64,000 nucleotides of DNA from Alphaproteobacteria bacterium. Its GTDB lineage: Bacteria; Pseudomonadota; Alphaproteobacteria; UBA7985. Below the pieces are notes generated by a model. It was not told the DNA's origin, ran no database searches, and was given only the letters and a program-made list of their open reading frames with translations. Below, piece after piece: positions 1-64,000 of this stretch (positions within the stretch are counted from its first letter, which is position 1; the number at the start of each line of letters is the position of its first letter). A program made the position numbers and the translations under genes. Location of the stretch: positions 2,335,572 through 2,399,571 of the forward strand of contig OZ245893.1 of assembly GCA_965229645.1 (NCBI GenBank), read 5' to 3'.

Positions 1-653
1 ATAACCCAGGCTATGAGAACTTCGAGGCCTTTCTTGCCGCCCTCAGCGCGCGCAAACGCAAAAATATCAAAAAGGAACGCGCCGCCGCCAGGGCCAGCGG
101 CCTCAAGTTCAGGACCTTGATGGGCGATGATCTCAAGACCCATCACTTCGATGCCTTCTTTGCCTTTTATCAGGATACATCGGCGCGCAAGTGGGGGCAG
201 GCTTACCTCAATCGGGAGTTCTTTGATGTGCTGCAGCAGCGGTTGGCCGACCGTCTTGTCCTGATGCTCGCTTACGACGGGTCGCGCCCGGTGGCGGGGG
301 CGCTCAACTTGCGCTCCGACACCACGCTCTTTGGCCGCAATTGGGGGTGCGTGCAGGACCATAAGTTTCTGCACTTTGAGCTGTGCTACTACCAAGCGAT
401 CGATTTTGCCCTGGCCCACGGCCTTGAGCGGGTGGAGGCGGGCGCGCAAGGGGGCCATAAAATCAGCCGCGGGTACGAACCCTGCCTGACCTATTCCAGC
501 CACTACGTGGCCCATCCCGAATTTCGCGACGCCGTTGCCCAATTCCTGCAAGAAGAAACCCGTCAGATGACGGTTGAAGCCGACTACATAGGGGCGAAGA
601 TGACGCCCTATCGCCAAAACCAGGAGGTCCCTGCCGGTTGCGACCGTCCATGA
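1..653 (+). CDS. GNAT/FemAB-like N-acetyltransferase (DUF482-type), C-terminal part; 5' end lies outside window
   Basis: Reading frame is open from position 3 and continues into the listed 117..653 ORF. Assigned to the GNAT fold by recalled resemblance only, not by an alignable hit. Confidence 0.45.
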
Positions 654-717
654 CCGCGCTAAATTCCGATCACCCCTTGCCCCCAAAGTTCTGATAAACC
701 GATTTTTAGGAGACTCC

Positions 718-1587
718 ATGCGACATCTTTTCAGACTCTTCATTGCCCTTGCGTTCACCGCCCTTGCTGTCATCCCCAGGCCCCTAAGCGCCCAAAGCGA
801 CGGAGGCGCGGCCCCTGGAGGGCCGGCTTTGCCGCAACCTGACGCCATTGCTTTCACGCTCAACGGCGAAGACTACAGCTTTTCGTACCTGATGGAGTTT
901 GCCGCCTTGCGGGTCAGCGACCCCGCCGGCATCGACATTATTGCCGCCTACCCCACGCTGACCAACATCGCGGCCGAACAAGAACTGGCGGCGGCGGCGG
1001 CCATGGCGCTCAGCATCGATGAAGATCCTGCGGTGCAGCAGTCGCTGCGGGTTCTGACCAATGCCTTGCTGGCCGACGCTTATATCAATCAGCAACTGAC
1101 GCTGCGCACAACCGACGAACGGCTCGAAGCCGCCTACGACACCTACCTAGCTGACTTCGTCGGCGCGCCGCAGCTCACCGCCCGGCACATTTTGCTGGCA
1201 ACAGCGGCGGAGGCCGAGGCCGCGATCACGCGTCTGAACGCGGGCGAGGACTTTGCCAGCTTAGCGCAGGAGCTGTCCATCGGTCCTTCGGGTCCCAATG
1301 GCGGCAGCTTGGGGACCTTTGGTCGAGGCCAAATGGTTAAGTCCTTTGAGGACGCCGCCTTTGCCCTTGTCCCTGGGACCTACAGCCCGCAACCCGTAGA
1401 AACGGAATTTGGTTTCCATGTCATTTACTTGGACGCCGTGTTGGAATCCGAACCCGCAAGCTACGAAGACCTCCTTCCCGAGTTGTTCTGGCGCCTAGAG
1501 GAAGAGATTCGCGCGGAAGTCAGTGAGGAACTGCGGGCAGGGTCCGAACTTGTGGTCAACTCGTTCGACGCCTTGCCCAAGCAGTAG
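718..1587 (+). CDS. Parvulin-type peptidyl-prolyl cis-trans isomerase (PpiC/SurA-like), secreted
   Basis: N-terminal signal peptide ([18 protein letters not shown]); C-terminal PpiC block [23 protein letters not shown]...FGFHVIYLD. Confidence 0.75.
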
Positions 1588-1644
1588 CATCCAAAAGCTG
1601 GATCCTGCGACTTCGCTTCGCTACGCGCTGGATGACATCAAGTG

Positions 1645-1841
1645 ATACCAGCGGCGGTTGAAAATGACTCAAATGATCGCTGGTATAAGGGCCGCGACTG
1701 CGGCCCCCGTAGCGGCCCCGAGAATAGCGGACACGCGCCTCGGGGTATAAGCGAAGGCCCCGTCGGAGGCGAAACGCGAAGCGTTTCTGCCGTGAGACAC
1801 AAAACGGCGAAAAAAGTGTCAACTTTTTTCGCCGTTGGTAT
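1645..1841 (+). mobile_element. MITE copy 1 (short, ~197 bp form), IS630-like termini ATACCAGCGGCG...CGCCGTTGGTAT
   Basis: Near-identical to copies at 18494, 40367 and 45650. Internal palindromes GGCCGCGACTGCGGCC, GAAACGCGAAGCGTTTC and a 15-bp terminal stem AACGGCGAAAAAAGT/ACTTTTTTCGCCGTT. Confidence 0.85.
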
Positions 1842-1849
1842 GAGAGGCT

Positions 1850-2632
1850 TCACCCCTCAGCGCCGAGCGCAGCAAGGTCGGCTTCCAGGGCCGCGAGATC
1901 GCAAGGACCGAGGAGGTCCAGCAAGGCGAGGGCCTGGTCTCGACACGCGGACCAAGCACCTTGGTCGGGGAACAGAAAATCTGGCAAGGCGGGGCGCTTG
2001 AGGATCAGGCGGCGCCATTCGTGGACGATCAGGGTGCGGATCAGGGCGCGCTCGCTTAAGGTGAGGTCGCTGGAGGCGTCCGCCAGCAAAGATCGGATCC
2101 TTTGCAAGCGGGCCAGCAGCGCCGTGGCTTGACGGGTCAAGTCCTGCGGGCACACCTTGTCCATGAGCCAAGCGGGCAGGCTTTGCGACGGATGCAGGGG
2201 CAGGGCCAAAGTGTCAGCACCCTGCGGGGGGGAGGCACCGAGGCTCATGTGCGCGGTAAGGGGGTATGTGCTTTCGGTTGCACCCGCAGGATGGACGATT
2301 AACCAGGCTTCAGGGGCCTGGTTGGTGGCGGCGTAAATTCGGCCGCTAGCCTCGGCGGCTTGCTGACGTCCTGCGGGCGAGAGGGCGTAGAAACTGCGGC
2401 GCCCCTCTTTGCGTCGCAGCAACCAGCCGTCTTTGCACAAGCGATGGATCGCGACCCGTTGCGACCCGCGCTTGGCCCCGACGCCTTCGCATAGGTGGGC
2501 GAGGGCGCGGCTGCTGACCCACTGCCCTTCTGCCTGCGCCAGGTCACCGAAGATGGTGATCAGATAGGACCAGAGTCGAAGGCTGGTGCCGTCGGTCAGG
2601 GTTGCAAGGGCCTGGGAGGCTCGGCAAGGCAT
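1850..2632 (-). CDS. paaX: Phenylacetic acid degradation operon negative regulator PaaX
   Basis: 260 aa, PaaX-family winged-helix regulator; lies next to paaZ. Confidence 0.75.
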   Translation of the reverse strand: MPCRASQALATLTDGTSLRLWSYLITIFGDLAQAEGQWVSSRALAHLCEGVGAKRGSQRVAIHRLCKDGWLLRRKEGRRSFYALSPAGRQQAAEASGRIYAATNQAPEAWLIVHPAGATESTYPLTAHMSLGASPPQGADTLALPLHPSQSLPAWLMDKVCPQDLTRQATALLARLQRIRSLLADASSDLTLSERALIRTLIVHEWRRLILKRPALPDFLFPDQGAWSACRDQALALLDLLGPCDLAALEADLAALGAEG

Positions 2633-2661
2633 GGTACCTTGTCTAGCCCGCCGCCGCCTCC

Positions 2662-4695
2662 TTAGCCATAGGCATTCATGGTTAGCAGTTCATACTCCGC
2701 CACGGGGTCCTGATCTTGGTTGAGGAGTCGCACGTGCCAGCGTACTTCGCCGTAAGTCTCGTTGCGCGGGGTCTTTTGCTTGACGCTCAAGTGCACGCAG
2801 ATGCTGTCGCCAGGTTCGACGGGCTTTAGAAAGCGCAAGCGATCCAGACCCGTATTGGCCAGGACGGGGCCCTCTGCGGGCTCAACAAATAGGCCGGCGG
2901 CAAAGCTAAGCAGCAAATACCCGTGGGCGACCCGCCCTGGGAAGAATGGATTCCGCTCTGCGGCATCGGCGTCCATGTGGGCATAGAACCGATCCCCCGT
3001 GAAATCGGCGAAGTGTTCGATGTCGTCCAGGGTGACAAGTCGCGTGGGGGAGATCAGAGTCTCACCGATTTTGAGGTCGTGGAAATTCCGTGTGAAGGGG
3101 TGCGCGGGTCCTGCGGGCGCGGGGGCCCCTGGTACCCACTTCTGCCCAATGGCGCTCAGGACTTGGGGGCTGCCCTGAACGGCCGTGCGTTGCATAAAGT
3201 GTTTGACGCCGCGCACGCCGCCCATTTCCTCCCCCCCGCCCGCGCGCCCTGGGCCGCCGTGGATCATGTGCGGCAAGGGCGCGCCGTGCCCCGTGGATTC
3301 GGCCATGGATGTGCGGTCGTTGAAGTATAGTCGTCCGTGGTAGGCGGCGCTGGCGGCGCAGACCTCTTGGGCCACCTGGGGGTCGTGGGTGATGATGGAG
3401 GCGACGAGGGACCCCTGGCCCTTGTTCAGGAGCTGGGTTGCTTGGCCCAAATCCTCATAACCCATGAGGGTGGCGACGGGGCCGAAGGCTTCGATTTGGT
3501 GCACCCGCGTGGCGGTCATGGGATCGTCGCAGTAAAAGACCAGCGGTGCCATGAAGGCACCGCCCTGGGCCTCGGGGCCCTCGGGAACCAAGCCCGCAAA
3601 GCTGCCGATCACCAGGTCGGCCTCGGTAGCCAGGGCCTTGGATTTGGCCAGCACATCGGCCCGCTGGGCCGTCGAGACCAGCGCGCCCATGTCGATGCCC
3701 TCAAGGCGCGGGTCGCCGATGCGGGTTTGCGCCAGGGTCGCGGCTAGGGCCTCAATGACCGCTGGGACGTGCGCCTCGGGAACCAAGATGCGCCGGATCG
3801 CGGTGCACTTCTGCCCCGATTTGGCGGTCAATTCGCGCCGAACTTCACGGATGAAGAGATCAAACTCGGGCGTTCTGGGGCCTGCATCGGGGCCGAGGAC
3901 GCTGGCGTTCAGGCTGTCTTGTTCGGCCAGAAATCGGACGGCGTTCTCCGCAATAGCAGGGGTAGCGCGCAGTTTTAGCGCGGTTTCCGCCGACCCGGTA
4001 AAACTGACCACGTCTTGGCAGGTCAGATGGTCGAGCAGATCGCCCGCGCTGCCCGCAATCAACTGCAAGGCGCCTGCGGGTAAGATCTGGCTCTCGATCA
4101 AGATTTTGACCGCCAGTTCGGTGATGTAGGACGTGGCGGTGGCCGGTTTGACCAGCGCGGGAACCCCCGCCAATAAGGTCGGCGCGAGCTTTTCCAGCAT
4201 GCCCCAAACGGGAAAGTTGAAGGCATTGATATGGACCGCGACCCCATGCAGGGGCATGCAGATGTGTTGGCCCTTGAAGGTACCGTTGCGCGAGAGTTCC
4301 TCCACGTCGCCGTCCAAATAGACCCGCGCGTCGGGCATTTCCCGACGCCCTTTGGACGCGAAGACGAACAGGGTCCCGATGCCGCCGTCGATGTCGATCA
4401 AGTGGTCTTTTTGCGTCGCTCCGCTCATGAACGAGAGATCATAGAGCGCTTGCTTGTGCTGCCCGAGGTGCAGCGCCAAAGCCTTGAGCATGCGCGCCCG
4501 GTCGTGGAAGGTGAGCTTGCGCAAGGCGGGGCCGCCGACCTTACGACCATAGTCGAGCGCCGCCGCCATATCCAAGTTGGCGTGGCCCGCCAGCCCCAAG
4601 GGCGCGCCCGTAACGGCGTTTTCGATTTGGCGCGCGCTGGCGTCGGGCGCGATCCACTCACCCTGCAAGTAGGATTTGACCTCAAGAAGTGCCAT
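2662..4695 (-). CDS. paaZ: Bifunctional PaaZ: N-terminal aldehyde dehydrogenase fused to C-terminal MaoC-like hydratase
   Basis: 677 aa; ALDH fold followed by a C-terminal (R)-hydratase hot-dog domain; paa gene context. Confidence 0.85.
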   Translation of the reverse strand: MALLEVKSYLQGEWIAPDASARQIENAVTGAPLGLAGHANLDMAAALDYGRKVGGPALRKLTFHDRARMLKALALHLGQHKQALYDLSFMSGATQKDHLIDIDGGIGTLFVFASKGRREMPDARVYLDGDVEELSRNGTFKGQHICMPLHGVAVHINAFNFPVWGMLEKLAPTLLAGVPALVKPATATSYITELAVKILIESQILPAGALQLIAGSAGDLLDHLTCQDVVSFTGSAETALKLRATPAIAENAVRFLAEQDSLNASVLGPDAGPRTPEFDLFIREVRRELTAKSGQKCTAIRRILVPEAHVPAVIEALAATLAQTRIGDPRLEGIDMGALVSTAQRADVLAKSKALATEADLVIGSFAGLVPEGPEAQGGAFMAPLVFYCDDPMTATRVHQIEAFGPVATLMGYEDLGQATQLLNKGQGSLVASIITHDPQVAQEVCAASAAYHGRLYFNDRTSMAESTGHGAPLPHMIHGGPGRAGGGEEMGGVRGVKHFMQRTAVQGSPQVLSAIGQKWVPGAPAPAGPAHPFTRNFHDLKIGETLISPTRLVTLDDIEHFADFTGDRFYAHMDADAAERNPFFPGRVAHGYLLLSFAAGLFVEPAEGPVLANTGLDRLRFLKPVEPGDSICVHLSVKQKTPRNETYGEVRWHVRLLNQDQDPVAEYELLTMNAYG

Positions 4696-4752
4696 GGTGA
4701 CCTCCGATCGCTTCGCGGATCGTCGCGATGCCCAGGGCCGCCGCAGTGTGTA

Positions 4753-5015
4753 ATACCAGCAGCGAATGAGAATGACTCATATGATCGCTGGTATAAGGGC
4801 CGCGACTGCGGCCCCCGTAGCGGGCTCCAAGCCCGAAGGGCGCAGGGAACGCCCGCGCTCCAAACGCGCGGCCCCGAGAATAGCGGACACGCGCCTCGGA
4901 GTATAAGCGAAGGCTCCGTCCCGCGGTCGGGCTGAGCGAGCGTAGCGAGCGAGTAGAGACCGCAACCCAAAATAGCCGAAACGCGAAGCGTTTCTGCCGC
5001 GAGACACAAAACGGC
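4753..5015 (+). mobile_element. MITE copy 2 (long form with internal modules A and B, 3' end truncated)
   Basis: Starts TAATACCAGCAGCG. Carries the extra blocks GGGCTCCAAGCCCGAAGGGCGCAGGGAACGCCC and GGTCGGGCTGAGCGAGCGTAGCGAGCGAGTAGAGACCGCAACCC. Sits in the paaZ/paaG divergent promoter region. Confidence 0.8.
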
Positions 5016-5099
5016 CCGCCATGCTGGCGCAGAAATCCATCCCCTTGGACGGGATTGGTGGAACTCATGACAGGCCTCCGTCAAACTGCCGCTAAGCCA

Positions 5100-5114
5100 A
5101 GACCTATTGACCGA
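5100..5114. promoter_or_regulatory. 15-mer GACCTATTGACCGAC upstream of paaG; identical copy at 8384-8398
   Basis: Exact 15-bp match at two paa-linked intergenic sites. Candidate operator or promoter element. Confidence 0.3.
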
Positions 5115-5218
5115 CGTGGCGGGATTTGCAATAATAAACTGAATGATCGGTTAATTAAATGATCGCTTCAGGAGAAACCCAGTGTTTCTTTTGGTTTGAT
5201 CCAAACCTCGGGGGTAGC

Positions 5219-6004
5219 GTGTCGGAGACAATTCAGGTGGCGGATCAGGGCAGCTGGGCGCAGATTAGGCTCAATCGACCCCAGGCGCTCAACAGTTTTA
5301 TCCCCGAAATGCATGAGGCTTTGCGCGCAGCCCTCGACCAGGCGCGGCGCGACGGCAAGCGGGCGCTGGTGCTGACGGGCGCAGGGCGCGGCTTTTGCGC
5401 GGGCCAGGACTTGGGCGACCGCGACCCTGCCCAACGGCAAGGCCCTCCCGATTTGGGCCAGACCGTTCGGGAATTTTACGCCCCGCTCGTTCGGCAGATC
5501 CGCGCGCTGCCCTTCCCCGTCATATGCGCCGTCAACGGCGTTGCGGCGGGGGCAGGGGCCAGTTTGGCCCTGGCCTGCGATTTGGTCGTGGCGGCCAAAT
5601 CGGCCAAGTTCATCCAGTCGTTCGCCAAAGTGGGCCTCATTCCCGATACGGGCGGGTCGTGGCACCTGCCGCGCTTGCTGGGCGAGGCGCGCGCCAAGGG
5701 TCTTGCCCTGCTCGGCGATCCCATCAGCGCCGACCAAGCCGCCGAGTGGGGGCTGATCTGGGCCGCCGTGCCCGATGAGGCGCTTGAGGACCAGGCGCAC
5801 GCTTTCGCCGATCGTCTGGCGCAGGGCCCGACCCTAGGGTTGGGCCTGACGAAGCAGGCGATCCACGCCGCCTCGGCCCAATCCCTGGACGCGCAACTGG
5901 AGATGGAGGCCGACCTGATGCGTACCTGCGGGCGCAGCCAAGACTATGCCGAAGGCGTCGCCGCCTTCCTCGCCAAGCGCCCGCCCCAGTTCAAAGGGTG
6001 CTGA
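5219..6004 (+). CDS. paaG: 1,2-epoxyphenylacetyl-CoA isomerase PaaG (crotonase fold); GTG start assumed
   Basis: Strong resemblance to E. coli PaaG: LTGAGRGFCAGQDL, PVICAVNGVAAGAGA, SFLAKRPPQF. The listed ORF starts at 5159; 5219 (VSETIQV...) aligns better. Confidence 0.8.
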   Translation: MSETIQVADQGSWAQIRLNRPQALNSFIPEMHEALRAALDQARRDGKRALVLTGAGRGFCAGQDLGDRDPAQRQGPPDLGQTVREFYAPLVRQIRALPFPVICAVNGVAAGAGASLALACDLVVAAKSAKFIQSFAKVGLIPDTGGSWHLPRLLGEARAKGLALLGDPISADQAAEWGLIWAAVPDEALEDQAHAFADRLAQGPTLGLGLTKQAIHAASAQSLDAQLEMEADLMRTCGRSQDYAEGVAAFLAKRPPQFKGC

Positions 6005-6005
6005 G

Positions 6006-6452
6006 GTGTCGAACCTGTCCCGCGCGCAAAAATCCGCCGAGGCCATGTGGGCCAAGGATGCCTTTTCGAAGGATTTGGGCCTCACCCTCATCGATGTGGC
6101 AGAGGGCGCGGCCAAAGTCTCGCTGCAGATCGAGGCGCGTCACTGCAACGGCCACGGCATAGCCCATGGTGCCGTGCTGTTTGCCTTGGCCGACAGCGCC
6201 AGTGCCTTGGCGAGCAACGCGCGCAATCGGGTCGCGGTGTCGCAGCACAATTTCATCACCTATATAGCGCCAGCGCGGCTGGGCGATCATTTGATCGCGC
6301 ACGCGCGCGAAGTGTCGTTGAGCGGGCGCAACAGCTTGTGCGATGTGACGGTTTGTGACCAGAACACGAATAAGTTGGCAGAATTTCGCGGTATGATCCG
6401 CGTCACCTCAACCCCCCTATACGATGAGCCCTCAAACGGAGACCCTAAGTGA
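6006..6452 (+). CDS. paaI: Phenylacetyl-CoA thioesterase PaaI (hot-dog fold)
   Basis: HGGAVLFALADSA motif typical of PaaI. GTG at 6006 lies just after the paaG stop. Confidence 0.75.
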   Translation: MSNLSRAQKSAEAMWAKDAFSKDLGLTLIDVAEGAAKVSLQIEARHCNGHGIAHGAVLFALADSASALASNARNRVAVSQHNFITYIAPARLGDHLIAHAREVSLSGRNSLCDVTVCDQNTNKLAEFRGMIRVTSTPLYDEPSNGDPK

Positions 6453-7747
6453 AAGACCTGACACCTGACCCCAAAACCTTAGAACCGATTGAAACCGCTT
6501 CGCTCGATGAAATTCAGGCCTTGCAGCTTGAGCGACTAAAAACGTCGCTGGCTCATGCCTATAGCAACGTACCGCTCTATCGGCGGCGCTTTGACGAGCG
6601 GGGCTTACACCCCGGCGACCTGAAGGACTTGGCCGACCTGGCCAACTTCCCTTTTACGGTCAAGGACGATCTGCGCGAGGCCTATCCCTTCGGCCTGTTC
6701 GCCGTGCCCGAATCGCGCATCATCCGCCTCCATGCCTCCTCGGGCACCACGGGCAAGCCGACAGTCGTCGGCTACACCAAGGGCGACATCGACCTATGGG
6801 CGACGGTGGTAGCGCGGTCTTTGCGCGCCTCGGGCCTGAAAGCTGGCGACAAGATCCACAACGCTTACGGGTATGGGCTGTTCACGGGCGGCCTGGGTGC
6901 GCACTACGGCATCGAGAAGCTCGGGGCCACGGTCGTGCCCATGGGCGGCGGCCAGACCGAACGGCAAGTCAGTTTGATCACCGACCTTCGGCCCCAGGGC
7001 ATCATGGTGACGCCGTCCTACATGCTCAATATCCTGGAAGCGTTTGAAAACGCGGGCTTGGACCCGCGCGCGTCGTCCCTCGAGGTCGGCGTGTTCGGCG
7101 CCGAACCTTGGACCAACGCCATGCGCGCCGAGGTTGAAAGCGCTTTCGACATGCACGCGGTCGATATTTACGGCCTAAGCGAAATCATCGGCCCTGGGGT
7201 CGCCAACGAATGCGTGGAGACGAAGGACGGCCTGCACATTTGGGAAGATCATTTCTACCCCGAGATCATCGACCCGAAAACGGGCCAAGTCCTCGCCGAC
7301 GGGCAGGAGGGGGAGTTGGTCTTTACCACCTTGACCAAGGAGGGCATGCCGCTGATCCGCTACCGCACGCGCGATCTAACCCGATTGCTGCCAGGGACAG
7401 CGCGCACCTTGCGCCGCATGGAAAAAATCACGGGTCGCAGCGACGACATGCTGATCTTGCGCGGCGTCAATGTCTTCCCAACGCAGATCGAGGAACAGGT
7501 CTTGGCAACACCAGGCCTGGCGCCCTACTTCCAAATCGAACTGACCAAGGCTGGCGCCATGGACGCCATGACCGTCAAGGTCGAAGCCATGCCGAACGCC
7601 CAAGACGCCAGCAAAGCGTTGGCCGCAACCTTAGCTGGGGCCATCAAGGCCACCGTCGGCATCACCACCCAAGTTCATGTCGGCGCCCCAGGGTCGGTCC
7701 CGCGGAGCCAAGGCAAGGCCGTGCGCGTGATCGACAAGCGCGCCTAA
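6449..7747 (+). CDS. paaK: Phenylacetate-CoA ligase PaaK
   Basis: 432 aa, SSGTTGKPTVVGYT adenylation motif; overlaps the paaI stop. Confidence 0.9.
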   Translation: MKDLTPDPKTLEPIETASLDEIQALQLERLKTSLAHAYSNVPLYRRRFDERGLHPGDLKDLADLANFPFTVKDDLREAYPFGLFAVPESRIIRLHASSGTTGKPTVVGYTKGDIDLWATVVARSLRASGLKAGDKIHNAYGYGLFTGGLGAHYGIEKLGATVVPMGGGQTERQVSLITDLRPQGIMVTPSYMLNILEAFENAGLDPRASSLEVGVFGAEPWTNAMRAEVESAFDMHAVDIYGLSEIIGPGVANECVETKDGLHIWEDHFYPEIIDPKTGQVLADGQEGELVFTTLTKEGMPLIRYRTRDLTRLLPGTARTLRRMEKITGRSDDMLILRGVNVFPTQIEEQVLATPGLAPYFQIELTKAGAMDAMTVKVEAMPNAQDASKALAATLAGAIKATVGITTQVHVGAPGSVPRSQGKAVRVIDKRA

Positions 7748-7749
7748 GC

Positions 7750-8382
7750 ATGGCGCGCCCGCTGGCCAAGGATCGAGACCAGAAACGCACCGCGATCCTC
7801 AAGGCCGCCGCCCAAACCTTCGCGCGCGAGGGCATCGCCCGCGCGTCCATGGGGCAAATTGCCGAGGCGTGCGGGATTTCCAAGGCCAACATCTACCACT
7901 ACTACGCCAGCAAGAACGACCTCGTGTTTGACATCCTGGAAACCTACCTTCGCTCCCTGCGCGACCGCGTTTGCGCCCAGCCGCACGCGGGCCAGACGCC
8001 TAAGGACCGCCTGCACAGCTTGATCGAACACACGCTCTTGGCGTACGACGGTATGGACGCGGAACACAAAATCCAAACCGAAGGCTTGGCCCTCCTCCCC
8101 GCCCAACAGCAAGCCCAATTGCGCGCCTACCAGCGCGACCTCGTCGCCGCCTTCTCGGCCACCTTATGCGACCTGGAGCCGCAAGTGTTCGCCCAAAACC
8201 CCCAAAAACTCCGCGCCACCACCATGTCCATCTTTGGGATGCTCAACTGGTTCTACATGTGGAACACCCACCGCCATGTGGATAGCCGCAAGGCCTATGC
8301 CAGGTTGGTCTTGCAGCTTGCAGTCGGGGGGGTGCGGGACTTAGGGACGGTGGCGTATGAGGCCAACGGAATGAACCGCTGA
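7750..8382 (+). CDS. TetR/AcrR-family transcriptional regulator (PaaR-like)
   Basis: Starts MARPLAKDRDQKRTAILKAAAQTFAREGIARASMGQIAEACGISKANIYHYY, a TetR helix-turn-helix. The upstream part of listed ORF 7210..8382 overlaps paaK and is discounted. Confidence 0.8.
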   Translation: MARPLAKDRDQKRTAILKAAAQTFAREGIARASMGQIAEACGISKANIYHYYASKNDLVFDILETYLRSLRDRVCAQPHAGQTPKDRLHSLIEHTLLAYDGMDAEHKIQTEGLALLPAQQQAQLRAYQRDLVAAFSATLCDLEPQVFAQNPQKLRATTMSIFGMLNWFYMWNTHRHVDSRKAYARLVLQLAVGGVRDLGTVAYEANGMNR

Positions 8383-8518
8383 CCTATTGACCGACCCGCG
8401 TCACGGGTCGGCAGCGGGAAGTCCAGACGGCATGAACCTTGTGCTGTACCAAACGACGCCCGAGAGGCACGCCTCCAAGGGGAGAGGCGGACAAAGAGGT
8501 CATTTAATTCTTCCGCTG

Positions 8519-8714
8519 ATACCAACGGCCAAAAAAGTTGACACTTTTTTGGCCGTTTTGTGTCTCACGGCAGAAACGCTTCGCGTTTCGCCTCCGACGG
8601 GCCTTCGCTTATACCCCGAGGCGCTTTCGCGCTGATCTCGGGGCCGCTGCAGGGGCCGCAGTCGCGGCCCTTATACCAGCGAACATAAGAGTCGTTCTCA
8701 ACTGCCGCTGGTAT
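8519..8714 (-). mobile_element. MITE copy 3 (short form, inverted orientation)
   Basis: ATACCAACGGCCAAAAAAGTTGACACTTTTTTGGCCGTT...CCGCTGGTAT; lies in the azlC upstream region. Confidence 0.85.
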
Positions 8715-8787
8715 GATATGACCTGGAGTCCGCTGCAGAACGAACAAAAACCCCATTCGGTTTTGTCCCTGACACGGCTAAGGGCGC

Positions 8788-9519
8788 TTGATGAGAACGC
8801 AGTTGATTTTGGGATTTTGGGTTGCCTTGCCCGTGTCCCTCGCCGTTGGGGTCTATGGTTTGGTCATGGGGGTCGGCGCGGCGGCGCAGGGGCTTACCTG
8901 GGGGGAGTTGCTGGTCAAGTCGTTTACGGTCTTTGCAGGCGCGTCGCAGTTTGTCGTGGTCGAAGGCTGGGGCAGCCCGATTTGGGTGCTGTTGCTGGCA
9001 ACGGCGGCCGTCAACTTGCGTTACCTGATGGTGGGTTTGACCTTGCGGGGCGTTTTGGACGCAGCGCCCTGGCCGCTGCGGCTGACAGCGCTTTGGTATT
9101 CGGCGGACGAGAACTGGGCCTTGACCCTTGCGCGGCGCGAGCGCGAGCCTGCCATTGGCGCGGCCTTCTTGCTTGGGTCTGGGCTGGCGGTGCTGCTGTT
9201 CTGGCAGTTGGGCGGGCAAGTTGGCCTGGCGGTGGGCGGGAATTTGCCCGACCCTAGACAAACCATCGAACGCTGGGGGCTCGACTTTACCTTTGCCGCC
9301 ATATTTTTGGCGCTCATCCTTTCCTTCGTCAAACGACGGTGGGACTGGCTGCCCGTCGCGGCCGCGGCCGCAGGGGCCATCGTGTTCGCCGAGGTCTTGC
9401 CCGCGCATTCGGACACCCACAGCCTCTCCATCATTGGCGGCGCGCTCATCGGGTGCGGCGTTGCCGCGCTCACTTACCGTCCCGACTTTGATACCCCTTC
9501 CGCGCAGGAACCCCGCTAG
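8788..9519 (+). CDS. azlC: AzlC-family branched-chain amino acid exporter subunit
   Basis: 243 aa polytopic membrane protein with AzlC-like sequence. Confidence 0.75.
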   Translation: MMRTQLILGFWVALPVSLAVGVYGLVMGVGAAAQGLTWGELLVKSFTVFAGASQFVVVEGWGSPIWVLLLATAAVNLRYLMVGLTLRGVLDAAPWPLRLTALWYSADENWALTLARREREPAIGAAFLLGSGLAVLLFWQLGGQVGLAVGGNLPDPRQTIERWGLDFTFAAIFLALILSFVKRRWDWLPVAAAAAGAIVFAEVLPAHSDTHSLSIIGGALIGCGVAALTYRPDFDTPSAQEPR

Positions 9520-9824
9520 TGTCGTCGTACGCCGCCTGGCTGATCTTTGGCATGGCCGCCATCACTTGGGGTTTTCGTTTGGGCGGGTACCTCATGGGCG
9601 GCTTGCTGCCGCGCACGGGTCGCTTGGCCTACGTCTTGGACCGCCTGCCCGCGTTCGTTTTGATCTCCCTCGTGGCGCCGACGGTTTGGAACTTGGGGTG
9701 GATTGGCGCCGTCGCGAGCGCGCTGGTCGTCCTGGTGACCCGCGCAACGGGCCGCACCTTGCTCGCGATGATCCTCGGCACTGGCGTTTTGGCACTGGCG
9801 CGTCTTATCATTGGTTCAACTTAA
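9519..9824 (+). CDS. azlD: AzlD-family branched-chain amino acid transport protein
   Basis: 101 aa, 3-4 transmembrane helices, directly follows azlC with a GTG start. Confidence 0.7.
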   Translation: MSSYAAWLIFGMAAITWGFRLGGYLMGGLLPRTGRLAYVLDRLPAFVLISLVAPTVWNLGWIGAVASALVVLVTRATGRTLLAMILGTGVLALARLIIGST

Positions 9825-9890
9825 CAGGATTTCTCTGTGTCTCCTCGACGTATCCCTAAAGTCAAGCCAAAGGGAATTGAGAATGACCCT

Positions 9891-10021
9891 TATACCAGCG
9901 GCGGCAGCTTTTGACTCGTAAATGCGTGGAGGCCTGAAATTTTTCGCCAATGATAAACTGCGTATCACGTCAATCACACAAAGAAATTGAATACGCGTCA
10001 ATTGATCCCGCCGCTGGTATA
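9891..10021. repeat. Short element bounded by perfect 14-bp inverted repeats TATACCAGCGGCGG/CCGCCGCTGGTATA (MITE termini) with an unrelated ~100-bp interior
   Basis: Termini match the MITE/IS630 ends. Flanking GAATTGAGAATGACCCTT resembles the MITE sub-terminal region. Confidence 0.55.
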
Positions 10022-10045
10022 AACCGCTTCAATTGCGGTCCGTTT

Positions 10046-11122
10046 TCACGCCCGAAAAATCGGCCAAAACAGCGCATGGGCCTGGGGTCCGCGAAAACCT
10101 TGGCGCGACACGCGCAGCTTGAAATGGTCGAGCCACCGCCGTTGATGGTAAAGATTGGCGTTGGATCGGGCCCAGGCTTGCAGCCGCGTCGCGCGGGGTT
10201 TGCGGCGGCGCTCGTAGGCGCGCAAATTGGGCGCGGTTTCGGCCAAGGCCCAGGCATCTTCGATGGCGAGCGCCGCGCCTTGGGCCAGGAAGGGCAGGGT
10301 CGGATGCGCCGCATCACCCAACAAGGCCACCTGACCCGCGACCCAGCGCGTTAGCGGCGGACGATCAAACAGCGCCCACCGCCGCACCTCGGTCGCTGCC
10401 GCCAGCACGCCCTGGACGGTCGGGTGCCAGCGCGCGAACCGACCGCGCAGTTCGGCGAGATCCCCTGGCAAATTCCAGCCTTCTTCGTGCCAGCCGTGCT
10501 GCTCGGTCACGCCCACGAAGTTCAGCGTCTCTGGCCCCAAATAGTAGGTCACTAGGTGCTGACCGGGCCCGACCCACGCGCAGGCGTCGGCGGGGATCTG
10601 TGTCTTCAAGTCTGCAGTCACCGTGACCGTTCCGCGCCAAGCCACCTGCCCAGTAAAGCGCGGCCGTTCGGGGCCGTTCATTTGGGTTTGCAGGGTCGAG
10701 TGCAGGCCATCGGCCGCGACGGTGAACTGGTCCGGCGCGTAGGCCTCGACCCGATGGCCCAACCGCACCGTCACCCCTTCGGCCAACAAGGCGTGGAGGG
10801 TCGGTCGGGCGATGTGCAAATAGGGCGCGCCGTAGAGCCGTCGGCACCAGCCCTTGAGCGGTGCGCGCATCAGGACCGTGCCCCTTTGCCCGTCGCGCAA
10901 GGTTGCGGCCTCGGGTTCGACGGCGGCGGCTTCAACTCTGGCGAGGAGGCCCAGACGGTCCAAGATGCGCGTGGCATTGGGGCTTAACTGGATCCCCGCC
11001 CCGAGGTGTTCGAAAGCGGGGGCTTGTTCATAGACTTGGGGCGCCCAGCCCGCCTGCGCTAAGGCATGGGCCGCGGTCAGCCCACCGATTCCCGCGCCGA
11101 CGATGATTGCACGCTTGCCCAT
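10046..11122 (-). CDS. FAD-dependent monooxygenase (UbiH/salicylate hydroxylase family)
   Basis: N-terminal GxGxxG: KRAIIVGAGIGGLTAAHALAQAG; C-terminal GDAAH motif. Confidence 0.8.
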   Translation of the reverse strand: MGKRAIIVGAGIGGLTAAHALAQAGWAPQVYEQAPAFEHLGAGIQLSPNATRILDRLGLLARVEAAAVEPEAATLRDGQRGTVLMRAPLKGWCRRLYGAPYLHIARPTLHALLAEGVTVRLGHRVEAYAPDQFTVAADGLHSTLQTQMNGPERPRFTGQVAWRGTVTVTADLKTQIPADACAWVGPGQHLVTYYLGPETLNFVGVTEQHGWHEEGWNLPGDLAELRGRFARWHPTVQGVLAAATEVRRWALFDRPPLTRWVAGQVALLGDAAHPTLPFLAQGAALAIEDAWALAETAPNLRAYERRRKPRATRLQAWARSNANLYHQRRWLDHFKLRVSRQGFRGPQAHALFWPIFRA

Positions 11123-11155
11123 GGTCCCCGCTTAGGCCTAGGGACCAGTCCTGTC

Positions 11156-12076
11156 ATGGCGAAAAAATCCAAAGGCCTTCCTCTCCACGGTTGGATCAAC
11201 CTGGACAAGCCCCTGCACCTAAGTTCCAGTGACGCGGTCCAAGCCGTCAAGGGGCATCTGCGACCTCGAAAAATTGGCCACGGCGGCACGCTCGACCCCT
11301 TGGCCACGGGCATTCTCCCCTTGGCCGTGGGCGAGGCGACCAAGACCGTCAGCTACGCCATGGACGGGCGCAAGACCTACGTCGCCCACGTTCAATTTGG
11401 CCAGGCGACCCTTACCGACGATGGCGAAGGCGAGGTTGTGGCAAGGTCGGACTTTCGTCCTGAATCGATCTTGATCCAAAAGGCCTTGCACGAGATGGCG
11501 GGGCGGGTACTCGATCAGCGCCCGCCTGCCTTTTCGGCCCTGAAGGTCCAGGGCCAGCGGGCCTACGATCTGGCCAGAACGGGGCAGGCTGTCGATTTGG
11601 CCCCGCGCCCGGTTTGGCTAGAGTCCGCTCGCTTGCTGTCCTACGACGGGCAGGTCGCGGTGCTAGAACTAGAGGTCGGCAAAGGGTTTTACGTCCGCTC
11701 GTTCGCTCGCGACCTGGGCGAACGGTTAAGAACGCGCGCGCACTTGGCGCAATTGAGGCGCACGGCTGTTGGGTCTTTTGCGTTGGACACGGCGATTTCG
11801 CTTGATTCTTTCCTGTCCTTAGACCATCGCGACGCGGTCGCAGCTCTGCTGCCGCTCGAACGTGTGCTGGACGACATCCCGGCCCTCGATCTTGGTCAGG
11901 CAGAGGCGTGGCGCCTCAAGTCTGGGTTGCCTACTGCCCTGGTCCGCCGATCCCTGCTGCCACAAATGGCAGGCTTGATTGACGGCCAGACGGTGCGCGC
12001 CCGGGTTGACAAGCGGTTGCTGGCCTTGTGCGAATTTAACAAGGCGCGGCTGAAGGTCATTCGAGGCTTCAATTAA
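11156..12076 (+). CDS. truB: tRNA pseudouridine(55) synthase TruB
   Basis: GWINLDKP...[11 protein letters not shown] catalytic-Asp motif; start MAKKSKGLP at 11156. Confidence 0.85.
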
Positions 12077-12110
12077 CGGGATCCCCCCAGCGAACCAAAG
12101 GACTGTTCCG

Positions 12111-12380
12111 ATGTCGGTTATGACCCTAAGCAAGCAGGAGATTGTGCAAAAATTCGGCCGCACCGCCGACGACACAGGCTCCCCCGAGGTGCAAATTGCC
12201 CTCCTCACCCATCGCATTTTGAACCTGACCGAGCATATGAAGGAGCATAAGCATGACTTCCACTCGCGTCGGGGCCTCATCATGATGGTCGGCCAGCGGC
12301 GTCGCTTGCTCGACTACCTGAAAAAGAAGGATGCGGCCCGTTACGCCGCCATCTTGGAACCGCTGGGTCTGCGGAAATAG
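12111..12380 (+). CDS. rpsO: 30S ribosomal protein S15
   Basis: 89 aa, canonical S15 sequence. Confidence 0.95.
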
Positions 12381-12391
12381 ACCATCGCAAA

Positions 12392-12430
12392 AAGGGCGCT
12401 GTCAAGAGGGGGCGCCCTTTCCTCTTTTTG
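12392..12430 (+). terminator. Intrinsic terminator/attenuator hairpin after rpsO (AAGGGCGC-loop-GCGCCCTT followed by T-run)
   Basis: 8-bp GC-rich stem with 12-nt loop followed by TCCTCTTTTTGG. Lies in the rpsO-pnp leader, where such a hairpin is expected. Confidence 0.6.
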
Positions 12431-12610
12431 GCGTTTCACATGTCGTGGACCGCGCAAATTCACTAGAAAGGAAGCTCCGCTCGACCCCTTCGTGTCGAAC
12501 TTAGCCTTTCTCTGATGCATGACACAGGGACGGGCCGATGCAAACGGAACCCAGACAATGAGGGTTTGGTTGATCACCGCGCAAGGCAGAAGAACGGAAC
12601 AAATCAACTT

Positions 12611-14734
12611 ATGTTCAATATCGTACGCAAATCTATGGAATGGGGTGGCAGGACGCTCACCCTCGAAACTGGCCGTGTGGCCCGTCAGGCCGACGGCGCG
12701 GTCCTGGTCACTTATGGGGACACGGTGGTGCTTTGCACCGCCGTCGGGGCGGCCAAGCCCAAACCAGGACAAGACTTCTTTCCCCTAACCGTCAACTACC
12801 AAGAAAAATACTCCGCCTCTGGCCGCATTCCAGGCGGATTTTTTAAGCGCGAAGGGCGCCCGACGGAGCGCGAAACGCTGTTGTCGCGCCTCATTGATCG
12901 GCCCCTACGTCCCCTGTTTGCCGAGGGATACTTGTGCGAAACCCAGGTTGTCTGCACCGTCTTGTCCTACGATCTGGAGAACGACCCCGACATGCCTGCC
13001 ATGGTCGGCGCCTCGGCGGCCCTCACCTTGTCGGGTTTGCCCTTCATGGGGCCCATCGGCGGCGCGTCGGTTGGCTACCGCGATGGGGGCTATGTCCTCA
13101 ACCCCAAAGTTAAGGATCGCGGCGGCATGCTGCTCGACTTGTCGGTGGCGGGCACCAACGAAGGCGTGCTGATGGTCGAATCCGAAGCCTCGGAATTGTC
13201 CGAGGAGATCATGCTCGGCGCTGTCAAGTTCGGCCACGAGGCCTGCAAACAGGCCATCGACCTGATCATCGACCTGGCCGAGGACGCGGCCAAGGACCCC
13301 CGCGACATTCCCGAACCTGGCTACGACGCGCAGGCGTTGAAGGAAAAAATCGTCGCCTTGGTCGGCGCAGAGATCGAGGCGGGCTACAGCCTCAAAGAAA
13401 AAGACGCCCGCCGCAATGCCCTTGCTGCCGCCAAAGATCGGGCCCTTGAGGCCTTTGCCAGCGACGAAGCGGGTGAGTACGACGAAGCCGCGGTCGCCAA
13501 GGGTTTCAAGTCTGCCGAAGCCGATGTGCTGCGCGGCGCCGTTCTCAAAACGGGCCAGCGGATCGACGGACGCGACACCAAAACCGTTCGTCCCATCGTT
13601 TCGGAAGTTTCGGTTTTGCCGCGCACTCACGGCTCGGCCCTCTTTACCCGCGGGGAAACCCAGGCGCTTGTCACCTGCACGCTCGGGACGGGACGCGATG
13701 AGCAAATGATCGACAGTCTGGACGGTGAGTACAAATCGCGCTTCATGCTGCACTACAACTTCCCGCCCTATTCGGTTGGGGAAGCTGGGCGCATGGGCTC
13801 CCCAGGGCGCCGCGAAATCGGCCATGGCAAACTGGCGTGGCGGGCGATCAACCCGCTCATGCCCAATCAAGAGGAATTTCCTTACGTGGTGCGGCTGATC
13901 TCCGAGATCACGGAGTCCAACGGCTCCTCCTCCATGGCCACAGTGTGCGGATCGTCCCTGGCGCTCATGGACGCGGGCGCGCCGCTGAAAAAACCCGTTG
14001 CAGGCATCGCCATGGGCCTCATCAAGGAAGGGGACGACTTCGCGGTCTTGTCCGATATCTTGGGCGATGAGGATCACTTGGGCGACATGGATTTCAAGGT
14101 CGCTGGGTCTGCCGACGGCATTACGGCCCTGCAGATGGACATCAAAATCACGTCGATCACGCCAGAAATTATGGAAATCGCCCTCGCTCAGGCCAAGGAT
14201 GGTCGCATTCATATCTTGGGCGAAATGGACAAGGCGCTGGGTGCGGCGCGGGAAGGCACCTCCTCGCACGCGCCCCAAATCGTGACGATCCAGATCCATA
14301 AGGACAAGATCCGCGACGTCATCGGTTCGGGCGGCAAGGTGATTCGCGAAATCACCGAAACGACGGGGGCAACCATCGATATCGAGGAAGACGGCACCAT
14401 CAATATCGCCGCCTCGGACGCGAGCAAAATCGAGGCTGCTAAGACCTGGATTCAAGATATAACGGACGAGGCGGAAGTCGGCAAAATTTATCGAGGAAAG
14501 GTCGTCAACACCAAGGATTTTGGCGCCTTTGTCAACTTCATGAAGGGCAAGGACGGATTGGTCCATATTTCCAATATGAAGTACGAGCGCGTCGCCAAGA
14601 CCACCGACGTGGTTAGGGAAGGCGACGAAGTCTATGTCGTGTGCCTCAGCATCGACGATCGCGGCAAAGTCTCCCTGTCCATGAAAGACGTGAACCAAGA
14701 AACGGGCGAACGCCTCAAAAAAGGCGCCGCTTAA
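12611..14734 (+). CDS. pnp: Polynucleotide phosphorylase
   Basis: Start [16 protein letters not shown]; two RNase PH domains plus KH and S1 domains. Confidence 0.95.
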
Positions 14735-14744
14735 GCGGCGAGGC

Positions 14745-15527
14745 TTGCGCCACGCCATCGAAGCTGCTGGGTCTCAGGTGGGTCCAAACCTCGATGCGGC
14801 ACCCGATCCCCAGCGAGGGTCGCTATCGCTGGCCGAGCGGCTGGTGGTCGCCGTGGACGTGGCCGACTCGGACCAGGCCAAGGCCCTGATCGACCAGTTG
14901 GCCGATCTGGGTCCGATCTTCAAATTTGGCTTCCACACCTTGTTCGGGGGCGGCCTCGACCTGGCGCGCGATTTGGCGCGCCAGGGACACAAAGTGTTCT
15001 TGGACGCCAAACTGCACGACATCCCCCAGACGGTCGAGGGCGGCGTACGTGCTTTGGCCCGTCAAGGCTTCTGGTGCCTAACCGCCCATGGCCTTAGTCA
15101 AAATATCGCCGCGGCGGTGGCGGGCGCGGCGGGAACCGATTTGAAAATTCTCGGTGTGACGGTGCTGACGTCGATGGGCGCGCGCGACCTGCACCGGGAC
15201 GGCATCACGCGCTCCGTCGCCGACCAGGTAAGGGTTCGCGCCGCCCAAACCTTGCAGGCGGGCGCGCACGGCCTGATTGTGAGCCCTTTGGAGGTTGCGG
15301 GCTTGCGCGCAGAATGTGGCGACGGCCCCCTGCTGATAACACCAGGTATCCGACCCCCAGGCAGCGATCAGGGCGACCAGCGGCGCGTTGCCACGCCTGG
15401 TGAGGCCATTGCAGCAGGGGCCGACGCACTCGTCGTCGGACGCCCGATTTTGGCGGCGTCAGACCCCTTGGACGCGGCCAAGACCCTCCTAGATCAGATT
15501 CAAAGCGCGCTAAATTCAAGAAGTTGA
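14745..15527 (+). CDS. pyrF: Orotidine 5'-phosphate decarboxylase
   Basis: FLDAKLHDIPQTV and TVLTSMG motifs; start codon uncertain. Confidence 0.75.
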   Translation: MRHAIEAAGSQVGPNLDAAPDPQRGSLSLAERLVVAVDVADSDQAKALIDQLADLGPIFKFGFHTLFGGGLDLARDLARQGHKVFLDAKLHDIPQTVEGGVRALARQGFWCLTAHGLSQNIAAAVAGAAGTDLKILGVTVLTSMGARDLHRDGITRSVADQVRVRAAQTLQAGAHGLIVSPLEVAGLRAECGDGPLLITPGIRPPGSDQGDQRRVATPGEAIAAGADALVVGRPILAASDPLDAAKTLLDQIQSALNSRS

Positions 15528-17305
15528 GGATATCCATGCTCGATCAAACTTTGCCCACCTGGGATCTCAGCGATCTCTACGCGTCCCCTGAGGATCCCCG
15601 CATTGCTGCGGATTTGGCCGCCGTGGCCGACGAGGCGAAGGCGTTTGCCGCCGCCTACGAAACCAAGGTGGCGCAGCTTCCAGGGGCGGCCCTGGGCGCG
15701 GCCATCGCCGAACTCGAGCGCATGTCAGAAACGGCGGGCAGGATCAGCAGTTTTGCCTTCCTGCACTTTGCGGGCCAAGTGACCGACGCGGCGCGGGGCC
15801 GATTCCGCCAGTCGGTGAGCGAACAACTGACCGCCGCGCTCGAACCCACCCTGTTTTTCACGCTGGAGTTGCAGGCCATGGACGTGGCGGATCTGGATGC
15901 CAAACTGACAAACCCCGCCCTCGCCGCCTACGGGTCGTGGATTGACACCCAGGTTCGGCCCTTCGCTGCCTATCGCCTTTCTAAGGATTTGGAAACGTTC
16001 ATCGCCCAAGAAAGCAGCGTGACCCATGCAGGCTTCGTGCGGCTGTTCGACGAGACCATGGCGGCGCTGACGGTAAAGGTGCGCGGCCAGACTTTGAGCC
16101 AAGAACAGGCGTTGACCAATCTGCAATCCCCCGACCGGGCCCTGCGGCAGGAATCGGGCCAGGCCATGGCACGCGCCTTGGCCGAGCGGTCGAGCGTCCT
16201 CACCCTCATCACCAATACCCTTGCCAAGGCCAAGGAAATCGAAGATCGGACGCGCGGGCACCAAAGCCCCATGGCCGCCATGAATCTGCACAACGTGGTC
16301 GAGGACGAGGTCGTCGAGGCCTTGGTTAGCGCCGTCCAGCACGCCTACCCCAGGCTTGCCCACCGCTACTACACGATGAAAGCAGCGTGGCTGGGTTTTG
16401 ACAAGCTCAAGTATTGGGACCGCAACGCCCCCCTGCCTGGGACCGATTCCAGCGACATTCCCTACGCGGACGCGGTCGCCACCGTCCGCCAGGCCTACGC
16501 CGCGTTTTCTCCTGCTTTAGCGGAGGTCGCGACGCCGTTTTTTGATCGGAACTGGATCGACGTACCCGCCCGTCAGGGCAAGGCCCCCGGGGCCTTTGCG
16601 CACCCGACCGTGCCCTCGGCCCATCCCTACCTAATGCTGAACTATCAGGGTAAAGTCCGCGATGTCATGACCTTAGCCCATGAACTGGGCCACGGGGTCC
16701 ATCAGCGCTTGGCGGCCGATCAAGGGCTGTTCAAATCCTCCACGCCGCTGACCTTGGCGGAGACCGCGTCGGTCTTTGGTGAGATGCTCACGTTTCGGGC
16801 CTTGCTCGACCGCGATCAGCCCCCAGAACAGCGCAAACGGCTGCTCGCGGGCAAGGTCGAGGACATGCTGAATACGGTCGTGCGCCAGATCAGTTTTCAT
16901 GAGTTCGAGTGGGCCGTCCATGGTGCCCGCAAGCACGGCGAGTTGTCGAGCGAAGAGCTGAACCACCTTTGGCTCGATATCGCGAACAAATCCCTTGGGC
17001 CCGCCTTTGATTTGGACGCCGAGTACGGTGCCTTCTGGTCCTATGTGCCGCACTTCATCCATTCACCGTTCTATGTATATGCTTATGCCTTCGGGGATTG
17101 CTTGGTCAATGCCCTGTACCAAGAATACCAAGCAGCGCCCGAGGGTTTTGCTGAGAAGTATTTGGACCTGCTGCGCGCAGGGGGATCTAAGCGGCACGGC
17201 GAACTTCTGGCACCCTTTGGTCTGGACGCCAAGGACGCCAAATTTTGGGCCAAGGGGTTGAATTTTATCAGCGGCTTGATCGATGAATTGGAAGCTCTGG
17301 GCTAG
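15524..17305 (+). CDS. pepF: M3-family oligoendopeptidase F
   Basis: HELGHGVH zinc motif; alternative ATG start at 15536. Confidence 0.85.
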   Translation: MRISMLDQTLPTWDLSDLYASPEDPRIAADLAAVADEAKAFAAAYETKVAQLPGAALGAAIAELERMSETAGRISSFAFLHFAGQVTDAARGRFRQSVSEQLTAALEPTLFFTLELQAMDVADLDAKLTNPALAAYGSWIDTQVRPFAAYRLSKDLETFIAQESSVTHAGFVRLFDETMAALTVKVRGQTLSQEQALTNLQSPDRALRQESGQAMARALAERSSVLTLITNTLAKAKEIEDRTRGHQSPMAAMNLHNVVEDEVVEALVSAVQHAYPRLAHRYYTMKAAWLGFDKLKYWDRNAPLPGTDSSDIPYADAVATVRQAYAAFSPALAEVATPFFDRNWIDVPARQGKAPGAFAHPTVPSAHPYLMLNYQGKVRDVMTLAHELGHGVHQRLAADQGLFKSSTPLTLAETASVFGEMLTFRALLDRDQPPEQRKRLLAGKVEDMLNTVVRQISFHEFEWAVHGARKHGELSSEELNHLWLDIANKSLGPAFDLDAEYGAFWSYVPHFIHSPFYVYAYAFGDCLVNALYQEYQAAPEGFAEKYLDLLRAGGSKRHGELLAPFGLDAKDAKFWAKGLNFISGLIDELEALG

Positions 17306-17309
17306 CCTC

Positions 17310-17602
17310 ATACCAACGACGATTGAGGAGGGCTCTTATGATCGCCGGTATAAGGGCCGCGACTGCGGCCTCCCAAGCGGGCTCCAAGCCCGAAGGGCGC
17401 AGGGAACGCCCGCGCTCCAAACGCGCGGCCCCGAGTCAAACCAAGAAAGCGCCTTGGGGTATAAGCGTAGGCCCCGTCCTGCGGTCGGGCTGAGCGAGTT
17501 TAGCGAGCGAGTAGAGACCGCAACCCAAAAAGCCGAAATGCGAAGCATTTCTGCCGTGAGACACAAAACGGTCAAAAAAGTGTCAACTTTTTTGGCCGCT
17601 AG
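17310..17602 (+). mobile_element. MITE copy 4 (long form, modules A+B; 3' terminal repeat degenerate)
   Basis: ATACCAACGACG...GTGTCAACTTTTTTGGCCGCTAGC. The hairpin is GAAATGCGAAGCATTTC instead of GAAACGCGAAGCGTTTC, a compensatory double change that creates an ATG. Confidence 0.8.
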
Positions 17603-18479
17603 CCTCACCTCTCTTGTCGTTTCGCCCCTTGCGGGCGCGCAACCGCTCCGCTTTGCCACTTGGAACATCCAGAATTTTTGGCATGTGCCAGGGGAGTCCT
17701 TACGCGGGCCCTACCGGGGCCAAGATACGATCCGCACCGTTCAGGACTATGAGGCGCTGCACGCGCAGATCGCCGCGTTGGGCGCAGAAGTCTGGGCCTT
17801 GCAAGAAATAGGATCGCCCGCGGCCGCGCGGGCGCTGTTTCCCGCCCCCGATTGGCACCTGGTGTTTTCGCCTCGCTACGATCCCGAGGCCCCGCGCGAC
17901 ATCTATACCGCCATCGCCCTATCGACCGAGCGAATTCGGGTGCTGGACACGGGCCAGATCGACCTAGGTATCAATGGCCGCGACCGCGTGGGAACAACCG
18001 CGCTCATTGAGGTGGCCGATCAGCAGATCTGGATCGGCAGTCTTCACTTGAAAAGCGGATGCGCCTTTGACGATGTCACCGCATCCACTCGCCCTGCGTG
18101 CCCCGTTGTGGCGGCGCAGTTGGCGCGCCTGGAAAGCTGGATCGAAACCCATGCGGGGCAGGGGTTCATTCTTGGCGGCGACTTCAATCGCATTTTCATG
18201 GGCCGTCCCTACGGCGAGAATTCCCTTGATCCCACCTGGCAGTCCCTCAATGATTCACCGACCTATCCCTTGGCCCTATTCCCGTTCAGCCCGACGATCA
18301 CGTGCCACGCGTACCGTCCCAAAGACATGGACACATGGCCCATCGACTTCATCGTCGCCTCCCCTCCCTGGGGCACGCAAGCGCAGCCAGGCGTGCATGC
18401 GATCAACCAGGACAACCCGCGCCTCAGCGACCATTGCCCCGTGCTCGTGACCTTCGATCTGCCGCCAGGGGTTGATTAG
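17538..18479 (+). CDS. Endonuclease/exonuclease/phosphatase (EEP) family protein, secreted; start codon and signal peptide lie inside MITE copy 4
   Basis: The conserved EEP N-terminus (FATWNIQNF) begins right after the MITE. All in-frame ATG/GTG/TTG starts upstream of it (17538, 17556, 17580, 17592) lie within the MITE. Predicted signal peptide VKKVSTFLAASLTSLVVSPLAGA|QP. Confidence 0.65.
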   Translation: MRSISAVRHKTVKKVSTFLAASLTSLVVSPLAGAQPLRFATWNIQNFWHVPGESLRGPYRGQDTIRTVQDYEALHAQIAALGAEVWALQEIGSPAAARALFPAPDWHLVFSPRYDPEAPRDIYTAIALSTERIRVLDTGQIDLGINGRDRVGTTALIEVADQQIWIGSLHLKSGCAFDDVTASTRPACPVVAAQLARLESWIETHAGQGFILGGDFNRIFMGRPYGENSLDPTWQSLNDSPTYPLALFPFSPTITCHAYRPKDMDTWPIDFIVASPPWGTQAQPGVHAINQDNPRLSDHCPVLVTFDLPPGVD

Positions 18480-18493
18480 GGCGGCTGTTGTAA

Positions 18494-18688
18494 TACCAGC
18501 GGCGATTGAGAAGGACGCTTGAGTTCGCTGGTATAAGGGCCGCGACTGCGGCCCCCGTAGCGGCGCCGAGATGAGCTAAGAAAGCGCCTCGGGGTATAAG
18601 CGAAGGCCCCGTCGGAGGCGAAACGCGAAGCGTTTCTGCCGTGAGACATAAAACGGCTAAAAAAGTGTCAACTTTTTTCGCCGCTGGT
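18494..18688 (+). mobile_element. MITE copy 5 (short form), 3' terminus interrupted by IS4-family insertion
   Basis: TAATACCAGCGGCG...CTTTTTTCGCCGCTGGT then IS. The remaining terminus GCCGTTGGTAT reappears at 19913-19923. Confidence 0.8.
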
Positions 18689-19912
18689 CACAGTGCACGA
18701 CAGTAGTTGCTGAGGGAGCCGATATGTGCTTGCGGTGGGGGCTCTGCAACAGTGAATCGAGTATCCCCATGATCCGCAAAACCATCGACTCCCTCAGCGC
18801 CCAGCTATCGAACAGCGTGCCATTAAGCAAGAACCGTCTTGAAGTTTTGAGCCTAATGATTGTTGGAATGACCAGTTCTCGGACGCCGAATTTGAGTCAC
18901 ATAAGTTCGAAACTTCCCACGGCAGCGAAAATTCCGAGCACCTATCGCCGTATTCAACGTTTCTTCTCTGAAACAAACCTTGTTCAAGATTGGTCAGCAT
19001 TACTGATTGTACAGATGCTTAACCTTCCAAAGAGCTGGGACCTTTGTCTTGACAGAACCGACTGGAAGATAGGTTCCACACATATGAATATTCTGGTTCT
19101 CGCAGTTGTTACGCGGCGATATAGACTTCCGTTGATGTGGACCGTGTTGAATAAGCCAGGTTGCAGCAACACCGACCAACGCATTGATCTCATGAAGAGA
19201 TATTTGAACTTATTCGGAGCAAGCAGCATCAAGACCCTGTTGGCGGACCGTGAATTTATTGGCGCGGGGTGGTTGAGCTTTCTGGTTGAAAGTGGCGTCC
19301 AGACTGCGATCCGCCTCAGATCGAACCAGCGTGTTACTCTTGAGGATGGTACGCGTCAGAAATTGAGCGAAATAGTTGGGACCAAACGCACGCTTCAAAC
19401 ATTCAGAGGTTATCTTGAGAAAGACGAGCAAGGTAATCCCGTGTGGCTCAATTTTGCATCCAAATACATTGAGGGCAAAAAACCTAGAAGAACTAGGGAT
19501 CGGGAGGCCAAAAACAAATTCGGCGGAAAAGAACTTCTGATTGTCGCTACGAACGGAAATGCTGGTGATGCCATGAAAAGCTACAAACGTCGTTGGGCCA
19601 TTGAGTGCCTATTTGCAGATGCAAAAACAAAAGGCTTCAATCTAGAGGACACGCGCTTAACAATCACTAAGAAACTCGATCTACTTATGAGTATTCTAGC
19701 ATTGGCAATGACCTGGGCCACCAAAATTGGATCTGCAAAAATTGGAACAGCCCCGAGACCACGAGGTTCTCACGGACGATACAAAAAGTCTGTCTTCAGA
19801 ACCGGGTTTGACGAGCTTAGGCGGCTCATTCAGATGGAACCAGAAAAAGCATGCTGGTATTGGCGTAGGTCACGCCTGAGGACATCCTGAGAAGCTACTG
19901 TCGTGCACTGTG
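18689..19912 (+). mobile_element. IS4-family insertion sequence, 1224 bp, 18-bp terminal inverted repeats CACAGTGCACGACAGTAG
   Basis: Perfect inverted repeats at 18689-18706 and 19895-19912. GC is about 45% against about 65% for the host. Flanking 9-mers GCCGCTGGT/GCCGTTGGT form a possible imperfect target duplication. Confidence 0.8.
18724..19890 (+). CDS. IS4-family DDE transposase
   Basis: 388 aa; YKRRWAIECLFADAK fits the IS4 Y-x2-R-x3-E-x6-K signature. Confidence 0.75.
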   Translation: MCLRWGLCNSESSIPMIRKTIDSLSAQLSNSVPLSKNRLEVLSLMIVGMTSSRTPNLSHISSKLPTAAKIPSTYRRIQRFFSETNLVQDWSALLIVQMLNLPKSWDLCLDRTDWKIGSTHMNILVLAVVTRRYRLPLMWTVLNKPGCSNTDQRIDLMKRYLNLFGASSIKTLLADREFIGAGWLSFLVESGVQTAIRLRSNQRVTLEDGTRQKLSEIVGTKRTLQTFRGYLEKDEQGNPVWLNFASKYIEGKKPRRTRDREAKNKFGGKELLIVATNGNAGDAMKSYKRRWAIECLFADAKTKGFNLEDTRLTITKKLDLLMSILALAMTWATKIGSAKIGTAPRPRGSHGRYKKSVFRTGFDELRRLIQMEPEKACWYWRRSRLRTS

Positions 19913-19939
19913 GCCGTTGGTATAATACCAACGGAAAAA

Positions 19940-20482
19940 TTAAATGACCGTTGCCCAATCGCGTTTAGTCACCGACATTATGCGCCTTGGGTCATTGGCA
20001 AAGAAGTTCCATGCCTCAGCGCACTTTTGAAGAATTTCCTCGTATGTGTCGAATACCGATAGTGCGAGTTTGTTTGCTCGCAGATATTGCCAGACGTTTT
20101 CCATAGGGTTGAGCTCTGGCGAGTAGGGCGGCAATTTTAGGAGCGTGATATTCTGGGGTATCTCTAGTTTGTTAGCCAGATGCCAACCTGCGCAATCAAG
20201 CACAAGGATCGCATGCGCACCAGTAGCAACCGTTTTGGAGATTTCCGCTAAGTGCAAGTTCATCGCCTCGGTGTTCACATAAGGCAAGACCAGCCCCGCG
20301 GCGACACCCCGTTCGGGACAGGCAGCCCCGAAGATATAGCTCCATTGATAACGTGTATCACGCGGCGCACGCGGGCGAGTGCCCTGAGGCGCCCAAATAC
20401 GCGTCACTGTGCCCTTCTGACCTACGCGCGCCTCATCCTGAAACCAAACCTCAAGGGTTTTTTCGCGGGCGTAGTCAGGCAA
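19940..20482 (-). CDS. IS630-family transposase OrfB (DDE catalytic half), probably expressed as an OrfAB fusion by -1 frameshift
   Basis: WFQDEARVGQ (first D/E of the DDE triad) and PPYSPELNPMENVW. Slipping -1 on A AAA AAA reads ...LKKNFSKIIRDILPDYAREKT, joining the two ORFs. Confidence 0.75.
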   Translation of the reverse strand: MPDYAREKTLEVWFQDEARVGQKGTVTRIWAPQGTRPRAPRDTRYQWSYIFGAACPERGVAAGLVLPYVNTEAMNLHLAEISKTVATGAHAILVLDCAGWHLANKLEIPQNITLLKLPPYSPELNPMENVWQYLRANKLALSVFDTYEEILQKCAEAWNFFANDPRRIMSVTKRDWATVI

Positions 20483-20490
20483 AATATCCC

Positions 20491-21003
20491 TTATGATCTT
20501 TGAGAAGTTTTTTTTAGCGCCTCCTGGGCCTCTTTGTCGGTTTTGGGGTGTTCGGGCCGCACTGTCATACGCCGAAATCCCAGCTTGTCCAAGTAGTTCC
20601 CCACTGTGCGCTCACTCACCTCGATCTTCATTTCTTGTTTGATCCGATCTGCTAAGTCTTTGCGTCGCCAACGTACAACGCCATCGCGCTCAACGTCAGG
20701 ACCAGCCTTTACCCAAGCTGCAAGTTGGTCCATCTCAGATCCTTTGATGCGGGGCTTGGCTCCTGCGCCTTTGCGATCTTCCAAACCCCCAACGCCTTCG
20801 TCATTATAGCGATGGATCCAATCACGTAGCGACTGTCGGTCCATGCCGCTACTTTCTGCTGCGTACTTACGAGACGCACCTTCCAAAACAAGTGCTATGG
20901 AAAGCAATCGCCCGCCAACTCGACCGTTCTTCGCCTTGCGTGCCAGCGCCCGCAAATCATCGGCACTCTTGTCAAGACGGGTAATGGGAACCGCTGCACT
21001 CAT
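20491..21003 (-). CDS. IS630-family transposase OrfA (HTH/DNA-binding half)
   Basis: 170 aa. Ends ...EALKKTSQRS; an A8 run (minus strand, forward 20508-20515) lies 20 nt before the stop. Confidence 0.75.
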   Translation of the reverse strand: MSAAVPITRLDKSADDLRALARKAKNGRVGGRLLSIALVLEGASRKYAAESSGMDRQSLRDWIHRYNDEGVGGLEDRKGAGAKPRIKGSEMDQLAAWVKAGPDVERDGVVRWRRKDLADRIKQEMKIEVSERTVGNYLDKLGFRRMTVRPEHPKTDKEAQEALKKTSQRS

Positions 21004-21100
21004 ATCAAACTCCTATTCAATGATCCCTGCATCGAATCAGAATTGGACCACCTTGGGAATACCTAAAATTAAGAGTCGCTCATTCTTGCCGCTGGTATTA

Positions 21101-21165
21101 TTCGGCGACAAAAAATCCAAACGGCCTCCAAGCCCGAGGGGTGCTGGAAACGTCCACTCCCCAAA
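21101..21165. repeat. Fragment homologous to MITE internal module A (CTCCAAGCCCGAGGGG...GGAAACG)
   Basis: Partial match to GGGCTCCAAGCCCGAAGGGCGCAGGGAACGCC; abuts the IS630 right end. Confidence 0.35.
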
Positions 21166-21183
21166 AAAGTTCCAAGTTCGAGA

Positions 21184-21636
21184 CTAGGCGGCCTCGGTGG
21201 TCCCGCCAGTGCGCGTGTTGGGAAACATGGTCTGCCAATCGGGGGCCATGTCGATCAGCGAAACCGAATTGAGCGCGGCCCTGACTGCTGCGTTGACACG
21301 ATCCCAATTGCCCGCAACCCCGCACAGGCTTTCGACGGCGCAGAGTTCATCGGAGTCTTCGACGCAAGCCGTCAGGGCGATGGGGCCTTCGATGGCGGTG
21401 ATGACTTCGGCGACGCTGATGGCGCGGGCCTCGCGTTTTAACTCATAGCCGCCCGCCGTGCCGCGCGTTGAGATCACCAATTCGCCTTTGCCCAGGAGTT
21501 TCATCAATTTGGCAACGGTCGGTGCGGGAATGCCCGTGGACTCGGCCAAGGCCGACACCGATTGCGGCCCACGGTCGCCTGTTGCCAGAAACGATAGGAG
21601 CACAACCGCATAGTCAGTCAGCTTGGAAAGCTTCAT
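21184..21636 (-). CDS. Rrf2-family transcriptional regulator (IscR/NsrR-like, three conserved Cys)
   Basis: MKLSKLTDYAVVLLSFLA...; Cys cluster C-x(5..7)-C-x5-C near the C-terminus. Starts 47 bp downstream of sucB on the same strand. Confidence 0.8.
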   Translation of the reverse strand: MKLSKLTDYAVVLLSFLATGDRGPQSVSALAESTGIPAPTVAKLMKLLGKGELVISTRGTAGGYELKREARAISVAEVITAIEGPIALTACVEDSDELCAVESLCGVAGNWDRVNAAVRAALNSVSLIDMAPDWQTMFPNTRTGGTTEAA

Positions 21637-21682
21637 GAACGCTTACCTTTGCGGCTTTTTGGAGCGATTGAGCGGCCCCCCG

Positions 21683-22864
21683 CTAAAGCCCCAGCAGCAG
21701 TTTTTCGGGGGCTTCTAAAGCGTGCTTGACCTTCACAAGGAACGTCACCGCTTCCTTCCCGTCGATCAAGCGGTGGTCGTAGGAGAGGGCTAGGTACATC
21801 ATGGGGCGAATTTCAACCTGGCCCGCCACGGCGACGGGGCGGTCTTGGATCTTGTGCATGCCCAAGATGCCCGACTGCGGTGGGTTCAGAATCGGCGCGG
21901 AGAGGAGCGAGCCGTAGGTGCCGCCGTTGGAGATGGTGAAAGTACCGCCCGTCATTTCCGCCATGGAAAGTTTGCCGTCGCGGGCACGAACGCCAAAGTC
22001 GGCAATGGTCGATTCGATCTGGGCAAAGCCCAGCTGATCGGCGTCGCGAATCACGGGTACGACAAGGCCCGTCGGCGTCCCCACCGCCACGCCGATGTTG
22101 TAAAAGTTCTTATAGACCACATCGTCGCCGTCGATCTCGGCGTTGACGGCGGGAATGTCTTTGAGCGCCTGGCAGCAGGCGGCGACGAAAAACGACATGA
22201 AGCCGAGCTTGGTGCCGTACTTGGCAACAAAGGCCTCCTGGTGCTGCGCGCGCAAGGCCTTGATGGCCGACATGTCCGCCTCATTGTACGTGGTCAGGAT
22301 CGCGGCGGTATTTTGCGCCGCTTTCAGGCGTTTGGCGATGGTTCGCCGCAGGCCCGTCATGCGGACACGCTTTTCCTGGTCCGCCGTCGCTTGGGGCCCG
22401 GCGGGCGGCGCTGTTGCTGTCGTGGGCGCGGGTCCCCCTGGCGCGGCGCCTGCCGCCAGCATGTCCCCCTTGGTCACGCGGCCATCCTTGCCCGATCCTG
22501 CCAGGGTCGCGGGATCGATCTGCGGGTTTTCCGCCGCGAGCTTTTGAACCGCCGGCGATTGGCTTGGGCTCGCAGGGGCCGTGGGCACAGGATCGGGGGC
22601 GGCAGGACTGGCTTCGGCTGCGGGTTCGCCCGCCTCGATGAGGCCCAAAACCGCGCCAGGGACAACCGCGTCCCCTTCCGCGACTTCATGGCTGGCCAGC
22701 GTTCCTGCCTCGGGTGCCAAGACTTCGATGGTGACCTTGTCGGTTTCCAGTTCCATGACAACTTCATCGAGGCCCACGGCCTCCCCCGGCTGCTTCAGCC
22801 AGGCAGCAACGAAGCCTTCGGAGACGGATTCGCCTAAGGAGGGAACGAGAATTTTGGTCGCCAT
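21683..22864 (-). CDS. sucB: Dihydrolipoyllysine-residue succinyltransferase (E2 of 2-oxoglutarate dehydrogenase)
   Basis: Lipoyl domain [11 protein letters not shown], Ala/Pro linker, catalytic DHRLIDG. Confidence 0.9.
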
Positions 22865-22876
22865 GGGTCGATCCTT

Positions 22877-23263
22877 TTACGCAAGAGGAGGGGAGTGGGT
22901 ATAAGATAGGTAGAGGCAGGCCAGGGCGCCCAAAACAGCGCCAGCCAAGGGAATCAGCGGCGCATCCAGAAATCGCCGCGCGAGATTGGGGCCCAGCACC
23001 GCCCAAAACAGTCCCGCAAGGGCCACAGCGCCGATGTGGAACGTGCTGGTCAGGAAGGCGATCATGGCCCAGCCTTGGGTCTTGGGGCCATAGGTCATCA
23101 GCATGTCGGCATAGAGGTAAGTTGCGAGGATCAGGAACGCGGCGGCCAACGCGAGCGGCAGACGCGCCGCGTGCTGCACATTTGCCAGGTTCTCCACCAT
23201 GAAGGTCCAGGCAAAAAGGCTCAGCCCCATGACCAGCAAAAAGCTGAGGCCGTAGCCGCTCAC
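22877..23263 (-). CDS. Small 4-TM membrane protein of unknown function, translationally coupled between sucA and sucB
   Basis: 128 aa with four hydrophobic segments. Its GTG start overlaps the sucA TGA stop (GTGA); 12-bp gap to sucB. Confidence 0.5.
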   Translation of the reverse strand: MSGYGLSFLLVMGLSLFAWTFMVENLANVQHAARLPLALAAAFLILATYLYADMLMTYGPKTQGWAMIAFLTSTFHIGAVALAGLFWAVLGPNLARRFLDAPLIPLAGAVLGALACLYLSYTHSPPLA

Positions 23264-26088
23264 AGGCCCAGCGCCTCCGCGACCAGCGTCTCTTGCTGAC
23301 GGGCATGGGCCTTGGCCGACCCCGTGGCGGGGGAGGCGGCGGCGCGGCGCCCTGCGTAAGTGGGGCGCGGATTTTTGGCCTTAAGGGTATGCAAGACCGC
23401 CTCGATTTCGGGCGCCACAAAGCTCCAACCCCCCATATTCTTGGGTTCTTCCTGGCACCAAACAAAGTCGGCGCCCGCCAGAGGGGCGAGCATCTCGGTC
23501 AAGGCATCGGTGGGAAAGGGGTAGAGCTGTTCCAGGCGCAAAATCTGCACGCTGGCGTCCAGGTCCGCTGCCGCGCGCGCTGCGTGCAGATCATAATAGA
23601 CTTTGCCGGCGCACAAGATGACCCGCTGCACTTCGTCGGGTTTATGGACCACCAAGTCGTCCATGACGCGGTGAAACGACGAACCATCCAGGAAGTCGGA
23701 CTTGGCCGAAACCGCGAGCTTGTGCCGCAGCAACGACTTGGGCGTCATGACGATCAGCGGCTTGCGGAAGTCGCGGCGCAGCTGGCGGCGCAGGGCGTGG
23801 AAGTAGTTGGAGGGCGTGGAACAGTTCAGCACCTGCATATTATCCTCGGCGCACAGCTGTAGGAACCGTTCCAACCGCGCCGACGAATGCTCGGGCCCCT
23901 GCCCCTCGTACCCATGGGGCAGCAGCATGACGAGCCCCGACATGCGCAACCATTTTTCTTCGCCCGAGGCGACGAACTGGTCGATCATGACCTGCGCGCC
24001 GTTGGCAAAATCGCCAAACTGGGCTTCCCAGATCGTTAGGCTGTTGGGTTCGGCGAGGGAGTAGCCGTACTCAAAGCCCAGCACTGCGAATTCTGAGAGT
24101 GGGGAGTTGACGATTTCGGCCTGGGCTTGGCCCTCGACCATGTGGTTCATGGGCAGGAAGGCCGCGTCGCTGGTCTGGTCGATGACGGCGGCATGCCGGT
24201 GCGAGAAGGTGCCGCGCCGCACGTCCTGGCCCGACATGCGGATCGGGTTGCCCTCTAGCAACAGCGATCCAAAGGCCATATTTTCCGCAGTGCCCCAGTC
24301 AAAGCCTTCGCCGTTTTCAAACATGGCCGCCTTGGCGTCCAACAGGCGAACGATCTTGGAATTGGCCTCAAAGCCCTCGGGCAAGGTCACAAGACCCTTG
24401 TGCAGCTGCTGGTACGTCTCCTCCGAGATGGAGGTGAGGCCGCGGCGGGGGCCTTGCTTTTCGGCCTGTTCGAACCCCACCCAGCGCCCTTTGAGCCAGT
24501 CCGCCTCATTGGGGCGGTACGATTGGGCGGCGCTAAACTCTTCCTCGAGCATTTCCATGGTTTGGTTGAACAGGGCGGTGCTCTGGTCTTGGGTCACCAC
24601 CCCGCGCGCGGCCAAATCGTCGGCATAGAGTTCCCGCGTCGTCCGCTGCGCGCGGATTTTTTGGTACATGAGCGGTTGGGAGAATAGGGGTTCATCGCCC
24701 TCATTGTGGCCAAAGCGCCGGTAGCAGAACATGTCCACCACCACGTCTTTTTTGAACTTTTGCCGGTAAGACGCCGCGATCCGACACACATGGACCACCG
24801 CCTCGGGGTCATCGCCGTTCACGTGCAAGATCGGGGCTTCGACGATCTTGGCAACCTCGGTGCAGTAGGGCCCAGAACGGGCGTTGACGGGGTTGGTCGT
24901 AAAGCCGATCTGGTTGTTGGTGATAAAGTGGATGGTCCCGCCCGTGCGGTAGCCGCGCAAGCCTGCCAGATCGATGGTCTCGGGCACCAACCCCTGGCCC
25001 GCAAAGGCGGCGTCCCCGTGCAAGAGCAGGCCCATGACCTTGCTGCGTTCGCTATCGCCGCGCTGGTCCATCTTGGCTCGTACCTTGCCGACGACGACGG
25101 GATTGACTGCCTCGAGGTGCGAGGGGTTGGCCGTGAGCGACAGATGCACGACCTGGCCATCAAACTCCCTGTCGGCAGAGGCCCCCAGGTGATACTTGAC
25201 GTCGCCCGAGGCATCGATATCGTCGGGGTTCGCGCTGGTGCCGAGGAATTCGGAGAAGATGGCGCGGATCGGCTTGTTCATGAAATTGGCCAGGACGTTC
25301 AAGCGCCCGCGATGCGCCATGCCGATCACGACTTCCTCGACCCCTTCCTTGGACGCTTGCTTGATAATCTGCTCCAAAGCTGGGATGGTACTTTCGCCGC
25401 CGTCCAAACCAAAGCGCTTGGTGCCGCGGAATTTTTTGTCGAGGAACTTCTCAAAGGCTTCGGCTTCGGTCAGGCGTTCTAAAATCGCTTGGCGGCCCGT
25501 ATCCGTGAACTTGTCGATTTGGGCGTCGCCTTCCAGCCGGGTTTGCAACCAGCGCTTTTCCTCGGGTTCGGCGATGTGCATGAACTCGACCCCGATGCTG
25601 CCGCAATAGACCTGGCGCAGCCGGTCCAGCACCTGCCGCACCGTCGCGGTCTCAAAGCCCAGATGCCCGTCGATAAAGACCTGACGGTCCAGACGGTCCG
25701 CCGTGAACCCGTAGTTGGCGGGGTCCAAGTCTGGATGGTAAGCAGGTTCGACCAACCCCAGGGGGTCGAGCTGGGCCTGCAAATGCCCCAGCACCCGGAA
25801 GTTGCGGATCATGAGCAGCAACTGAATCGAATCGTGAATCGCTTGGGGGTCCGAAGGCGCATCCGACGCGCGCGCAGGCGGCGATGCCTGCTGCCAGCGG
25901 GGCGGATCGAAATCGGCGCTGAGGCGGTGCGCCTCATCGCCCAAATCGCGAAAGTAGTCGGCCCAAGACGGGTCAACGGCGGCGGGGTCGGCCAAATAGG
26001 TCTGGTAAATTTGCGCCACAAAGGCGGCATTCTCCCCGCTTAAAAAGGCAGTGGCGGCTATTTCATCGCGCGAGCTGGGGTCTGTCAT
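23260..26088 (-). CDS. sucA: 2-oxoglutarate dehydrogenase E1 component
   Basis: 942 aa; N-terminus MTDPSSRDEIAATAFLSGENAAFVAQIYQTYL typical of SucA. Confidence 0.95.
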   Translation of the reverse strand: MTDPSSRDEIAATAFLSGENAAFVAQIYQTYLADPAAVDPSWADYFRDLGDEAHRLSADFDPPRWQQASPPARASDAPSDPQAIHDSIQLLLMIRNFRVLGHLQAQLDPLGLVEPAYHPDLDPANYGFTADRLDRQVFIDGHLGFETATVRQVLDRLRQVYCGSIGVEFMHIAEPEEKRWLQTRLEGDAQIDKFTDTGRQAILERLTEAEAFEKFLDKKFRGTKRFGLDGGESTIPALEQIIKQASKEGVEEVVIGMAHRGRLNVLANFMNKPIRAIFSEFLGTSANPDDIDASGDVKYHLGASADREFDGQVVHLSLTANPSHLEAVNPVVVGKVRAKMDQRGDSERSKVMGLLLHGDAAFAGQGLVPETIDLAGLRGYRTGGTIHFITNNQIGFTTNPVNARSGPYCTEVAKIVEAPILHVNGDDPEAVVHVCRIAASYRQKFKKDVVVDMFCYRRFGHNEGDEPLFSQPLMYQKIRAQRTTRELYADDLAARGVVTQDQSTALFNQTMEMLEEEFSAAQSYRPNEADWLKGRWVGFEQAEKQGPRRGLTSISEETYQQLHKGLVTLPEGFEANSKIVRLLDAKAAMFENGEGFDWGTAENMAFGSLLLEGNPIRMSGQDVRRGTFSHRHAAVIDQTSDAAFLPMNHMVEGQAQAEIVNSPLSEFAVLGFEYGYSLAEPNSLTIWEAQFGDFANGAQVMIDQFVASGEEKWLRMSGLVMLLPHGYEGQGPEHSSARLERFLQLCAEDNMQVLNCSTPSNYFHALRRQLRRDFRKPLIVMTPKSLLRHKLAVSAKSDFLDGSSFHRVMDDLVVHKPDEVQRVILCAGKVYYDLHAARAAADLDASVQILRLEQLYPFPTDALTEMLAPLAGADFVWCQEEPKNMGGWSFVAPEIEAVLHTLKAKNPRPTYAGRRAAASPATGSAKAHARQQETLVAEALGL

Positions 26089-26381
26089 GGGTCGTGTCCA
26101 AGGTCAAAGGCCCCAGCCCTCTAACCCGATCAGCCGCGTTTGAAAAGCGGCGGGTTTTGCCATGCTCAGGAAGGGGCGGATATAGGGGCTTCGGCTCAGC
26201 AAGCCCCCACCTGAGGTCATCTTGCGGGCAGTCGCAGAATTATGGCGGCTTAGTCCGCGTGCGGCCCAGTGAGTTAAGAATTGACGCGGCGGGCGTTTGG
26301 CTTAAGTCTGCTCGCAAGCGGCGCTGCTGCGTTTGGAGACGATTGGGCAGGGGCCGCTCCACACTTTGGAGGAGCTTTCTT

Positions 26382-27956
26382 ATGCGACATCTTATCTTAC
26401 CCTCGGGTCTTTTGACCGCAACCCTCGTGGCCACCACGGCCCTGTCGAGCGCCCAGATGGTACTCAATCGTGGCAACGCTGGCGAGCCTGGCTCGCTCGA
26501 CCCTCATCAGATTTCTGGAACTTGGGAATCGTCGATTGCCCGCGATCAGTTTCTCTCGCTCTATACCGAAGCGGCGGACGGGTCGATCATCCCTGGAGCC
26601 GCCGAAAGCCATACGGTCTCGGACGACGGCCTCGTCTATACCTTCACGCTACGCGAGCATACTTGGTCCGACGGCACGCCCGTTACGGCAGCGGACTTTG
26701 AGTTTTCGTTCAAGCGCATTTTGGACCCCGCGACCAGTTCGGGCTACGCTTACCTGCTCTACACCATCGACGGCGCCGAAGAATTCAATGCGGGCGAGGC
26801 GGAGGTTGACGCCGTGGGCGTCACCGCCCTCGACGACCAGACCCTTGAGGTGCGCCTCGCCGCCCCCGCGCCCTACTTCATCGCCCAAACCACGCACCAA
26901 ACCGCCTATCCCGTGCCCAAGCACATCGTTGAAGCGTACGGCGCCGACTGGGCGCGGCCCGAAAATATCGAGGTCAACGGTGCCTTCAAGGTCAGCGACT
27001 GGAAGATCGGCGAAGTCCTGACGGCCGAGAAAAACCCGCTGTTCTACGACGCCGATCAAGTGGCGCTCGACGCGGTGAATTTCTATCCCATCGAGTCCGA
27101 GACAACGGAATTGAACCTGTATCGCGAAGGGGCCTTGGACATCACCGAAAATGTTCCCACCGACGTGATCGACGAACTTCGCGAAGAGTTTGGCGACGAA
27201 CTGCAACTCACCCCCTACGGTGGCACCTACTACTACGCCTTCAACACCAACGACGAAGCCCTGAGCGATCCCGAAATCCGTAACGCCCTGTCCATGGCCA
27301 TCGACCGCGCGTTCATCGCCAACGAAGTGGACGGAACGGGGGTCGTGCCCGCCTACGGCTTCGTGCCGACCTCGATTTCAGGCGGGTACGAAGTACAGAC
27401 GGTTCCCTGGGCCGATACGCCTTACGCTGAGCGGGTTGCGATGGCCGCAGAAACTTTGGCCGCCGCAGGCTACACGGCGGACGCCCCGCTTGCCCTCACC
27501 CTGAGCTACAACACCAACGACGGGCACAAGAACATTGCGCTGGCGGTGGCCGACATGTGGGCCGAGATCGGGGTTGCGGTCGAACTCTATAACTCCGACG
27601 TGTCCACGCACTACGATGCTTTGCAAGCCCAGGACTTTCAGGTCGGGCGCGCGGGATGGATTTGGGACTATCCCGACGCCGAGAACTTGCTGGCGCTGAT
27701 GAAAACCGGCGTGCAGTACAACTACGGCGAGTATTCCAACGCCGAATTTGACGAGCTGCTAGCAGCTTCCTACACTCAGTCGGGGACCACACGCATGGCG
27801 ACTTTGCAAGCTGCCGAAGCCCTTGCCATGGCAGAAGCCGCGCTGGCACCGATCTACTACTACAACTCCAAGCACTTGGTCGCCCCCTACGTCGAGGGTT
27901 ACCTTCCCAACGGCGACGACCGCCACCCCTCGCGCTGGATTTCCTTGAGCGAGTAA
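26382..27956 (+). CDS. ABC transporter substrate-binding protein, family 5 (peptide/Opp/Dpp-like)
   Basis: GGAGG ribosome-binding site before the ATG at 26382; signal peptide MRHLILPSGLLTATLVATTALSSA. The listed ORF starts earlier, at 26094. Confidence 0.85.
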   Translation: MRHLILPSGLLTATLVATTALSSAQMVLNRGNAGEPGSLDPHQISGTWESSIARDQFLSLYTEAADGSIIPGAAESHTVSDDGLVYTFTLREHTWSDGTPVTAADFEFSFKRILDPATSSGYAYLLYTIDGAEEFNAGEAEVDAVGVTALDDQTLEVRLAAPAPYFIAQTTHQTAYPVPKHIVEAYGADWARPENIEVNGAFKVSDWKIGEVLTAEKNPLFYDADQVALDAVNFYPIESETTELNLYREGALDITENVPTDVIDELREEFGDELQLTPYGGTYYYAFNTNDEALSDPEIRNALSMAIDRAFIANEVDGTGVVPAYGFVPTSISGGYEVQTVPWADTPYAERVAMAAETLAAAGYTADAPLALTLSYNTNDGHKNIALAVADMWAEIGVAVELYNSDVSTHYDALQAQDFQVGRAGWIWDYPDAENLLALMKTGVQYNYGEYSNAEFDELLAASYTQSGTTRMATLQAAEALAMAEAALAPIYYYNSKHLVAPYVEGYLPNGDDRHPSRWISLSE

Positions 27957-28011
27957 CCCCCCTTAACTCTTAAGGCAGCGGGGCGCCGACCGCCCCGCTG
28001 TCTCCCCTGCC

Positions 28012-29226
28012 ATGGCCTACGCGTTTCAACGCTTCTTGCAGATGCTGGTGCTGGTGTTTTTTGCCTTGCTCCTGGTCTTCTTGACGCAGCGCTTGGCCCC
28101 GGGCGGTCCGTTCGACGGCGAGCGGCCGCCGCCCAAGCGCATTTTGGAAAATTTGCGCGCTTACTACGATCTCGATTTATCGCTGTCGGCGCAATTCGGC
28201 GCTTATTTGTATGGGATGGCGGGGCGTCGGTTGCGCGATGACGGCACGCCTGGGCAAGTCTATTGGCTCGGTCTGCCCGCAACCTACGGTACCGCAACGC
28301 TCGGCACCCAAACCGACAACGGCGGCACGGGGCCGCTGGTCCAGGTCTGGTGCCCCTGGGGGGCTTGGCTGAAAACCTGGGTTGGCGCCCGCCCTGCGGA
28401 CGCCCGCCCCTTGCGCAAGTGCGGTATTTTGCGCGGCGACTTTGGCCTGTCGATGGTGCGGCGGTCGGTCTATGTGAACGACTATATGCGCGCGGGCGCG
28501 CCCGCGACGCTGAAGTACGCGATCCCCGCGCTCCTGTTCGCCCTCGGGCTCGGCATTCCCATGGGGCTCTACGCCGCCTACCATCAGAACAAGTCGGCCG
28601 ACTTGGCCATGGTCAGCGTCGGCATGTTCGGCACCGTCGTACCGAACTTGGTCATGGCGCCGCTGCTGATTTACCTATTCGCCTTCGGCCTCGACAAGGT
28701 GTTTCACTGGCTGTTTGTCGATGTTCTGCAATGGATCGAGCTGTCGGCGCGCCAGCAACGCACGGGCCTGAACTGGATCCCGAGCGGACGCCCAGGCGGG
28801 CCCATGCACTATGTCTTGCCGACCCTGGTCTTGGGGACGGCGATTCTGGGCCGGGTGGTGCGCCTGACCCGCGCGGGCGCGCTGGAGGCGCTGAAGTCCA
28901 ACTACGTCCGCACCGCCCGCGCCAAAGGGGTGCCAGGGCGCAGGATTTTGTTCCGCCATGTCTTTAAGCCCGCGATCTTGCCGACCGTGACCTTCCTGGG
29001 GCCGTTCGCGGCGGTGATTTTGACGGGGTCACTGGTGATTGAGCAAGCCTTCAGCCTGCCAGGGCTGGGGCGGCAGTTCATTACCGCCGCCATCGATCGC
29101 GACTATACCTTGCTCATGGGGACGACGGTGATTTTGCTGCTGGTCATCATCGTGCTGAATTTTCTGGTCGATCTGACCTACGCGTGGCTCGACCCCCGCA
29201 TCCGCCGCCGTGGGACCGCCGCATGA
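28012..29226 (+). CDS. ABC transporter permease (OppB/DppB-like) with an enlarged periplasmic loop
   Basis: 404 aa. An extra ~80-90 aa sits between TM1 and TM2 compared with typical 306-340 aa OppB proteins. Confidence 0.8.
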   Translation: MAYAFQRFLQMLVLVFFALLLVFLTQRLAPGGPFDGERPPPKRILENLRAYYDLDLSLSAQFGAYLYGMAGRRLRDDGTPGQVYWLGLPATYGTATLGTQTDNGGTGPLVQVWCPWGAWLKTWVGARPADARPLRKCGILRGDFGLSMVRRSVYVNDYMRAGAPATLKYAIPALLFALGLGIPMGLYAAYHQNKSADLAMVSVGMFGTVVPNLVMAPLLIYLFAFGLDKVFHWLFVDVLQWIELSARQQRTGLNWIPSGRPGGPMHYVLPTLVLGTAILGRVVRLTRAGALEALKSNYVRTARAKGVPGRRILFRHVFKPAILPTVTFLGPFAAVILTGSLVIEQAFSLPGLGRQFITAAIDRDYTLLMGTTVILLLVIIVLNFLVDLTYAWLDPRIRRRGTAA

Positions 29227-30143
29227 GCCTGCTGCGCCCTCAGCGGACCGAACACGCGTTGCACCATAGCGCGCGCGCGTCGCAAAACCGCTCGCTCACC
29301 CAGTTGGCCTTGCAGCGCTTCGTTCGCAACCGCACGGCGGTGGTGGCGCTGTGGGTCTTGGGCCTATTGATGGCCATGGCCCTATTCGCGCCGCTGTTTG
29401 AATGGTTGACAGGTTACGACAAGGCTTATCAGGACCGCGATTTCTACAGCGGCCAGCCGCCCAATTGGCGCGCGCGCCACTTCCTGGGTACCGATCAAAA
29501 TGGTCGCGACATCTTCGTGCGTACCCTGTTCGGCATGCGCATTTCGCTCGCCGTTGCGGCCATCGCCGCCCTGGTCGCGCTCACCGTCGGCGTCACCTAC
29601 GGGGCGATCAGCGGGCTGGCGGGCGGGCGCGTCGATGCCGTCATGATGCGGATTCTCGATTTGCTGATTTCCTATCCGCTCACCCTGATCGCCGTCATCG
29701 CGCTTGCTTACTTTGGCCGCAATATCTTTATCGTTTTTGCCATCATCGGCTTGGTGGAATGGCAAATTATGGCGCGGGTCGTTCGCGGCCAAGTCGTCAG
29801 CTTGCGCAACTCCGAATTCATCGAGGCCGCGCGCGCCCTAGGGGTGCCGCCGCTAGCGATTTTGCGCCGCCATATCATCCCCAACGTCTTAGGCGTGGCG
29901 CTGGTCTATATGACCCTGATCATCCCCGAAGTCATATTGGTCGAGAGTTTCTTGGGCTTTCTCGGCCTGGGCGTCCAGGAACCCAACACCTCCCTCGGCG
30001 TCCTGATTTCCGAAGGTGCCAACAAGGTCGAGCAAAAACCCTGGTTCACTTACGGCCCAGGGCTGTTCTTGGTCGCCCTGCTCATGGCCTTGAACTTTGT
30101 CGGCGATGGCCTGCGCGACGCCGTCGATCCCAAGGACCGCTGA
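29223..30143 (+). CDS. ABC transporter permease (OppC/DppC-like)
   Basis: ATGA overlap with the upstream permease; EAA-loop region present. Confidence 0.8.
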   Translation: MSLLRPQRTEHALHHSARASQNRSLTQLALQRFVRNRTAVVALWVLGLLMAMALFAPLFEWLTGYDKAYQDRDFYSGQPPNWRARHFLGTDQNGRDIFVRTLFGMRISLAVAAIAALVALTVGVTYGAISGLAGGRVDAVMMRILDLLISYPLTLIAVIALAYFGRNIFIVFAIIGLVEWQIMARVVRGQVVSLRNSEFIEAARALGVPPLAILRRHIIPNVLGVALVYMTLIIPEVILVESFLGFLGLGVQEPNTSLGVLISEGANKVEQKPWFTYGPGLFLVALLMALNFVGDGLRDAVDPKDR

Positions 30144-30956
30144 ATGGCCGCCCCGATCCTGCGGCTGGACCAGCTCCGTATTACCTTCGAGACGCCCGAC
30201 GGGCTGGTGCCCGCCGTTCGCGGGGTCAGCCTCGACCTCGCTGCGGGCGAAACACTGGGCATCGCCGGGGAAAGCGGCGCGGGCAAGTCGCAAATGTGGA
30301 TGGCCGCGCTCGGCCTGCTGCCAGACACGGCGCGCGTCGAGGGGCACATATGGTACGAGGGGCAGGACTTGCTGCGCCTGCCCGTGCGCGCGCTCAATGC
30401 CATACGCGGCAAGACCTTAGCCATGGTGTTTCAAGACCCCATGACCAGCCTCAATCCCTACCTCAGCATCGGCGCGCAGTTGATGGAAGCCGTCCAAGTC
30501 CATGCGCCAGGCCTGCCGCGCGCCGCCGTGCGCGCCCAGTGCCTGGACATGCTGGATCGGGTCGCGCTGCCCGACGCGGCGGCGCGATTCCGCCAGTACC
30601 CCCACGAACTATCGGGGGGCATGCGCCAGCGGGTCATGATCGCCATGGCGCTTGTGAATCGGCCTGCGGTGCTGATCGCGGATGAGCCGACGACGGCGCT
30701 GGATGTGACGATCCAGGCCGAAATCCTCGACCTGTTGCGCGCCTTGCAGTGCGAAATGGGCATGGCCATCGTCTTCATCACCCACGACCTGGGCGTCGTC
30801 GCGCAACTGTGCGATCGGGTCGCGATCCTGTACCAGGGCCAAGTGCAGGAGGTGGGGGAGACCCAGCGCATCCTAAAACACAGCCAGCACCCCTATACGC
30901 AAAAACTGCTGGCGGCCATGCCACGCCTTGACCGCAAAGACCGACCCCAAGCATGA
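30144..30956 (+). CDS. ABC transporter ATP-binding protein (OppD/DppD-like)
   Basis: Walker A GESGAGKS, signature LSGGMRQR, Walker B LIADEPTTALD. Confidence 0.85.
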   Translation: MAAPILRLDQLRITFETPDGLVPAVRGVSLDLAAGETLGIAGESGAGKSQMWMAALGLLPDTARVEGHIWYEGQDLLRLPVRALNAIRGKTLAMVFQDPMTSLNPYLSIGAQLMEAVQVHAPGLPRAAVRAQCLDMLDRVALPDAAARFRQYPHELSGGMRQRVMIAMALVNRPAVLIADEPTTALDVTIQAEILDLLRALQCEMGMAIVFITHDLGVVAQLCDRVAILYQGQVQEVGETQRILKHSQHPYTQKLLAAMPRLDRKDRPQA

Positions 30957-31753
30957 CCCCCGCGCAACCCCCGCTCCTAGAGGTCAAGAATTTGAACGTG
31001 AGCTTTTCCATTCCAGGGCAGGGGTTCGCGCGGGCAACGACCTTCGACGCGGTCAAGGACCTGAGCTTTGCCGTGGATCGGGGCCAAACCCTCGCCATTG
31101 TCGGGGAAAGCGGTAGCGGCAAGAGCACGACCGCCCGCGCCATCCTGGCGCTCGTCAAGGCCCGTAGCGGGCAGGTGCTGTTCAAGGGCCGCGACCTCTT
31201 GACCCTGACTGCCCGAGAGATGCGGGCGCAGCGCGCGCGCATTCAGATGATCTTTCAGGACCCCATCGCCAGCCTGTCGCCCCGTCGCACGGTGTTTCAG
31301 CTGATCGAGGAACCGTTGCTCGTTCACGTTCCCAAGATGAGCGGGGCAGACCGCGCCGCCAAGGTGCTGACCTATATGGACCGCATGCGCCTGCCCGCGA
31401 CGGCGCGCAATCGCTACCCGCACGAATTTTCGGGCGGGCAAGCGCAGCGCATCGGCATCGCCCGGGCCCTGATCTGCGAGCCCGACCTGCTGATCGCCGA
31501 CGAACCCGTCAGCGCCCTCGACGTATCGATCCAGGCGGAGGTGCTGGATTTGCTCGCAGAAATCAAACAGCAGCAGGATCTGGCCCTGATCTTCATTAGC
31601 CACGACTTGAGCGTCGTCTATCAAGTCTGCGACCAGGTTTTGGTGATGAAACAGGGCCAGGTCCGCGAGTCGGGACGCGTTGAGCAAGTGTTCGATGCAC
31701 CCCAAGACCCCTATACGCAGCGCCTACTCGCCGCGATTCCCAGATTGGTATGA
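30953..31753 (+). CDS. ABC transporter ATP-binding protein (OppF/DppF-like)
   Basis: GESGSGKST, FSGGQAQR, LIADEPVSALD. Confidence 0.85.
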   Translation: MTPAQPPLLEVKNLNVSFSIPGQGFARATTFDAVKDLSFAVDRGQTLAIVGESGSGKSTTARAILALVKARSGQVLFKGRDLLTLTAREMRAQRARIQMIFQDPIASLSPRRTVFQLIEEPLLVHVPKMSGADRAAKVLTYMDRMRLPATARNRYPHEFSGGQAQRIGIARALICEPDLLIADEPVSALDVSIQAEVLDLLAEIKQQQDLALIFISHDLSVVYQVCDQVLVMKQGQVRESGRVEQVFDAPQDPYTQRLLAAIPRLV

Positions 31754-32662
31754 GCCCGCCATAACTCGCCGTCGATTGGCGATCAGATGGGCGATCAAGA
31801 CGTCGATCAGGCGGTTTTGCTTTCCTTTGGACGGCCAGAGAAAATAGATGTTGAGGTCAGGCAAGCGCTGTTGCGGCCAAATGCGGACCAGGCGCCCCGC
31901 TGCGGTGTAGTGCCGCGCGCGCATCAGCGGCAGGGCAACCACCCCGTGCCCTGCGGCGGCGAGGCGCGCGCCCATGTCAAAATCGTTCGCCCGATGGCTG
32001 AACTGCGCGCGGGCTCGCGATGCGGGATCCTGGATCGCCAAAGCATCGCACCAGGCCTTGCGATCAAAACCCGCGACCTGAATCCAGGGAATCTGGAGGC
32101 AATCGTGCGCAATCAGGGGTTGCCATAGCCCAACCTTGTCGGGGGCGACAAAAAACCCTGCCTCGACCTGGTAGAGCTTGCGCTGGATCAGGTTGGAATC
32201 CGCTAAGTCGCCAAAGGTGACGAACAGGTCGAAGCCCTGATCGATCAAATCAAAGTCACGCCCAACTACCTCAACGTCAACGCCTACCTTGGGATGGGCC
32301 GTCAAAAAATCGCAAAGATTGTCGATAAAGGGACCTGGGGCTAGCGAAAAGCGTATGGCGATCCGAAGCTGCCCGTCGAGGGCATGGGCCTGCTCGTGCA
32401 AATCATGCTTGAGCGTCTCGAGGGCACCAGCGAAGTCGGCGATGCGCGCCACCGCCTCCTTGCCTTGGCGTGTCAGGCGCGTTTGCCGCCCCTCCCGATG
32501 CACAAGGGGGGCGTTCAGCCGCGTTTCTAAACGTTGCACATGATGGGATACGACGGAAGGCGATTTGCCCAAGGCGCGCGCCGCCGCACTGAAGGAGCCG
32601 TGTTGATAAATTTTCTGCAAGACGACCAAACCGCGCAGAAGGTCGAACGAAGTATCAGCCAT
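31724..32662 (-). CDS. LysR-family transcriptional regulator
   Basis: N-terminal HTH (LRGLVVLQKIYQHGSFSAAARALGKSPSVVSHHVQRLE). Confidence 0.8.
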   Translation of the reverse strand: MADTSFDLLRGLVVLQKIYQHGSFSAAARALGKSPSVVSHHVQRLETRLNAPLVHREGRQTRLTRQGKEAVARIADFAGALETLKHDLHEQAHALDGQLRIAIRFSLAPGPFIDNLCDFLTAHPKVGVDVEVVGRDFDLIDQGFDLFVTFGDLADSNLIQRKLYQVEAGFFVAPDKVGLWQPLIAHDCLQIPWIQVAGFDRKAWCDALAIQDPASRARAQFSHRANDFDMGARLAAAGHGVVALPLMRARHYTAAGRLVRIWPQQRLPDLNIYFLWPSKGKQNRLIDVLIAHLIANRRRVMAGSYQSGNRGE

Positions 32663-32758
32663 TTTTTAGAATTTTTGGTTCGATAAATTTGGATAGAGAA
32701 ACCCCGCCCAGGATGTCAATCGGCAGAGAACCAAGACCTAAAAATTTGGAGAGTTCTT

Positions 32759-33268
32759 ATGAAATCACTGCGCTTATCCGTCGCTTCCTTCCTGGGCTTC
32801 GTGGCTCTGACGTCGGCAGGGCATGCCCAGTCGATCCGGCTGATCAATTCATTTTCTGACCCCATCCTCACCAAGGGGGCCGAACTTACCTTCATGCAGA
32901 CGCAGGCCCCAGCCGACGCGCCAATCGAACTGGTCATGTACACCGTGACGGTGTCAGAAACCCAAATCCAGTTTGAGTTGAAGGATCACTCTGCGGCCTC
33001 CGACCTCGTGTTTCCCGAGGGCCGCCAAGACATTTGGTATATTGCTCTCGATGGCGCCTCTTCCTACCAAGTCAGCCCCAAGAGCGACGCCAACTTCGTC
33101 GCCGAAGGACTCGCCGTTGCGGCAGGAACGGTGTTGGAGTTTGACGGTGCGTTTCGCGAAGGTCTCGAACTGGCCTATCCCCTGGATCAGGCAGGCATCC
33201 GCGTGACCCTGGGCGAAGGTACCGACCTGACACCCCTTGGCACGTCTTGGCGCATCGACTTTGAGTAA
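32759..33268 (+). CDS. Secreted hypothetical protein
   Basis: Signal peptide MKSLRLSVASFLGFVALTSAGHA; no recognisable family. Confidence 0.45.
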   Translation: MKSLRLSVASFLGFVALTSAGHAQSIRLINSFSDPILTKGAELTFMQTQAPADAPIELVMYTVTVSETQIQFELKDHSAASDLVFPEGRQDIWYIALDGASSYQVSPKSDANFVAEGLAVAAGTVLEFDGAFREGLELAYPLDQAGIRVTLGEGTDLTPLGTSWRIDFE

Positions 33269-33513
33269 TCCCAGCGGTGACTGAGAATGACTCTTTTGTT
33301 CGCTGGTCTGAGGGCCGCGACTGCGGCCCCCAAGCGGGCTCCAAGCCCGAAGGGCGCAGGGAATGCCTGCGCACGAAACGTGCGGCCCCGAGATATCGCT
33401 AAGAAAGCGCCTCGGGGTATAAGCGGAGGCCCCGTCGGAGGCGAAACGCGAAGCGTTTCTGCTGGGAGACACGAAACGGCCAAAAAAGTGTCAACTTTTT
33501 TGGCCGCTGGTTT
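33268..33513 (+). mobile_element. MITE copy 7 (module A only; degenerate 5' terminus)
   Basis: AATCCCAGCGGTG...GTGTCAACTTTTTTGGCCGCTGGTTTTA. Confidence 0.75.
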
Positions 33514-34442
33514 TAGCCCTGGTTCGGGTTTCGGCGGTCCTGGAGCATGGCTGCAAAAGCCTCTTCCACGGGCGTCGGTTGGAAGTCGGGCAGGAGTTGG
33601 TCAAAGTCTTCTCCTGCGACCGCGTGCGGGGTGCGCCAGAGGTAGGACATGGCTACGACCCCGCGCAGGCGCGGCGAGACGAGGCTGAGGAGGCGCATCA
33701 GCGGCCAAGGAAACCCCCTTAGGGTCAGGTCCCAGCCCATGGCATGGGCGGTGCGACGGCACAAGTCTTGCCCAGTTAAGGTGTACCCTGGAAACAGAAC
33801 CTCGCGATGCCCCGTTTGCGCCCTTAAGCCTTGGCACAAGTCGATGGCGGCGCGCGCCATATCGGGCAGATAGGCAAAGCTATGGTCAAGGCCTGTGGGC
33901 CCTGGGTAGGCAAAGCGCCCTTTGGCCAGGCCCTGGGTCATATGGGTATCAAACCAGTTCCCCGTTTGGGTCCCTTCCAAAAAATCCCCGCCCCGCAGGA
34001 GCAACGTCGGGACGGATGCGCGCCCGATCAGTTGATCGCACGCGTAGCGTACCGTAGCCAAGGCGTTGGACGGGGCTTTGGGCGTATCGGGCCCGATACG
34101 CGCGGGCATGGCGGGGCCGTAAGCGTAGAGATTGCCGAGCGACAGCAGCGGAAGGTTGAGGGTTTGGCAAGCCGCCAACACACTTTGAGTCAGCGGGATC
34201 AAGGATTTTTGCCACGCTTCGTAGGGCGGATTGAGCGCGTTCAAAACCACGTCGGCCCCCGTTCCCGCCGCCGCAATGGCCTCGGGGTCGTGGGCGTCGC
34301 CCGTCGCGCGAGCGAGGCCCGGGATCGTGGTGGCGTCATCCCAGGTTCGTGCCAGGGCGATTACTTCGTGGTTTTGCGCGAGGGCGGCCTCAACGCTATG
34401 GCGCCCGAACCGACCTTTGGCGCCTAAAATCAAGATCTTCAT
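33513..34442 (-). CDS. NAD(P)H-binding SDR/NmrA-like family protein
   Basis: N-terminal Rossmann fold MKILILGAKGRFGRH. Confidence 0.7.
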   Translation of the reverse strand: MKILILGAKGRFGRHSVEAALAQNHEVIALARTWDDATTIPGLARATGDAHDPEAIAAAGTGADVVLNALNPPYEAWQKSLIPLTQSVLAACQTLNLPLLSLGNLYAYGPAMPARIGPDTPKAPSNALATVRYACDQLIGRASVPTLLLRGGDFLEGTQTGNWFDTHMTQGLAKGRFAYPGPTGLDHSFAYLPDMARAAIDLCQGLRAQTGHREVLFPGYTLTGQDLCRRTAHAMGWDLTLRGFPWPLMRLLSLVSPRLRGVVAMSYLWRTPHAVAGEDFDQLLPDFQPTPVEEAFAAMLQDRRNPNQG

Positions 34443-34537
34443 GGTGTTTCCTATTCGGGTAAGAGGGAGGAGGCTCACGACTTAACCCATGAATTTTCGG
34501 ATACTCATAGCCCAAATTTCAATCTATATATTCGAAT

Positions 34538-35437
34538 ATGAATAGATCGGCTTTGCCCTGGCATCTGCTACAGAGTTTTTTGTCCTGCCTCGATCAGGGA
34601 TCGCTGAGCGCGGCGGCGGCGCGCCTCAACCTAAGCCAGCCGACCCTTTCCCGGCACATTCGCGAATTGGAAGCCTTGATCCAGGGGCGTCTTTTCGTCC
34701 GGTCCCGCCAGGGGTTGCAGTTGACCACCTTGGGGCTGGAATTGGTTGAACCTGCGCGCGCCATGGCCGACGCTGCGGCCCAGATCAGCGCCCGACTGTC
34801 GGGAGCGGGGGCGGAGACAAGGGCGAGCGTACGCGTCACCGCCAGTCAGTACATGGCGACATTTTGGTTACCCGAAATCCTCGTAGCCTTCCAGGCGCGC
34901 CACCCGCACATCCAGATCGAGCTGGTCGCCAACGATCAGACGCACAATCTGCTGCGGCGCGAGGCCGACATCGCGGTGCGCATGTTTCGGCCAACCCAAG
35001 ATAGCTTGATCACTCGGCATTTAGGCCACATCGATCTGTGCATGTTGACGACGCGCGCCTATTTGGCGACGCGCACGCCGCCGCAAACGCCCGAGGACTT
35101 GCGCGCCCATCGCCTGATTGGCGACGATCAACGCACCCTCATTATCGACGGCTTACGCGCCTATGGGTTGCGCTTTGGGCCCGACGACTTCGCCTTGCGT
35201 TGCGACGACCAGGTGACGGCGTTGCACTTGATCGCCGCGGGCGGAGGCATCGGTTTTGGCCAGGCGCGCCTTGCCGAGCGGTTTCCGAACCTGATCGCCT
35301 TGCCCATCGGCGACGGCGCGCCGAAATTACCGCTCTGGCTGACCGCCCACGAGGACTTGCGCAGCAATCGTGCCGTGCGGCGGCTCTATGACTTCCTGGC
35401 CGAGCGATTGGTTCAGGTGGTGACAAATGCGCCGTGA
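34538..35437 (+). CDS. LysR-family transcriptional regulator (divergent from the SDR gene)
   Basis: HTH LSQPTLSRHIRELE plus a co-inducer domain. Confidence 0.8.
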   Translation: MNRSALPWHLLQSFLSCLDQGSLSAAAARLNLSQPTLSRHIRELEALIQGRLFVRSRQGLQLTTLGLELVEPARAMADAAAQISARLSGAGAETRASVRVTASQYMATFWLPEILVAFQARHPHIQIELVANDQTHNLLRREADIAVRMFRPTQDSLITRHLGHIDLCMLTTRAYLATRTPPQTPEDLRAHRLIGDDQRTLIIDGLRAYGLRFGPDDFALRCDDQVTALHLIAAGGGIGFGQARLAERFPNLIALPIGDGAPKLPLWLTAHEDLRSNRAVRRLYDFLAERLVQVVTNAP

Positions 35438-35453
35438 TGGGTTTGGAAGGGAT

Positions 35454-35978
35454 TCACGGCGAAGGCGGAGGTTTGTCCCCGCGATCGTAGGCTTCCCAGC
35501 CGTGGCCCTTGAACAGATCGACGCCGAGTTGGGCGGCGACGTGGGCGAAATCGACATGGACGTAGTTTTCAACGATCTTGCCATCGACGACTTTCCAGAA
35601 GTCCATGTAGCGGATTTCGACTCGTTTCCCTGTCGGCGCGATGCCGAGGAATGCGCCGCTGTGGATCGCCTCTTGTCGGCCAAAGGCAGCGGCCCATTCG
35701 CCCATGTAGAGGCGCGCCTCGTCGATACAGACTTTGTCGGAGAAGGCCGCCTGGAACGGGCGCTGCCAGTTTTCTTGGAATTCACGCAAGCCCTTCTTCG
35801 TGCCGCAGCCCTGGTTGCCGATCCAACGAAAATTCTCGGCAAAAAACTCGCCGATGTCGGCGATGCGGTGGTCGTTTAGGCCATCGACCATCGCCTCAAT
35901 CACGGCGCGTGTGGCCTCGGTTTTGCTGGGGTCGGTGTCGCGTGTTAAGAGCGCCTGTTCGGGACGAGCCCCAGCCAT
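35454..35978 (-). CDS. SnoaL-like/NTF2-fold protein (ester cyclase-like)
   Basis: 174 aa; WIGNQG...GKRVEIRYMDFWKVVDGKIVENY pattern typical of the SnoaL_2 fold. Confidence 0.6.
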   Translation of the reverse strand: MAGARPEQALLTRDTDPSKTEATRAVIEAMVDGLNDHRIADIGEFFAENFRWIGNQGCGTKKGLREFQENWQRPFQAAFSDKVCIDEARLYMGEWAAAFGRQEAIHSGAFLGIAPTGKRVEIRYMDFWKVVDGKIVENYVHVDFAHVAAQLGVDLFKGHGWEAYDRGDKPPPSP

Positions 35979-35981
35979 GAC

Positions 35982-36899
35982 CTACCCCTTAACCGCGCCT
36001 GCGGTCAGGCCGCTGACCAATTGGCGTTGGAACACCATGATGAGGACAAACAAGGGCGCAGTGGCGGAGACCACGGCCGCGACCGCGGCCATTTGCTCGC
36101 CGTCGGCCTGGGCCGAGCCCAAGAAGCCCGCGATGCGCGGGATCATGGTCGTATTTTCCTGGCTCAGCAAAGCAGAAGTCACCGTAAAGTCGTTGTAGGC
36201 GAGCAGGAAGCTAAACAGCCCCGTGGTAATGACGCCAGGCCACATGACGGGCATGATCACATGCCAAAACCCCTGCAAGCGGTTGCAGCCATCGACCAGC
36301 GCCGATTCGTCCAATTCTTGGGGGATATTCATGAAGAACGAGCGCATCATCCAAAGGGTAAAAGGCTGATTGATCGCCACCAGCACGACCACAGCGATGT
36401 AGGTTCGGCCCCATAAGGTGCCTTCTTCGATCAGCGTCACGCCGAATAGCCGCCATTCGGGCAAGCGGGTGGCGAACAACGGTTCCATATAGCCCGACAC
36501 CAAGGTGATGTGCGGCATGGCACGAAAGATCAGGGCAATCATCAAAATCCAAAAGGCGTATTTGGCGGTGGAGCGGGCCAAGGCGTAGCCGCCCAAGGTG
36601 CCAAAAGTCAGAGAGATGATCACGACGCTGAGGGTGACGATGAACGTATTGAAGGCCGCTTGGGAGAAGGCCTTTTGCGGCGAAAAGGCGACTTGGTAAC
36701 CCAGGCCCGTGAAGTAGCTGCCCACGTCGCGCAGCGTGTCGGTGCCCGTCAAGTTTTTGGACCAGAGGCCAAAGAAATCGGTTTCGACCTTGAAGCTGCC
36801 CCAAACGGTCCAGGCAAAAGGAAAGGCGGCGACCACCACCCATAGGGCGGCCAAGGCGTAGAGCAGGATCGATAGAGCGCGCTTGCTGGGGTCGGTCAT
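35982..36899 (-). CDS. Carbohydrate ABC transporter permease (MalG/UgpE-like)
   Basis: Six transmembrane helices, EAA-type loop. Confidence 0.85.
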   Translation of the reverse strand: MTDPSKRALSILLYALAALWVVVAAFPFAWTVWGSFKVETDFFGLWSKNLTGTDTLRDVGSYFTGLGYQVAFSPQKAFSQAAFNTFIVTLSVVIISLTFGTLGGYALARSTAKYAFWILMIALIFRAMPHITLVSGYMEPLFATRLPEWRLFGVTLIEEGTLWGRTYIAVVVLVAINQPFTLWMMRSFFMNIPQELDESALVDGCNRLQGFWHVIMPVMWPGVITTGLFSFLLAYNDFTVTSALLSQENTTMIPRIAGFLGSAQADGEQMAAVAAVVSATAPLFVLIMVFQRQLVSGLTAGAVKG

Positions 36900-37933
36900 C
36901 GGGCCGCTCCCCGAAAATCACGCCAGGTCCGAATCAGCACGGGCAGCAGCAGCACGAAGACCATGAGGATGGTCAGCAGCGACGTGGCCGCCGCCGTGCC
37001 GTAGCGCTTGTCTTGTTGGATCACCAAATGTTCGTAGATCAAAGTCGAGAGCGATTGGGCTTTGGACTGGGCCTGGAAACTGACGATGGGTTCAAGAACC
37101 CGGAAGGCGTCCATAATGTGGATCAGCAGCACAAAGGTAATGAGCGGCATGAGGTGGGGGATGATCACATGGCGGAACCGTTCCCATCGGGACGCGCCAT
37201 CGACCATAGCCGCCTCGACTTGGTCTTGGTTCACAGTCTGAAGCCCTGCATAGAACACGATAAAGGCAAAGGGCGTCACGTGCCAGACGCCGTAGGTGGC
37301 GAGCATGGCCCAGGTCGCGGTACTTGAGGCCCGCAAGGAAAGATCGGCATCGGTCCAAAAGGTCAGCCAGTTGACGAGGGAATAGAGCAGGCCGCCGTTG
37401 TTGCCTGTCATCCAAAATAGAACCAGCGACCCGACGAGCGGCGTGATGATAAAGGGCAGCAGACTCGCAAAAATAATCGGTCCCCGCACTTTGCGGCTCA
37501 GGGTGTTGACAAGGCTCGCCACCGCCAAGCCAAAGGCCAGAATGAACGGCGTGGTGACAAAGGTATAGAATAGGGTGAAGGCCAAAGCCTTGTAGAACGG
37601 CAAGTTCCAAAGGTTCGCACCTTGCCCGAGTTCCTGGCAAGCCAAGACCGAATAGCCGCAAATAAAGTCCAGCCCGCGAAACACGTTGGGGCCTTCGTCG
37701 TCCTGGTACGTAAGGGTGGTTTCGCACTTGGCCTCGCCGAACAAATTGGGCGTGCAAATCTCAGAGACGATCTCTTGACGCGGCGGAGCGGAAAAAAAGC
37801 TCTGGTAGCCAACATTGACCAGGGGCACCAAAATAAACAGCACCATGGTCGCCACCGACGGCAAAACGAACCAGAGGAAGGTGCGGTGGGGCATGAGCAG
37901 CAAGAAATTTGGGGGACGCCCAGCGCCCCCCAA
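36896..37933 (-). CDS. Carbohydrate ABC transporter permease (MalF/UgpA-like)
   Basis: 345 aa polytopic permease; overlaps its downstream partner. Confidence 0.85.
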   Translation of the reverse strand: MGGAGRPPNFLLLMPHRTFLWFVLPSVATMVLFILVPLVNVGYQSFFSAPPRQEIVSEICTPNLFGEAKCETTLTYQDDEGPNVFRGLDFICGYSVLACQELGQGANLWNLPFYKALAFTLFYTFVTTPFILAFGLAVASLVNTLSRKVRGPIIFASLLPFIITPLVGSLVLFWMTGNNGGLLYSLVNWLTFWTDADLSLRASSTATWAMLATYGVWHVTPFAFIVFYAGLQTVNQDQVEAAMVDGASRWERFRHVIIPHLMPLITFVLLIHIMDAFRVLEPIVSFQAQSKAQSLSTLIYEHLVIQQDKRYGTAAATSLLTILMVFVLLLPVLIRTWRDFRGAAR

Positions 37934-37951
37934 ATATGAACGCCAGGGGGC

Positions 37952-39151
37952 TTAGTTTTCGGCCATGGCGGCGTTGTACGCCGCCGTAATGTCCATGAGG
38001 GCCTGTTCAGCCGATTCCTCGCCCGACAAGAACTCGGCCAATTCGGCCCCCGCCGCCGTGTGCATGGCCCCGACGTGGGGTAACATGGGGTAGGGGTTGG
38101 CCCCGTTGGCGGCAGAGGCAAATACCCCTGCGGCAGCGGGGGTCGGCGCGTACCCGTCGATCACCCAAACGGCCAAGGCGTCGTTGCCTTCGACGGACAG
38201 AACCGAGTCCATGGCGTGGATCGCGGTGCTGACAGCGTTGGCCAGGTCTTCGTCAGACTGGTTGGCGGCGAAGAAGAAACCGTCCCACCACAGCGTCGTC
38301 GCAGGGACCGATCCGCCACCGAAGGTGGGGGCCGAGCCCATGACAACCTCTTGGTCCAATGCGGTCACGCCGTCGATGACCGCCTGGGCGCGCGACCCCC
38401 AGAGGTTGGCGATGCCCGCTTCGCCCTGCTCAAACTGGGCTTGCACAGCGTCGGAGTTGAAGGTGAGGAACTCGGGGTTCATGAGGTCCGTCAACTCCTT
38501 CATCATGCTTAGGGTGGCGATGCCCGCGGCATTGTCGATGTTGGCTTCGGTCCCGTTGACGAACATGGGCTCGCCCGTTCCCTGCCACATGTTGACGAAC
38601 TCCTCGCCCAAGTTCCAGCCAGCGGCGAAGGTTCCCGTTAGGGGATAGTCCATGAGGCCCATATCCTGGGCGGCCTTGGCGAGGGCGACAACCTCCTCGT
38701 AGGTGCTGGGCATGTCCATGCCCGTAGCCGCAAGAACGTCAGCGCGCACCATCAGGTGTTGCGCATTGCCCATGAAGGCCAGGGCAACAACCTCGCCCGC
38801 TTGCTCAATTTTCATGGCCGCAGGCAAGTCCGCGACGCCAGGAACGTCGCTAATCGATGCGACGAGGCCCGCGGCGTTGGCGGCAGTAAAGGTTGAGTTG
38901 GCGCCGATGACAGCATTGTAGGCCGCAGGCGAAGCCTCGAGCGCTGGATTGATCTTGTCTTTATGCTCCTGATCGCGCTCGGTAGAGGCTCCGCAGATCG
39001 CCTCTGCTTGGTTCTGAACCGCTTCAACGGCGGGGAACGCCGCCGACAAGATCGAAATGTTGGACCCATCGCAATGGCCGTCGGCCAGGGCAGATGTCGA
39101 AGCAAGCGCTGAAACACCCGCTGCTAAGGTTAATTTTTTAATCACGTTCAT
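37952..39151 (-). CDS. Sugar ABC transporter substrate-binding protein (family 1)
   Basis: AAGGAG ribosome-binding site, then ATGAACGTG (MNVIKKLTLAAGVSALASTSALA, signal peptide). Confidence 0.8.
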   Translation of the reverse strand: MNVIKKLTLAAGVSALASTSALADGHCDGSNISILSAAFPAVEAVQNQAEAICGASTERDQEHKDKINPALEASPAAYNAVIGANSTFTAANAAGLVASISDVPGVADLPAAMKIEQAGEVVALAFMGNAQHLMVRADVLAATGMDMPSTYEEVVALAKAAQDMGLMDYPLTGTFAAGWNLGEEFVNMWQGTGEPMFVNGTEANIDNAAGIATLSMMKELTDLMNPEFLTFNSDAVQAQFEQGEAGIANLWGSRAQAVIDGVTALDQEVVMGSAPTFGGGSVPATTLWWDGFFFAANQSDEDLANAVSTAIHAMDSVLSVEGNDALAVWVIDGYAPTPAAAGVFASAANGANPYPMLPHVGAMHTAAGAELAEFLSGEESAEQALMDITAAYNAAMAEN

Positions 39152-39180
39152 CTCCTTAAAGGTTTGAAGGGCGAACACCC

Positions 39181-40242
39181 TTAGGTGTTCATTCTGGTCC
39201 CTGTTGAGGCATCAAACAGGTGACACAGTTCAGGGTCGATCGCCATATGGACGGGGTCGCCAATGGTCGCTCGATGGTCTTTGGGGGCTTTGATGCTGAC
39301 CAGCGCCGCTTCGGCGCCGTCGCCGATCTTAACGGTGATCATGGTCGCATCGCCCAACAGTTCGAAGGAATAGACAGCGGCCTGTAGCTGCGCCGCTTCG
39401 TTCGACAGGCGCATATCTTCGGCGCGAAACCCCAGGGTCACGGGCCCGTCCTCGCCTTTTAGGCCGTCGATGGTCAACCCTGGGGCGGCGAATTGGCCGT
39501 TGCGCAGGGTTCCTGGCACCAAATTCATGGCAGGCGACCCGATAAAGCTCGCGACAAAGGTGTTGGCGGGCTTGTCGTAAATGTCGGTCGGGGTCCCAAC
39601 TTGCTGGATTTGGCCCTTGTTCATGACCACAACCCGATCCGCCAGGGTCATGGCCTCGATTTGATCGTGGGTCACATAAATGGTCGTCACTCGCAGTTCG
39701 TGCTGCAAGTTTTTGATCTGGGCCCGCGTGGAAACGCGCAGCTTGGCGTCGAGGTTCGAGAGGGGCTCGTCCATCAAAAACACGTTGGGCTCGCGGACGA
39801 TGGCGCGGGCCAGCGCCACCCGCTGCCGCTGGCCGCCCGACAAGGCGGCGGGTTTGCGGTCCATAAAGGGTTCGAGTTCGACCATGGCCGCCGCGCGGTC
39901 AACACGCTGGGCGTGTTCCGACACGGGAACTTTGCGAACCTTGAGGGGAAAACGAATATTCTCCCGCACTGTCATGTTGGGATAGAGGCCGTAGGACTGG
40001 AACACCATGGCGACATCGCGGTCCTTGGGCGCAAGATCGTTGACGCGCTGACCATCGACGACAATGTCCCCCTCGCTGACGCTCTCGAGCCCCGCGATCA
40101 TGCGCATGGTCGTGGTCTTGCCGCAGCCCGACGGGCCGAGCAGCACCAGGAACTCCTGATCCGCAATCGTCAGGTTAAACTTATCAACGCCAACGAAGGC
40201 ACCCCAGCGCTTGCAGAGATTTTTCAGTTCGATCAGGGCCAT
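39181..40242 (-). CDS. Sugar ABC transporter ATP-binding protein (MalK/UgpC-like)
   Basis: GPSGCGKTT, LSGGQRQR, C-terminal TOBE domain. Confidence 0.9.
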   Translation of the reverse strand: MALIELKNLCKRWGAFVGVDKFNLTIADQEFLVLLGPSGCGKTTTMRMIAGLESVSEGDIVVDGQRVNDLAPKDRDVAMVFQSYGLYPNMTVRENIRFPLKVRKVPVSEHAQRVDRAAAMVELEPFMDRKPAALSGGQRQRVALARAIVREPNVFLMDEPLSNLDAKLRVSTRAQIKNLQHELRVTTIYVTHDQIEAMTLADRVVVMNKGQIQQVGTPTDIYDKPANTFVASFIGSPAMNLVPGTLRNGQFAAPGLTIDGLKGEDGPVTLGFRAEDMRLSNEAAQLQAAVYSFELLGDATMITVKIGDGAEAALVSIKAPKDHRATIGDPVHMAIDPELCHLFDASTGTRMNT

Positions 40243-40366
40243 GCGGTTTCCTCATGCGGATTGCCAACCCTTTGGGTGCTTTGGCCCCGAATCTCAAGTA
40301 AATTCGCGCCGCGCAGGGGACACGTTTGCGACGGTTTGGGGCAAAACGCCCGGGCCGTGCCGACTA

Positions 40367-40563
40367 ATACCAGCGGCGAATGAGAATGACTCATATATTC
40401 GCTGGTATAAGGGCCGCGACTGCGGCCCCCGTAGCGGCCCCGAGAATGGCGGACACGCGCCTCGGGGTATAAGCGAAGGCCCCGTCGGAGGCGAAACGCG
40501 AAGCGTTTCTGCCGTGAGACATAAAACGCTCAAAAAGGTGTCAACCTTTTTGGCCGTTGGTAT
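40367..40563 (+). mobile_element. MITE copy 8 (short form, intact)
   Basis: CTAATACCAGCGGCGAATGAGAATGACTCATATATTCGCTGGTATAAGG...GGCCGTTGGTAT. Confidence 0.85.
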
Positions 40564-40574
40564 AAGCAAGACGA

Positions 40575-41603
40575 ATGTATGCCGACCTGCCCCCCTTTCC
40601 CACGTCCATTCCCTCTGGGTTTCCCCCTATCGATCCCGCGCTCGACACCGATTTTGACCCGCATATCCATCTGGCCCTGAGCCAGCCCGAGCAGGTTTAT
40701 ACCCTCGCGGACTTGGGATACGACCCCGAAACCCTCGAAGCTGCGCCGTCTCCCATCGCCGCCACGTCGTGTTTTCGCGTCCTCTCCGACGCGGGTGTTG
40801 CCGCCCTGCAACAGGCGACTCGAGGGCTCGAACCCTATTGCCGCAACCTGGGTCGGATCAGCCGCGCCGTGCGCGGCGGGGTCTATCAGTCTCGATTTTT
40901 GCGGGGGCTGTGCGTGTCCCCCGAGGTTGCCGCCCATTGCTCAAACCTCATGCAGCTTCCCCTCCATCCCCATTCGCTGCCCCATCAACTCGGCCATCTG
41001 AACTATACGCCCAAAACCCCTGGCGAGCATGTCGATAAGTGGCATGTCGATACGTTGCGCTTTGACTACGTGCTCTTTGTCACCGACCCCAGGGCGGTCG
41101 CGGGCGGGGAGTTCCAATATTTTCGCGGTACCAAGCAAGAAATGGCCGCGCTTTATGCCGCTGGCGCGCGCTTTCCAGAAGACCGAATCGTCTCGCCCAC
41201 CCTGCCAGGGCCAGGCTATGCAGTGCTGCAACAAGGGAACTTGGTCGTTCATCGCGCCAAAGGACTCGATCCAGGAGGCGTGGACACGGCAAACTATACG
41301 GGCCTGGAGCGGATTACTTTGGTCAACGGCTACGTCCCCGCCGACATGCGCCACCCCGACTTCACCGCCTTCGATCAACTTTACAAGATCGACCCCCAAG
41401 CAACCATTTCGGGAGAGTACGCCCGCCACGCCGCCTGGATGGGCCAGGCGCGCCTCGCCGCAATTTTGGCGGGCGCGCCCGACGCGATGGAACGGACGGC
41501 GCTTGCAACGCACTTGCGTGCAGCAGCGGCAGAGCTCACCGCCTCCGCCGACGCCATGGAGCGGGCGACCGACGGCACTTTAGCGCACTTTGGCGATGGC
41601 TAA
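40575..41603 (+). CDS. Hypothetical protein, 342 aa (possible HxD...H metal-site, cupin/2OG-oxygenase-like fold)
   Basis: No family recognised from memory. KWHVDT and VVHRAKG are spaced like a 2-His-1-carboxylate facial triad; weak evidence. Confidence 0.45.
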   Translation: MYADLPPFPTSIPSGFPPIDPALDTDFDPHIHLALSQPEQVYTLADLGYDPETLEAAPSPIAATSCFRVLSDAGVAALQQATRGLEPYCRNLGRISRAVRGGVYQSRFLRGLCVSPEVAAHCSNLMQLPLHPHSLPHQLGHLNYTPKTPGEHVDKWHVDTLRFDYVLFVTDPRAVAGGEFQYFRGTKQEMAALYAAGARFPEDRIVSPTLPGPGYAVLQQGNLVVHRAKGLDPGGVDTANYTGLERITLVNGYVPADMRHPDFTAFDQLYKIDPQATISGEYARHAAWMGQARLAAILAGAPDAMERTALATHLRAAAAELTASADAMERATDGTLAHFGDG

Positions 41604-41630
41604 CCTTGGGGACGGACCTACATAGGCCCC

Positions 41631-43460
41631 ATGTCTCGCCGCGCCCGCTACGCCTTGGCCCAGGGCCGTGCTGACCAGCGCATGGGTCGGCGCGGGACCG
41701 ACTCTTTCGCCCGCATTCGGCAAATTTTCACCCTGATTTTGACGGCCATCTGGCAAGACCAGACCTGGGCTTACCGCACGGCCTTGCTCGGCGCCTTTGT
41801 TTTGTTGACCAGCGGCCGGCTGTTTGGGTTTTTCATCGCCATCTCGCTCGGCTGGTTGGTCGATTACTATGGGTCGGCGAATCCGACGCTGGTGATCGCC
41901 CTAGGCTTGCTGGCGGTCTACGCCAGCGCGCAGTTCTTCTCGACCCTGATCGAAGTCATCGGCAACTTGCTCTTCGCGCTGCCGCAGGGGCAGAGCCAAG
42001 TCACCTTGGCCAGCAGCGTGTTCGCGAATTTGATCCGCTTGCCGCTGTCTTTTCATACCGATCAACGCACAGGCGGCCTGGCGAACGCCTTTGATCGCGG
42101 CACCGAGGCCATTGGCCGCCTATCGTCCATTTTCCTCTTTGGCGTGCTGCCGATCCTCTTGCAGTTGATCATCGCGCAGGTTCTGGTGGTACGGCTCTAC
42201 GGCTGGGCCTTCTTGCCCTTGGTGGCGGGCATCTGCGTGACGGCTGCCTGGGTCACCTTCGCCCTATCGCGCTGGTACCGTCGCCTCGTTGCCAAAGCCT
42301 TGGAGACCGACGACAAAATTTCCGAACAGGCCGTCGATAGCCTCATGAATATCGAGGCCGTGAAAGTTTTCAATCGGACCGACTACGAATTGGCGCGCCT
42401 GACCCCCTTGTGGGAGGTGGAGCGGGTACGGGTTCTGCGGCTCGGCCGCGCCGCCGAGGCCATGCGCGCGGCCAATACGGGCATCCAGGCGGTGTCGGTG
42501 TTGATGCTGGGCGCCTATATGGCCACCCAAGTTGTCAACGGGCCGCTAACGGCGGGCGATTTTGTCGCTTTTGTCGGCATCATCAACCAGCTGTTTTTGC
42601 CGATTCGGCAGCTGTCGGCGGCCTACCGCAATGCCAGCCGGGCGGAACAGGACGCCAGTCGGTTTTTTGGATTCTTGAACGAAGCGCCCGAAGAACGGGT
42701 CGAACCGCCCGATTTGCCCCTCCGGCTCAATCGCCCCGCCTTGGTGTTCGCAGGCGTGGACTTTGCGTTCCCCGACCGCCCGCCCCTGATCAAGGGCCTC
42801 GACTTGACCGTCCCCGCGGGGCAACAAAGCGCCCTGGTGGGGGCGACGGGGTCGGGTAAATCAACCCTCGCCAAGCTGGCCCTACGCTTGGAAACCCCGC
42901 ACGCGGGACACATTCATCTCCATGGGCGAGACCTGCGCCAGCTGCCGCTGTCGCAAATTCGCTCTAGCCTTGCGCTCACCCCGCAATCGACGGGCATTTT
43001 TGCCGAAACAATCGCGTTCAATCTGCGCTTTGGTCGCCCCGATGCCGACCAGGCAGCCCTTGAACAAGCCGCGCAGGATGCCTGCTTGCACGACTTTGTC
43101 GCGAGCCTGCCCGAGGGGTACGGGACGCGCGTCGGCGAGGGGGGGCAAAAACTCTCTGGCGGCGAACGTCAACGCCTCGCCATTGCCCGCACCCTGCTCC
43201 GTAATGCGGACGTCTATCTGTTCGATGAAGCGACGTCGGCCTTGGATTTGACAACCGAAGCGCGGATCATGGCGCAAATTCGCCAACGGCTGGCGGGCAA
43301 GACTCTGATTTTCATCGCCCATCGCCTGACCACCATTCAACACGTCGATACCATTTTCGTCCTCGACGAAGGAAACCTAGTGGAACAGGGATCCCATGCG
43401 CAGTTGCGCGCCCAGGGCGGGCTTTATGAGCGACTCTGGACGACCCAACATGTCACCTGA
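41631..43460 (+). CDS. ABC transporter, fused permease/ATPase half-transporter (Atm1/HMT1-like exporter)
   Basis: Six-TM domain followed by a nucleotide-binding domain: GATGSGKST, LSGGERQR, YLFDEATSALD. Confidence 0.85.
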   Translation: MSRRARYALAQGRADQRMGRRGTDSFARIRQIFTLILTAIWQDQTWAYRTALLGAFVLLTSGRLFGFFIAISLGWLVDYYGSANPTLVIALGLLAVYASAQFFSTLIEVIGNLLFALPQGQSQVTLASSVFANLIRLPLSFHTDQRTGGLANAFDRGTEAIGRLSSIFLFGVLPILLQLIIAQVLVVRLYGWAFLPLVAGICVTAAWVTFALSRWYRRLVAKALETDDKISEQAVDSLMNIEAVKVFNRTDYELARLTPLWEVERVRVLRLGRAAEAMRAANTGIQAVSVLMLGAYMATQVVNGPLTAGDFVAFVGIINQLFLPIRQLSAAYRNASRAEQDASRFFGFLNEAPEERVEPPDLPLRLNRPALVFAGVDFAFPDRPPLIKGLDLTVPAGQQSALVGATGSGKSTLAKLALRLETPHAGHIHLHGRDLRQLPLSQIRSSLALTPQSTGIFAETIAFNLRFGRPDADQAALEQAAQDACLHDFVASLPEGYGTRVGEGGQKLSGGERQRLAIARTLLRNADVYLFDEATSALDLTTEARIMAQIRQRLAGKTLIFIAHRLTTIQHVDTIFVLDEGNLVEQGSHAQLRAQGGLYERLWTTQHVT

Positions 43461-43467
43461 CCCTCTC

Positions 43468-43714
43468 ATACCAACGGCCAAAAAAGTTGACCCTTTTTTT
43501 GCCGTTTTGTGTCTCACGGCAGAAACGCTTCGCGTTTCGGCTTTTTGGGTTGCGGTCTCTACTCGCTCGCTACGCTCGCTCAGCCCGACCGCAGGACGGG
43601 GCCTTCGCTTATACCCCGAGGCGCGTGTCCGCTATTCTCGGGGCCGCTACGGGGGCCGCAGTCGCGGCCCTTATACCAGCGAACATAAGGGTCATTCTTA
43701 ATGACCGCTGGTAT
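43468..43714 (-). mobile_element. MITE copy 9 (module B only, inverted orientation); 3' end supplies the maf start codon
   Basis: ATACCAACGGCCAAAAAAGTTGACCC...CATTCTTAATGACCGCTGGTAT. The consensus sub-terminal CATTCTCATTCGCCGCTGGTAT is mutated to ...TTAATGACC..., creating an ATG. Confidence 0.8.
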
Positions 43715-44300
43715 CATTCTCGCCTCTGGTTCCCCTGCGCGGGCGCGCCTCTTGGCGGCGGCGGGCCTGGCGTTTGAGGCTCTGGCCCCCGCAGTTGACG
43801 AAGCGGCGATCAAAACAAGGTTGCGGGCAGAGGCGGCCCTGCCCGCCAACGCCGCCGAAACCTTGGCGGAGGCCAAGGCGCTGCAAGTTTCCTTACGCGC
43901 GCCCGACGCGCTGGTGCTGGGCGCCGATCAACTGCTGGTGTGCGGGGACGCGTGGTTCGACAAACCGCAGGACCTGGACAACCTGCGCGCGCAAATTGCG
44001 ACCCTGCAAGGGCGCTGGCACGCGCTGTGGACGGCGGCCGTCCTCATGCGCGGCGGGCAGCGGATTTGGCATACGCGCCAGGAGGCGCGCTTGCTGATGC
44101 GCCCCTTGAGCGCGTCTGACATCGCGGCCTACGTCGCGGCGGCGGGGTCGCGCGTGCTGGCGTGCGTTGGTGGGTACGAGATCGAAGGGCTTGGGGCCAA
44201 TCTCTTTGCCAAGATCGAGGGCGATTTTTTCGTCATTCAAGGCCTGCCCTTGCTGGAGGTCTTGCAAGCCTTGCGCGATCAAGGCAGGGCGCACCCATGA
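43701..44300 (+). CDS. maf: Maf-like nucleoside triphosphate pyrophosphatase
   Basis: MTAGIILASGSPARARLL, the conserved LASGSPRR motif. Codons 1-5 lie inside MITE copy 9. Confidence 0.8.
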   Translation: MTAGIILASGSPARARLLAAAGLAFEALAPAVDEAAIKTRLRAEAALPANAAETLAEAKALQVSLRAPDALVLGADQLLVCGDAWFDKPQDLDNLRAQIATLQGRWHALWTAAVLMRGGQRIWHTRQEARLLMRPLSASDIAAYVAAAGSRVLACVGGYEIEGLGANLFAKIEGDFFVIQGLPLLEVLQALRDQGRAHP

Positions 44301-45073
44301 CCCTGCATGCCCGCGTGATCGGCTGGCCCGTTCATCATTCCAAATCGCCGCTCATCCATGGCTATTGGCTCGCGCACTATGGCCTCGACGGGGTCTACAA
44401 GACTGCGGCGGTGGCGCCCGAGGCGCTGGCGAAGTTTGTCCAAGACGCTTGGGATTGCGGCTTGGCGGGATTCAACGCCACCCTTCCGCACAAGGAAGCC
44501 TTGATGGACTTGGTGGCCCCCGATGCCACGGCCCACGCCATCGGCGCCGTCAATACGGTCTATCGGGGTCGTGATGGCTTTGTTGGCACCAATACCGACG
44601 CGATGGGATGGTGGCGGTCGCTGAACGTGACCACGCCGCCCCGAACAGCCCTGGTGATCGGGGCAGGCGGCGCGGCCAGGGCCGTGGTCCATACCCTAAC
44701 CCAGCACGGGGTTGAGATCTGCCTCACCAACCGGACCCGGGCTAAGGCCGAGAGGTTCGGGCATGCGGTCTTGGACTGGTCTGGGCCAGAAATCGACGGG
44801 CGCGGCTTTGAGGTGATTGTCAATACGAGCGCCTGCGGCATGCACGGGCACAACCCCCTGCGCTTGACCGCCCTCGACCCTGGGACATTGGTGTCGGATC
44901 TGGTCTATACACCCTTGGAAACCGACCTACTGACCTCGGCCAAAGCCCTCGGCGGGGTGCCGATTGACGGCCTGGGGATGCTGCTGCACCAGGCGGCAGG
45001 AGGGTTTGAAAAGTGGTTTGGCCGCCGTCCTGACGTGACCCCTGCGTTGCGCGCGGCGGTCTTGAGCCCGTGA
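44297..45073 (+). CDS. aroE: Shikimate dehydrogenase
   Basis: Start MTLHARVIGWPVHHSKSPLIHGYW (ATGA overlap with maf); GAGGAARAV NADP-binding site. Confidence 0.85.
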   Translation: MTLHARVIGWPVHHSKSPLIHGYWLAHYGLDGVYKTAAVAPEALAKFVQDAWDCGLAGFNATLPHKEALMDLVAPDATAHAIGAVNTVYRGRDGFVGTNTDAMGWWRSLNVTTPPRTALVIGAGGAARAVVHTLTQHGVEICLTNRTRAKAERFGHAVLDWSGPEIDGRGFEVIVNTSACGMHGHNPLRLTALDPGTLVSDLVYTPLETDLLTSAKALGGVPIDGLGMLLHQAAGGFEKWFGRRPDVTPALRAAVLSP

Positions 45074-45672
45074 AGGTCATTGGTTTGACGGGCGGCATCG
45101 CCATGGGCAAGTCCACGGCCGCCGCCATGTTGAGGGTCTTGCAGGTCCCCGTTCACGACGCCGATGCGGCGGTTCATGCCCTCTATGCGCGCGGCGGCGC
45201 GGGCGCCAAAGCGGTGGCGGAGTACTTCCCCGAAACGCTGGTCAACGGCGCGGTTGATCGGGGCAAGCTGCGGGACCAGGTCGTGGGTCAGCCCCAGGCG
45301 TTCGCGCGCCTCGAATCGCTGATCCATCCGCTGGTGCGCCAACATTCGGCGAACTGGTTGCGGAAGCACGCCCTGCGGCGCGCGCGCCTGGTGGTCCTCG
45401 ACATCCCGCTCTTGTTCGAAACCGAGCGTCATCGCGAGGTGCAGGAAATCTGGGTCGTGACCTGCCCCGCCTTCGTGCAACGCCAGCGCGCCCTGGCGCG
45501 ACCGGGCATGGACGCGGCAAAGCTCGACGCAATTTTGGCGCGCCAAACCTCGCAAGCGCGGCGCCTGCGCGCCGCGCACCGCATTTTTCCAACGGGCAAC
45601 GGCAAGCCTGCCCTGTTTCGGGCCCTGCGCCGCGCCCTCGAACGATCTTATACCAGCGGCGATTGCAACTGA
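45070..45672 (+). CDS. coaE: Dephospho-CoA kinase; last 8 codons and stop lie in MITE copy 10
   Basis: MKVIGLTGGIAMGKST (P-loop). C-terminus ...ERSYTSGDCN* is encoded by CTTATACCAGCGGCGATTGCAACTGA. Confidence 0.85.
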   Translation: MKVIGLTGGIAMGKSTAAAMLRVLQVPVHDADAAVHALYARGGAGAKAVAEYFPETLVNGAVDRGKLRDQVVGQPQAFARLESLIHPLVRQHSANWLRKHALRRARLVVLDIPLLFETERHREVQEIWVVTCPAFVQRQRALARPGMDAAKLDAILARQTSQARRLRAAHRIFPTGNGKPALFRALRRALERSYTSGDCN

Positions 45673-45846
45673 CTCTTTTGATCGCTGGTATAAGGGCCGC
45701 GACTGCGGCCCCCGTAGCGGCCCCGAGACAAGCTAAGAAAGCGCCTCGGGGTATAAGCGAAGGCCCCGTCGGAGGCGAAACGCGAAGCGTTTCTGCCGTG
45801 AGACATAAAACGGCCAAAAAAGTGTCAACTTTTTTGGCCGTTGGTT
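45650..45846 (+). mobile_element. MITE copy 10 (short form)
   Basis: ATACCAGCGGCGATTGCAACTGACTC...GGCCGTTGGTTT. Confidence 0.85.
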
Positions 45847-45915
45847 TAAGACACGGCTCTTAATTTGGGGCCTCTTTCTTTCTTGCATTCCTGGTCTGCC
45901 TTGGTAGAGGGAGGC

Positions 45916-46914
45916 ATGGAAACGTTTAAAGAATTCTTTAAGTGTAACGCGCCAATCCTGATCGACGGTGCCATGGGCTCCAACCTCATGGCGCGCGGTC
46001 TCGCTGCGGGCCAAGCCCCAGAGGACTTGTTGCAGCAGGCGCCAGAGACGCTCAAGGGGTTGCATCGGGAATTTATTGCGGCGGGGTCGCAACTGATCCT
46101 CACCAACTCCTTTGGCGGCAACGCCCGCCGCTTGGCCTTGCACGGGCTCGACGGATCGGTGGCGCACATCAATGCCCTCGCTGCCCAGTTGGCGCGCACG
46201 GCGGCGGAAGAGATTGGCAAGCCCCAGACCTTGATCGCGGGTTCCATGGGGCCGACAGGGGACTTGTTGGCGCCCTTGGGGCCGCTGACCAGCGCCGAGG
46301 CGACGCAGGTTTTCGCCGACCAGGCCAAGGGGCTGGCGGATGGCGGCGCGGATCTGCTTTGGATCGAAACTCTGGCGGCCGAAGATGAGGTGCGGGCGGC
46401 GGTGGACGGCGCAGGGCAAGCTGGCCTGCCCATAGCCCTGACCTTGTCCTTTGACAGCGCGGGCAAGACCATGATGGGGATCGGGCCCAAGGACTTTGTC
46501 GCGCTGGCCGAAACCCTTCCCTTGGTGGCCTACGGGGCCAACTGCGGGGCGGGTCTCAGCGATATGGCGCTGGTCATGGCCGATATGGCAGCGGCCCGCC
46601 GCAGCGACCAAGCCCTGATCGCCAAGGGCAACTGCGGCATTCCTCGGTTTGAGGATGGGGCGGTCCGGTACGACGGTACGCCTATGTTGATGGGTGCCTA
46701 CGCCAACCTGATGCGCGCCCTAAAGGTTGACCTGATCGGGGGGTGCTGCGGCACGACCCCGCGCCATATTGAGGCCATGCGCGCCGCCCTAGATGGTCCC
46801 AACCCCATCGACGAACCCACGATCAGTCGCGCCTTGATCGAGCGTCTGCTGGGCACCAGCAGCGTCAAAGACGCGCCAACGCGCGCGCGCCGATCCCGTC
46901 GCCGCGCGGCGTAG
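45916..46914 (+). CDS. Homocysteine S-methyltransferase family protein (MetH N-terminal-domain-like)
   Basis: GGGAGG ribosome-binding site, then ATG; ILIDGAMGSNL...GGCCGTTP zinc-site cysteines. Confidence 0.7.
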   Translation: METFKEFFKCNAPILIDGAMGSNLMARGLAAGQAPEDLLQQAPETLKGLHREFIAAGSQLILTNSFGGNARRLALHGLDGSVAHINALAAQLARTAAEEIGKPQTLIAGSMGPTGDLLAPLGPLTSAEATQVFADQAKGLADGGADLLWIETLAAEDEVRAAVDGAGQAGLPIALTLSFDSAGKTMMGIGPKDFVALAETLPLVAYGANCGAGLSDMALVMADMAAARRSDQALIAKGNCGIPRFEDGAVRYDGTPMLMGAYANLMRALKVDLIGGCCGTTPRHIEAMRAALDGPNPIDEPTISRALIERLLGTSSVKDAPTRARRSRRRAA

Positions 46915-46941
46915 CGGTTCTGAGGTTCCTGAGGACGCTCT

Positions 46942-48243
46942 TTATGCGCTGGTGTCCGCGCCGTCTTCGTCGAGAGCTGGGTCGGTACGTGGGTCCAGTT
47001 CGGCAAGCGTCGCGGACGTGAGCGGCACGGGGATGAAGTCGCCCTGGTCCTCGGGGGCGGGGGCGACGCGCGCGCGCATCCGATACACGACAAACAGGGC
47101 AAAGCTGGCGTACATAAGGGCAATGGACCAAAACAGTGCGCTGGGGGCCCAGGCCATGGCTTGGCCCGTGAACAGAGACCCCGCGATGGCGCCAAGGGAA
47201 TAGAGGATCAGCAACCCGACGGTGGCGCCCACATACTTGGAATGGTCCAAGTAGTCGTAGACCTGGGCCACGGCCAAGGGATAGACGAGGTAGGTCATGC
47301 CGCCCAAGGTCGCGAACAAGCCGTATGTGAGGGGCGCGGCCAAGCCATGCCCTGGGGACACGAACAGCGCGATCATGACGGCGCTCATCACCCCGAGTGC
47401 GCAGACGCCGATGATCAGCGTGCGTCGGTCGATTTGCTTGGTAAGCCAGCCGATGGGGTACTGTACTGCAAAGCCCCCGACCAGAATGGCGATGATGAGG
47501 TAGACCGTCGCGGCGTTGGACAAGCCTAGGTAGGCCCCAAACGAAGGCATCAGGCCTTGCGTGTTGGATACGATCACGCCCGCCGCAAAGGACCCAAGCG
47601 CGCCGGCGGGGGACACCCAAAACAACTCGCGAATGCCCAGCGGTTCATTGACTTCCGTCACGGGGCCGCGACCCTGGGTCAGGACGATGGGCACCAGCGA
47701 CAGGGAGATCAACGCCGTGGCCAGAGCGAAAAATTCGGTGGGAATGATGATTTGCCCCATGGGCACCTCAATGTCCAAGAACACCCCAGGGAAGGCAGCG
47801 GCCAGGTGACCCAGGATGTGCCCCATTACGATGCAAGAATAGTAAAGGCCGAGCACGCGGCCTCGGTTTTCCTCATCGGTGCCGTCGTTGAGCCAGGAAT
47901 CGACGGCGGCATAGGCCCCTGCAAAACTGAGGCCCGTCAAAAATCGCAATACCAGGTCAAAGGCGGCGAGTTCGAGCAAGTTCGGCGCGATAGCGACGAT
48001 GGACACCAGGGTCGCGTAGGCGGCATAGGCGCGGATTTGGCCGACCCGGGCGATGGTACGCGGCGCGTAGAGGACGCCAAGAAAGAACCCCCCATAGTAG
48101 AGCGCAAAGGCCAGCCCTGCCAGTCCTTCCCCGCCGACGTTCTGCGCGCGCACTTGCATGGCAAAGGACAAGAGCGTGGTCCCAAGGCCAAAAATCGCCG
48201 CACCGAGGATCAGAGGCATCAGCAAACGAGTCTGTTGAGACAT
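46942..48243 (-). CDS. MFS transporter
   Basis: 433 aa with 12 predicted transmembrane helices. Confidence 0.8.
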   Translation of the reverse strand: MSQQTRLLMPLILGAAIFGLGTTLLSFAMQVRAQNVGGEGLAGLAFALYYGGFFLGVLYAPRTIARVGQIRAYAAYATLVSIVAIAPNLLELAAFDLVLRFLTGLSFAGAYAAVDSWLNDGTDEENRGRVLGLYYSCIVMGHILGHLAAAFPGVFLDIEVPMGQIIIPTEFFALATALISLSLVPIVLTQGRGPVTEVNEPLGIRELFWVSPAGALGSFAAGVIVSNTQGLMPSFGAYLGLSNAATVYLIIAILVGGFAVQYPIGWLTKQIDRRTLIIGVCALGVMSAVMIALFVSPGHGLAAPLTYGLFATLGGMTYLVYPLAVAQVYDYLDHSKYVGATVGLLILYSLGAIAGSLFTGQAMAWAPSALFWSIALMYASFALFVVYRMRARVAPAPEDQGDFIPVPLTSATLAELDPRTDPALDEDGADTSA

Positions 48244-48493
48244 GGGGTCCTTCCCTTTGGGATCGAGGGTTCAAAAATCGCCCATGAACCCGTTTTTTGG
48301 GGCGCCTATGATAGGAACGACAGCAAAGCTGCGAAACCGACACGCGGCGGCGTTCAATTTGGACCCCTAAGGGGAATTAGGCGCATCAAAGGAACACTTT
48401 CAGTCATTCACGCGATTCAAATCACGTACAAATGACCCTAAGAAGGCGCCATGTCGCTGGCCGCATTGAAATTTAAGTTCTGGTATCGCCGCC

Positions 48494-50953
48494 GTGCTTC
48501 CTGAACCCATCGCGCGCTGGCTGGCGGGCCAGGGCTGGTCCCTCCACGCCCATCAGCAGGACATGCTGGCGGCGGCGCAGGCGGGCGAGTCCACCTTGTT
48601 GATCGCCCCGACGGGGGCTGGCAAAACGCTTTCTGGATTCCTTCCCAGCCTGTGCGACTTGATCGCGCGTCCGCAAACGGGGTTGCATACGCTTTACATT
48701 TCCCCGCTCAAGGCGCTCGCGGTCGATATAGAACGCAACTTGCAGACCCCGCTCAAGGGCATGGGCCTTGACGTCCAGATCCGCGCCGAAACCCGCACGG
48801 GCGATACGCCCTACGCCAAGAAGCTGCGCCAGCGCCGCCGCCCGCCGCACTTGCTGATGACCACGCCCGAGAGTCTTGCCCTCCTGCTGTCCTACCCCGA
48901 CGCGGCGGAGGTTTTTGCGAGCCTCAAGTGCCTGATCTTGGACGAACTGCATGCCCTGGCGCCGACCAAGCGCGGCGACTTGCTCGCCCTGGGCCTCGCG
49001 CGTGTGACTCGCCTGGCGCCCCACGCACGCCGCGTTGGCCTTAGCGCGACGGTCGCCGATGAGGGCTACCTGCGCGATTGGTTGTCCTCCCGCGGCGATC
49101 ATCGGGTGGGCCCCGTGCGCGTGGTGCGCGGCGCGTCAGGGCCCGCGCCCGACATCCAGATTCTCGACGTGCCCGAAACGCCCGAGACGCGCATCCCGTG
49201 GGCGGGGCACATGGCGCTCTACGCCATGGATCAGGTGATGGCGCAAATCGCCGCCCACACGACGACGCTGGTGTTCGTCAATACCCGCGCGCAGGCCGAG
49301 TTGGTGTTCCATGATCTCTGGCGGCTGAACGACCAAGGCTTTGCCATTGCCCTGCACCACGGATCGCTCAATCGCGAACAAAGGCGCAAGGTCGAGGCGG
49401 CCATGGCGCGCAACCAACTCAAAGCCGTGGTCGCGACCGCCTCGCTCGACCTCGGGATCGATTGGGGCCAAATCGACCTTGTTGTGCAAGTCGGCGCGCC
49501 CAAGGGCGTCTCGCGCCTCTTGCAACGCATCGGGCGCGCCAACCATCGCTTCGGCGAACCGTCCAAAGCCCTGTTGGTTCCTGCATCGCGGCTCGAGGTG
49601 CTGGAGTGTCGGGCCTGCATCGGCGGGGTTCAGGATCAGGATTTGGACGGCGAATTGCGCGATCAAGGCGGGTTGGACGTCCTGTCCCAACACCTAGTTG
49701 GCATGGCCTGCGCTGCGCCCTTTGATCCCGCCGATCTCTATGCCGAGGTGCGGTGCGCGCGTCCCTATCGCGATTTGCGCCAGCAGGACTTCGACGATGT
49801 GCTGAACTTTGTCAAAGACGGCGGCTACGCGCTCAAGGCCTACGCGGCCCATCGCCGATTGGTACCGCATACGGACGGCGGCCTGACGATCCGCGACGCC
49901 CGCCATGCCCAACGCTATCGCATGAACGTCGGCACCATTGTCGAGGCCAGCAGCCTGCGCGTGGTGCATCGCGCCAAGGGCTACTTGGGCGATGTAGAGG
50001 AATACTTCGCAGGCCAGTTGCAGCCCGGCGATACCTTCATGTTCGGGGGTCAGCAGGTCGGGTTTCGTGCCCTCGACAAGGGGGTGGTCAAGGTCGGTGC
50101 GCCCGAGTCCGCGCGCAAGCCTATCGTGCCCGTCTACGGCGGCGGGTACCAGCCCCTGACCCAGTCCCTGGCCGAACGGGTGCGGGCTTTGCTGCAAAAC
50201 CCCGCGCAGTGGCGCAGCTTCCCCGCGCCCGTGCGGCAATGGCTGACGATCCAGGGGTGGAAGTCGGCGCTGCCAGGGGCCGACCGTTTGCTCGTTGAGA
50301 CCTTTCCACGGGGCGAGCGGTTCTATTTGGTCGCCTACGGCTTTGAGGGCCGCAACGCCCACCAGACCCTCGGCATGTTGCTGACCAAACGCATGGAGCG
50401 TATGGGTTACGGCCCCATGGGATTTGTCGCCTCGGACTACATGATTTGCGTCTGGTCGATCCACCCCGTGGAGGACGTGGCGACTCTGTTCGATCAAGAC
50501 ATGTTGGGCGACGATTTGGAGGCCTGGATGCTCGAATCGTCTTTGCTGCGCGTGTCTTTTTGGAAATGCGCGGTTATCGCGGGCCTGGTGGAGCAGAACT
50601 TCCCAGGCAAGGAGAAGAGCCAGCGCCAACGCACCATCTCCTCCGATCTGATCTACGACGTTCTGCGCCGTCATGAGCCAAACCATGTTTTGCTGCGCGC
50701 GACCCGCGCCGACGCCGCTTACGGCCTGTGCGATGTGACGCGCGTCGCCCAGATGTTGACGCGGTTTCAGGGCAAGATCGACCATCGCCGCCTGACCCAC
50801 GTCAGTCCCTTGGCCGTCCCTGCCATGCTAGAATACGGGCGCCATCGCATCAGCGGCGGCGCGGGGGATGAGTTGCTGGCCGAGGCGGAACTGCACGCCT
50901 TTGAGACCGACCTACTCGCCGAGGCCCTGGGACCAGCAACGGATGGGACCTAG
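48494..50953 (+). CDS. Lhr-core type DEXH-box helicase (ligase-associated DNA damage response helicase family)
   Basis: 819 aa; GTG start; APTGAGKT (motif I), DELH (motif II), long C-terminal extension. Followed directly by pdeM. Confidence 0.8.
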   Translation: MLPEPIARWLAGQGWSLHAHQQDMLAAAQAGESTLLIAPTGAGKTLSGFLPSLCDLIARPQTGLHTLYISPLKALAVDIERNLQTPLKGMGLDVQIRAETRTGDTPYAKKLRQRRRPPHLLMTTPESLALLLSYPDAAEVFASLKCLILDELHALAPTKRGDLLALGLARVTRLAPHARRVGLSATVADEGYLRDWLSSRGDHRVGPVRVVRGASGPAPDIQILDVPETPETRIPWAGHMALYAMDQVMAQIAAHTTTLVFVNTRAQAELVFHDLWRLNDQGFAIALHHGSLNREQRRKVEAAMARNQLKAVVATASLDLGIDWGQIDLVVQVGAPKGVSRLLQRIGRANHRFGEPSKALLVPASRLEVLECRACIGGVQDQDLDGELRDQGGLDVLSQHLVGMACAAPFDPADLYAEVRCARPYRDLRQQDFDDVLNFVKDGGYALKAYAAHRRLVPHTDGGLTIRDARHAQRYRMNVGTIVEASSLRVVHRAKGYLGDVEEYFAGQLQPGDTFMFGGQQVGFRALDKGVVKVGAPESARKPIVPVYGGGYQPLTQSLAERVRALLQNPAQWRSFPAPVRQWLTIQGWKSALPGADRLLVETFPRGERFYLVAYGFEGRNAHQTLGMLLTKRMERMGYGPMGFVASDYMICVWSIHPVEDVATLFDQDMLGDDLEAWMLESSLLRVSFWKCAVIAGLVEQNFPGKEKSQRQRTISSDLIYDVLRRHEPNHVLLRATRADAAYGLCDVTRVAQMLTRFQGKIDHRRLTHVSPLAVPAMLEYGRHRISGGAGDELLAEAELHAFETDLLAEALGPATDGT

Positions 50954-50954
50954 G

Positions 50955-51626
50955 ATGCGGCAAGCAGGGCCCACACGCCCGTTTCATCCTTTGGGCGGCC
51001 TGGTGCTAGGGCAGACCCTGATCGTCGCGGACTTGCATCTGGAAAAGGGCACGCGCACCGCCTTGCGCGCGCGCGACGGCGGGCTTGTGCCGCCCTACGA
51101 CACCCGCGAGACCTTGCGGCGTCTCCAACAACTGATGCAGGCGGTCGCGCCCAAGCGGCTGATCCTCTTGGGTGATACGTTCGATGATGTCGGCGGCTGG
51201 GACCGCCTCAGCCCCGCAGATCGGCGGACGCTCGAGGCCCTAGAGGCCAGCACAGAAGTGCTCTGGGTGACGGGCAACCATGACCCCTGGCCCGCAGGCC
51301 GTTTGCCCGGCCGCGTCCAGGGGGAGGTGCAGACGGCGGACCATGTGTTTCGCCACGAGGCCCGCCCCGATCACCAAGGCCCGCAAATCGAAGTCAGCGG
51401 GCATTTCCATCCCGTCGCCAAGGTGCGGGTGCGCGGCAGCGTCCAGCGACGGCCCTGCTTCATCGAGGCGCGCCATCGCCTGATCCTGCCCGCCCTGGGC
51501 GCCTACACGGGCGGGCTGAATGTTCTGGATCCTGCCTTCGCCCCGCTCCAGCTCGGCGCCTTTCATGTGCATCTGTTGGGGCGCCAAAAAGTCTATCGCT
51601 TCGCCGTGGAATCGCTTGCCGCCTAG
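50955..51626 (+). CDS. pdeM: Ligase-associated DNA damage response metallophosphoesterase PdeM
   Basis: ADLHLEKG, GDTFDD, GNHD, GHFHP calcineurin-like motifs. Start MRQAGPT at 50955, immediately after the helicase stop. Confidence 0.75.
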   Translation: MRQAGPTRPFHPLGGLVLGQTLIVADLHLEKGTRTALRARDGGLVPPYDTRETLRRLQQLMQAVAPKRLILLGDTFDDVGGWDRLSPADRRTLEALEASTEVLWVTGNHDPWPAGRLPGRVQGEVQTADHVFRHEARPDHQGPQIEVSGHFHPVAKVRVRGSVQRRPCFIEARHRLILPALGAYTGGLNVLDPAFAPLQLGAFHVHLLGRQKVYRFAVESLAA

Positions 51627-51649
51627 TGGAATGGGCCTAAATCCCTAGG

Positions 51650-53065
51650 ATGAGCCTGGCGCCCGTCATCCTGTGGTTTCGCAAAGACCTGCGCCTGCGG
51701 GACAATCCTGCCTTGACCGCCGCCACGGCGAGCGGGCGGCCCATCCTGCCGCTATTTATCTTGGATTCGCACACACCTCGCCCCTTAGGTGGGGCCGCGA
51801 AGTGGTGGTTGCACGCCTCCTTAAGCGACCTAGGCGCGCGGGTACCGCTGGTGCTGCGGCGCGGCGACCCTGCCGAGGTCTTGACGCAGGTGCTGGCCGA
51901 AACGGGCGCAACGGGCCTGTTTTGGAACCGTCTTTACGAACCCGAGACACGGGCTCGGGACAGCCGTATCAAGCAGGTCTTTCGGAAACGGGGCCTCCAG
52001 GTCCGATCCTTCCCAGGGCGCTATCTGGCCGAACCCCATATGTTGAAAAACAAGGCGGGAACGACGCTCAAAGTATTTACGCCCTACTGGAAGGCCCTGA
52101 ACGCGCATTTTGAAACCCATCCCCTGCCTGAGCCCTTGCCCATCCCCGAAGTGACCTGGGCCAAGACGCACAGCGAACGCCTTGCCGATTGGGGCCTGAC
52201 CCCGACGCACCCCGACTGGTCGGGCGGCCTAGCCGCGGCCTGGACGCCAGGTGAAGCGGGCGCGTGGCGACGCCTTGAGACTTTTCAGGATTCGGCTATT
52301 CAAACCTACATCGACGACCGCAACCGCCCCGATTTGCCCAAGGTTTCGCGCCTGTCCCCGAATCTGCATTGGGGAGAAATCAGCGTCGGGCAGGTGTGGC
52401 ATGAAACGGCCCGCCACGGTCGGTCGCGGTCGCACGAGCATTTTTTGAAGGAGCTGACGTGGCGCGACTTCGCCGCCTACCTGCTGTTTCATTTTCCCCG
52501 CTTGACCGATCAGAACTGGCGCGCCGACTTCGACGCTTTCCCCTGGCAGGCCGACCCGCCTGCGTTGAAGGCTTGGCAAGACGGGCAAACGGGCTACCCC
52601 ATTGTCGATGCAGGCATGCGCGAGTTGTACGCGACGGGATGGATGCACAACCGCGTGCGCATGATCGTCGGGTCCTTTCTGGTAAAACATCTGCTGCAGC
52701 CCTGGCAAGCGGGGGAGCGCTGGTTCTGGGACACCTTGGTTGACGCCGATCCTGCGACCAATCCCGCCTCCTGGCAGTGGATCGCAGGCTGCGGCGCCGA
52801 CGCGGCGCCTTACTTTCGCATTTTCAACCCGATCAGCCAGGCCGAGAAGTTCGACCCCGAGGGCACCTACATCAAGACCTGGGTCCCCGAATTGGCGCGC
52901 CTGCCCCTTGAGTTCATCGCCAAACCTTGGGCGGCCTCGCCCCAGATCCTTGAGGCCGCGGGCGTGGAGTTGGGACGTGCCTATCCGCGCCCTTTGGTGC
53001 GGCATGAGGCGGCGCGCGCCCGCGCCCTGGCGGCCTTCCAATCCCTAAAGAAAGACACCCCCTAA
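51650..53065 (+). CDS. phrB: Deoxyribodipyrimidine photolyase (cryptochrome/photolyase family)
   Basis: 471 aa; N-terminal photolyase domain plus FAD-binding C-terminus (WQWIAGCGADAAPYFRIFNP). Confidence 0.9.
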   Translation: MSLAPVILWFRKDLRLRDNPALTAATASGRPILPLFILDSHTPRPLGGAAKWWLHASLSDLGARVPLVLRRGDPAEVLTQVLAETGATGLFWNRLYEPETRARDSRIKQVFRKRGLQVRSFPGRYLAEPHMLKNKAGTTLKVFTPYWKALNAHFETHPLPEPLPIPEVTWAKTHSERLADWGLTPTHPDWSGGLAAAWTPGEAGAWRRLETFQDSAIQTYIDDRNRPDLPKVSRLSPNLHWGEISVGQVWHETARHGRSRSHEHFLKELTWRDFAAYLLFHFPRLTDQNWRADFDAFPWQADPPALKAWQDGQTGYPIVDAGMRELYATGWMHNRVRMIVGSFLVKHLLQPWQAGERWFWDTLVDADPATNPASWQWIAGCGADAAPYFRIFNPISQAEKFDPEGTYIKTWVPELARLPLEFIAKPWAASPQILEAAGVELGRAYPRPLVRHEAARARALAAFQSLKKDTP

Positions 53066-53066
53066 G

Positions 53067-54446
53067 ATGCGAATTGCCATCGTCGGCGCTGGGATCACGG
53101 GCCTGTCGGCGGCCTACGCCCTGGCCCCCGACCACGACGTGACCCTCTATAACGACGCTACCCGTCCTGGCGGCCATAGTCATACGGTCACGCTGGACTT
53201 GCCCGAGGGGCCTGTGCCGGTGGACTGCGGCTTCATCGTCTTCAACCGCAAGAACTATCCCAACTTCTCGAACTTGCTCGATACCTTGGGCGTGGCGACG
53301 CAGCGCTCGGACATGACCTTTGCCACCTCGATCGAGGACGGGGGATTGGAGTTTAAGGGCGGCTATGGTCTGGGTGCCCTGTTCGCGCAGCGGCGCAATT
53401 TGGTGCGCCCACGCTTCCATGCGCTCCTGCGGGCGATCCTGCGCTTTCATGAGGTATCGAGCCAGGCGTTTTTGACGCCTTCGCCTTTGCCCGAAACCGT
53501 CGGGGAATTCCTGGCCTTGCACCGCCTCGACACCACGGCCGTGGCGCGCGACTACCTCTATCCCATGATGGCGGCGATTTGGTCGGGCACCAGCGCGCGC
53601 ATGGGGGCCATGCCGACGCGCACCTTCCTGCGATTTTTCCATAACCACGGGTTGCTATCCATTGGCGGCAAGCCGCTCTGGGATACGGTGAGCGGCGGTG
53701 CCCAGACTTACGTTCGCGCGCTGCTCGACAGCTTGGCCCTGCAAAGGCGTCTGGGAACGCGGGTGCAGCGGGTGGAACGGCACGAAAACCAAGTCATCGT
53801 CGTCGATTCTGAGGGCTACGGCCAAGCCTTTGACGAGGTGATCCTGGCGACCCATAGCGATCAGGCCCTGGCCCTCTTGGGCGCGGGGGCGTCGTCGCTG
53901 GAACGCACGCTGCTGGGCGCCATTCCCTACGCGCCCAATCGCGCCTATCTGCATAGCGATCCAGCCCTTATGCCGCGCAAACGACGGGCTTGGGCGTCCT
54001 GGAACTACTTGCGCGCGGGCACGACCCAGGATGCCGAGCAGGCCCCCGTGACCCTGACCTATTGGATGAACAATTTGCAGAACCTTGCGACCCAGACTGA
54101 CGTGTTCCTTACCCTCAACCCCGACACCCCGCCGCGTGCTCACACGATTTGGCGCGAGGTCAGTTTCGACCATCCCCAATTCGGCCCCGAAAGCCATGCG
54201 GCGCAAGCGGCCCTGCATACGATCCAGGGGCAGCAGCGGGTGTGGTTCGCGGGTGCCTGGTGCGGCTATGGGTTCCATGAGGATGGGTGCCAGGCGGGCC
54301 TTGCTATCGCCGAAACCCTGGGCAGCCCCGTTCCCTGGGCGCGGCAGGTGGTGCCCATTTCCAGTGCGGTCAACTGCGTCGATCGCACGGCTTATTTGCA
54401 GCGACTGGCCGACCGCGCGGCGGCGCTGGCCGTTGCGGCGGAATAG
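53067..54446 (+). CDS. NAD(P)/FAD-dependent oxidoreductase (amine-oxidase-like)
   Basis: MRIAIVGAGITGLSAAYAL dinucleotide-binding motif. Confidence 0.75.
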   Translation: MRIAIVGAGITGLSAAYALAPDHDVTLYNDATRPGGHSHTVTLDLPEGPVPVDCGFIVFNRKNYPNFSNLLDTLGVATQRSDMTFATSIEDGGLEFKGGYGLGALFAQRRNLVRPRFHALLRAILRFHEVSSQAFLTPSPLPETVGEFLALHRLDTTAVARDYLYPMMAAIWSGTSARMGAMPTRTFLRFFHNHGLLSIGGKPLWDTVSGGAQTYVRALLDSLALQRRLGTRVQRVERHENQVIVVDSEGYGQAFDEVILATHSDQALALLGAGASSLERTLLGAIPYAPNRAYLHSDPALMPRKRRAWASWNYLRAGTTQDAEQAPVTLTYWMNNLQNLATQTDVFLTLNPDTPPRAHTIWREVSFDHPQFGPESHAAQAALHTIQGQQRVWFAGAWCGYGFHEDGCQAGLAIAETLGSPVPWARQVVPISSAVNCVDRTAYLQRLADRAAALAVAAE

Positions 54447-54460
54447 CGCTGCTGCACCCC

Positions 54461-55207
54461 ATGGCGGCAACGCTCTATTCGGTTCGGGTGCATCATCGGC
54501 GCGTGCGCCCGCGCGCCTATGACTTGGCGCACGATCTGTGGGCGCTCAAAATTGATCTGGCGGCGCTGGCAGCCCTGGCGCGCGACAATTTGCTCGGCGG
54601 CACGTCGCCCCTGTCTCTGGACGCACGCGACTTTGGCCCGCGCGACGGCAGCGATCTGCTTACCTGGTTTCGAACGACCTTGCGCGCCCAAGGTTTCGAC
54701 GACACGGGGCCGTTGGAACTGGTGTTTTTGCCGCGCTTTCGCGGCAAAGGGTTTGCGCCCTTGAGCGTTTGGATGTCGCCCGAAGCCGTCCTGTTTGAGG
54801 TGCATAATACGGCGGGCGAAGCCCATATCTACGCCGTTCGGCGCGATGGCTTGCCCGATCAGCACGCTTGGAAACGCCTATGGGTCAGCCCCTTTACCCC
54901 CATGCACGGGCGCTACGATTTCCGGTTTGCGGCCAGCCCGCAAGACCTTGACGTGCAGATACGCCTCCATGATGCGGCGGGCCTGCTGCTCGAGGCAACG
55001 ATGGTCGGGCCAGGCCAACCCCTGACCCCTGCCGCGCTCAGGGACTTGCAACAGCGCCCTGGCGTACTCGGGCGCGGGATTTTTCGGCGCATCCTAGGGC
55101 ACGCGCTGCGCTTGCGGCTCTTGGGCTTGCGCCCGCGCTGGGGGGGCTTTGCGCCAGCCCATTCGATCTCGACATCGGTGCCCAAGTTTGCCAAAACGCG
55201 CCTATGA
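54461..55207 (+). CDS. DUF1365-family protein
   Basis: Start MAATLYSVRVHHRRVRPRAYDLAHDLWALKIDL; usual partner of cfa-like methyltransferases. Confidence 0.65.
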   Translation: MAATLYSVRVHHRRVRPRAYDLAHDLWALKIDLAALAALARDNLLGGTSPLSLDARDFGPRDGSDLLTWFRTTLRAQGFDDTGPLELVFLPRFRGKGFAPLSVWMSPEAVLFEVHNTAGEAHIYAVRRDGLPDQHAWKRLWVSPFTPMHGRYDFRFAASPQDLDVQIRLHDAAGLLLEATMVGPGQPLTPAALRDLQQRPGVLGRGIFRRILGHALRLRLLGLRPRWGGFAPAHSISTSVPKFAKTRL

Positions 55208-56406
55208 TCGCATCGTTTTTGGGCAAGCGTGCCTTCGCCGCCATCCTCCGCAGTCTTGAGGGCCGCATCGACCAGGGCGCGCTCACTTTCATTTTGCCCG
55301 ACGGCGAGCAACACGTCGTGGCGGGGCCAAATCCTGGTCCCCAGGCGCAACTCCAGATTCATACCTACGGCTTTATGCGCCGCATTCTGCGGTTTGGGTC
55401 GCTGGGGTTTGCCGAGGCCTACATGGCCGAGGAGTGTAGCAGCCCCGATATGCGCGCGGTGATGGATTTTGCCGTCGCCAACGCCAAGTGGTTCGACTCC
55501 GACGCGTTCATGAGCCGCGGCCTCGCCAACCTCATCACCCGCTGGCGGCACAGCCGCCGCGACAATAGCCGCGTCGGGTCGCGCAAGAATATCGCTTACC
55601 ACTACGACCTGGGCAATGACTTCTATGCCCTTTGGCTGGATCCGTCCATGACGTACTCCAGTGCTGTTTTTGCCGACGGGGTCAATTCCTTGGAGGTCGC
55701 GCAGCGGGAAAAGTACGACCGCCTGGCCCAGCTCGTCGATCTCAAGCCAGGGGCGCGGGTCTTAGAGATTGGGTGCGGCTGGGGCGGCTTTGCCGAATTT
55801 GCCGCCAGGGAGTACGGCGCGGAGGTGACGGGCCTGACCATCAGTCAGGAACAGCTCGAGTACGCCAAGGCGCGGATTGCGCGCGCGGGCCTGACCGCTA
55901 AGGTCGATCTGCAGTTTTGCGACTACCGCGAACATGCGGGGAAAAACTACGACGCTCTGGTCTCGATTGAAATGTTCGAGGCGGTGGGCGAGCGGCACTG
56001 GCGAACCTTTTTTGATCGGGTTCAGGCCTTGTTGCGCCCAGGCGGCAAGGCGGGCCTGCAGGTCATTACCATCGCAGAGCCGTTTTTCCACGCCTACCGC
56101 GCCAGCCCAGACTTTATCCAGAAGTACATTTTCCCAGGGGGCATGTTGCCAACGCCCGAGCATTTGGACGCCTTAGCGGGGCAGGTGAACCTGACGCGCG
56201 AGACTTCGACGGGGTACGGGACCCACTACGCCCGCACCCTCGACACCTGGCTCGCCAACTTCCGCCAGCACTGGGACCAGATTAGCGCCATGGGATTCGA
56301 TGAACGGTTTCGGCGCATGTGGGAGTACTATCTGCACTATTGCTCTGCAGGGTTCACCGACGGTCGCTTGGACGTAAAGCAGATCGGTCTGCGCAAGGGT
56401 GCCTAA
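55204..56406 (+). CDS. cfa: Cyclopropane-fatty-acyl-phospholipid synthase family SAM-dependent methyltransferase
   Basis: VLEIGCGWGG SAM motif; HYDLGNDFY. Confidence 0.85.
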   Translation: MIASFLGKRAFAAILRSLEGRIDQGALTFILPDGEQHVVAGPNPGPQAQLQIHTYGFMRRILRFGSLGFAEAYMAEECSSPDMRAVMDFAVANAKWFDSDAFMSRGLANLITRWRHSRRDNSRVGSRKNIAYHYDLGNDFYALWLDPSMTYSSAVFADGVNSLEVAQREKYDRLAQLVDLKPGARVLEIGCGWGGFAEFAAREYGAEVTGLTISQEQLEYAKARIARAGLTAKVDLQFCDYREHAGKNYDALVSIEMFEAVGERHWRTFFDRVQALLRPGGKAGLQVITIAEPFFHAYRASPDFIQKYIFPGGMLPTPEHLDALAGQVNLTRETSTGYGTHYARTLDTWLANFRQHWDQISAMGFDERFRRMWEYYLHYCSAGFTDGRLDVKQIGLRKGA

Positions 56407-56773
56407 GGCCAGCGGCAACTGAGGATGACTCTTATGTTCGCTGGTATAAGGGCTGCGACTGCGGTCCCCCAAAGCGGGCTCCAAGCCTGAAGGGCGCAGG
56501 GAACGCCCGTAATCCAAACGCGCGGCCCCGAGAATCGCGGACACGCGCCTCGGGGTATAAGCCAAGGCCCCGTCCAGCGGTCGGGCTGAGCGAGCTTAGC
56601 GAGCGAGTAGAGACCGCAACTAAAAGGTCGGGCTGAGCGAGCTTAGCGAGCGAGTAGAGACCGCAACTAAAAGGTCGGGCTGAGCGAGCTTAGCGAGCGA
56701 GGTGAGACCGCAACCCATAAAGCCGAAACGCGAAGCGTTTCTGCCGCGAGACACCAAACGGACATAAAAAAGG
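56407..56773 (+). mobile_element. MITE copy 11 (long form; module B expanded to 3 tandem 47-bp units)
   Basis: GGCCAGCGGCAACTGAGGATGACTCTTATGTTCGCTGGTATAAGG...; no clear 3' terminal repeat. Confidence 0.75.
56579..56719 (+). repeat. Tandem repeat 3 x 47 bp (GGTCGGGCTGAGCGAGCTTAGCGAGCGAGTAGAGACCGCAACTAAAA)
   Basis: Units at 56579, 56626, 56673; the third unit diverges at its 3' end. Confidence 0.85.
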
Positions 56774-56794
56774 CGTCGTTGATAACCGTTTGTG

Positions 56795-57874
56795 TTAGGT
56801 ATTCAACCAGTACCTGGTGCCTTTTCGTTCTCCTGTCTTACGAAGTGCGCCCTTATCCACCAAGTCATTAAGATCCCGAGTCGTGGTAGGTGTAGAGGCG
56901 CCAGTAATGGCCCTATAGTTCTTCGCGCTCAAGCCCCCGATGAAGCCTGCAGGTCCCGCGTCGAACATACGGATAAGCGCGCGCTCTTGCCTTTTGTTGA
57001 GTTGACCACGCAGACTATCGAGCATTTGTGTCTTGATGATGATGTGATCAATGAGTTGAAGGGAGTACTCTTGAGCCGAGAGAGCGGTTTCTGCAAACCA
57101 AACAAGCCAAGACTGGATATCCATACGTTTGTTATGGTGTTCCAGTTCACGATAGTAGGATTTTCGTTCTTTCTCAATCTGTCGGGACAAGGCAAGAAGG
57201 CTTGGTTGACCAAGCGCCCGCGATATGCAATGTTCAGAGATAGCACGCGCGATACGGCCATTTCCATCCTCAAAGGGGTGAATGGAAACAAAGTACAGGT
57301 GCGCGATCCCCGACAAAGTGAGAATTGGCAATCGAGCATTTTCGAGCCAACTCAGGAAGGTGTCCATTTCTTCTGGAACCTGAATTGAGGGAGGAGCCTC
57401 AAAGTGGATCTGTGGCTTGTCGATGGGACCAGATACCACTTGCATAGCTTCCTCATGCGTTCGATACCCACCAATAACATCCATATTTCGTTGTGTACGG
57501 CAGACCATGTCATGCCAAGCAAAGAGGTCTTGGTGTGTGAGGGGCTGATCAAACCCTTTGAACACGCTGACCATGAGTTCAGCAATTCCCTGCTCCGCAG
57601 CGCCGGATTTTTTCAGGGGGGTAAGGCCGAATTCTCGACGTATTGAGGACTGGACAGAAGTGCGGTTCAAAAACTCACCCTCAATTTGCGAGGTTTTCAT
57701 CGCCTCGTCGCTCAGAAGGTCAACTTTCAGCGCGTCTTGGTCTCGCGGATTAAGATGTTGCCATGCGCCGAGCAGGCGCCCAGCACCAAGAAGGAAGCGT
57801 TGCTCCAGCTCACTAAGGGCCTTGCTGTCGTAACGCCAATGTCGCCAATCGGGCTGTTGCCAATTCCAGGTCAT
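56795..57874 (-). CDS. fic: Fic-family protein (class II, internal inhibitory motif), C-terminal winged-helix region
   Basis: Active-site HPFEDGNGRIAR (HxFx[DE]GNGRxxR); N-terminal TSQIEG matches the (S/T)xxxE(G/N) inhibitory motif. GC is about 52-55%. Confidence 0.85.
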   Translation of the reverse strand: MTWNWQQPDWRHWRYDSKALSELEQRFLLGAGRLLGAWQHLNPRDQDALKVDLLSDEAMKTSQIEGEFLNRTSVQSSIRREFGLTPLKKSGAAEQGIAELMVSVFKGFDQPLTHQDLFAWHDMVCRTQRNMDVIGGYRTHEEAMQVVSGPIDKPQIHFEAPPSIQVPEEMDTFLSWLENARLPILTLSGIAHLYFVSIHPFEDGNGRIARAISEHCISRALGQPSLLALSRQIEKERKSYYRELEHHNKRMDIQSWLVWFAETALSAQEYSLQLIDHIIIKTQMLDSLRGQLNKRQERALIRMFDAGPAGFIGGLSAKNYRAITGASTPTTTRDLNDLVDKGALRKTGERKGTRYWLNT

Positions 57875-57947
57875 GAGGAATAAGGGTGAGATTTATTCCT
57901 CACAAAATACCCATATTGTGAGGAATATCAAGGATATTTATTCCTCA
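57874..57947. promoter_or_regulatory. Two tandem palindromic operators TGAGGAATA-N11/12-TATTCCTCA overlapping/upstream of the fic start
   Basis: 9-mers at 57874-82, 57894-902, 57918-26, 57939-47. The first overlaps the fic initiation codon. Confidence 0.5.
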
Positions 57948-57978
57948 CTATCACTTTTGGCGACTGTGACCAAAAGCG

Positions 57979-58095
57979 TTGGGCTGAGCGAGCCTAGCGC
58001 GCAAGGTACGACCGCAACCCCCAAAACCCGAAACGCGAAGCGTTTCTGCCGCGAGACACAATGGCCAAAGAAGTGTCCACTGCTAGGGCCGTTTG
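57979..58095 (+). repeat. MITE fragment (module B plus degenerate 3' part), copy 12
   Basis: GGGCTGAGCGAGCCTAGCGCGCAAGGTACGACCGCAACCC...GAAACGCGAAGCGTTTCTGCCGCGAGACAC. Confidence 0.6.
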
Positions 58096-58375
58096 TTTGA
58101 CAACCAATCAGCCAATTCAATACAGCTGATTTCTTCCAATTTGATTAAGCAAAATTAGTTATACCCTGAGACCTCAGCATAATTCGATTTCAAATCTCAT
58201 AGCTACAATATATCGGGCCAATTAAAGCGAATAGATACTACATATTGCGGTCAGTTTTTGGGTCTTTGATTTGTGCTGAGGTCTCACCCTATATTGGGGC
58301 TCGGCTTTTCTCCTTAAGGCATGATTATTTTAGGGGGGCGCAACTAAGCAAGCGCGAATTCCCCTAGTTGAATTT

Positions 58376-59281
58376 TCAGATCTCTTTCAGATAGGCCTCT
58401 AACCGTGCTGTAAAGTCGAGCAGGTCCACCCTATTTTGCTCGATTTTACGAGACCACAGTGCAATGTCGCGACGGATTGAGGGGAACTCAGACTGGACAA
58501 TTTTTGCGGTGCCTAAGTCACCGAACAAACCGATTAGGTTTTTGGGAAGGGCCATGAGGGCATCTGTTGTCCGCAACAGATGCATCGGGATCATGAGGTC
58601 TCCTGAGATGGAGATATTTTGGATTTTGGGTTCTATTCCTAGAAACTGGAATATTTCTGTTTCGGTCCCGTGGATGCCCGCGCGTGCGCCTGCGATCACC
58701 CATCTAGCTTGTTCCAATTTATCCTTGGTAGCGATCACGCCGTCTTGTGCGAGTTCCGATTTTGCGCCCGCGACAATCACCAACTCATCGGGGAAAACTA
58801 TATGCTGTACCAGGCTTTCTTCGTGAAGCCGCAATTGGGCTGGGGCAAGCGCTATGTCCAGCTGATGATCGATGAGCTTATCGATCAGGGGGGCCGCTGA
58901 GGTGCATTGAATTCGCAGGGCGTAGGGCCAATTTTGTTCAAGAGAGGCCTTGATCAAATTGGGCATAAAACTTGCTGCGAGTAGGGGACCAACACCCACA
59001 CGGAGTTCTGATGTGAGACCTTCGCGCCATTGGCGAATTGCCTCATCTGCCGCTTCTGCCTCTGTTAGAACGGCGCGGCCGCGCTCTGCGAGGAGTTCCC
59101 CCACATCGGTCGCGACAACACCATGGCTTGTGCGCACGAGAACGGGGGCGCCGACCCGATCCTCAATGATCCGTATGTTTCTGCTAAGAGTTGGCTGAGT
59201 TACGTTAAGTCGTTGCGCGGCCGAGTTGAGCGAGCCCAGGTCGATAGCCAGGGCTAGGTGGGAGAGAAGGCGAGGGTCCAT
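58376..59281 (-). CDS. LysR-family transcriptional regulator
   Basis: HTH LNSAAQRLNVTQPTLSRNIRIIE; GC about 50%. Confidence 0.8.
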   Translation of the reverse strand: MDPRLLSHLALAIDLGSLNSAAQRLNVTQPTLSRNIRIIEDRVGAPVLVRTSHGVVATDVGELLAERGRAVLTEAEAADEAIRQWREGLTSELRVGVGPLLAASFMPNLIKASLEQNWPYALRIQCTSAAPLIDKLIDHQLDIALAPAQLRLHEESLVQHIVFPDELVIVAGAKSELAQDGVIATKDKLEQARWVIAGARAGIHGTETEIFQFLGIEPKIQNISISGDLMIPMHLLRTTDALMALPKNLIGLFGDLGTAKIVQSEFPSIRRDIALWSRKIEQNRVDLLDFTARLEAYLKEI

Positions 59282-59376
59282 GGATATACAAATATTTATA
59301 GCAAATGCAGAAATTCTGATTTTATTTTGAAGGCAGAATTTTGCAAGAGGGGGGTTTCTACAAATGGGAGTACAAC

Positions 59377-60375
59377 ATGAATTTCTTTAGAAGGGCCGCA
59401 CTTGTTGCTGCCGTTACCACCGCGTCCATCTCGGGCGCCTATGCTGAAACCCTGAAGGCGGAGGGCGGCTCTGCGGCGGGTCTGAGCGCGCTCATTCCCC
59501 AACTGTTGTCAAACTATGCTTCTGACAATCACGAAATCCGCGTGAACGTCGACCAAACGCTGACGCGCGCGGCGTTGAAAGTTGCGACAGGCGCAATTGA
59601 TTTGGCAAGCACACCCGCTGGCGCTTTTGCGAAAATGCAGGTGGGGAAAGGCCCTTACAAGGACCTTGGTCAGGAAGCCATAGATGCCTCTGCCAATATC
59701 CGCTCACTCTTTTCCTTTGCGGGTGGTCATGTCCATGTGATGGTTCGTGCTGACAGCGGGATTGAGAGCTGGGAAGATATTCGCGGCAAGCGTGTCTTTG
59801 TAGGCCCACCTGCGGGCTCTTTTTCTGGTCAAACCGCTGCCCTGATCCGCGCTGTAACAGGCATGGAGCCCAATGAAGACTACGAAGCGATCAAGCTCGC
59901 TTGGGGCGCGGCAAGTCAAGCTTTTGAGGATGGACGGTTCGATGTGTTCATGCGTTCGGGCACCATGGGCTCTGCTGCAGTTGATCAATACGGCGCGGCC
60001 AGTCAGTTCCGCCTGCTGGGTGTTCCCGAGGGGCTGATTGGCACTGCAGCTTGGAATACTTACCTCTCCACACCTGGCTACGCAGCAGATGTACTGCCCG
60101 CTGGCACTTACTCCAACCAATCCAACAACGACGAGGATCTGCTGGTCTCCGCCTACGTGATGTTCGTAAGTGTTCACCAAGACATGGAGGAGCAAACCGC
60201 CTACGATCTAACACGTGCCATGTTTGAGAACATTGACGATGCGCATTCTGTGAATGCTGGTTTGGCACCGCTAAGAGTCGATAACGCATTCGTCTCACTA
60301 GCAGCACCTTTGCATCCTGGTGCGATCCGCTACTACGAAGAGGTCGGCGTACCTGTTCCCGACCATCTTCGCTAG
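59377..60375 (+). CDS. TAXI-family TRAP transporter solute receptor
   Basis: Signal peptide MNFFRRAALVAAVTTASISGAYA; TAXI (Imp/TRAP solute-receptor) family fold. Confidence 0.8.
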   Translation: MNFFRRAALVAAVTTASISGAYAETLKAEGGSAAGLSALIPQLLSNYASDNHEIRVNVDQTLTRAALKVATGAIDLASTPAGAFAKMQVGKGPYKDLGQEAIDASANIRSLFSFAGGHVHVMVRADSGIESWEDIRGKRVFVGPPAGSFSGQTAALIRAVTGMEPNEDYEAIKLAWGAASQAFEDGRFDVFMRSGTMGSAAVDQYGAASQFRLLGVPEGLIGTAAWNTYLSTPGYAADVLPAGTYSNQSNNDEDLLVSAYVMFVSVHQDMEEQTAYDLTRAMFENIDDAHSVNAGLAPLRVDNAFVSLAAPLHPGAIRYYEEVGVPVPDHLR

Positions 60376-60387
60376 TTGTTCGCAAAT

Positions 60388-60423
60388 GTGAGGCGGGCTG
60401 ACGTGCTCGCCTCATCTGTTTTC
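60388..60423 (+). terminator. Candidate intrinsic terminator/attenuator between TAXI receptor and permease genes
   Basis: GTGAGGCG-12 nt-CGCCTCA then TCTGTTTTC. Confidence 0.35.
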
Positions 60424-60452
60424 ATGCGCCCCTAAGCACGTAAGAGGCGATC

Positions 60453-62372
60453 ATGGCGTCAAGAGCCAACTCGGTTAAGAGCCATATTTTACTAATTGTT
60501 GGGTTTGGATTTGCCCTGTTCGGCTATTTGAATGTGGTGCCTGATTTTGGACCCCTGCCGTCCATTGGGGTCATCCGCGCCGTAATCTTGCACCCGGCGA
60601 TGTTTGCCATCGGGCTCACGATTGCCTTTCTTTACATTTCCGAATTCTCTTTGAAACCAAAGGACTTAGGGCTTACCCTATTCAATGCTGCCTTGGTGCT
60701 CATCGGATTCTATGCCCTCTGGTCCTTCAATGTCGCAGTGTCTCGGCTTGAGAATGTCGGCCTCTTCTTTTTCAAAGAGTCCCATGCTTGGACTGCAATC
60801 GTTGGCTGCTGTGTTATTCTTTACTTCTGTTGGCGCATATGGGGCGTGCCGCTCGCCGTTGTGGGCCTAACGGCCTTGCTCTATTTCTTTTTTGGTCAAC
60901 ATCTACCTGGAATTTTGGGCCATGCAGGCATGGACTTTGTCCAGGATACGCCTGCGGAGCTTTGGTTCAATACGGGCGACGGTGTTATGGGCAACATTCT
61001 GGCCATTTTGATCAACACCGTCTTTCCCTTCATTATTATGGGCGCGGTTCTCGAAGGGACAGGTGGCGGCTCGTCGATGATTAAGTTGAGCTTCCATGCC
61101 ATGCGGCGATTTCGGGGCGGACCAGCCCACGCGGCCATCATGGCCTCATCGCTCTTTGGTACCATATCAGGATCGGCTGTTTCCAATGTGGTTGGCACGG
61201 GTGTGATCACCATCCCCATGATTAAGCGGCGCGGCTTTCGCCCCACCTTTGCGGGCGGGGTAGAGGCCACAGCCTCCACAGGGGGTCAAGTTATGCCGCC
61301 GATCATGGGCGCTGCGGCGCTTGTGATGGCTGACTTTATTTCCGTACCTTATCTGACGATCATTGTTGCGGCCCTTATTCCTGCGCTGGCCTACTACGCG
61401 TCGCTCTTTACCACCGTCGTTTTTGAAAGTCGTTCGCTGGGGGTTGAGGTTGCCACGGACGAAGACCTCGAGCCAATCACCGCACAAGATTGGATCAACT
61501 TGATCCTGGTTGTGGTTCCGATCTCTATCGTTGTTATTTCCCTCATGTCAGGGTTCTCCGCCGCTGGCTCTGCTATGATCGCGCTGACGGTCTTGCTATT
61601 CCTGAGCTTCCTCAACCCCGCCATGCGCAAGCACCCTCTGCTGGTGGCGCAGAGCTTTGCCAAGGGCGGGGTGACCTTTGGTCGGTTGCTGATGGCAATT
61701 GGGACAGTCAGCCTTATTATTTCTGTTCTCGGCGCAACGGGCCTGCCTTTGGAATTTGCTAAGGTGATCAGCGGTAGCGCAGGAAATAACCTGTTGCTGG
61801 CACTTATTTTTGCGGCCTTAGCAGCGCTGGTGCTGGGTATGGGGATGCCGACCCTTCCCGCTTATCTAACCATTGTTATTATCTTAGGGCCTTCGTTGAC
61901 AGGCCTGGGTCTTACCCAGCTGAATGCGCACTTCTTCATCTTCTATTTTGGGGTCGCCTCTGCAATCACGCCACCCGTTGCCATGGCCGCCTTTGCCGCA
62001 GCGTCTATTTCCGGCGGCGGAGCCATTGCTACGGCTGCGCAGGCAACGCGCATCGGCATTGTGATCTTCGCCATTCCCTTCGTTTTTGCCTTCAATCCGA
62101 TCATGCTGCTGGTGCGCGATGGCGGCGCAGAATTTGCCCTTTTGCCGCTTCTTTATCTCGTCGCTCGACTTGGTCTGCTAATCTATATGCTTGCCTCCGC
62201 TGCTGCCTTGTTCGACAAGCGCAGAATGCCAATCTGGGAAGCTATGTTGCGTGCTGTGGTTGGCTTGTTGCTAATCCATCCTGATCCAGGGATCAGTGGC
62301 GGCGCGATGGCGGCGAGCCTCGGCCTGGTCGCCTTGCACTATCGAGGTGTTCTGGGACGGTCCGACGCATGA
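60453..62372 (+). CDS. TRAP transporter fused permease (TAXI-type, DctQ/DctM fusion)
   Basis: 639 aa with about 16-18 hydrophobic segments; follows the TAXI receptor. Confidence 0.85.
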   Translation: MASRANSVKSHILLIVGFGFALFGYLNVVPDFGPLPSIGVIRAVILHPAMFAIGLTIAFLYISEFSLKPKDLGLTLFNAALVLIGFYALWSFNVAVSRLENVGLFFFKESHAWTAIVGCCVILYFCWRIWGVPLAVVGLTALLYFFFGQHLPGILGHAGMDFVQDTPAELWFNTGDGVMGNILAILINTVFPFIIMGAVLEGTGGGSSMIKLSFHAMRRFRGGPAHAAIMASSLFGTISGSAVSNVVGTGVITIPMIKRRGFRPTFAGGVEATASTGGQVMPPIMGAAALVMADFISVPYLTIIVAALIPALAYYASLFTTVVFESRSLGVEVATDEDLEPITAQDWINLILVVVPISIVVISLMSGFSAAGSAMIALTVLLFLSFLNPAMRKHPLLVAQSFAKGGVTFGRLLMAIGTVSLIISVLGATGLPLEFAKVISGSAGNNLLLALIFAALAALVLGMGMPTLPAYLTIVIILGPSLTGLGLTQLNAHFFIFYFGVASAITPPVAMAAFAAASISGGGAIATAAQATRIGIVIFAIPFVFAFNPIMLLVRDGGAEFALLPLLYLVARLGLLIYMLASAAALFDKRRMPIWEAMLRAVVGLLLIHPDPGISGGAMAASLGLVALHYRGVLGRSDA

Positions 62373-63937
62373 ACAAGAAGCCCAATGTCCTGCTTATCAT
62401 GACCGATCAGCATCGCGCGGATTGGCTCGGCTGCGCGGGCCATCCCGTGGTCAAGACGCCGAACATTGACGCGCTGGCCGCGCGGGGCACGAGGTTCACG
62501 AATTTTCATGTGACTTCTCCCGTCTGCATGCCCAATCGGGGTGCCATCTTTACGGGTCGCTACCCTTCGGTAAACGGTCTTCGGCACAACGGTCTTCCCC
62601 TGCCAGCCGATGCCAATACCTTTGTCGATGTGTTGCGCGCAGAAGGGTATCATACCGCCTCCATCGGAAAGAGCCACCTGCAACCTTTTACCAGTCGTCC
62701 GCTCGTGCGGGTGGATGAAGCTTATGTAGCAAACCCCCAGGTGCCAGAGGCCCGAAAGTCAGACGGGGTTGCTTACGAAAATGAGCAGCCAGACACCTAT
62801 GCGGCAGGTGGGGAGTACGAAGTCAAAACGCCCTACTATGGGTTTGAACAAGTCCGTATGGTCACGGATCATGGTGATGCTTGTGGGGGGCACTATCTCC
62901 AGTGGCTGAAACGTCAAACCAATGCGTGGGCTTGCTTAAGGGATCGACGCAGCCAACTCCCGCATGACTACGCTAATCCGCAGGCGTTTCGCACCCGCAT
63001 TCCCGAAGAACTTTATCCAACGACGTACATTCGCGATGAAGCAGAGGCTTATCTCAAATCCCGCGCGGGACAGGAAGAGCCCTTCTTCGCATTCGTTTCG
63101 TTCCCCGACCCCCACCATCCGTTCACCCCGCCGGGAAAGTACTGGGACATGTACGACCCTAAGGATTTTGCGATCGATCTGCCCTATGAGGCGCACAAAA
63201 ATCCGCCGCCGCAATTGAAGGCCTGGAAGGAGTTGATGGATCGGGGCGTCGTCCCCCAAAATCAGCAGCAAGCCTTCATGGCTTCTGACCAGCAACTCAA
63301 AGAGGCCATGGCCCTGACCGCGGGCATGATCACCCTGATCGACGATGCCGTGGGTCATATTCTAGGGGCGCTTAAGGACGCGGGGCTTGAGGATGACACG
63401 CTCCTTATCTTCAATTCTGACCATGGCGATTACATGGGGGCTTTTTCTCTGCTTCTTAAAGGTCCTCTGCCCCATGGCTCGGTAAACCGCGTGCCGTTCA
63501 TTTGGGTCGATCCAAAGGCGCGGGGCGAAGCCACGGTCGACGGCTTGGCTACTTCGCTGGACATAGGCCCGAGTATTTTAGCACGCTGCGGCGTTCTGCC
63601 TTACTACGGCATGCATGGGCGATCCTTCCTGCCGCAAATTGAGGGCAGTGAGACCACCCGCGACAAAATCCTGATCGAGCATGAGGAGAATAAGGTTTAC
63701 TCAGGCTTCGACCAACGGCCCATTCTGCGCAATCTGGTCACCGACACCCATCGCTTGACCGTCTATAAGGGCCTTGAGTTTGGTGAGTTGTATGATTTGC
63801 GCAACGATCCAAATGAAACCCACAACCTGTGGGATGAGCCTGCTGCAGCTCAAGATAAGGCCGACCTCATGATTGCCCTGAACCAGGCCATGTTGGATGC
63901 CATCGAACAGGGGCCCTGGCCCAAAAGGTTTGCATGA
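62369..63937 (+). CDS. Cys-type sulfatase (alkaline phosphatase superfamily)
   Basis: LLIMTDQHR and SPVCMPNRGAIFTGRY (C-x-P-x-R formylglycine motif); GTGRYP. Confidence 0.85.
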   Translation: MNKKPNVLLIMTDQHRADWLGCAGHPVVKTPNIDALAARGTRFTNFHVTSPVCMPNRGAIFTGRYPSVNGLRHNGLPLPADANTFVDVLRAEGYHTASIGKSHLQPFTSRPLVRVDEAYVANPQVPEARKSDGVAYENEQPDTYAAGGEYEVKTPYYGFEQVRMVTDHGDACGGHYLQWLKRQTNAWACLRDRRSQLPHDYANPQAFRTRIPEELYPTTYIRDEAEAYLKSRAGQEEPFFAFVSFPDPHHPFTPPGKYWDMYDPKDFAIDLPYEAHKNPPPQLKAWKELMDRGVVPQNQQQAFMASDQQLKEAMALTAGMITLIDDAVGHILGALKDAGLEDDTLLIFNSDHGDYMGAFSLLLKGPLPHGSVNRVPFIWVDPKARGEATVDGLATSLDIGPSILARCGVLPYYGMHGRSFLPQIEGSETTRDKILIEHEENKVYSGFDQRPILRNLVTDTHRLTVYKGLEFGELYDLRNDPNETHNLWDEPAAAQDKADLMIALNQAMLDAIEQGPWPKRFA

Positions 63938-64000
63938 CCCATGACCTAAAGAACTACATTGCGGGGCGCTGGGTCGGGTCCGACAAAGTCTTCGACAAGA
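63934..64000 (+). CDS. Start of an aldehyde dehydrogenase-like ORF; 3' end outside window
   Basis: MTHDLKNYIAGRWVGSDKVFDK resembles an ALDH N-terminus. Confidence 0.35.
   Translation, partial: MTHDLKNYIAGRWVGSDKVFDK

Follow-up and report, generated by a model that had tools for sequence, protein, structure and literature searches.

The 64-kb stretch of DNA analyzed here, referred to throughout as the window, carries a family of MITEs together with a member of a second MITE family, an IS630-family element and an IS4-family IS. These features are listed below by position, with their strand and flanking sequences.

1646-1840, + strand: MITE, short form, 195 bp; target-site duplication (TSD) TGA/TGA; convergent genes on either side
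4754 to ~5020, + strand: MITE with modules A and B; left flank TAA; right terminal hairpin lost; divergent genes on either side
8520-8713, - strand: MITE, short form, 194 bp; TSD TCA/TCA in the orientation of the element
9893-10019, + strand: second MITE family, 127 bp, TACCAGCGG-N11-GACTC ... CCGCTGGTA; flanks TTA/TAA
17311-17603, + strand: MITE with modules A and B; last 6 nt lost; 9-bp direct repeat CTAGCCTCA on the flanks
18494-18688, + strand: MITE, short form; IS4-family insertion 10 nt before the right end, with the remaining end at 19913-19922
18689-19912, + strand: IS4-family IS, 1224 bp; 388-aa transposase; inverted repeats CACAGTGCACGACAGTAG; 9-bp direct repeat GCCGYTGGT
19926-21097, - strand: IS630-family element, 1172 bp; OrfA 21003-20491, OrfB 20482-19940; flanks TAA and TTA
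21117-21165, + strand: solo fragment resembling module A (80%), located 19 bp away from the end of the IS630 element
33269-33512, + strand: MITE, 244 bp, module A without module B; mutations in both termini (TCCC / GGTT); flanks TAA/TTA; convergent genes
40368-40562, + strand: MITE, short form, 195 bp; TSD TAA/TAA; divergent genes
43469-43713, - strand: MITE with module B only, 245 bp; TSD TCA/TCA (+ strand); precise empty site in locus L084 of a related MAG
45651-45846, + strand: MITE, short form, 196 bp; TTA/TAA on the flanks; mutated right end
56407 to ~56797, + strand: MITE with module A plus a tandem run of three 47-bp B units; degenerate at both termini; convergent genes
57969-58100, + strand: 5'-truncated MITE fragment, a module B remnant plus the right part

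The initial annotation of the window had counted at least 11 copies of the MITE family, a number that blastn and nhmmer searches with checked coordinates reduced to 10 copies of 195-391 bp. Both orientations are represented, as had been proposed, with eight copies on the plus strand and two on the minus strand. The two fragments that had been described were recovered, but the supposed terminus-only variant at 9893-10019 belongs to a separate 127-bp family with relatives elsewhere. Copies, fragments and the 127-bp element together occupy 2723 bp, or 4.25% of the window. The repeat family is genuine and lies far above chance: ATACCAGCGGCG occurs 10 times in the window at no more than one mismatch versus 0.4 expected, and AACGGCGAAAAAAGT 15 times at no more than two mismatches versus 0.14 expected. 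The density, earlier called unusually high, is indeed high at about one per 5-6 kb (4.3%) and falls inside the range described for Correia, REP or ERIC elements.

All copies had also been considered intergenic, a description to which there are two exceptions, each with a consequence for the gene concerned. The copy at 43469-43713 sits 9 bp after the stop codon of an ABC-transporter gene and falls within the ancestral start region of maf, whose first codons it replaced; the end of the element supplies an ATG at 43701. The coaE gene runs eight codons into the copy at 45651-45846, giving CoaE a C-terminal extension, and this copy is located at a synteny break relative to the related MAG (CBDDHH01). 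Two further copies are associated with ISs. That at 8520-8713 abuts an IS630 IRL-like remnant at ~8491-8521, and that at 18494 has the IS4-family IS nested in its right end, its own TSD (TAA) being found at 18491-18493 and 19923-19925. The IS4-family IS is outside the MITE system. The IS630 element adjoins the right end of that copy.

The proposed consensus of the short form, its five hairpins and the assignment of modules A and B to individual copies (both in the copies at 4754, 17311 and 56407, A by itself at 33269, B by itself at 43469) were all correct. Full copies are 182-517 bp long, mostly 188-292 bp, non-coding and filled by stems and loops, and their terminal inverted repeats (TIRs) are near-invariant, the left being TACCAGCGG(C) and the right TACCAACGG(C) as reverse complement (28-44 copies). 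The left end has the arrangement TACCAGCGG-N11-GACTC, with an inverted copy, CGCTGGTA, closing a 40-bp hairpin, and the right end, TACCAACGG-N10/11-TGAC, is likewise closed into a palindrome. The interior consists of hairpin cassettes that can be exchanged: GGGCCGCGACTGCGGCCC, a stem of 7/8 bp around a loop of ~17 nt, GAAACGC-GAA-GCGTTTC and, as options, modules A and B. Owing to these hairpins, the fold of any transcript is very stable (z = -5.7 for either strand).

Examination of the flanks revealed that the MITE truly ends in TACC...GGTA, bordered on both sides by a TNA triplet, and not in ATACC/GGTAT. A TA duplication outside ATACC/GGTAT was rejected, as the flanking 2-mers agree in only 2 of 44 copies. 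Identical flanking triplets, including TCA/TCA, TGA/TGA and TTA/TTA, were found in 27 of 44 full copies (16 of 28 in the first set), whereas shuffled triplets gave a mean of 13.2 and reached 27 in none of 100,000 shuffles. The duplicated T-N-A triplet lies in a loosely palindromic context, ~CTNAG, with a flank logo of approximately C-TNA-G. At the site of the copy at 43469-43713 the window reads GACCCTC-TCA-[245 bp]-TCA-TTCTCGCC and the MAG locus L084 reads GACCCCC-TTA-TCCTTGCC, with a single triplet in the latter. At the coaE stop codon the window reads TTA-[MITE]-TAA against TGA in the MAG, and the downstream sequence is unalignable across the synteny break. One clean empty site was found in all.

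The IS630-family element has the ends TACCAACGG... (IRL) and TACCAGCGGCAAGAATGAGCGACTC... (IRR), and its ORFs encode HTH and DDE_3 domains (Pfam HTH_32/HTH_33 and DDE_3). With a -1 shift at an A8 run, OrfA and OrfB become a single 354-aa transposase, and the fused product scored 245 bits against the NCBIfam model NF033545, 'IS630 family transposase' (cut-off 100). Its relatives in public plasmids are annotated as 'IS630 family transposase', and a PDB sequence search with the transposase returned one marginal match, Sleeping Beauty. While the HTH and DDE_3 transposase is that of an IS630 member, the TA duplication is absent. Autonomous ISs of the clade have identical TAA or TTA flanks in seven of nine cases, as direct rather than inverted repeats, and the TA model fails for them at L075, L077, L078a, L079, L080 and L082; the flanks of the window's own element are mismatched (TAA/TTA). 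The TA duplication that had been predicted is thus replaced by a 3-bp TNA duplication in the MITEs and in seven of the nine autonomous ISs. The IS630/Tc1/mariner superfamily has been described as duplicating TA (PMC8533490, PMC2229807), but published IS630 members deviate from it, such as ISHsp2, which duplicates TTAA (PMC3606827), and we therefore treat TA as typical of the IS630 family rather than as defining it.

The ends of the MITEs were compared with those of the ISs of this clade. The left end resembles the transposase-proximal IS end (IRR) with a mean of 24.1 and a maximum of 28 of 32 ungapped positions versus 20.1 for the shuffled control, so the match to the IS630 termini that had been noted extends past 12 bp. 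The right end resembles the distal IS end (IRL) only in TACCAACGG and a spaced TGAC, its score (20.5 of 32 versus 19.0 for the control) barely exceeding the control beyond 9 bp. MITE and IS have the same asymmetry, with GACTC at position 21 of one end and GACC/GACA at the other. GACTC, a GANTC (CcrM) site, is found at positions 21-25 of 39 of 44 MITE left ends and 9 of 10 IRRs of the clade, in none of nine IRLs, and no other part of the hairpin 1 loop is as well conserved. IS copies that are 95-99% identical accompany the MITEs in the related MAG and its sample. By their size, TIRs, TSD, dispersed copies and ends in common with an autonomous IS the repeats are bacterial MITEs. The earlier proposal that they are non-autonomous relatives of the window's IS630 element is borne out by their ends, by co-occurrence and by the filled and empty site, but not with regard to the TA duplication.

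These findings make it likely that both ends of an IS630-family IS went into the making of the MITEs; the clade of that IS includes the intact 1172-bp element at 19926-21097. The left end derives from the transposase-proximal IS end, and the right end is of the distal IS-end type. Insertion took place at T-N-A triplets, which were duplicated, and the autonomous ISs of the clade have the same 3-bp duplication. OrfAB, produced by the -1 frameshift on the A8 run, is predicted to bind both MITE ends in trans and to move the element by cut-and-paste. Copy number would have risen by repeated transposition, and recombination between copies may later have given rise to tandem arrays, swaps of cassettes and breakpoints of rearrangements. 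The 127-bp family has the end types of the main family and is a plain deletion derivative of a related IS; over the 84 bp at its 3' side, the element in the window shows ~70% similarity to an IRL-proximal IS end of this kind.

TNA duplication together with a CTNAG-like target is a hallmark of some IS5-family groups and of Harbinger-type elements, not of IS630/Tc1/mariner, and the C-TNA-G context is typical of IS5-family groups in the ISfinder groupings. The MITEs could accordingly have been moved by an IS5-family (IS1031/IS427/ISL2-like) or another TNA-duplicating transposase, their likeness to IS630 ends being secondary, and IS5-like and DDE_Tnp_1 elements exist in the lineage. Although the MITEs have the TNA duplication and the flank logo of IS5-family or Tourist-like MITEs, their ends match IS630 and not the IS5-like or IS4-family elements encountered. 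Elements of the IS630 clade likewise end in TACC...GGTA and, in seven of nine cases, are flanked by 3-bp TWA direct repeats, the left end of the MITE is identical to the IS630 IRR at up to 28 of 32 positions, and the other ISs encountered have unrelated ends (AGACCTG... in L035, CACAGTG... in the window). We consider an origin of this kind most improbable. TNA duplication by the MITE and its parent IS is the main oddity of an otherwise ordinary genomic parasite.

The internal architecture raises a different explanation, namely that the repeats are palindromes maintained by the host in the manner of REP/BIME elements, spread by a RAYT tyrosine transposase or by recombination, kept for mRNA stabilization, termination or nucleoid organization, and themselves targeted by IS630. 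The repeats are mosaics of interchangeable hairpins with very stable folds on both strands, 16 of 49 stem pairs have compensatory double changes, and ISs cluster at the copy at 18494. In addition, the GGGCCGCGACTGCGGCCC hairpin heads related mosaic repeats, unannotated in Azospirillum, in that genus and other Alphaproteobacteria. The compensatory changes hint at some structural constraint beyond the needs of simple parasitism, but most trace to a few whole-cassette or subfamily swaps rather than to many independent events. REPs are not known to make a TSD, nor are BIME/REP and RIME elements known to combine TIRs with a TSD. The copies described here are mostly solitary rather than clustered in alternating orientation as REP/BIME units are, and their TIRs and TSD, with an empty site, point to DDE-type cut-and-paste. 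The MITEs do resemble the BIME/REP mosaics of enterobacteria and the RIME of rhizobia in being intergenic mosaics of palindromic units; RIME is set apart by description, and a blastn search of rhizobial plasmids gave no match to a MITE copy.

A role as promoter or terminator was also considered and rejected. A consensus scan of one copy (40368-40562) identified no promoter-like site and, as terminator-like features, just two weak stems within the terminal palindrome, and inspection of the longest ORFs revealed that copies lie between convergent, divergent and tandem genes alike, with no 3'-end bias. Because the gene contexts are mixed, we claim no host function, and maintenance by the host in the manner of REP/BIME elements is, in our assessment, very unlikely. 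A host-level function is not required to explain the family, whose effects are local, on the genes beside individual copies (maf, CoaE).

The initial annotation had left room for the element to be an already catalogued repeat, for which we found no indication. Rfam gave nothing at gathering thresholds across the 64 kb, with matches at E<=10 at chance level only, and a blastn search of one copy against 72,556 plasmids found no match; a 2024 review of prokaryotic MITEs does not mention IS630. Measured against Rfam and the plasmid collection, the MITE family is new and uncatalogued; it belongs to a known kind, and its TSD is atypical. Among the matches listed it is limited to an uncultured alphaproteobacterial lineage and occurs in three related genomes, those of the window strain, MAG CBDDHH01 and a third; it is absent from the 17-22 kb examined in each of the next two relatives. 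MAG CBDDHH01 contains at least about 100 copies or pieces in at least 48 loci.

The comparison of these genomes bears on whether the family is still mobile. A contig found via PNPase (L088) shares 15.4 kb with the window at 99.6% identity, and both strains have all five elements of that region, namely four copies plus the 127-bp element, with no MITE polymorphism, which therefore provides no evidence of very recent movement. Potentially, the repeats are dead relics that were mobile in an ancestor, their present number reflecting inheritance and recombination through tandem duplication and gene conversion. This would agree with the sharing of all five elements by the two strains, the ~8-18% divergence between copies, the mutated or truncated ends of several window copies, the disrupted IS copies of the MAG and the tandem arrays in L085. 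Nevertheless, the ISs of the window and of L075 have uninterrupted OrfA/OrfB and the frameshift site, many MITE copies retain perfect ends and perfect TSDs, and occupancy differs at no fewer than one site between the window and the MAG, at ~86% nucleotide identity. Extinction of the family is thus possible, although we do not favor it. At the orthologous site upstream of the homocysteine S-methyltransferase gene, the MITE is in opposite orientation in the MAG, which may reflect independent insertion or inversion.

Several known systems have features in common with the MITEs, whose origin from IS630 ends we favor. RUP of pneumococcus, as reviewed, is a 107-bp element with one long stem-loop that inserts at TA and is mobilized by IS630-Spn1 (Oggioni & Claverys 1999, reviewed in PMC2229807). 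According to the same review it is likewise small, non-coding and abundant, has TIRs like those of an IS630-family IS of the same genome, is inferred to move in trans and is often beside or in ISs (PMC2229807). Set against that description, the present family has IS630-like TIRs without the TA target, and differs in its length (195-391 bp), at least five hairpins, optional modules, two different IS-type ends and TNA. Correia/NEMIS elements of Neisseria are comparable in their high density, TIRs, length variants due to internal blocks of ~50 bp, strongly folded transcripts and ORF fusions, but have TIRs of 24-26 bp, a TA duplication and no known parent transposase (PMC2229807), whereas the present family has an identifiable parent IS and a 3-bp TSD. 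Other elements depart from TA duplication as well: ISHsp2, an IS630 member of Halomonas in which, as in the window IS, a -1 frameshift at a run of A links two ORFs (PMC3606827), duplicates TTAA, and Sailor duplicates TATA (PMC8533490), in contrast to the 3-bp TNA of the present clade (TAA/TTA in the ISs, also TCA and TGA in the MITEs).

Within the Alphaproteobacteria, the nearest description is that of CIR1-4 of Caulobacter, Brucella and others, summarized as ~110 bp long, without TIRs and with termini carrying TA (Chen & Shapiro 2003, summarized in PMC2229807). In that summary they too are intergenic, with inverted-repeat arms, a single highly conserved GANTC at or close to one arm's loop and an obscure mode of mobility (PMC2229807). 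The counterpart in the MITEs is the GACTC in the loop of hairpin 1 (39 of 44), a likeness by description only. Possibly, the TACCARCGG-ended IS630 clade and its MITEs form a distinct alphaproteobacterial branch of IS630/Tc1/mariner that makes 3-nt staggered cuts at TNA and whose transposition is gated by CcrM, with the CIR repeats of Caulobacter and Brucella and the GGGCCGCGACTGCGGCCC mosaics of Azospirillum in the same MITE superfamily; we offer this as speculation and think it unlikely as a whole. Since the GANTC is fixed at positions 21-25 of the transposase-proximal end, transposition of IS and MITE would, on that speculative scheme, be gated by hemimethylation after passage of the replication fork, in much the way that IS10 and IS50 are gated by Dam sites.

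These results do not overturn current understanding of MITEs. Few bacterial cases tie a high-copy MITE end by end to an autonomous parent, and the present family is one. The side-effects of MITEs on genes are documented here by the replaced start codon of maf, the extended CoaE and the copies at rearrangement breakpoints. TNA duplication in an IS630 clade that is common in Alphaproteobacteria, with relatives on Paracoccus and Sinorhizobium plasmids, affects how such ISs and their MITEs are delimited and annotated. Finally, the fixed GANTC suggests that transposition may be linked to CcrM methylation, and it hints at where the CIR repeats may have come from.

The repeat family is real: the window has 10 occurrences of its terminal 12-mer and 15 of its terminal-hairpin arm, with 0.4 and 0.14 expected respectively. 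Between them, a repeat search, blastn and a profile built for nhmmer gave 10 MITE copies, two fragments and one short termini-only element, one copy short of the "at least 11" of the initial annotation, whose consensus, five hairpins and copy-by-copy assignment of modules A and B all stand. MITE-related DNA totals 2723 bp, or 4.25% of the window. Module A is a 48-bp insertion and module B places 57 nt where other copies have 6 nt, with copy 56407 carrying three B units of 47 bp each in tandem. A solitary module-A-like stretch (21117-21165, 80% identical) lies outside any MITE, 19 bp from the IS630 end. On either strand a MITE copy is much more stably folded than shuffles (z about -5.6). The five hairpins of the consensus fold comprise 49 pairs, and compensatory double changes were found at 16 of them; most go back to a handful of replacements, at subfamily or whole-cassette level, rather than many independent events, an example of a cassette swap being GAAACGC-GAA-GCGTTTC to GTGCGCC-AAG-GGCGCAC.

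Two insertion sequences lie close to one another in the window.

Insertion sequences in the window
18689-19912, IS4-family IS, 388-aa transposase (NCBIfam IS4, 213 bits)
19926-21097, minus strand, IS630-family element of 1172 bp, with an HTH ORF and a DDE_3 ORF

The IS4-family element, with inverted repeats CACAGTGCACGACAGTAG and a 9-bp direct repeat (GCCGCTGGT/GCCGTTGGT), is nested within the right end of MITE copy 18494. The IS630-family element has its second ORF in the -1 frame, overlapping the first at an A8 run; a shift there yields a 354-aa protein whose score against NCBIfam 'IS630 family transposase' is 245 bits, with the cut-off at 100. Relatives with ~65% DNA identity, likewise annotated, occur in Sinorhizobium, Paracoccus, Azospirillum and other alphaproteobacterial plasmids. 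The related genome CBDDHH01 (the MAG) holds copies that are 95-98% identical and disrupted by other elements, and an intact copy, 99% identical, is present in the same sample. Among the disrupting elements are a different ~118-bp MITE (TIR AGACCTCTGCATAA) and a ~1-kb IS (MAG loci L003 762-881; L035 5255-5372, 5502-6502).

Comparison of the ends ties the MITEs to this IS. Over their first 32 nt, the MITE left ends agreed with the transposase-proximal end (IRR) at 24.1 ungapped positions on average and 28 at most, versus a mean of 20.1 when positions 10-32 were shuffled, while the match of the right ends to the distal end (IRL) is limited to TACCAACGG and a TGAC ~11 nt further in (20.5 vs 19.0). 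The IS clade keeps two distinct end types throughout: GACTC occupies positions 21-25 in nine of 10 IRR ends and GACC the same place in all nine IRL ends; GACTC is likewise found at position 21 in 39 of 44 MITE left ends, with GACA in the right ends. A 127-bp element (9893-10019), with relatives in the MAG, shares these end types and over its 3' 84 bp is similar to the IRL-proximal part of a related IS. It is a plain deletion derivative. A solo remnant at ~8491-8521 resembles the distal end of the IS630 element (reverse complement TATCAGCGGAAGAATTAAATGACC vs TACCAACGGAAAAATTAAATGACC in the IS) and adjoins MITE copy 8520-8713 at its right end. Both MITE ends are themselves near-complete mini-elements, with hairpin 1 reading TACC...GGTA and then TAA, and solo 42-bp versions exist with TTA/TTA flanks. 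This suggests that the family may have originated from IS-end palindromes that captured a series of hairpins.

The true ends were located from 74 left ends listed from the window and the related genome, in which a T stands two bases 5' of ATACC with a variable base between; the right flank is the mirror image. Read instead as TACC...GGTA, the element has a T-N-A triplet on either side. Left and right triplets agree in 16 of 28 full copies under a strict definition (including TCA/TCA, TGA/TGA and TTA/TTA) and in 27 of 44 under looser ones, a number that none of 100,000 shuffles reached (mean 13.2); the flank logo reads approximately (T)C, then TNA, then G. Copy 17311 (17303-17612) has lost its final six bases, and its flanks are a 9-bp direct repeat, CTAGCCTCA, in place of TNA. 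Orthologues of the ABC transporter adjoining copy 43469-43713 allow one clean comparison of a filled with an empty site, which shows a 3-bp duplication: GACCCCC-TTA-TCCTTGCC in the MAG and GACCCTC-TCA-[245-bp element]-TCA-TTCTCGCC in the window. Autonomous relatives of the window IS, comprising OrfB relatives and two plasmid copies, all with TACCARCGG ends, were examined in the same way.

Flanking triplets of autonomous IS elements
L075 (IS 99% identical), TTA/TTA
L077, TTA/TTA
L078, first IS, TTA/TTA
L078, second IS, TAA/TAA
L079, TAA/TAA
L080, TAA/TAA
L082 (Paracoccus), TAA/TAA
L081 (Sinorhizobium), TTA/CCA
Window IS, TAA/TTA

If the triplets were an extension of the terminal inverted repeats they would read TAA/TTA; seven of the nine ISs have direct repeats instead. 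The unequal flanks of the window IS are likely explained by its location at a rearrangement junction, since a contig from a closely related strain (L088), 99.6% identical across 4536-19925, ceases to match exactly at the IS630 boundary (window 19923-21100 vs L088 15370-15400). We infer IS-IS recombination behind that junction. The observation in the initial annotation was essentially right, and its interpretation was right about MITEs and IS630, given the left-end match above the shuffled control and the conserved end types, but not about a TA duplication: the 2-mers outside ATACC/GGTAT agree in only two of 44 copies, and the duplication is a 3-bp TNA. As TA is ascribed to the whole IS630/Tc1/mariner group (PMC8533490; PMC2229807), with the exceptions of TATA in Sailor and TTAA in ISHsp2 (PMC3606827), a TNA duplication is atypical.

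Judged by longest ORFs, the genes that flank copies are convergent, divergent or in tandem; a consensus scan found no promoter in one MITE copy, and terminator-like stems were weak only, so we do not claim a host function. Local effects on genes are real. In maf, copy 43469-43713 took the place of the start and the first five codons and supplies an in-frame ATG from its end (43466-43716, 43701-44300), giving MTAG-IILAS... in the window vs MSPDP-LILAS... in the MAG, and it broke the overlap of maf with the ABC-transporter gene upstream. In coaE (45070-45672) the ancestral TGA stop, kept in the MAG, is gone and eight extra codons run into copy 45651. The gene order downstream of coaE is unlike that of four related genomes (coaE-L35-L20). 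Upstream of the homocysteine S-methyltransferase gene, the window and the MAG each have a MITE at the orthologous intergenic site but in opposite orientations (window 45651-45846 vs MAG locus L017 6398-6585), through either independent insertion or inversion. Window 56001-64000, which includes a TRAP-transporter DctM gene, has a G+C of 0.52-0.57 vs about 0.62 elsewhere; horizontal transfer may have brought it in.

A scan of 185,579 species genomes with a 19-mer of hairpin 2 placed the family, among the matches listed, in one MAG, 'Alphaproteobacteria bacterium' CBDDHH01 (48 of 74 loci listed), where nhmmer found at least about 100 copies or pieces in those 48 loci. The window genome is distinct from it, with shared genes ~86% identical at the DNA level. 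A third genome (L085, ~75% identity) also bears the family, with tandem arrays and alternative hairpin cassettes. Its arrays (1952-3068 and 12213-12722) include three identical 200-bp units joined by GGTA-TTATAA-TACC and an array with a 155-bp period, formed between the right end and the GGTATAAGG that follows hairpin 1; on this low-coverage contig they are possibly an assembly artefact. The MITE was not found in the 17-22 kb examined of each of the next two relatives (~73%). By PNPase, the lineage is nearest Azospirillum, Niveispirillum and Limibacillus at ~70% identity, and therefore lacks a close cultured relative.

The closest mechanistic precedent is RUP with IS630-Spn1 in pneumococcus (PMC2229807); the family is distinguished from it by its size, modularity, asymmetric ends and target-site duplication. 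Correia elements and BIMEs are similar in density and mosaicism but differ in ends and parentage. With a GANTC in the loop of one inverted-repeat arm, the family is reminiscent, by description, of CIR repeats in Caulobacter and Brucella, for which mobility is unexplained (PMC2229807); we regard this likeness as a lead. Unannotated mosaics with the GGGCCGCGACTGCGGCCC hairpin and TACC-type ends occur in Azospirillum chromids and other Alphaproteobacteria, the Azospirillum form having TACC...GGTA-type ends in 56 unannotated places across 22 plasmid/chromid records. Across loci L012, L024, L048, L053, L065, L021/L025/L056/L071 and L041, the hairpin AAGGGCCGCGACTGCGGCC stands at the head of palindromic mosaics in Azospirillum, Kiloniellales, Parvularculaceae and Novosphingobium; in beta- and gammaproteobacteria the same hairpin precedes a T-run and resembles ordinary terminators. 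Rfam has no match to the family and no PLSDB plasmid matches a MITE copy; with CIR compared by description, the family is uncatalogued and of a known kind. It has an atypical 3-bp target-site duplication and a conserved CcrM site.

Follow-up and report, generated by a model that had tools for sequence, protein, structure and literature searches.

Whether a mobile repeat has given a bacterial gene both its start codon and its export signal is the question raised by this locus, where a gene for an EEP (endonuclease/exonuclease/phosphatase) enzyme carries a MITE within its 5′ coding region. The window, i.e., the whole 64 kb stretch of DNA that was analysed, contains this gene as an open reading frame at 17283-18479, coding for 398 aa, which stays in frame with no stop codons across the whole MITE in both MITE-bearing strains. 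The same 398-aa ORF is found in public annotation by cluster look-up; the third member of that cluster, of 42 aa, is unrelated noise. A sequence-only reading had proposed that all in-frame initiators of the gene lie inside the MITE, that an ATG at 17538 arose through a paired change in a MITE hairpin and that the signal peptide also comes from the MITE. It correctly recognized a multi-copy repeat at about 17311-17597 in the 5′ coding region of the gene, whose codons are part of the ORF; the claim of a start and signal peptide supplied by the MITE fails, because the native ATG survives upstream, which makes its premise false.

The repeat, copy 4 of the family (17311..17597, + strand), is an IS630-related MITE of 287 bp with several hairpins, which corresponds to residues 10-105 of the ORF; it is absent from a related genome (L001) and present in a sister strain (L002). 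The family consists of small, multi-copy elements of 196-390 bp that code for no transposase: the hairpin is matched 11 times in the window, where chance would give 0, and the 5′ module is present there in 10 copies, with at least 63 further non-redundant copies of the element in a related MAG. Built of modules and GC-rich, the elements may or may not contain internal hairpin modules, and a 47-bp module is repeated in tandem; they are often located in short intergenic gaps, with TA at both element ends. Their terminal inverted repeats are 12 bp long (ATACCAGCGGCG / CGCCGCTGGTAT), and most full copies carry ATACCAGCGGCG ... CGCCG[CT]TGGTAT; in copy 4 the right repeat is shortened and the left one has two substitutions. 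The likely autonomous partner is an IS630-family insertion sequence at 19925..21098 on the − strand, which contains a DDE_3 domain and whose ends (ATACCAGCGGCAAGAATGAGCGACTC, ATACCAACGGAAAAAT) match those of the MITE (ATACCAGCGGCG.TTGA.AATGACTC, ATACCAACGGCGAAAAAA), the match extending past the terminal inverted repeats at both the 5′ and the 3′ side. Rfam gave no match for the whole window at the gathering threshold or for 17200-17700 at E<=1, a literature search on the sequence strings of the repeat returned nothing relevant, and a protein search with the 99-aa peptide encoded by the MITE yielded no matches, the host gene itself included.

The site before insertion is preserved in L001, which reads ...TTGGGCTAGCCTCGCCTCC... 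with no MITE; in the window and in L002 the site is filled, the MITE being flanked by GCTAGCCTC[A/G] and GCTAGCCTCA. The 10-bp direct repeat GCTAGCCTCA, single at the L001 empty site, occurs only twice in the window: the left copy (17301..17310, + strand) is the duplicated target and holds the CTAG of the stop of the upstream gene, and the right copy (17598..17607, + strand) encodes a duplicated A-S-L. Copy 4, the sole empty/filled pair, has a duplication of 7-10 bp and not of TA, while the other copies, judged from their filled sites, show only the TA within ATACC.../...GGTAT, without a long flanking repeat. A search of the window and the related MAG for other empty/filled pairs found collinearity at the copy-4 site only; position 45650 is occupied by a MITE in both genomes, but the two copies face opposite ways and their flanks have diverged. 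Neither the right junction specific to the insertion nor the ATG variant of the hairpin was matched in metagenome scans (0 hits), which yielded no more strains or intermediate alleles.

The upstream gene (15536..17305, + strand) codes for a pepF-like M3-family oligoendopeptidase (Pfam PF01432/PF08439; NCBIfam TIGR02290, 592.7 bits, above the cut-off), and its 3′ end is overlapped by 23 nt by the EEP gene, which starts at the native ATG 17283 (17283..17285, + strand), 5′ of the MITE. The pepF-like stop TAG (17303-17305) sits within the duplicated target and the MITE begins 5 nt after it; the native ATG, its upstream context and the pepF-like stop were all left unaltered by the insertion. The pepF-like gene has an identical end in L001, L058 and L056, where the 23-nt overlap is also kept, and the gene order pyrF-pepF-EEP is found in L001, L058 and L059. 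ATG 17283 is the first start of the 398-aa ORF and the sole possible initiator in the MITE-free ortholog of L001, in which no further in-frame start was found. It is false, then, that all in-frame initiators are inside the MITE, since this ATG is upstream, in frame and followed by a stop-free sequence. The in-frame starts inside the MITE are TTG 17454, ATG 17538, GTG 17556, GTG 17580 and TTG 17592, the last three being present already in the consensus MITE, and there are none between the MITE end and the EEP domain. ATG 17283 has a poor Shine-Dalgarno pairing (−1.7 kcal/mol), hence its use rests on the conservation among orthologs together with a presumed coupling to pepF; a scan of 17000-17800 found no promoter-like sites.

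The MITE-free ortholog of 299 aa from the related genome (P0002) aligns end to end with the EEP protein, with 88% identity and the same N-terminus, MNWKLWASLASLIISPLASA|QP. Removal of the MITE and of one flanking repeat from the window leaves a 299-aa protein beginning with MNWKLWASLTSLVVSPLAGAQP, which matches the N-terminus of this ortholog. MITE-free and distant orthologs begin with M[NS]WK[LI]W.SL... at the position of ATG 17283 and have the hydrophobic core and A-x-A|Q in common, and M[NS]WK[LI]W and the A-x-A site are retained in orthologs at 47-51% identity. The hydrophobic core and c-region, ASLTSLVVSPLAGA (17598..17639, + strand; hydropathy heuristic), are conserved in P0002 (ASLASLIISPLASA|QP) and in more distant orthologs, and a signal peptidase I site AGA|QP is predicted between 17639 and 17640. 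Because the core and AGA|QP are conserved in MITE-free orthologs at the same start, they are native, and SLTSLVVSPLAGA|QP does not derive from the MITE as had been claimed. According to the hydropathy heuristic only, the native signal peptide, of putative Sec type, has K4 in front of the core LWASLTSLVVSPL, followed by the AGA|QP site, and the form starting at ATG 17538 would have 5 K/R residues and the core VSTFLAASLTSLVVSPL. The mature EEP domain has a conserved beginning, LRFATWNI(Q/E)NFWHV, as established by ortholog comparison; its R codon at 17649 lies 49-52 bp beyond the end of the family homology (17597-17600), and not 35 bp past the MITE end. Comparison with MITE-free orthologs, which the sequence-only reading had itself named as a check, did reveal a different native N-terminus, as it had put it; the disrupted pseudogene that it had coupled to such an outcome was not borne out. 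Three orthologs (P0005, P0011, P0013) have 20-40 extra residues at the equivalent N-terminal place, and variation in N-terminal length appears to be tolerated among the EEP orthologs. The alignments and the empty site show that an IS630-related MITE was inserted into the pre-existing signal-peptide coding region of a conserved gene for an EEP enzyme predicted to be exported, with the native core and cleavage site directly 3′ of the element.

The insertion, which includes the MITE and the 10-bp duplication, amounts to 297 bp, i.e., 99 codons with no stops, and, as with the Rickettsia palindromic elements (RPEs), its frame and length leave the ORF open. Among 66 copies, copy 4 alone interrupts a gene so that coding sequence flanks it at either end, and 32 of the 66 contain stops in all six frames; in the frame of the EEP gene, only 3 of 10 window copies are free of stops, which favors read-through. 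A loop survey combined with a frame check identified a CAA codon at 17442..17444 (+ strand) that replaces TAA, the T to C change at 17442 removing a would-be in-frame stop; TAA is found in 31 of the 32 sister copies with the same loop type. The 3′ end of the MITE does read KKVSTFLAA in the gene frame, as had been noted. The insert contains no motif of a Tat signal or of a lipobox, so both were rejected, and so was an intrinsic + strand terminator within the MITE, the scan having found none.

According to the explanation that is preferred here, translation would still initiate at ATG 17283, probably coupled to pepF, and would read through the MITE; in the resulting precursor of 398 aa, MNWKLWASL would be set apart from the hydrophobic core by an insert of 99 residues, basic and disordered. 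The MITE 3′ end would encode RHKTVKK-VSTFLA, which, together with the duplicated ASL, would restore a positive flank and lengthen the hydrophobic stretch a little; the signal, although now internal, could then insert N-in/C-out as before, and cleavage at AGA|QP would release the same mature enzyme. The insertion may have been kept since it was by luck in frame and stop-free, or since it was made so by the T to C change at 17442, and ATG 17538 would be a by-product of the paired hairpin substitution, not the main start. Taken as a whole, read-through from 17283 with cleavage of an internal signal and a by-product ATG is the best explanation, and a moderately probable one. An N-terminal extension of 100 residues ahead of a signal sequence is unusual, however, and may impair export. 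Counting against read-through is also the finding that a stop-free frame is not rare in the MITE family, as it occurs in 3 of 10 window copies.

The hairpin at 17535..17551 (+ strand) reads GAAATGC-GAA-GCATTTC in copy 4, with paired substitutions (C to T at 17539 and G to A at 17547), and contains the in-frame ATG at 17538-17540. This ATG-creating change is real and exclusive to copy 4, since the T/A pair is missing from the 10 other window copies and from the 63 copies of the related genome (74 surveyed). Copy 4 has 13 substitutions at 240 conserved positions, and of its 73 conserved base pairs this is the only one changed on both sides; with 13 substitutions, one or more pairs of this kind would arise by chance in the whole element with a probability of about 0.09. 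The occurrence of this pair just 5′ of the basic stretch and of the core is somewhat improbable by chance and resembles a rescue start, which also counts against read-through.

A different reading holds that ATG 17538 is now functional as a rescue start and produces a 313-aa precursor with the hybrid signal peptide MRSISAVRHKTVKKVSTFLA-ASLTSLVVSPLAGA|QP. The insertion would have crippled the native signal and possibly introduced the in-frame TAA; the ATG would then have been made by the C to T change at 17539, and the stem re-formed by the G to A change at 17547. In this hybrid, the MITE would supply the n-region and the first residues of the hydrophobic part, while the remaining core and the cleavage site would be native. 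Besides the uniqueness of the T/A pair among 74 copies and a chance probability of 0.09 or lower, this reading is favored by the fact that the pair is the sole departure from the consensus in the 64-nt 3′ module of copy 4, and by the C to U step being about neutral for the RNA stem thanks to a G.U pair (−6.4 vs −6.8 kcal/mol); moreover, the leader from ATG 17538, of 34 residues, has 5 K/R and 0 acidic residues, with a core of Kyte-Doolittle value 2.17 vs 1.60 for the native one. However, ATG 17538 lacks anti-Shine-Dalgarno pairing (+0.6 kcal/mol, vs a median of −3.9 for window genes) and is sequestered in a 7-bp stem of −6.8 kcal/mol, and ribosomes from 17283, whose start and context are unchanged, should pass through it. 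The ORF 5′ of 17538 has been kept open, including the TAA to CAA change, which a rescue would not need, nor would it require a new ATG, given the GTG 17556, GTG 17580 and TTG 17592 of the consensus MITE; core and cleavage site are in any case native, and 17538 is used as start by no gene caller or database record. With the native ATG 17283 open and conserved, and ATG 17538 in a stem with no Shine-Dalgarno, donation of the start codon by the MITE is not sustained. The rescue start is judged unlikely, and it is rather doubtful that a stepwise rescue took place, in which the MITE-borne ATG 17538 and basic n-region were recruited, possibly alongside the TAA to CAA change and the 10-bp duplication keeping both overlapping genes in frame. 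If true, the rescue reading would document how MITE sequence was recruited, step by step, for the export signal of a bacterial protein. The contribution of the MITE would be at most a positively charged n-region and six positions within the hydrophobic stretch, and only if ATG 17538 is used.

The paired change may also be a mutational artefact of the palindrome, irrelevant to translation, and this is quite conceivable, if somewhat short of an even chance. Quasi-palindrome correction is an established mutational mechanism, and a change could have been copied from arm to arm by template switching in a quasi-palindrome; alternatively, parallel deamination could have hit the symmetric ACGC on both strands. 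Indeed, each substitution amounts to a C to T transition within ACGC, one on either strand of a perfect palindrome. Elsewhere, the stems of copy 4 contain 7 one-sided changes that are uncompensated, which indicates no general structure-preserving selection on this copy. One event cannot separate artefact from selection, however, and the artefact fits every start-codon model; thus, it rivals only the word “compensatory”.

The mature enzyme bears on whether the gene is still of use. The mature EEP domain (17640..18479, + strand) is intact and belongs to the EEP superfamily by its profile score (PF03372, 32.8 bits vs a cut-off of 24.5), catalytic motifs and fold: all the invariant family residues are present, with WNI, LQE, GDFNR and SDH conserved. 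In the AlphaFold model, pLDDT is mostly >85 from about residue 121 on, with a few blocks at 69-80, while it is <50 in the MITE-encoded insert. Foldseek retrieved generic EEP-fold matches only (Tdp2, nocturnin and DNase I, E about 1e-11), and a PDB sequence search found no informative relative of the enzyme. The dN/dS of the gene vs L001 is 0.12, and a relative-rate test counted 8 derived amino-acid changes in the MITE-bearing lineage vs 8 in the MITE-free one. In the mature part, the two MITE-bearing strains differ by 3 non-synonymous and 3 synonymous changes, a number too small to demonstrate that the gene has been constrained after the insertion; within the MITE, both inter-strain differences are non-synonymous.

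These data have to be weighed against the possibility that the gene was inactivated, i.e., that after the split of its signal peptide the enzyme has lost its export or its use, the ORF being open only through recency and a chance frame. Inactivation would agree with the 99 residues, mostly polar or charged, that now stand between n-region and hydrophobic core, with the frequency of stop-free frames among the copies, with the inter-strain differences just described and with a 3′ module nearly identical to the consensus, as could be the case if the insertion is young. On the other hand, the in-frame length, the open ORF and the specific absence of a stop codon, the retention of all the invariant catalytic residues and the lack of a surplus of derived amino-acid changes with respect to the MITE-free lineage argue against inactivation; in addition, the gene is intact in both sequenced MITE-bearing strains, and the 13 substitutions suggest that the copy is not brand new. 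Inactivation is accordingly considered improbable. Read-through of an intact and conserved host gene, as in RPE-like in-frame insertions, remains the preferred explanation, and for annotation purposes the ORF is that of 398 aa, with a mature enzyme that is probably unchanged.

In-frame fusions generated by intragenic repeats, such as the RPEs and ERIC, have been reviewed (PMC10969869), and intragenic in-frame examples are known for QMITE1/2 of Coxiella (PMC5896051). As in these systems, a palindromic, multi-copy, non-autonomous repeat is found here in a coding gene, with the ORF open and the host gene intact. The family is unrelated, however, and has terminal inverted repeats and an IS630-family partner; moreover, the insertion is in the signal-peptide region at a two-gene overlap, not in the mature protein or at the C-terminus, and translation of the insert is putative. 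RUP of Streptococcus pneumoniae is an IS630-related MITE that is mobilized by IS630-Spn1 and has a TA target. Like RUP, the present family has intergenic copies, TA at the ends and short terminal inverted repeats that recur unchanged in an IS630-family IS of the same genome; unlike RUP, its elements are larger (196-390 bp), GC-rich and modular, with the tandemly repeated 47-bp module, and copy 4 has a 10-bp flanking repeat and a shortened right end rather than a simple TA duplication. IS and MITEs that donate expression signals to neighbouring genes do so by outward promoters or hybrid starts, which the in-frame ATG of copy 4, followed by codons suited to an n-region, recalls; however, here the native start is retained in frame, the signal core is native and no promoter or Shine-Dalgarno was detected in the element.

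The insertion is an ordinary in-frame intragenic MITE insertion, of a kind already known in bacteria from the Rickettsia palindromic elements, in which the repeat is tolerated within an existing signal-peptide region rather than donating a start and an export signal. It adds a clear empty/filled-site case of in-frame MITE insertion at a two-gene overlap, and suggests that insertions may be accommodated in signal-peptide regions as they are at protein termini. With its three candidate starts, a substitution that removes a stop and a paired change in the hairpin, the locus may serve as a simple experimental system for how long an N-terminal extension can be tolerated by a bacterial signal sequence and for the use of element-borne ATGs.

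The stop-free reading frame of the EEP-family gene (17283-18479, 398 aa) begins at ATG 17283, upstream of the MITE copy found in its 5′ coding region (copy 4, 17311-17597) and within the end of pepF, which codes for an M3-family oligoendopeptidase (15536-17305, plus strand; stop TAG 17303-17305). The sequence-only reading, which had placed every in-frame initiator within the MITE and had the element provide both start codon and signal peptide, overlooked this codon; the in-frame starts are ATG 17283, TTG 17454, ATG 17538, GTG 17556, GTG 17580 and TTG 17592. The 398-aa ORF is also the one called in the public annotation, which reflects the gene caller's choice and is not evidence for the start.

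Copy 4 is bordered exactly by the window's only two occurrences of the 10-mer GCTAGCCTCA (17301-17310 and 17598-17607), spaced 297 bp (99 codons) apart, and the CTAG of the pepF stop falls inside this duplicated target. In silico deletion of copy 4 and one 10-mer gave a 299-aa protein with the N-terminus MNWKLWASLTSLVVSPLAGAQPLRFATWN, and a protein search with this reconstruction as query returned two key proteins: P0001 (398 aa, 99% identical), the MITE-carrying version of this gene from a sister strain, and P0002 (299 aa, N-terminus MNWKLWASLASLIISPLASAQPLRFATWN), showing 88% identity across 100% of the query. The DNA of the P0002 locus, L001 from the related MAG CBDDHH01, has an empty site (...GAAGCTTTGGGCTAGCCTCGCCTCC...), while the sister-strain locus, L002, 99.5% identical across 12.6 kb, has the same filled site as the window, ATG variant included. 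In orthologs at 47-51% identity, an initial M[NS]WK[LI]W.S leads into a hydrophobic stretch with an A-x-A|[QE] site after it; the gene order pyrF-pepF-EEP is found in L001 and in two more distant loci, L058 and L059, and the EEP start overlaps the end of pepF by 23 nt in L001, L058 and L056. No further in-frame start codon is present upstream of the hydrophobic core in the MITE-free ortholog. Thus, the comparison with the orthologs and the empty site indicates that ATG 17283 is the native start, that the hydrophobic core, like the AGA|QP site, is native too, and that the MITE inserted in a pre-existing signal-peptide coding region, 5 nt past the pepF stop codon. The central claim of the earlier interpretation is therefore not supported, since start, core and cleavage site are all native, although part of the underlying observation stands: the copy-4 hairpin is as described, and KKVSTFLAA is indeed encoded by the MITE 3′ end in the frame of the gene. 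The EEP domain, said to begin 35 bp past the MITE, begins 49-52 bp beyond the point where repeat homology ends.

Copy 4 belongs to a multi-copy family: a 29-nt probe for the family hairpin gave 11 matches in the window versus 0 expected by chance, and the 5′ module occurs 10 times. Full copies measure 196-390 bp, with several hairpins, optional internal modules and 12-bp terminal inverted repeats (ATACCAGCGGCG / CGCCG[CT]TGGTAT). The term MITE is justified because both ends of an IS630-family insertion sequence (19925-21098, minus strand, DDE_3 domain) match those of the repeat, beyond the inverted repeats. A genome-collection scan yielded at least 53 further stretches, nearly all from the alphaproteobacterial MAG CBDDHH01, and Rfam gave no match; the family is IS630-related, undescribed, and hosted by an uncultured alphaproteobacterium. 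The transposase of the IS630-family element is divided between two frames, by a frameshift or a programmed shift, and collinearity with L002 (99.5% identical) stops exactly at its first base, so that the element is either a recent insertion or a rearrangement breakpoint. A 129-bp element at 9892-10020 has the same perfect 12-bp inverted repeats (ATACCAGCGGCG / CGCCGCTGGTAT) around an unrelated, AT-richer interior; it is a second type of MITE, potentially mobilised by the same transposase. The MITE copy at 56405-56790 contains a tandemly triplicated 47-bp internal module (GGTCGGGCTGAGCGAGCTTAGCGAGCGAGTAGAGACCGCAACTAAAA, 56580-56720), and that starting at 18493 (region 18493-19923) carries in its right inverted repeat an IS4-family element (18689-19910; ORF 18724-19890 with a DDE_Tnp_1 domain), with 18-bp inverted repeats CACAGTGCACGACAGTAG and flanks, GCCGCTGGT and GCCGTTGGT, that form a 9-bp duplication mismatched at one position. 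Read on the minus strand, the hairpin of the family (17535-17551 and its equivalents in other copies) precedes GGCTTTTTGG and has a terminator-like score; copies lying this way round might serve as weak terminators.

The junctions of copy 4 are atypical for an IS630-type event. Within the ends of other copies there is only TA, and long flanking repeats are absent, whereas copy 4 carries a duplication of 7-10 bp and breaks off on the right at ...TTTTTTGGCC(GCT), not ...GGCCGCTGGTAT. Canonical insertion at the TA of CTAG would lengthen the site by 292 bp, shifting the EEP frame and changing the pepF stop from TAG to TAC, while the actual addition of 297 bp keeps both; either one aberrant event or later frame-restoring changes may account for this. 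The base preceding TACC (17310) is A in the window, giving a perfect 10/10 repeat, and G in L002 and in the L001 empty site; window and L002 also differ at 17347, and each of these two differences alters an amino acid in the read-through frame.

The corresponding frame is stop-free in three of ten window copies. The variable loop of copy 4 reads ...AACCAAGAAAGCGC, while the other 32 copies of this loop type have ...GCTAAG... (31) or ...GCTATG... (one); a T at 17442 would make an in-frame TAA codon. Copy 4 is thus unusual in missing the sole stop expected in the read-through frame and in having a frame-keeping total length. Both features are needed for translation from 17283, and neither for initiation at 17538. 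Because copy 4 is stop-free, of frame-keeping length and alone among 66 copies in splitting a gene with coding sequence on either side, selection for read-through, acting as a filter at insertion or later, is favoured, chance alone being an improbable but conceivable explanation.

It had also been proposed that ATG 17538 arose by a compensatory hairpin change. Copy 4 reads GAAATGC-GAA-GCATTTC and the other 10 window copies GAAACGC-GAA-GCGTTTC; the T/A pair is unique among 74 non-redundant copies drawn from the window and the related MAG, with no single-arm intermediate. Copy 4 has 13 substitutions across 240 positions with a family consensus of at least 80%; seven affect stems on one side only, and the sole doubly substituted pair is 17539/17547 (C-G to T-A), at least one compensated pair appearing in ~9% of trials with 13 randomly placed substitutions. 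These two changes are the only departures from consensus in the 64-nt 3′ module of copy 4; no other window copy has a 5′ module as diverged as that of copy 4 (11/64 positions). With C to U first, the RNA stem is kept through a G.U pair (-6.4 kcal/mol); the opposite order breaks it (-2.4 kcal/mol). The paired change was probably concerted. It consists of the identical transition in the identical ACGC context, once on each strand of a perfect palindrome; quasi-palindrome template switching or symmetric deamination would account for it with no need for selection.

A rescue start inside the MITE is unlikely. GTG 17580 pairs with the anti-Shine-Dalgarno better than ATG 17283 (-2.9 and -1.7 kcal/mol; median -3.9 for ATG-started ORFs of at least 250 aa in the window), but ATG 17538 has no such pairing (+0.6 kcal/mol) and is itself paired in a 7-bp stem (-6.8 kcal/mol versus -8.2 for the consensus), both in the whole-element fold and in isolation; no promoter-like site was found across 17000-17800. 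The context of ATG 17283 is unaltered by the insertion, and ribosomes initiating there would read through the MITE and open the stem. The best explanation, with moderate confidence, is initiation at this native ATG with read-through.

Inactivation of the gene by the insertion is improbable, and the gene shows no sign of decay. The EEP domain matches PF03372 above cut-off and retains all residues invariant among 23 family members; in the model, pLDDT is mostly >85 from about residue 121 on, with a few blocks at 69-80, and below 50 for residues 9-72; fold matches include Tdp2, nocturnin and DNase I. Against L001, dN/dS is 0.12 (dS 0.53), and outgroup-polarised amino-acid changes number eight in each of the MITE-bearing and MITE-free lineages. 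Window and L002 differ at three non-synonymous and three synonymous sites in the mature part and at two sites, both non-synonymous, in the MITE, numbers too small to settle the matter; selective constraint may have persisted after the insertion.

With 18 K/R to 10 D/E residues, the insert is basic, and it ends with RHKTVKK-VSTFLA followed by the duplicated ASL, raising the hydrophobic maximum from 1.60 to 2.17 (Kyte-Doolittle, 11-residue window). The now-internal signal would still insert, with cleavage at AGA|QP, and the mature enzyme would be identical whichever start is used. The region tolerates length variation, since some natural orthologs have 20-40 additional residues at the same position, among them P0005 (L056, 361-445), where a hairpin-rich extra segment of ~80 bp directly 3′ of the pepF CTAG adds ~26 residues to the N-terminus and may represent a separate insertion event at this hotspot.

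Other copies, with 5′ ends at 33268, 56405, 40367, 45650, 1645 and 43468, also adjoin gene ends closely. Several upstream ORFs terminate at the MITE's first base or 2-23 nt into the element, often through a TAA or TGA completed by its ATA. In this GC-rich genome, an element that targets TA may land preferentially on the TA of stop codons, which would also explain the insertion at the pepF stop.

In-frame fusion of MITEs to host ORFs is well documented; the Rickettsia palindromic elements are the most prominent case, and it is also known for ERIC, pneumococcal BOX elements and Coxiella QMITEs (PMC10969869, PMC5896051). The MITE of the EEP gene resembles these in being fused in frame with a host ORF; what is particular to it is its location, in a signal-peptide coding region at the overlap of two genes.

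Follow-up and report, generated by a model that had tools for sequence, protein, structure and literature searches.

Two palindromes that abut the start of a fic gene are probably operators at which the encoded Fic enzyme, acting through its own C-terminal winged helix, would repress its own transcription. This reading draws on sequence comparison and on analogy with related enzymes: since a near-identical layout is found upstream of related Fic genes in many phyla, the palindromes are most likely Fic self-repression sites. A preliminary description of the same DNA had put them forward as a candidate autoregulatory operator, and that proposal, in which binding by Fic is predicted, agrees with the comparison of 81 loci reported here and with the published behaviour of the Fic enzymes CccR, SoFic and CbFic2. 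The existence of the sites and their conservation in the family are certain. [quoted passage not shown] No description of a family-wide operator for DUF4172 or Fic-HTH genes was found in the searchable literature. In what follows, the window is the whole 64-kb stretch of DNA that was analysed.

The fic gene and the palindromes at its start

The fic gene (56795-57874, minus strand) was taken from its open reading frame and translation, and its 359-residue product is a class II Fic protein with DUF4172, Fic and winged-helix domains. The first two of these are matched by Pfam at E values of 9e-28 (DUF4172) and 3e-17 (Fic). The Fic active-site motif HxFx(D/E)GNGRxxR is present in the translation as HPFEDGNGRIAR, starting from H199, and the class II inhibitory motif TSQIEG occupies residues 61-66, inside DUF4172, where it aligns to the TSAIEG of the Coxiella enzyme CbFic2. 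The latter is also the nearest solved structure (8CIL; phmmer E 4e-66 over residues 3-348), and the AlphaFold model of the fic product, which has a pLDDT of 93, compares with it over the full length at a TM score of 0.86. In this model the C-terminal region forms a winged helix, with helices at residues 294-305, 317-324 and 328-340 and wing strands at 344-346 and 355-357; the modelled loop joining the two strands carries the wing-tip residues K351 and G352 (codons at 56816-56821, minus strand), which co-vary with an operator base as described below. With all of these sequence and fold features present, the fic product is a member of the CbFic2-type DUF4172-Fic-wHTH family. The active site, the class II assignment and the C-terminal winged helix had each been read from the letters alone in the preliminary description, and all three are borne out by the motif, domain and model data. 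The closest named relatives of the protein belong to the Rhodobacterales, for example Thalassococcus sp. S3. The G+C content of the fic region is lower than that of its surroundings.

The region at the fic start (57870-57950) reads gtcaTGAGGAATAagggtgagattTATTCCTCAcaaaatacccatattgTGAGGAATAtcaaggatattTATTCCTCAct and holds four exact copies of TGAGGAATA, at 57874-57882 (+), 57894-57902 (-), 57919-57927 (+) and 57939-57947 (-). They form two palindromes, 57874-57902 and 57919-57947, as had been recognised from the outset; the 11-nt spacer first given for one of them stands, whereas the 12 nt given for the other is a miscount, both spacers being 11 nt when the arms are read as 9-mers, and the distance between centres, first put at about 44 bp, measures 45 bp. 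When the arms are read as 10-mers the pattern becomes TGAGGAATAA-N9-TTATTCCTCA, with an arm match of 10/10 in the proximal palindrome and of 9/10 in the distal one. The proximal candidate operator, O1 (57874-57902, minus strand), is a perfect 10-N9-10 palindrome with the sense sequence TGAGGAATAA-atctcaccc-TTATTCCTCA, and the distal candidate, O2 (57919-57947, minus strand), reads TGAGGAATAA-atatccttg-ATATTCCTCA. The inner arms of O1 and O2 are 16 bp apart as 10-mers and 14 bp apart as extended 11-mers. The neighbouring arms of the two palindromes also make an 'inner' inverted repeat. On the sense strand O1 ends in ...TTATTCCTCATG, so that its final arm base is the A of the fic ATG (window base 57874), and the overlap with the initiation codon that had been described earlier amounts to this one base.

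Within the window the palindromes are far beyond chance. There is no fifth exact copy of TGAGGAATA in the 64 kb, and single copies with one mismatch occur elsewhere in it at chance level (7 against 6.3 expected). Scans of the window with the 29-bp pattern, allowing up to 3 mismatches, and with the family consensus TGAKNNATAR-N9-YTATNNMTCA, allowing up to 1, returned O1 and O2 only, and neither pattern was matched in any of 100 shuffled versions of the window.

A sigma-70-type scan of the fic strand returned a single promoter-like site. Its -35-like hexamer, TTGATA (57926-57931, minus strand), spans the junction between the O2 spacer and the promoter-proximal arm of O2, and its -10-like hexamer, TATTTT (57904-57909, minus strand), lies 16 nt past the -35 and 1 nt ahead of the left arm of O1. 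Transcription would accordingly begin near 57897, within O1, which places O2 over the -35 and O1 over both the transcription and the translation start; as far as the predicted promoter is a guide, this is the classic layout of a repressor. The promoter-like elements and the palindromes directly abut the fic ATG.

The operator layout in related loci

The comparison set comprised 80 genomic loci whose homologues are 46-55% identical to the window protein, from the Alpha-, Beta- and Gammaproteobacteria, Acidobacteriota, Verrucomicrobiota, Bacteroidota, Planctomycetota and others, and the palindrome counts are given over 81 loci. The 160 nt upstream of each homologue were inspected and palindromes were scored as 10-nt arms anchored on in-frame start codons, with 5,000 random start codons within the same loci as controls. 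In 74 of the 81 loci, against 1.9% of the controls, the start codon is where a proximal palindrome of at least 7/10 ends, and 59 of the 81, against 0.2%, have an additional distal palindrome 43-45 bp upstream. Among the 59 loci with two palindromes, 56 have a period of 44-45 bp, and 68 of the 74 proximal sites have arms separated by 9 nt. Half-sites follow the consensus TGAKnnATAR in the 10-N9-10 layout; that of the window, TGAG-GA-ATAA, is an ordinary instance of it whose central dinucleotide is unusual. The same layout, with GAGGAATAA or GATGAATAA arms, is seen in relatives at 70-72% identity, Thalassococcus sp. S3 among them, which combine wings of the G/S/A type with ATAA half-sites. In many loci the distal site is the weaker of the two (it reaches at least 8/10 in 51 of the 81), and within a locus the two sites frequently disagree at positions 5-6, where binding specificity appears to be loose.

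The two spacers also differ in what they contain. The -35-like TTG is present in 21 of 48 distal spacers and in 1 of 48 proximal ones, and a Shine-Dalgarno-like 4-mer in 26 of 48 proximal spacers and 1 of 48 distal ones; in addition, a YAnnnT hexamer stands at the O1 junction in 35 of the 48 family loci. By these sequence signatures the distal and proximal spacers are functionally split, and the promoter scan of the window fits that layout. In the clade to which the window belongs, the proximal spacer is without the Shine-Dalgarno-like motif found in other loci.

The half-sites of a locus do not vary independently of one another. When the left and right arms of the proximal palindrome were compared within loci, they agreed at position 4 in 0.95 of cases against 0.64 after shuffling, at position 5 in 0.74 against 0.49, at position 6 in 0.77 against 0.45 and at position 10 in 0.74 against 0.45, and pairings of proximal with distal half-sites gave a similar pattern of agreement. 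The four half-sites of a locus thus vary in concert, which implies that the binder differs from locus to locus. At base 10, the innermost base of the half-site, the variation is matched by that of residue 352 at the modelled wing tip: with histidine or tyrosine at this residue the base is G (46 of 46 loci), and with glycine, serine or alanine it is A or T (21 of 22). The rule holds in the window too, which has K351-G352 and ATAA half-sites, and other Rhodobacterales with R-Y at these residues have ATAG.

This association was mapped on a neighbour-joining (NJ) tree built from residues 1-299, with changes assigned by parsimony to its 136 branches. Base 10 changed 5 times and the wing residue 7 times; all 5 base changes fell on branches where the wing also changed, and none of 100,000 random placements equalled this coincidence, in statistics that depend on majority half-site calls and on an NJ tree and parsimony derived from Fic itself. 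Taken over all protein columns, mutual information with the half-site bases is too confounded by phylogeny for use alone, and of its signals only that of wing residues 351/352 held after inspection and the tree-based count. Correlations of the recognition-helix residues 327-331 and 336 with bases 5-6 were suggestive, but they follow clades and were dropped as evidence. The covariation of wing and base lends specific but indirect support to a contact between Fic's own wing and the operator.

Proposed autorepression and the known Fic systems

It is proposed that Fic would dimerise as CbFic2 does, via the DUF4172 helix alpha-1, a homodimer that is suggested by the literature on 8CIL and by the dyad symmetry of the sites. 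One dimer on O2 would cover the -35 region, and a second on O1 would extend from just past the -10, over the predicted transcription start, up to the ATG. With O1 and O2 occupied over the promoter, RNA polymerase would be excluded and the level of a potentially toxic AMP-transferase would be capped. We infer the binding of Fic, its stoichiometry, the repression itself and the transcription start.

The closest functional precedent is CccR of Yersinia pseudotuberculosis (YPK_0951; PDB 7XUX), a class II Fic protein with an N-terminal inhibitory helix and a C-terminal HTH, which represses its own promoter through this HTH at 10-bp inverted boxes near the -35 and -10 (PMC9755527). [quoted passage not shown] The fic product resembles CccR in being a class II Fic protein with a C-terminal HTH, in having palindromic boxes in its own promoter and in having no separate antitoxin gene. 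The palindromes likewise fall on the -35/-10 region of their own gene, O2 containing the -35-like element and O1 starting 1 nt past the -10-like element. The two proteins are, however, distant (18% identity, TM about 0.5, no phmmer match at E <= 1e-3), and the geometry is different: the CccR operator is reported as one pair of 10-bp boxes with 26 bp between them (a 46-nt footprint), an arrangement that is not found in the window, where two 10-N9-10 palindromes stand at a 45-bp period and the proximal one abuts the ATG, unlike the reported CccR operator. CccR is moreover a T6SS effector, whereas the fic product is without any sign of secretion. A half-site-like TGAGATAATCT, read from a primer sequence, lies 6 nt ahead of the cccR ATG. 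The half-site centres in the window are 19-20 bp apart, or about 65-68 Å of B-DNA, which is near the helix separation in CccR; the match is only suggestive, because the CccR dimer is unlike the CbFic2 dimer.

CbFic2 of Coxiella burnetii (CBU_0822; PDB 8CIL) is much closer to the fic product, with 35% identity, a TM score of 0.86, the same DUF4172-Fic-wHTH architecture and TSAIEG in place of the TSQIEG of the window. It binds DNA via its HTH and dimerises on DNA, and this DNA-induced dimerisation switches the enzyme between AMPylation and deAMPylation (PMC10628234). Only random DNA was used in that work, and it was bound with nanomolar affinity; since DNA binding switches the enzyme activity, the authors listed the specific binding sequence as an open question of special interest, and they studied the protein as a possible host-targeting effector acting on histone H3 (PMC10628234). 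No operator has been described for CbFic2. The locus of a 99%-identical protein carries a different palindrome, GAAGCGATTA-N6-TAATCGCTTC, 28 nt before the ATG, and in a 77% homologue this palindrome abuts the ATG, at a spacing of about 33 bp, compared with 45 bp in the window.

Another class II Fic protein with a wHTH, SoFic of Shewanella oneidensis (PDB 3EQX), also binds the DNA ahead of its own gene: the 100 bp that precede the start codon are bound by the dimer and not by the monomer (bioRxiv 10.64898/2026.07.09.737422). SoFic is 17-18% identical to the fic product (TM about 0.6), and its site is known at the level of this 100-bp fragment.

The proposed autorepression has a further parallel in the operators of type II toxin-antitoxin systems, to which the window Fic is likened by the palindromes over its own promoter and by the mobile-element surroundings seen in the family. 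In modules such as Phd/Doc, whose toxin is a Fido-fold relative, autorepression at promoter palindromes limits the level of a growth-inhibiting enzyme, and the genes often lie amid mobile-element genes. These modules have a separate antitoxin, whereas in the window Fic the DNA-binding module and the inhibitory helix are within the enzyme polypeptide itself; no conserved small open reading frame is seen upstream of fic, whose neighbours differ from locus to locus, and no separate antitoxin gene is apparent there.

Competing explanations and meaning for the family

Autorepression by Fic has to be weighed against several other accounts of the palindromes. Fic might bind the sites without repression being their main role, the operator DNA serving primarily as the specific allosteric ligand that dimerises the enzyme and switches it between its AMPylating and its deAMPylating state, or the distal site serving to activate transcription. 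The switching of CbFic2, the closest structural relative, by DNA-induced dimerisation is in keeping with this, as are the conservation of the sites and the frequent position of fic amid mobile-element genes. We regard it as unlikely, however, because the sites over the -35, the predicted start and the ATG have the layout of a repressor, and CccR, the sole tested case, is a repressor whose regulatory and toxic activities are reported to be independent. An allosteric role of the DNA is compatible with autorepression, and the two are not mutually exclusive.

The palindromes might instead act as RNA, the proximal one folding in the 5'-UTR into a hairpin that would mask the start codon or make the mRNA more stable, its pairing being conserved as RNA structure. 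Transcribed in full, this palindrome has a folding energy of -12.2 kcal/mol (z -3.5), with pairing up to the A of the AUG; many loci have a Shine-Dalgarno-like motif in the would-be loop, and the mismatches between proximal arms lean to sense-strand G.T (22, against 9 A.C). From the predicted start near 57897, however, only a stem of -1.5 kcal/mol is left, no better than in shuffles. The distal copy is equally palindromic, yet with the -10-like element downstream of it and the -35-like one inside it, it would not be transcribed from that promoter, and its mismatches lean the opposite way (30 A.C against 11 G.T). A plain hairpin would not be expected to keep the arm bases TGA...ATA invariant or to co-vary with the wing residue, and no known RNA family or tRNA was found at or near the palindromes (Rfam, E <= 1). 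Nor was an intrinsic terminator found there, the lone terminator-like call being an alternative stem specific to the window, with a poor T tract. A conserved RNA structure is decidedly improbable as the main explanation; an RNA-level side effect on translation may accompany repression by Fic.

It had also been suggested in the preliminary description that the repeats could be the operator of a neighbouring LysR-type regulator. LysR proteins bind dyads with T-N11-A cores, and their usual target layout is a divergent gene pair. The lysR gene (58376-59281) lies just upstream of fic, and a LysR gene is also present near fic in one related locus. The lysR gene of the window is nevertheless co-directional with fic and divergent from the gene of a TAXI-TRAP transporter, and a separate dyad, ATTCTG-N15-CAGAAT, is found there at 59313-59339. 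By tblastn a LysR homologue was detected near fic in 1 of 90 loci (L086, 28% identity), where it is convergent with fic and downstream of it, that is, on the opposite side, against operators in about 90% of the loci; the half-site variation follows Fic's own wing residue. On the tblastn result, and with the palindromes accompanying fic across phyla, LysR was rejected as the binder, and a role for it, or for another regulator, is very improbable. The neighbours of fic differ among the related loci inspected (ArdA, resolvase, IS elements, ParDE, CcdAB, TniQ and malic enzyme are among them), with no recurring flanking gene, and the TAXI and CFA-like flanking proteins of the window have no homologue in the other 90 fic loci.

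It is extremely improbable that the repeats are what is left of a dispersed repeat family, or the end of a mobile element or a terminator hairpin, which stands at the fic start by chance: the exact 29-bp pattern does occur in 22 metagenome contigs, none of them upstream of close fic homologues, mostly as phage-like intergenic or terminator-like hairpins and in some cases flanked by A or T runs, and the fic region has the lower G+C already mentioned, but the window holds no further copy, in a non-promoter context or otherwise, such as the preliminary description had named as evidence for a repeat remnant, the distance to the ATG is fixed within the Fic family across phyla despite diverged half-sites, and the metagenome matches are a handful of sequence groups, each recurring over related contigs. 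The 22 matches are plausibly about as many as chance, together with hairpin enrichment, would give for 20 specified AT-rich bases in so large a collection, and they do not weigh against the positional conservation in the Fic family. One odd group with the exact palindrome adjoins a different Fic gene; with the matches made up of unrelated hairpins and this group, the scan is of no help for defining a regulon.

To our knowledge, among the Fic enzymes with a winged-helix tail an operator has been mapped for CccR only. Such enzymes are widespread, about 1,800 InterPro entries having been cited (bioRxiv 10.64898/2026.07.09.737422). The present comparison offers for them an operator model, TGAKnnATAR-N9-YTATnnMTCA, present twice, 44-45 bp apart and ending on the ATG, a candidate recognition rule in which H/Y in the wing pairs with G and G/S/A with A/T, and a candidate site for the CbFic2 clade, GAAGCGATTA-N6-TAATCGCTTC. 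In genome annotation the motif may serve to flag the true start codons and promoters of these fic genes.

A more speculative idea, which we hold to be rather unlikely, makes the operator the specific DNA ligand by which Fic is dimerised and kept in a non-toxic, deAMPylating or inhibited state, so that its own promoter DNA would be the 'antitoxin'; it is compatible with the biochemistry of CbFic2 and with the mobile-element neighbourhoods. If it were true, monomers would be set free to AMPylate a cellular target when the element bearing the operator was lost or diluted, or when Fic was made in excess of its two operators, and the gene would constitute a single-gene addiction or dosage-sensing system on mobile DNA, in which the pairing of wing and base 10 would be a readable recognition code matching each Fic to its own DNA.

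Translation start of fic and the fic-lysR intergenic region

The spacer of the proximal palindrome O1, which ends on the fic initiation codon, reads ATCTCACCC (57883-57891) and is complementary to GTGAG of the left arm, so that a small alternative stem can be drawn. A Shine-Dalgarno-like motif is absent from the proximal spacer throughout the clade of the window, and AAGGAG-like proximal spacers are found in 35 of the 68 other loci. Further upstream, the 430 bp between fic and lysR hold a 26-nt inverted repeat (58160-58185 and 58268-58293), the arms of which are 81% complementary and lie 82 nt apart; it is overlapped by a promoter-like site on the plus strand (58266-58295) and by a terminator-like hairpin (58280-58301), and searches for Rfam families and tRNAs gave no match.

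Over fic, this intergenic region and lysR (about 56600-59400) the G+C content falls from about 0.64 to 0.45-0.52, and in relatives fic is neighboured by genes for IS transposases, resolvases, ParDE, CcdAB, ArdA and TniQ; taken together, the low G+C and these mobile-type neighbours make fic look like horizontally moved cargo. The preliminary description had considered the fic palindromes as possible targets of the LysR regulator, for which a dyad between the divergent lysR and TAXI-TRAP genes, ATTCTG-N15-CAGAAT (59313-59339), is a more plausible target.

Operator-like sequences in metagenome contigs

An array TTTATTCCTCAC-N14-GTGAGGAATAA-N9-TTATTCCTCA occurs in metagenome contig L100 (4193-4256) and also in L101, L102, L108 and L111. 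It has the inner N14 spacing of the window palindromes and shares with the window the 18-mer TTTTGTGAGGAATAAATC. In L100 it starts directly past the stop codon of another Fic and winged-helix gene (4254-5309, minus strand), whose product shares 22% identity with the Fic of the window, and the array is not followed by a fic ORF there. Possible readings of the array are a displaced remnant of an operator and a site of cross-regulation.

The exact palindrome TGAGGAATAA-N9-TTATTCCTCA was also seen in an intergenic gap of the phage-like contigs L091, L094, L096, L097, L099, L107, L109 and L112, where a second hairpin, AGTTACGTTGCAGCGTAACT, adjoins it; L099 carries ThyX-like and sigma-factor-like genes. 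Since none of these phage-like contigs has a Fic gene, the palindrome there is probably an unrelated hairpin.

Candidate sites of CbFic2 and CccR

In L088, which encodes a protein 99% identical to CbFic2, the experimentally characterised Fic of Coxiella burnetii, a perfect palindrome, GAAGCGATTA-N6-TAATCGCTTC (2448-2473), lies 28 nt 5' of the ATG, and a TATAAT sequence shares bases with the right arm of the palindrome. In L090 (1455-1502), ATGAAGCGATTA-N6-TAATCGCTTCAT abuts the ATG of a 77% homologue, and a further arm stands 5 nt upstream, giving a period of about 33 bp. These N6 palindromes are candidates for the 'specific binding sequence' of CbFic2, given as unknown by its authors (PMC10628234).

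For CccR, the distant autorepressor Fic of Yersinia pseudotuberculosis, the supplementary primer PcccR-R (PMC9755527) contains TGAGATAATCT upstream of cccR, at a distance of 6 nt from the ATG; the box printed in that paper, ATGATAATCT, is slightly unlike it. The primer-derived sequence resembles the family half-site TGAKnnATAR, and the CccR operator may be related to this family operator.
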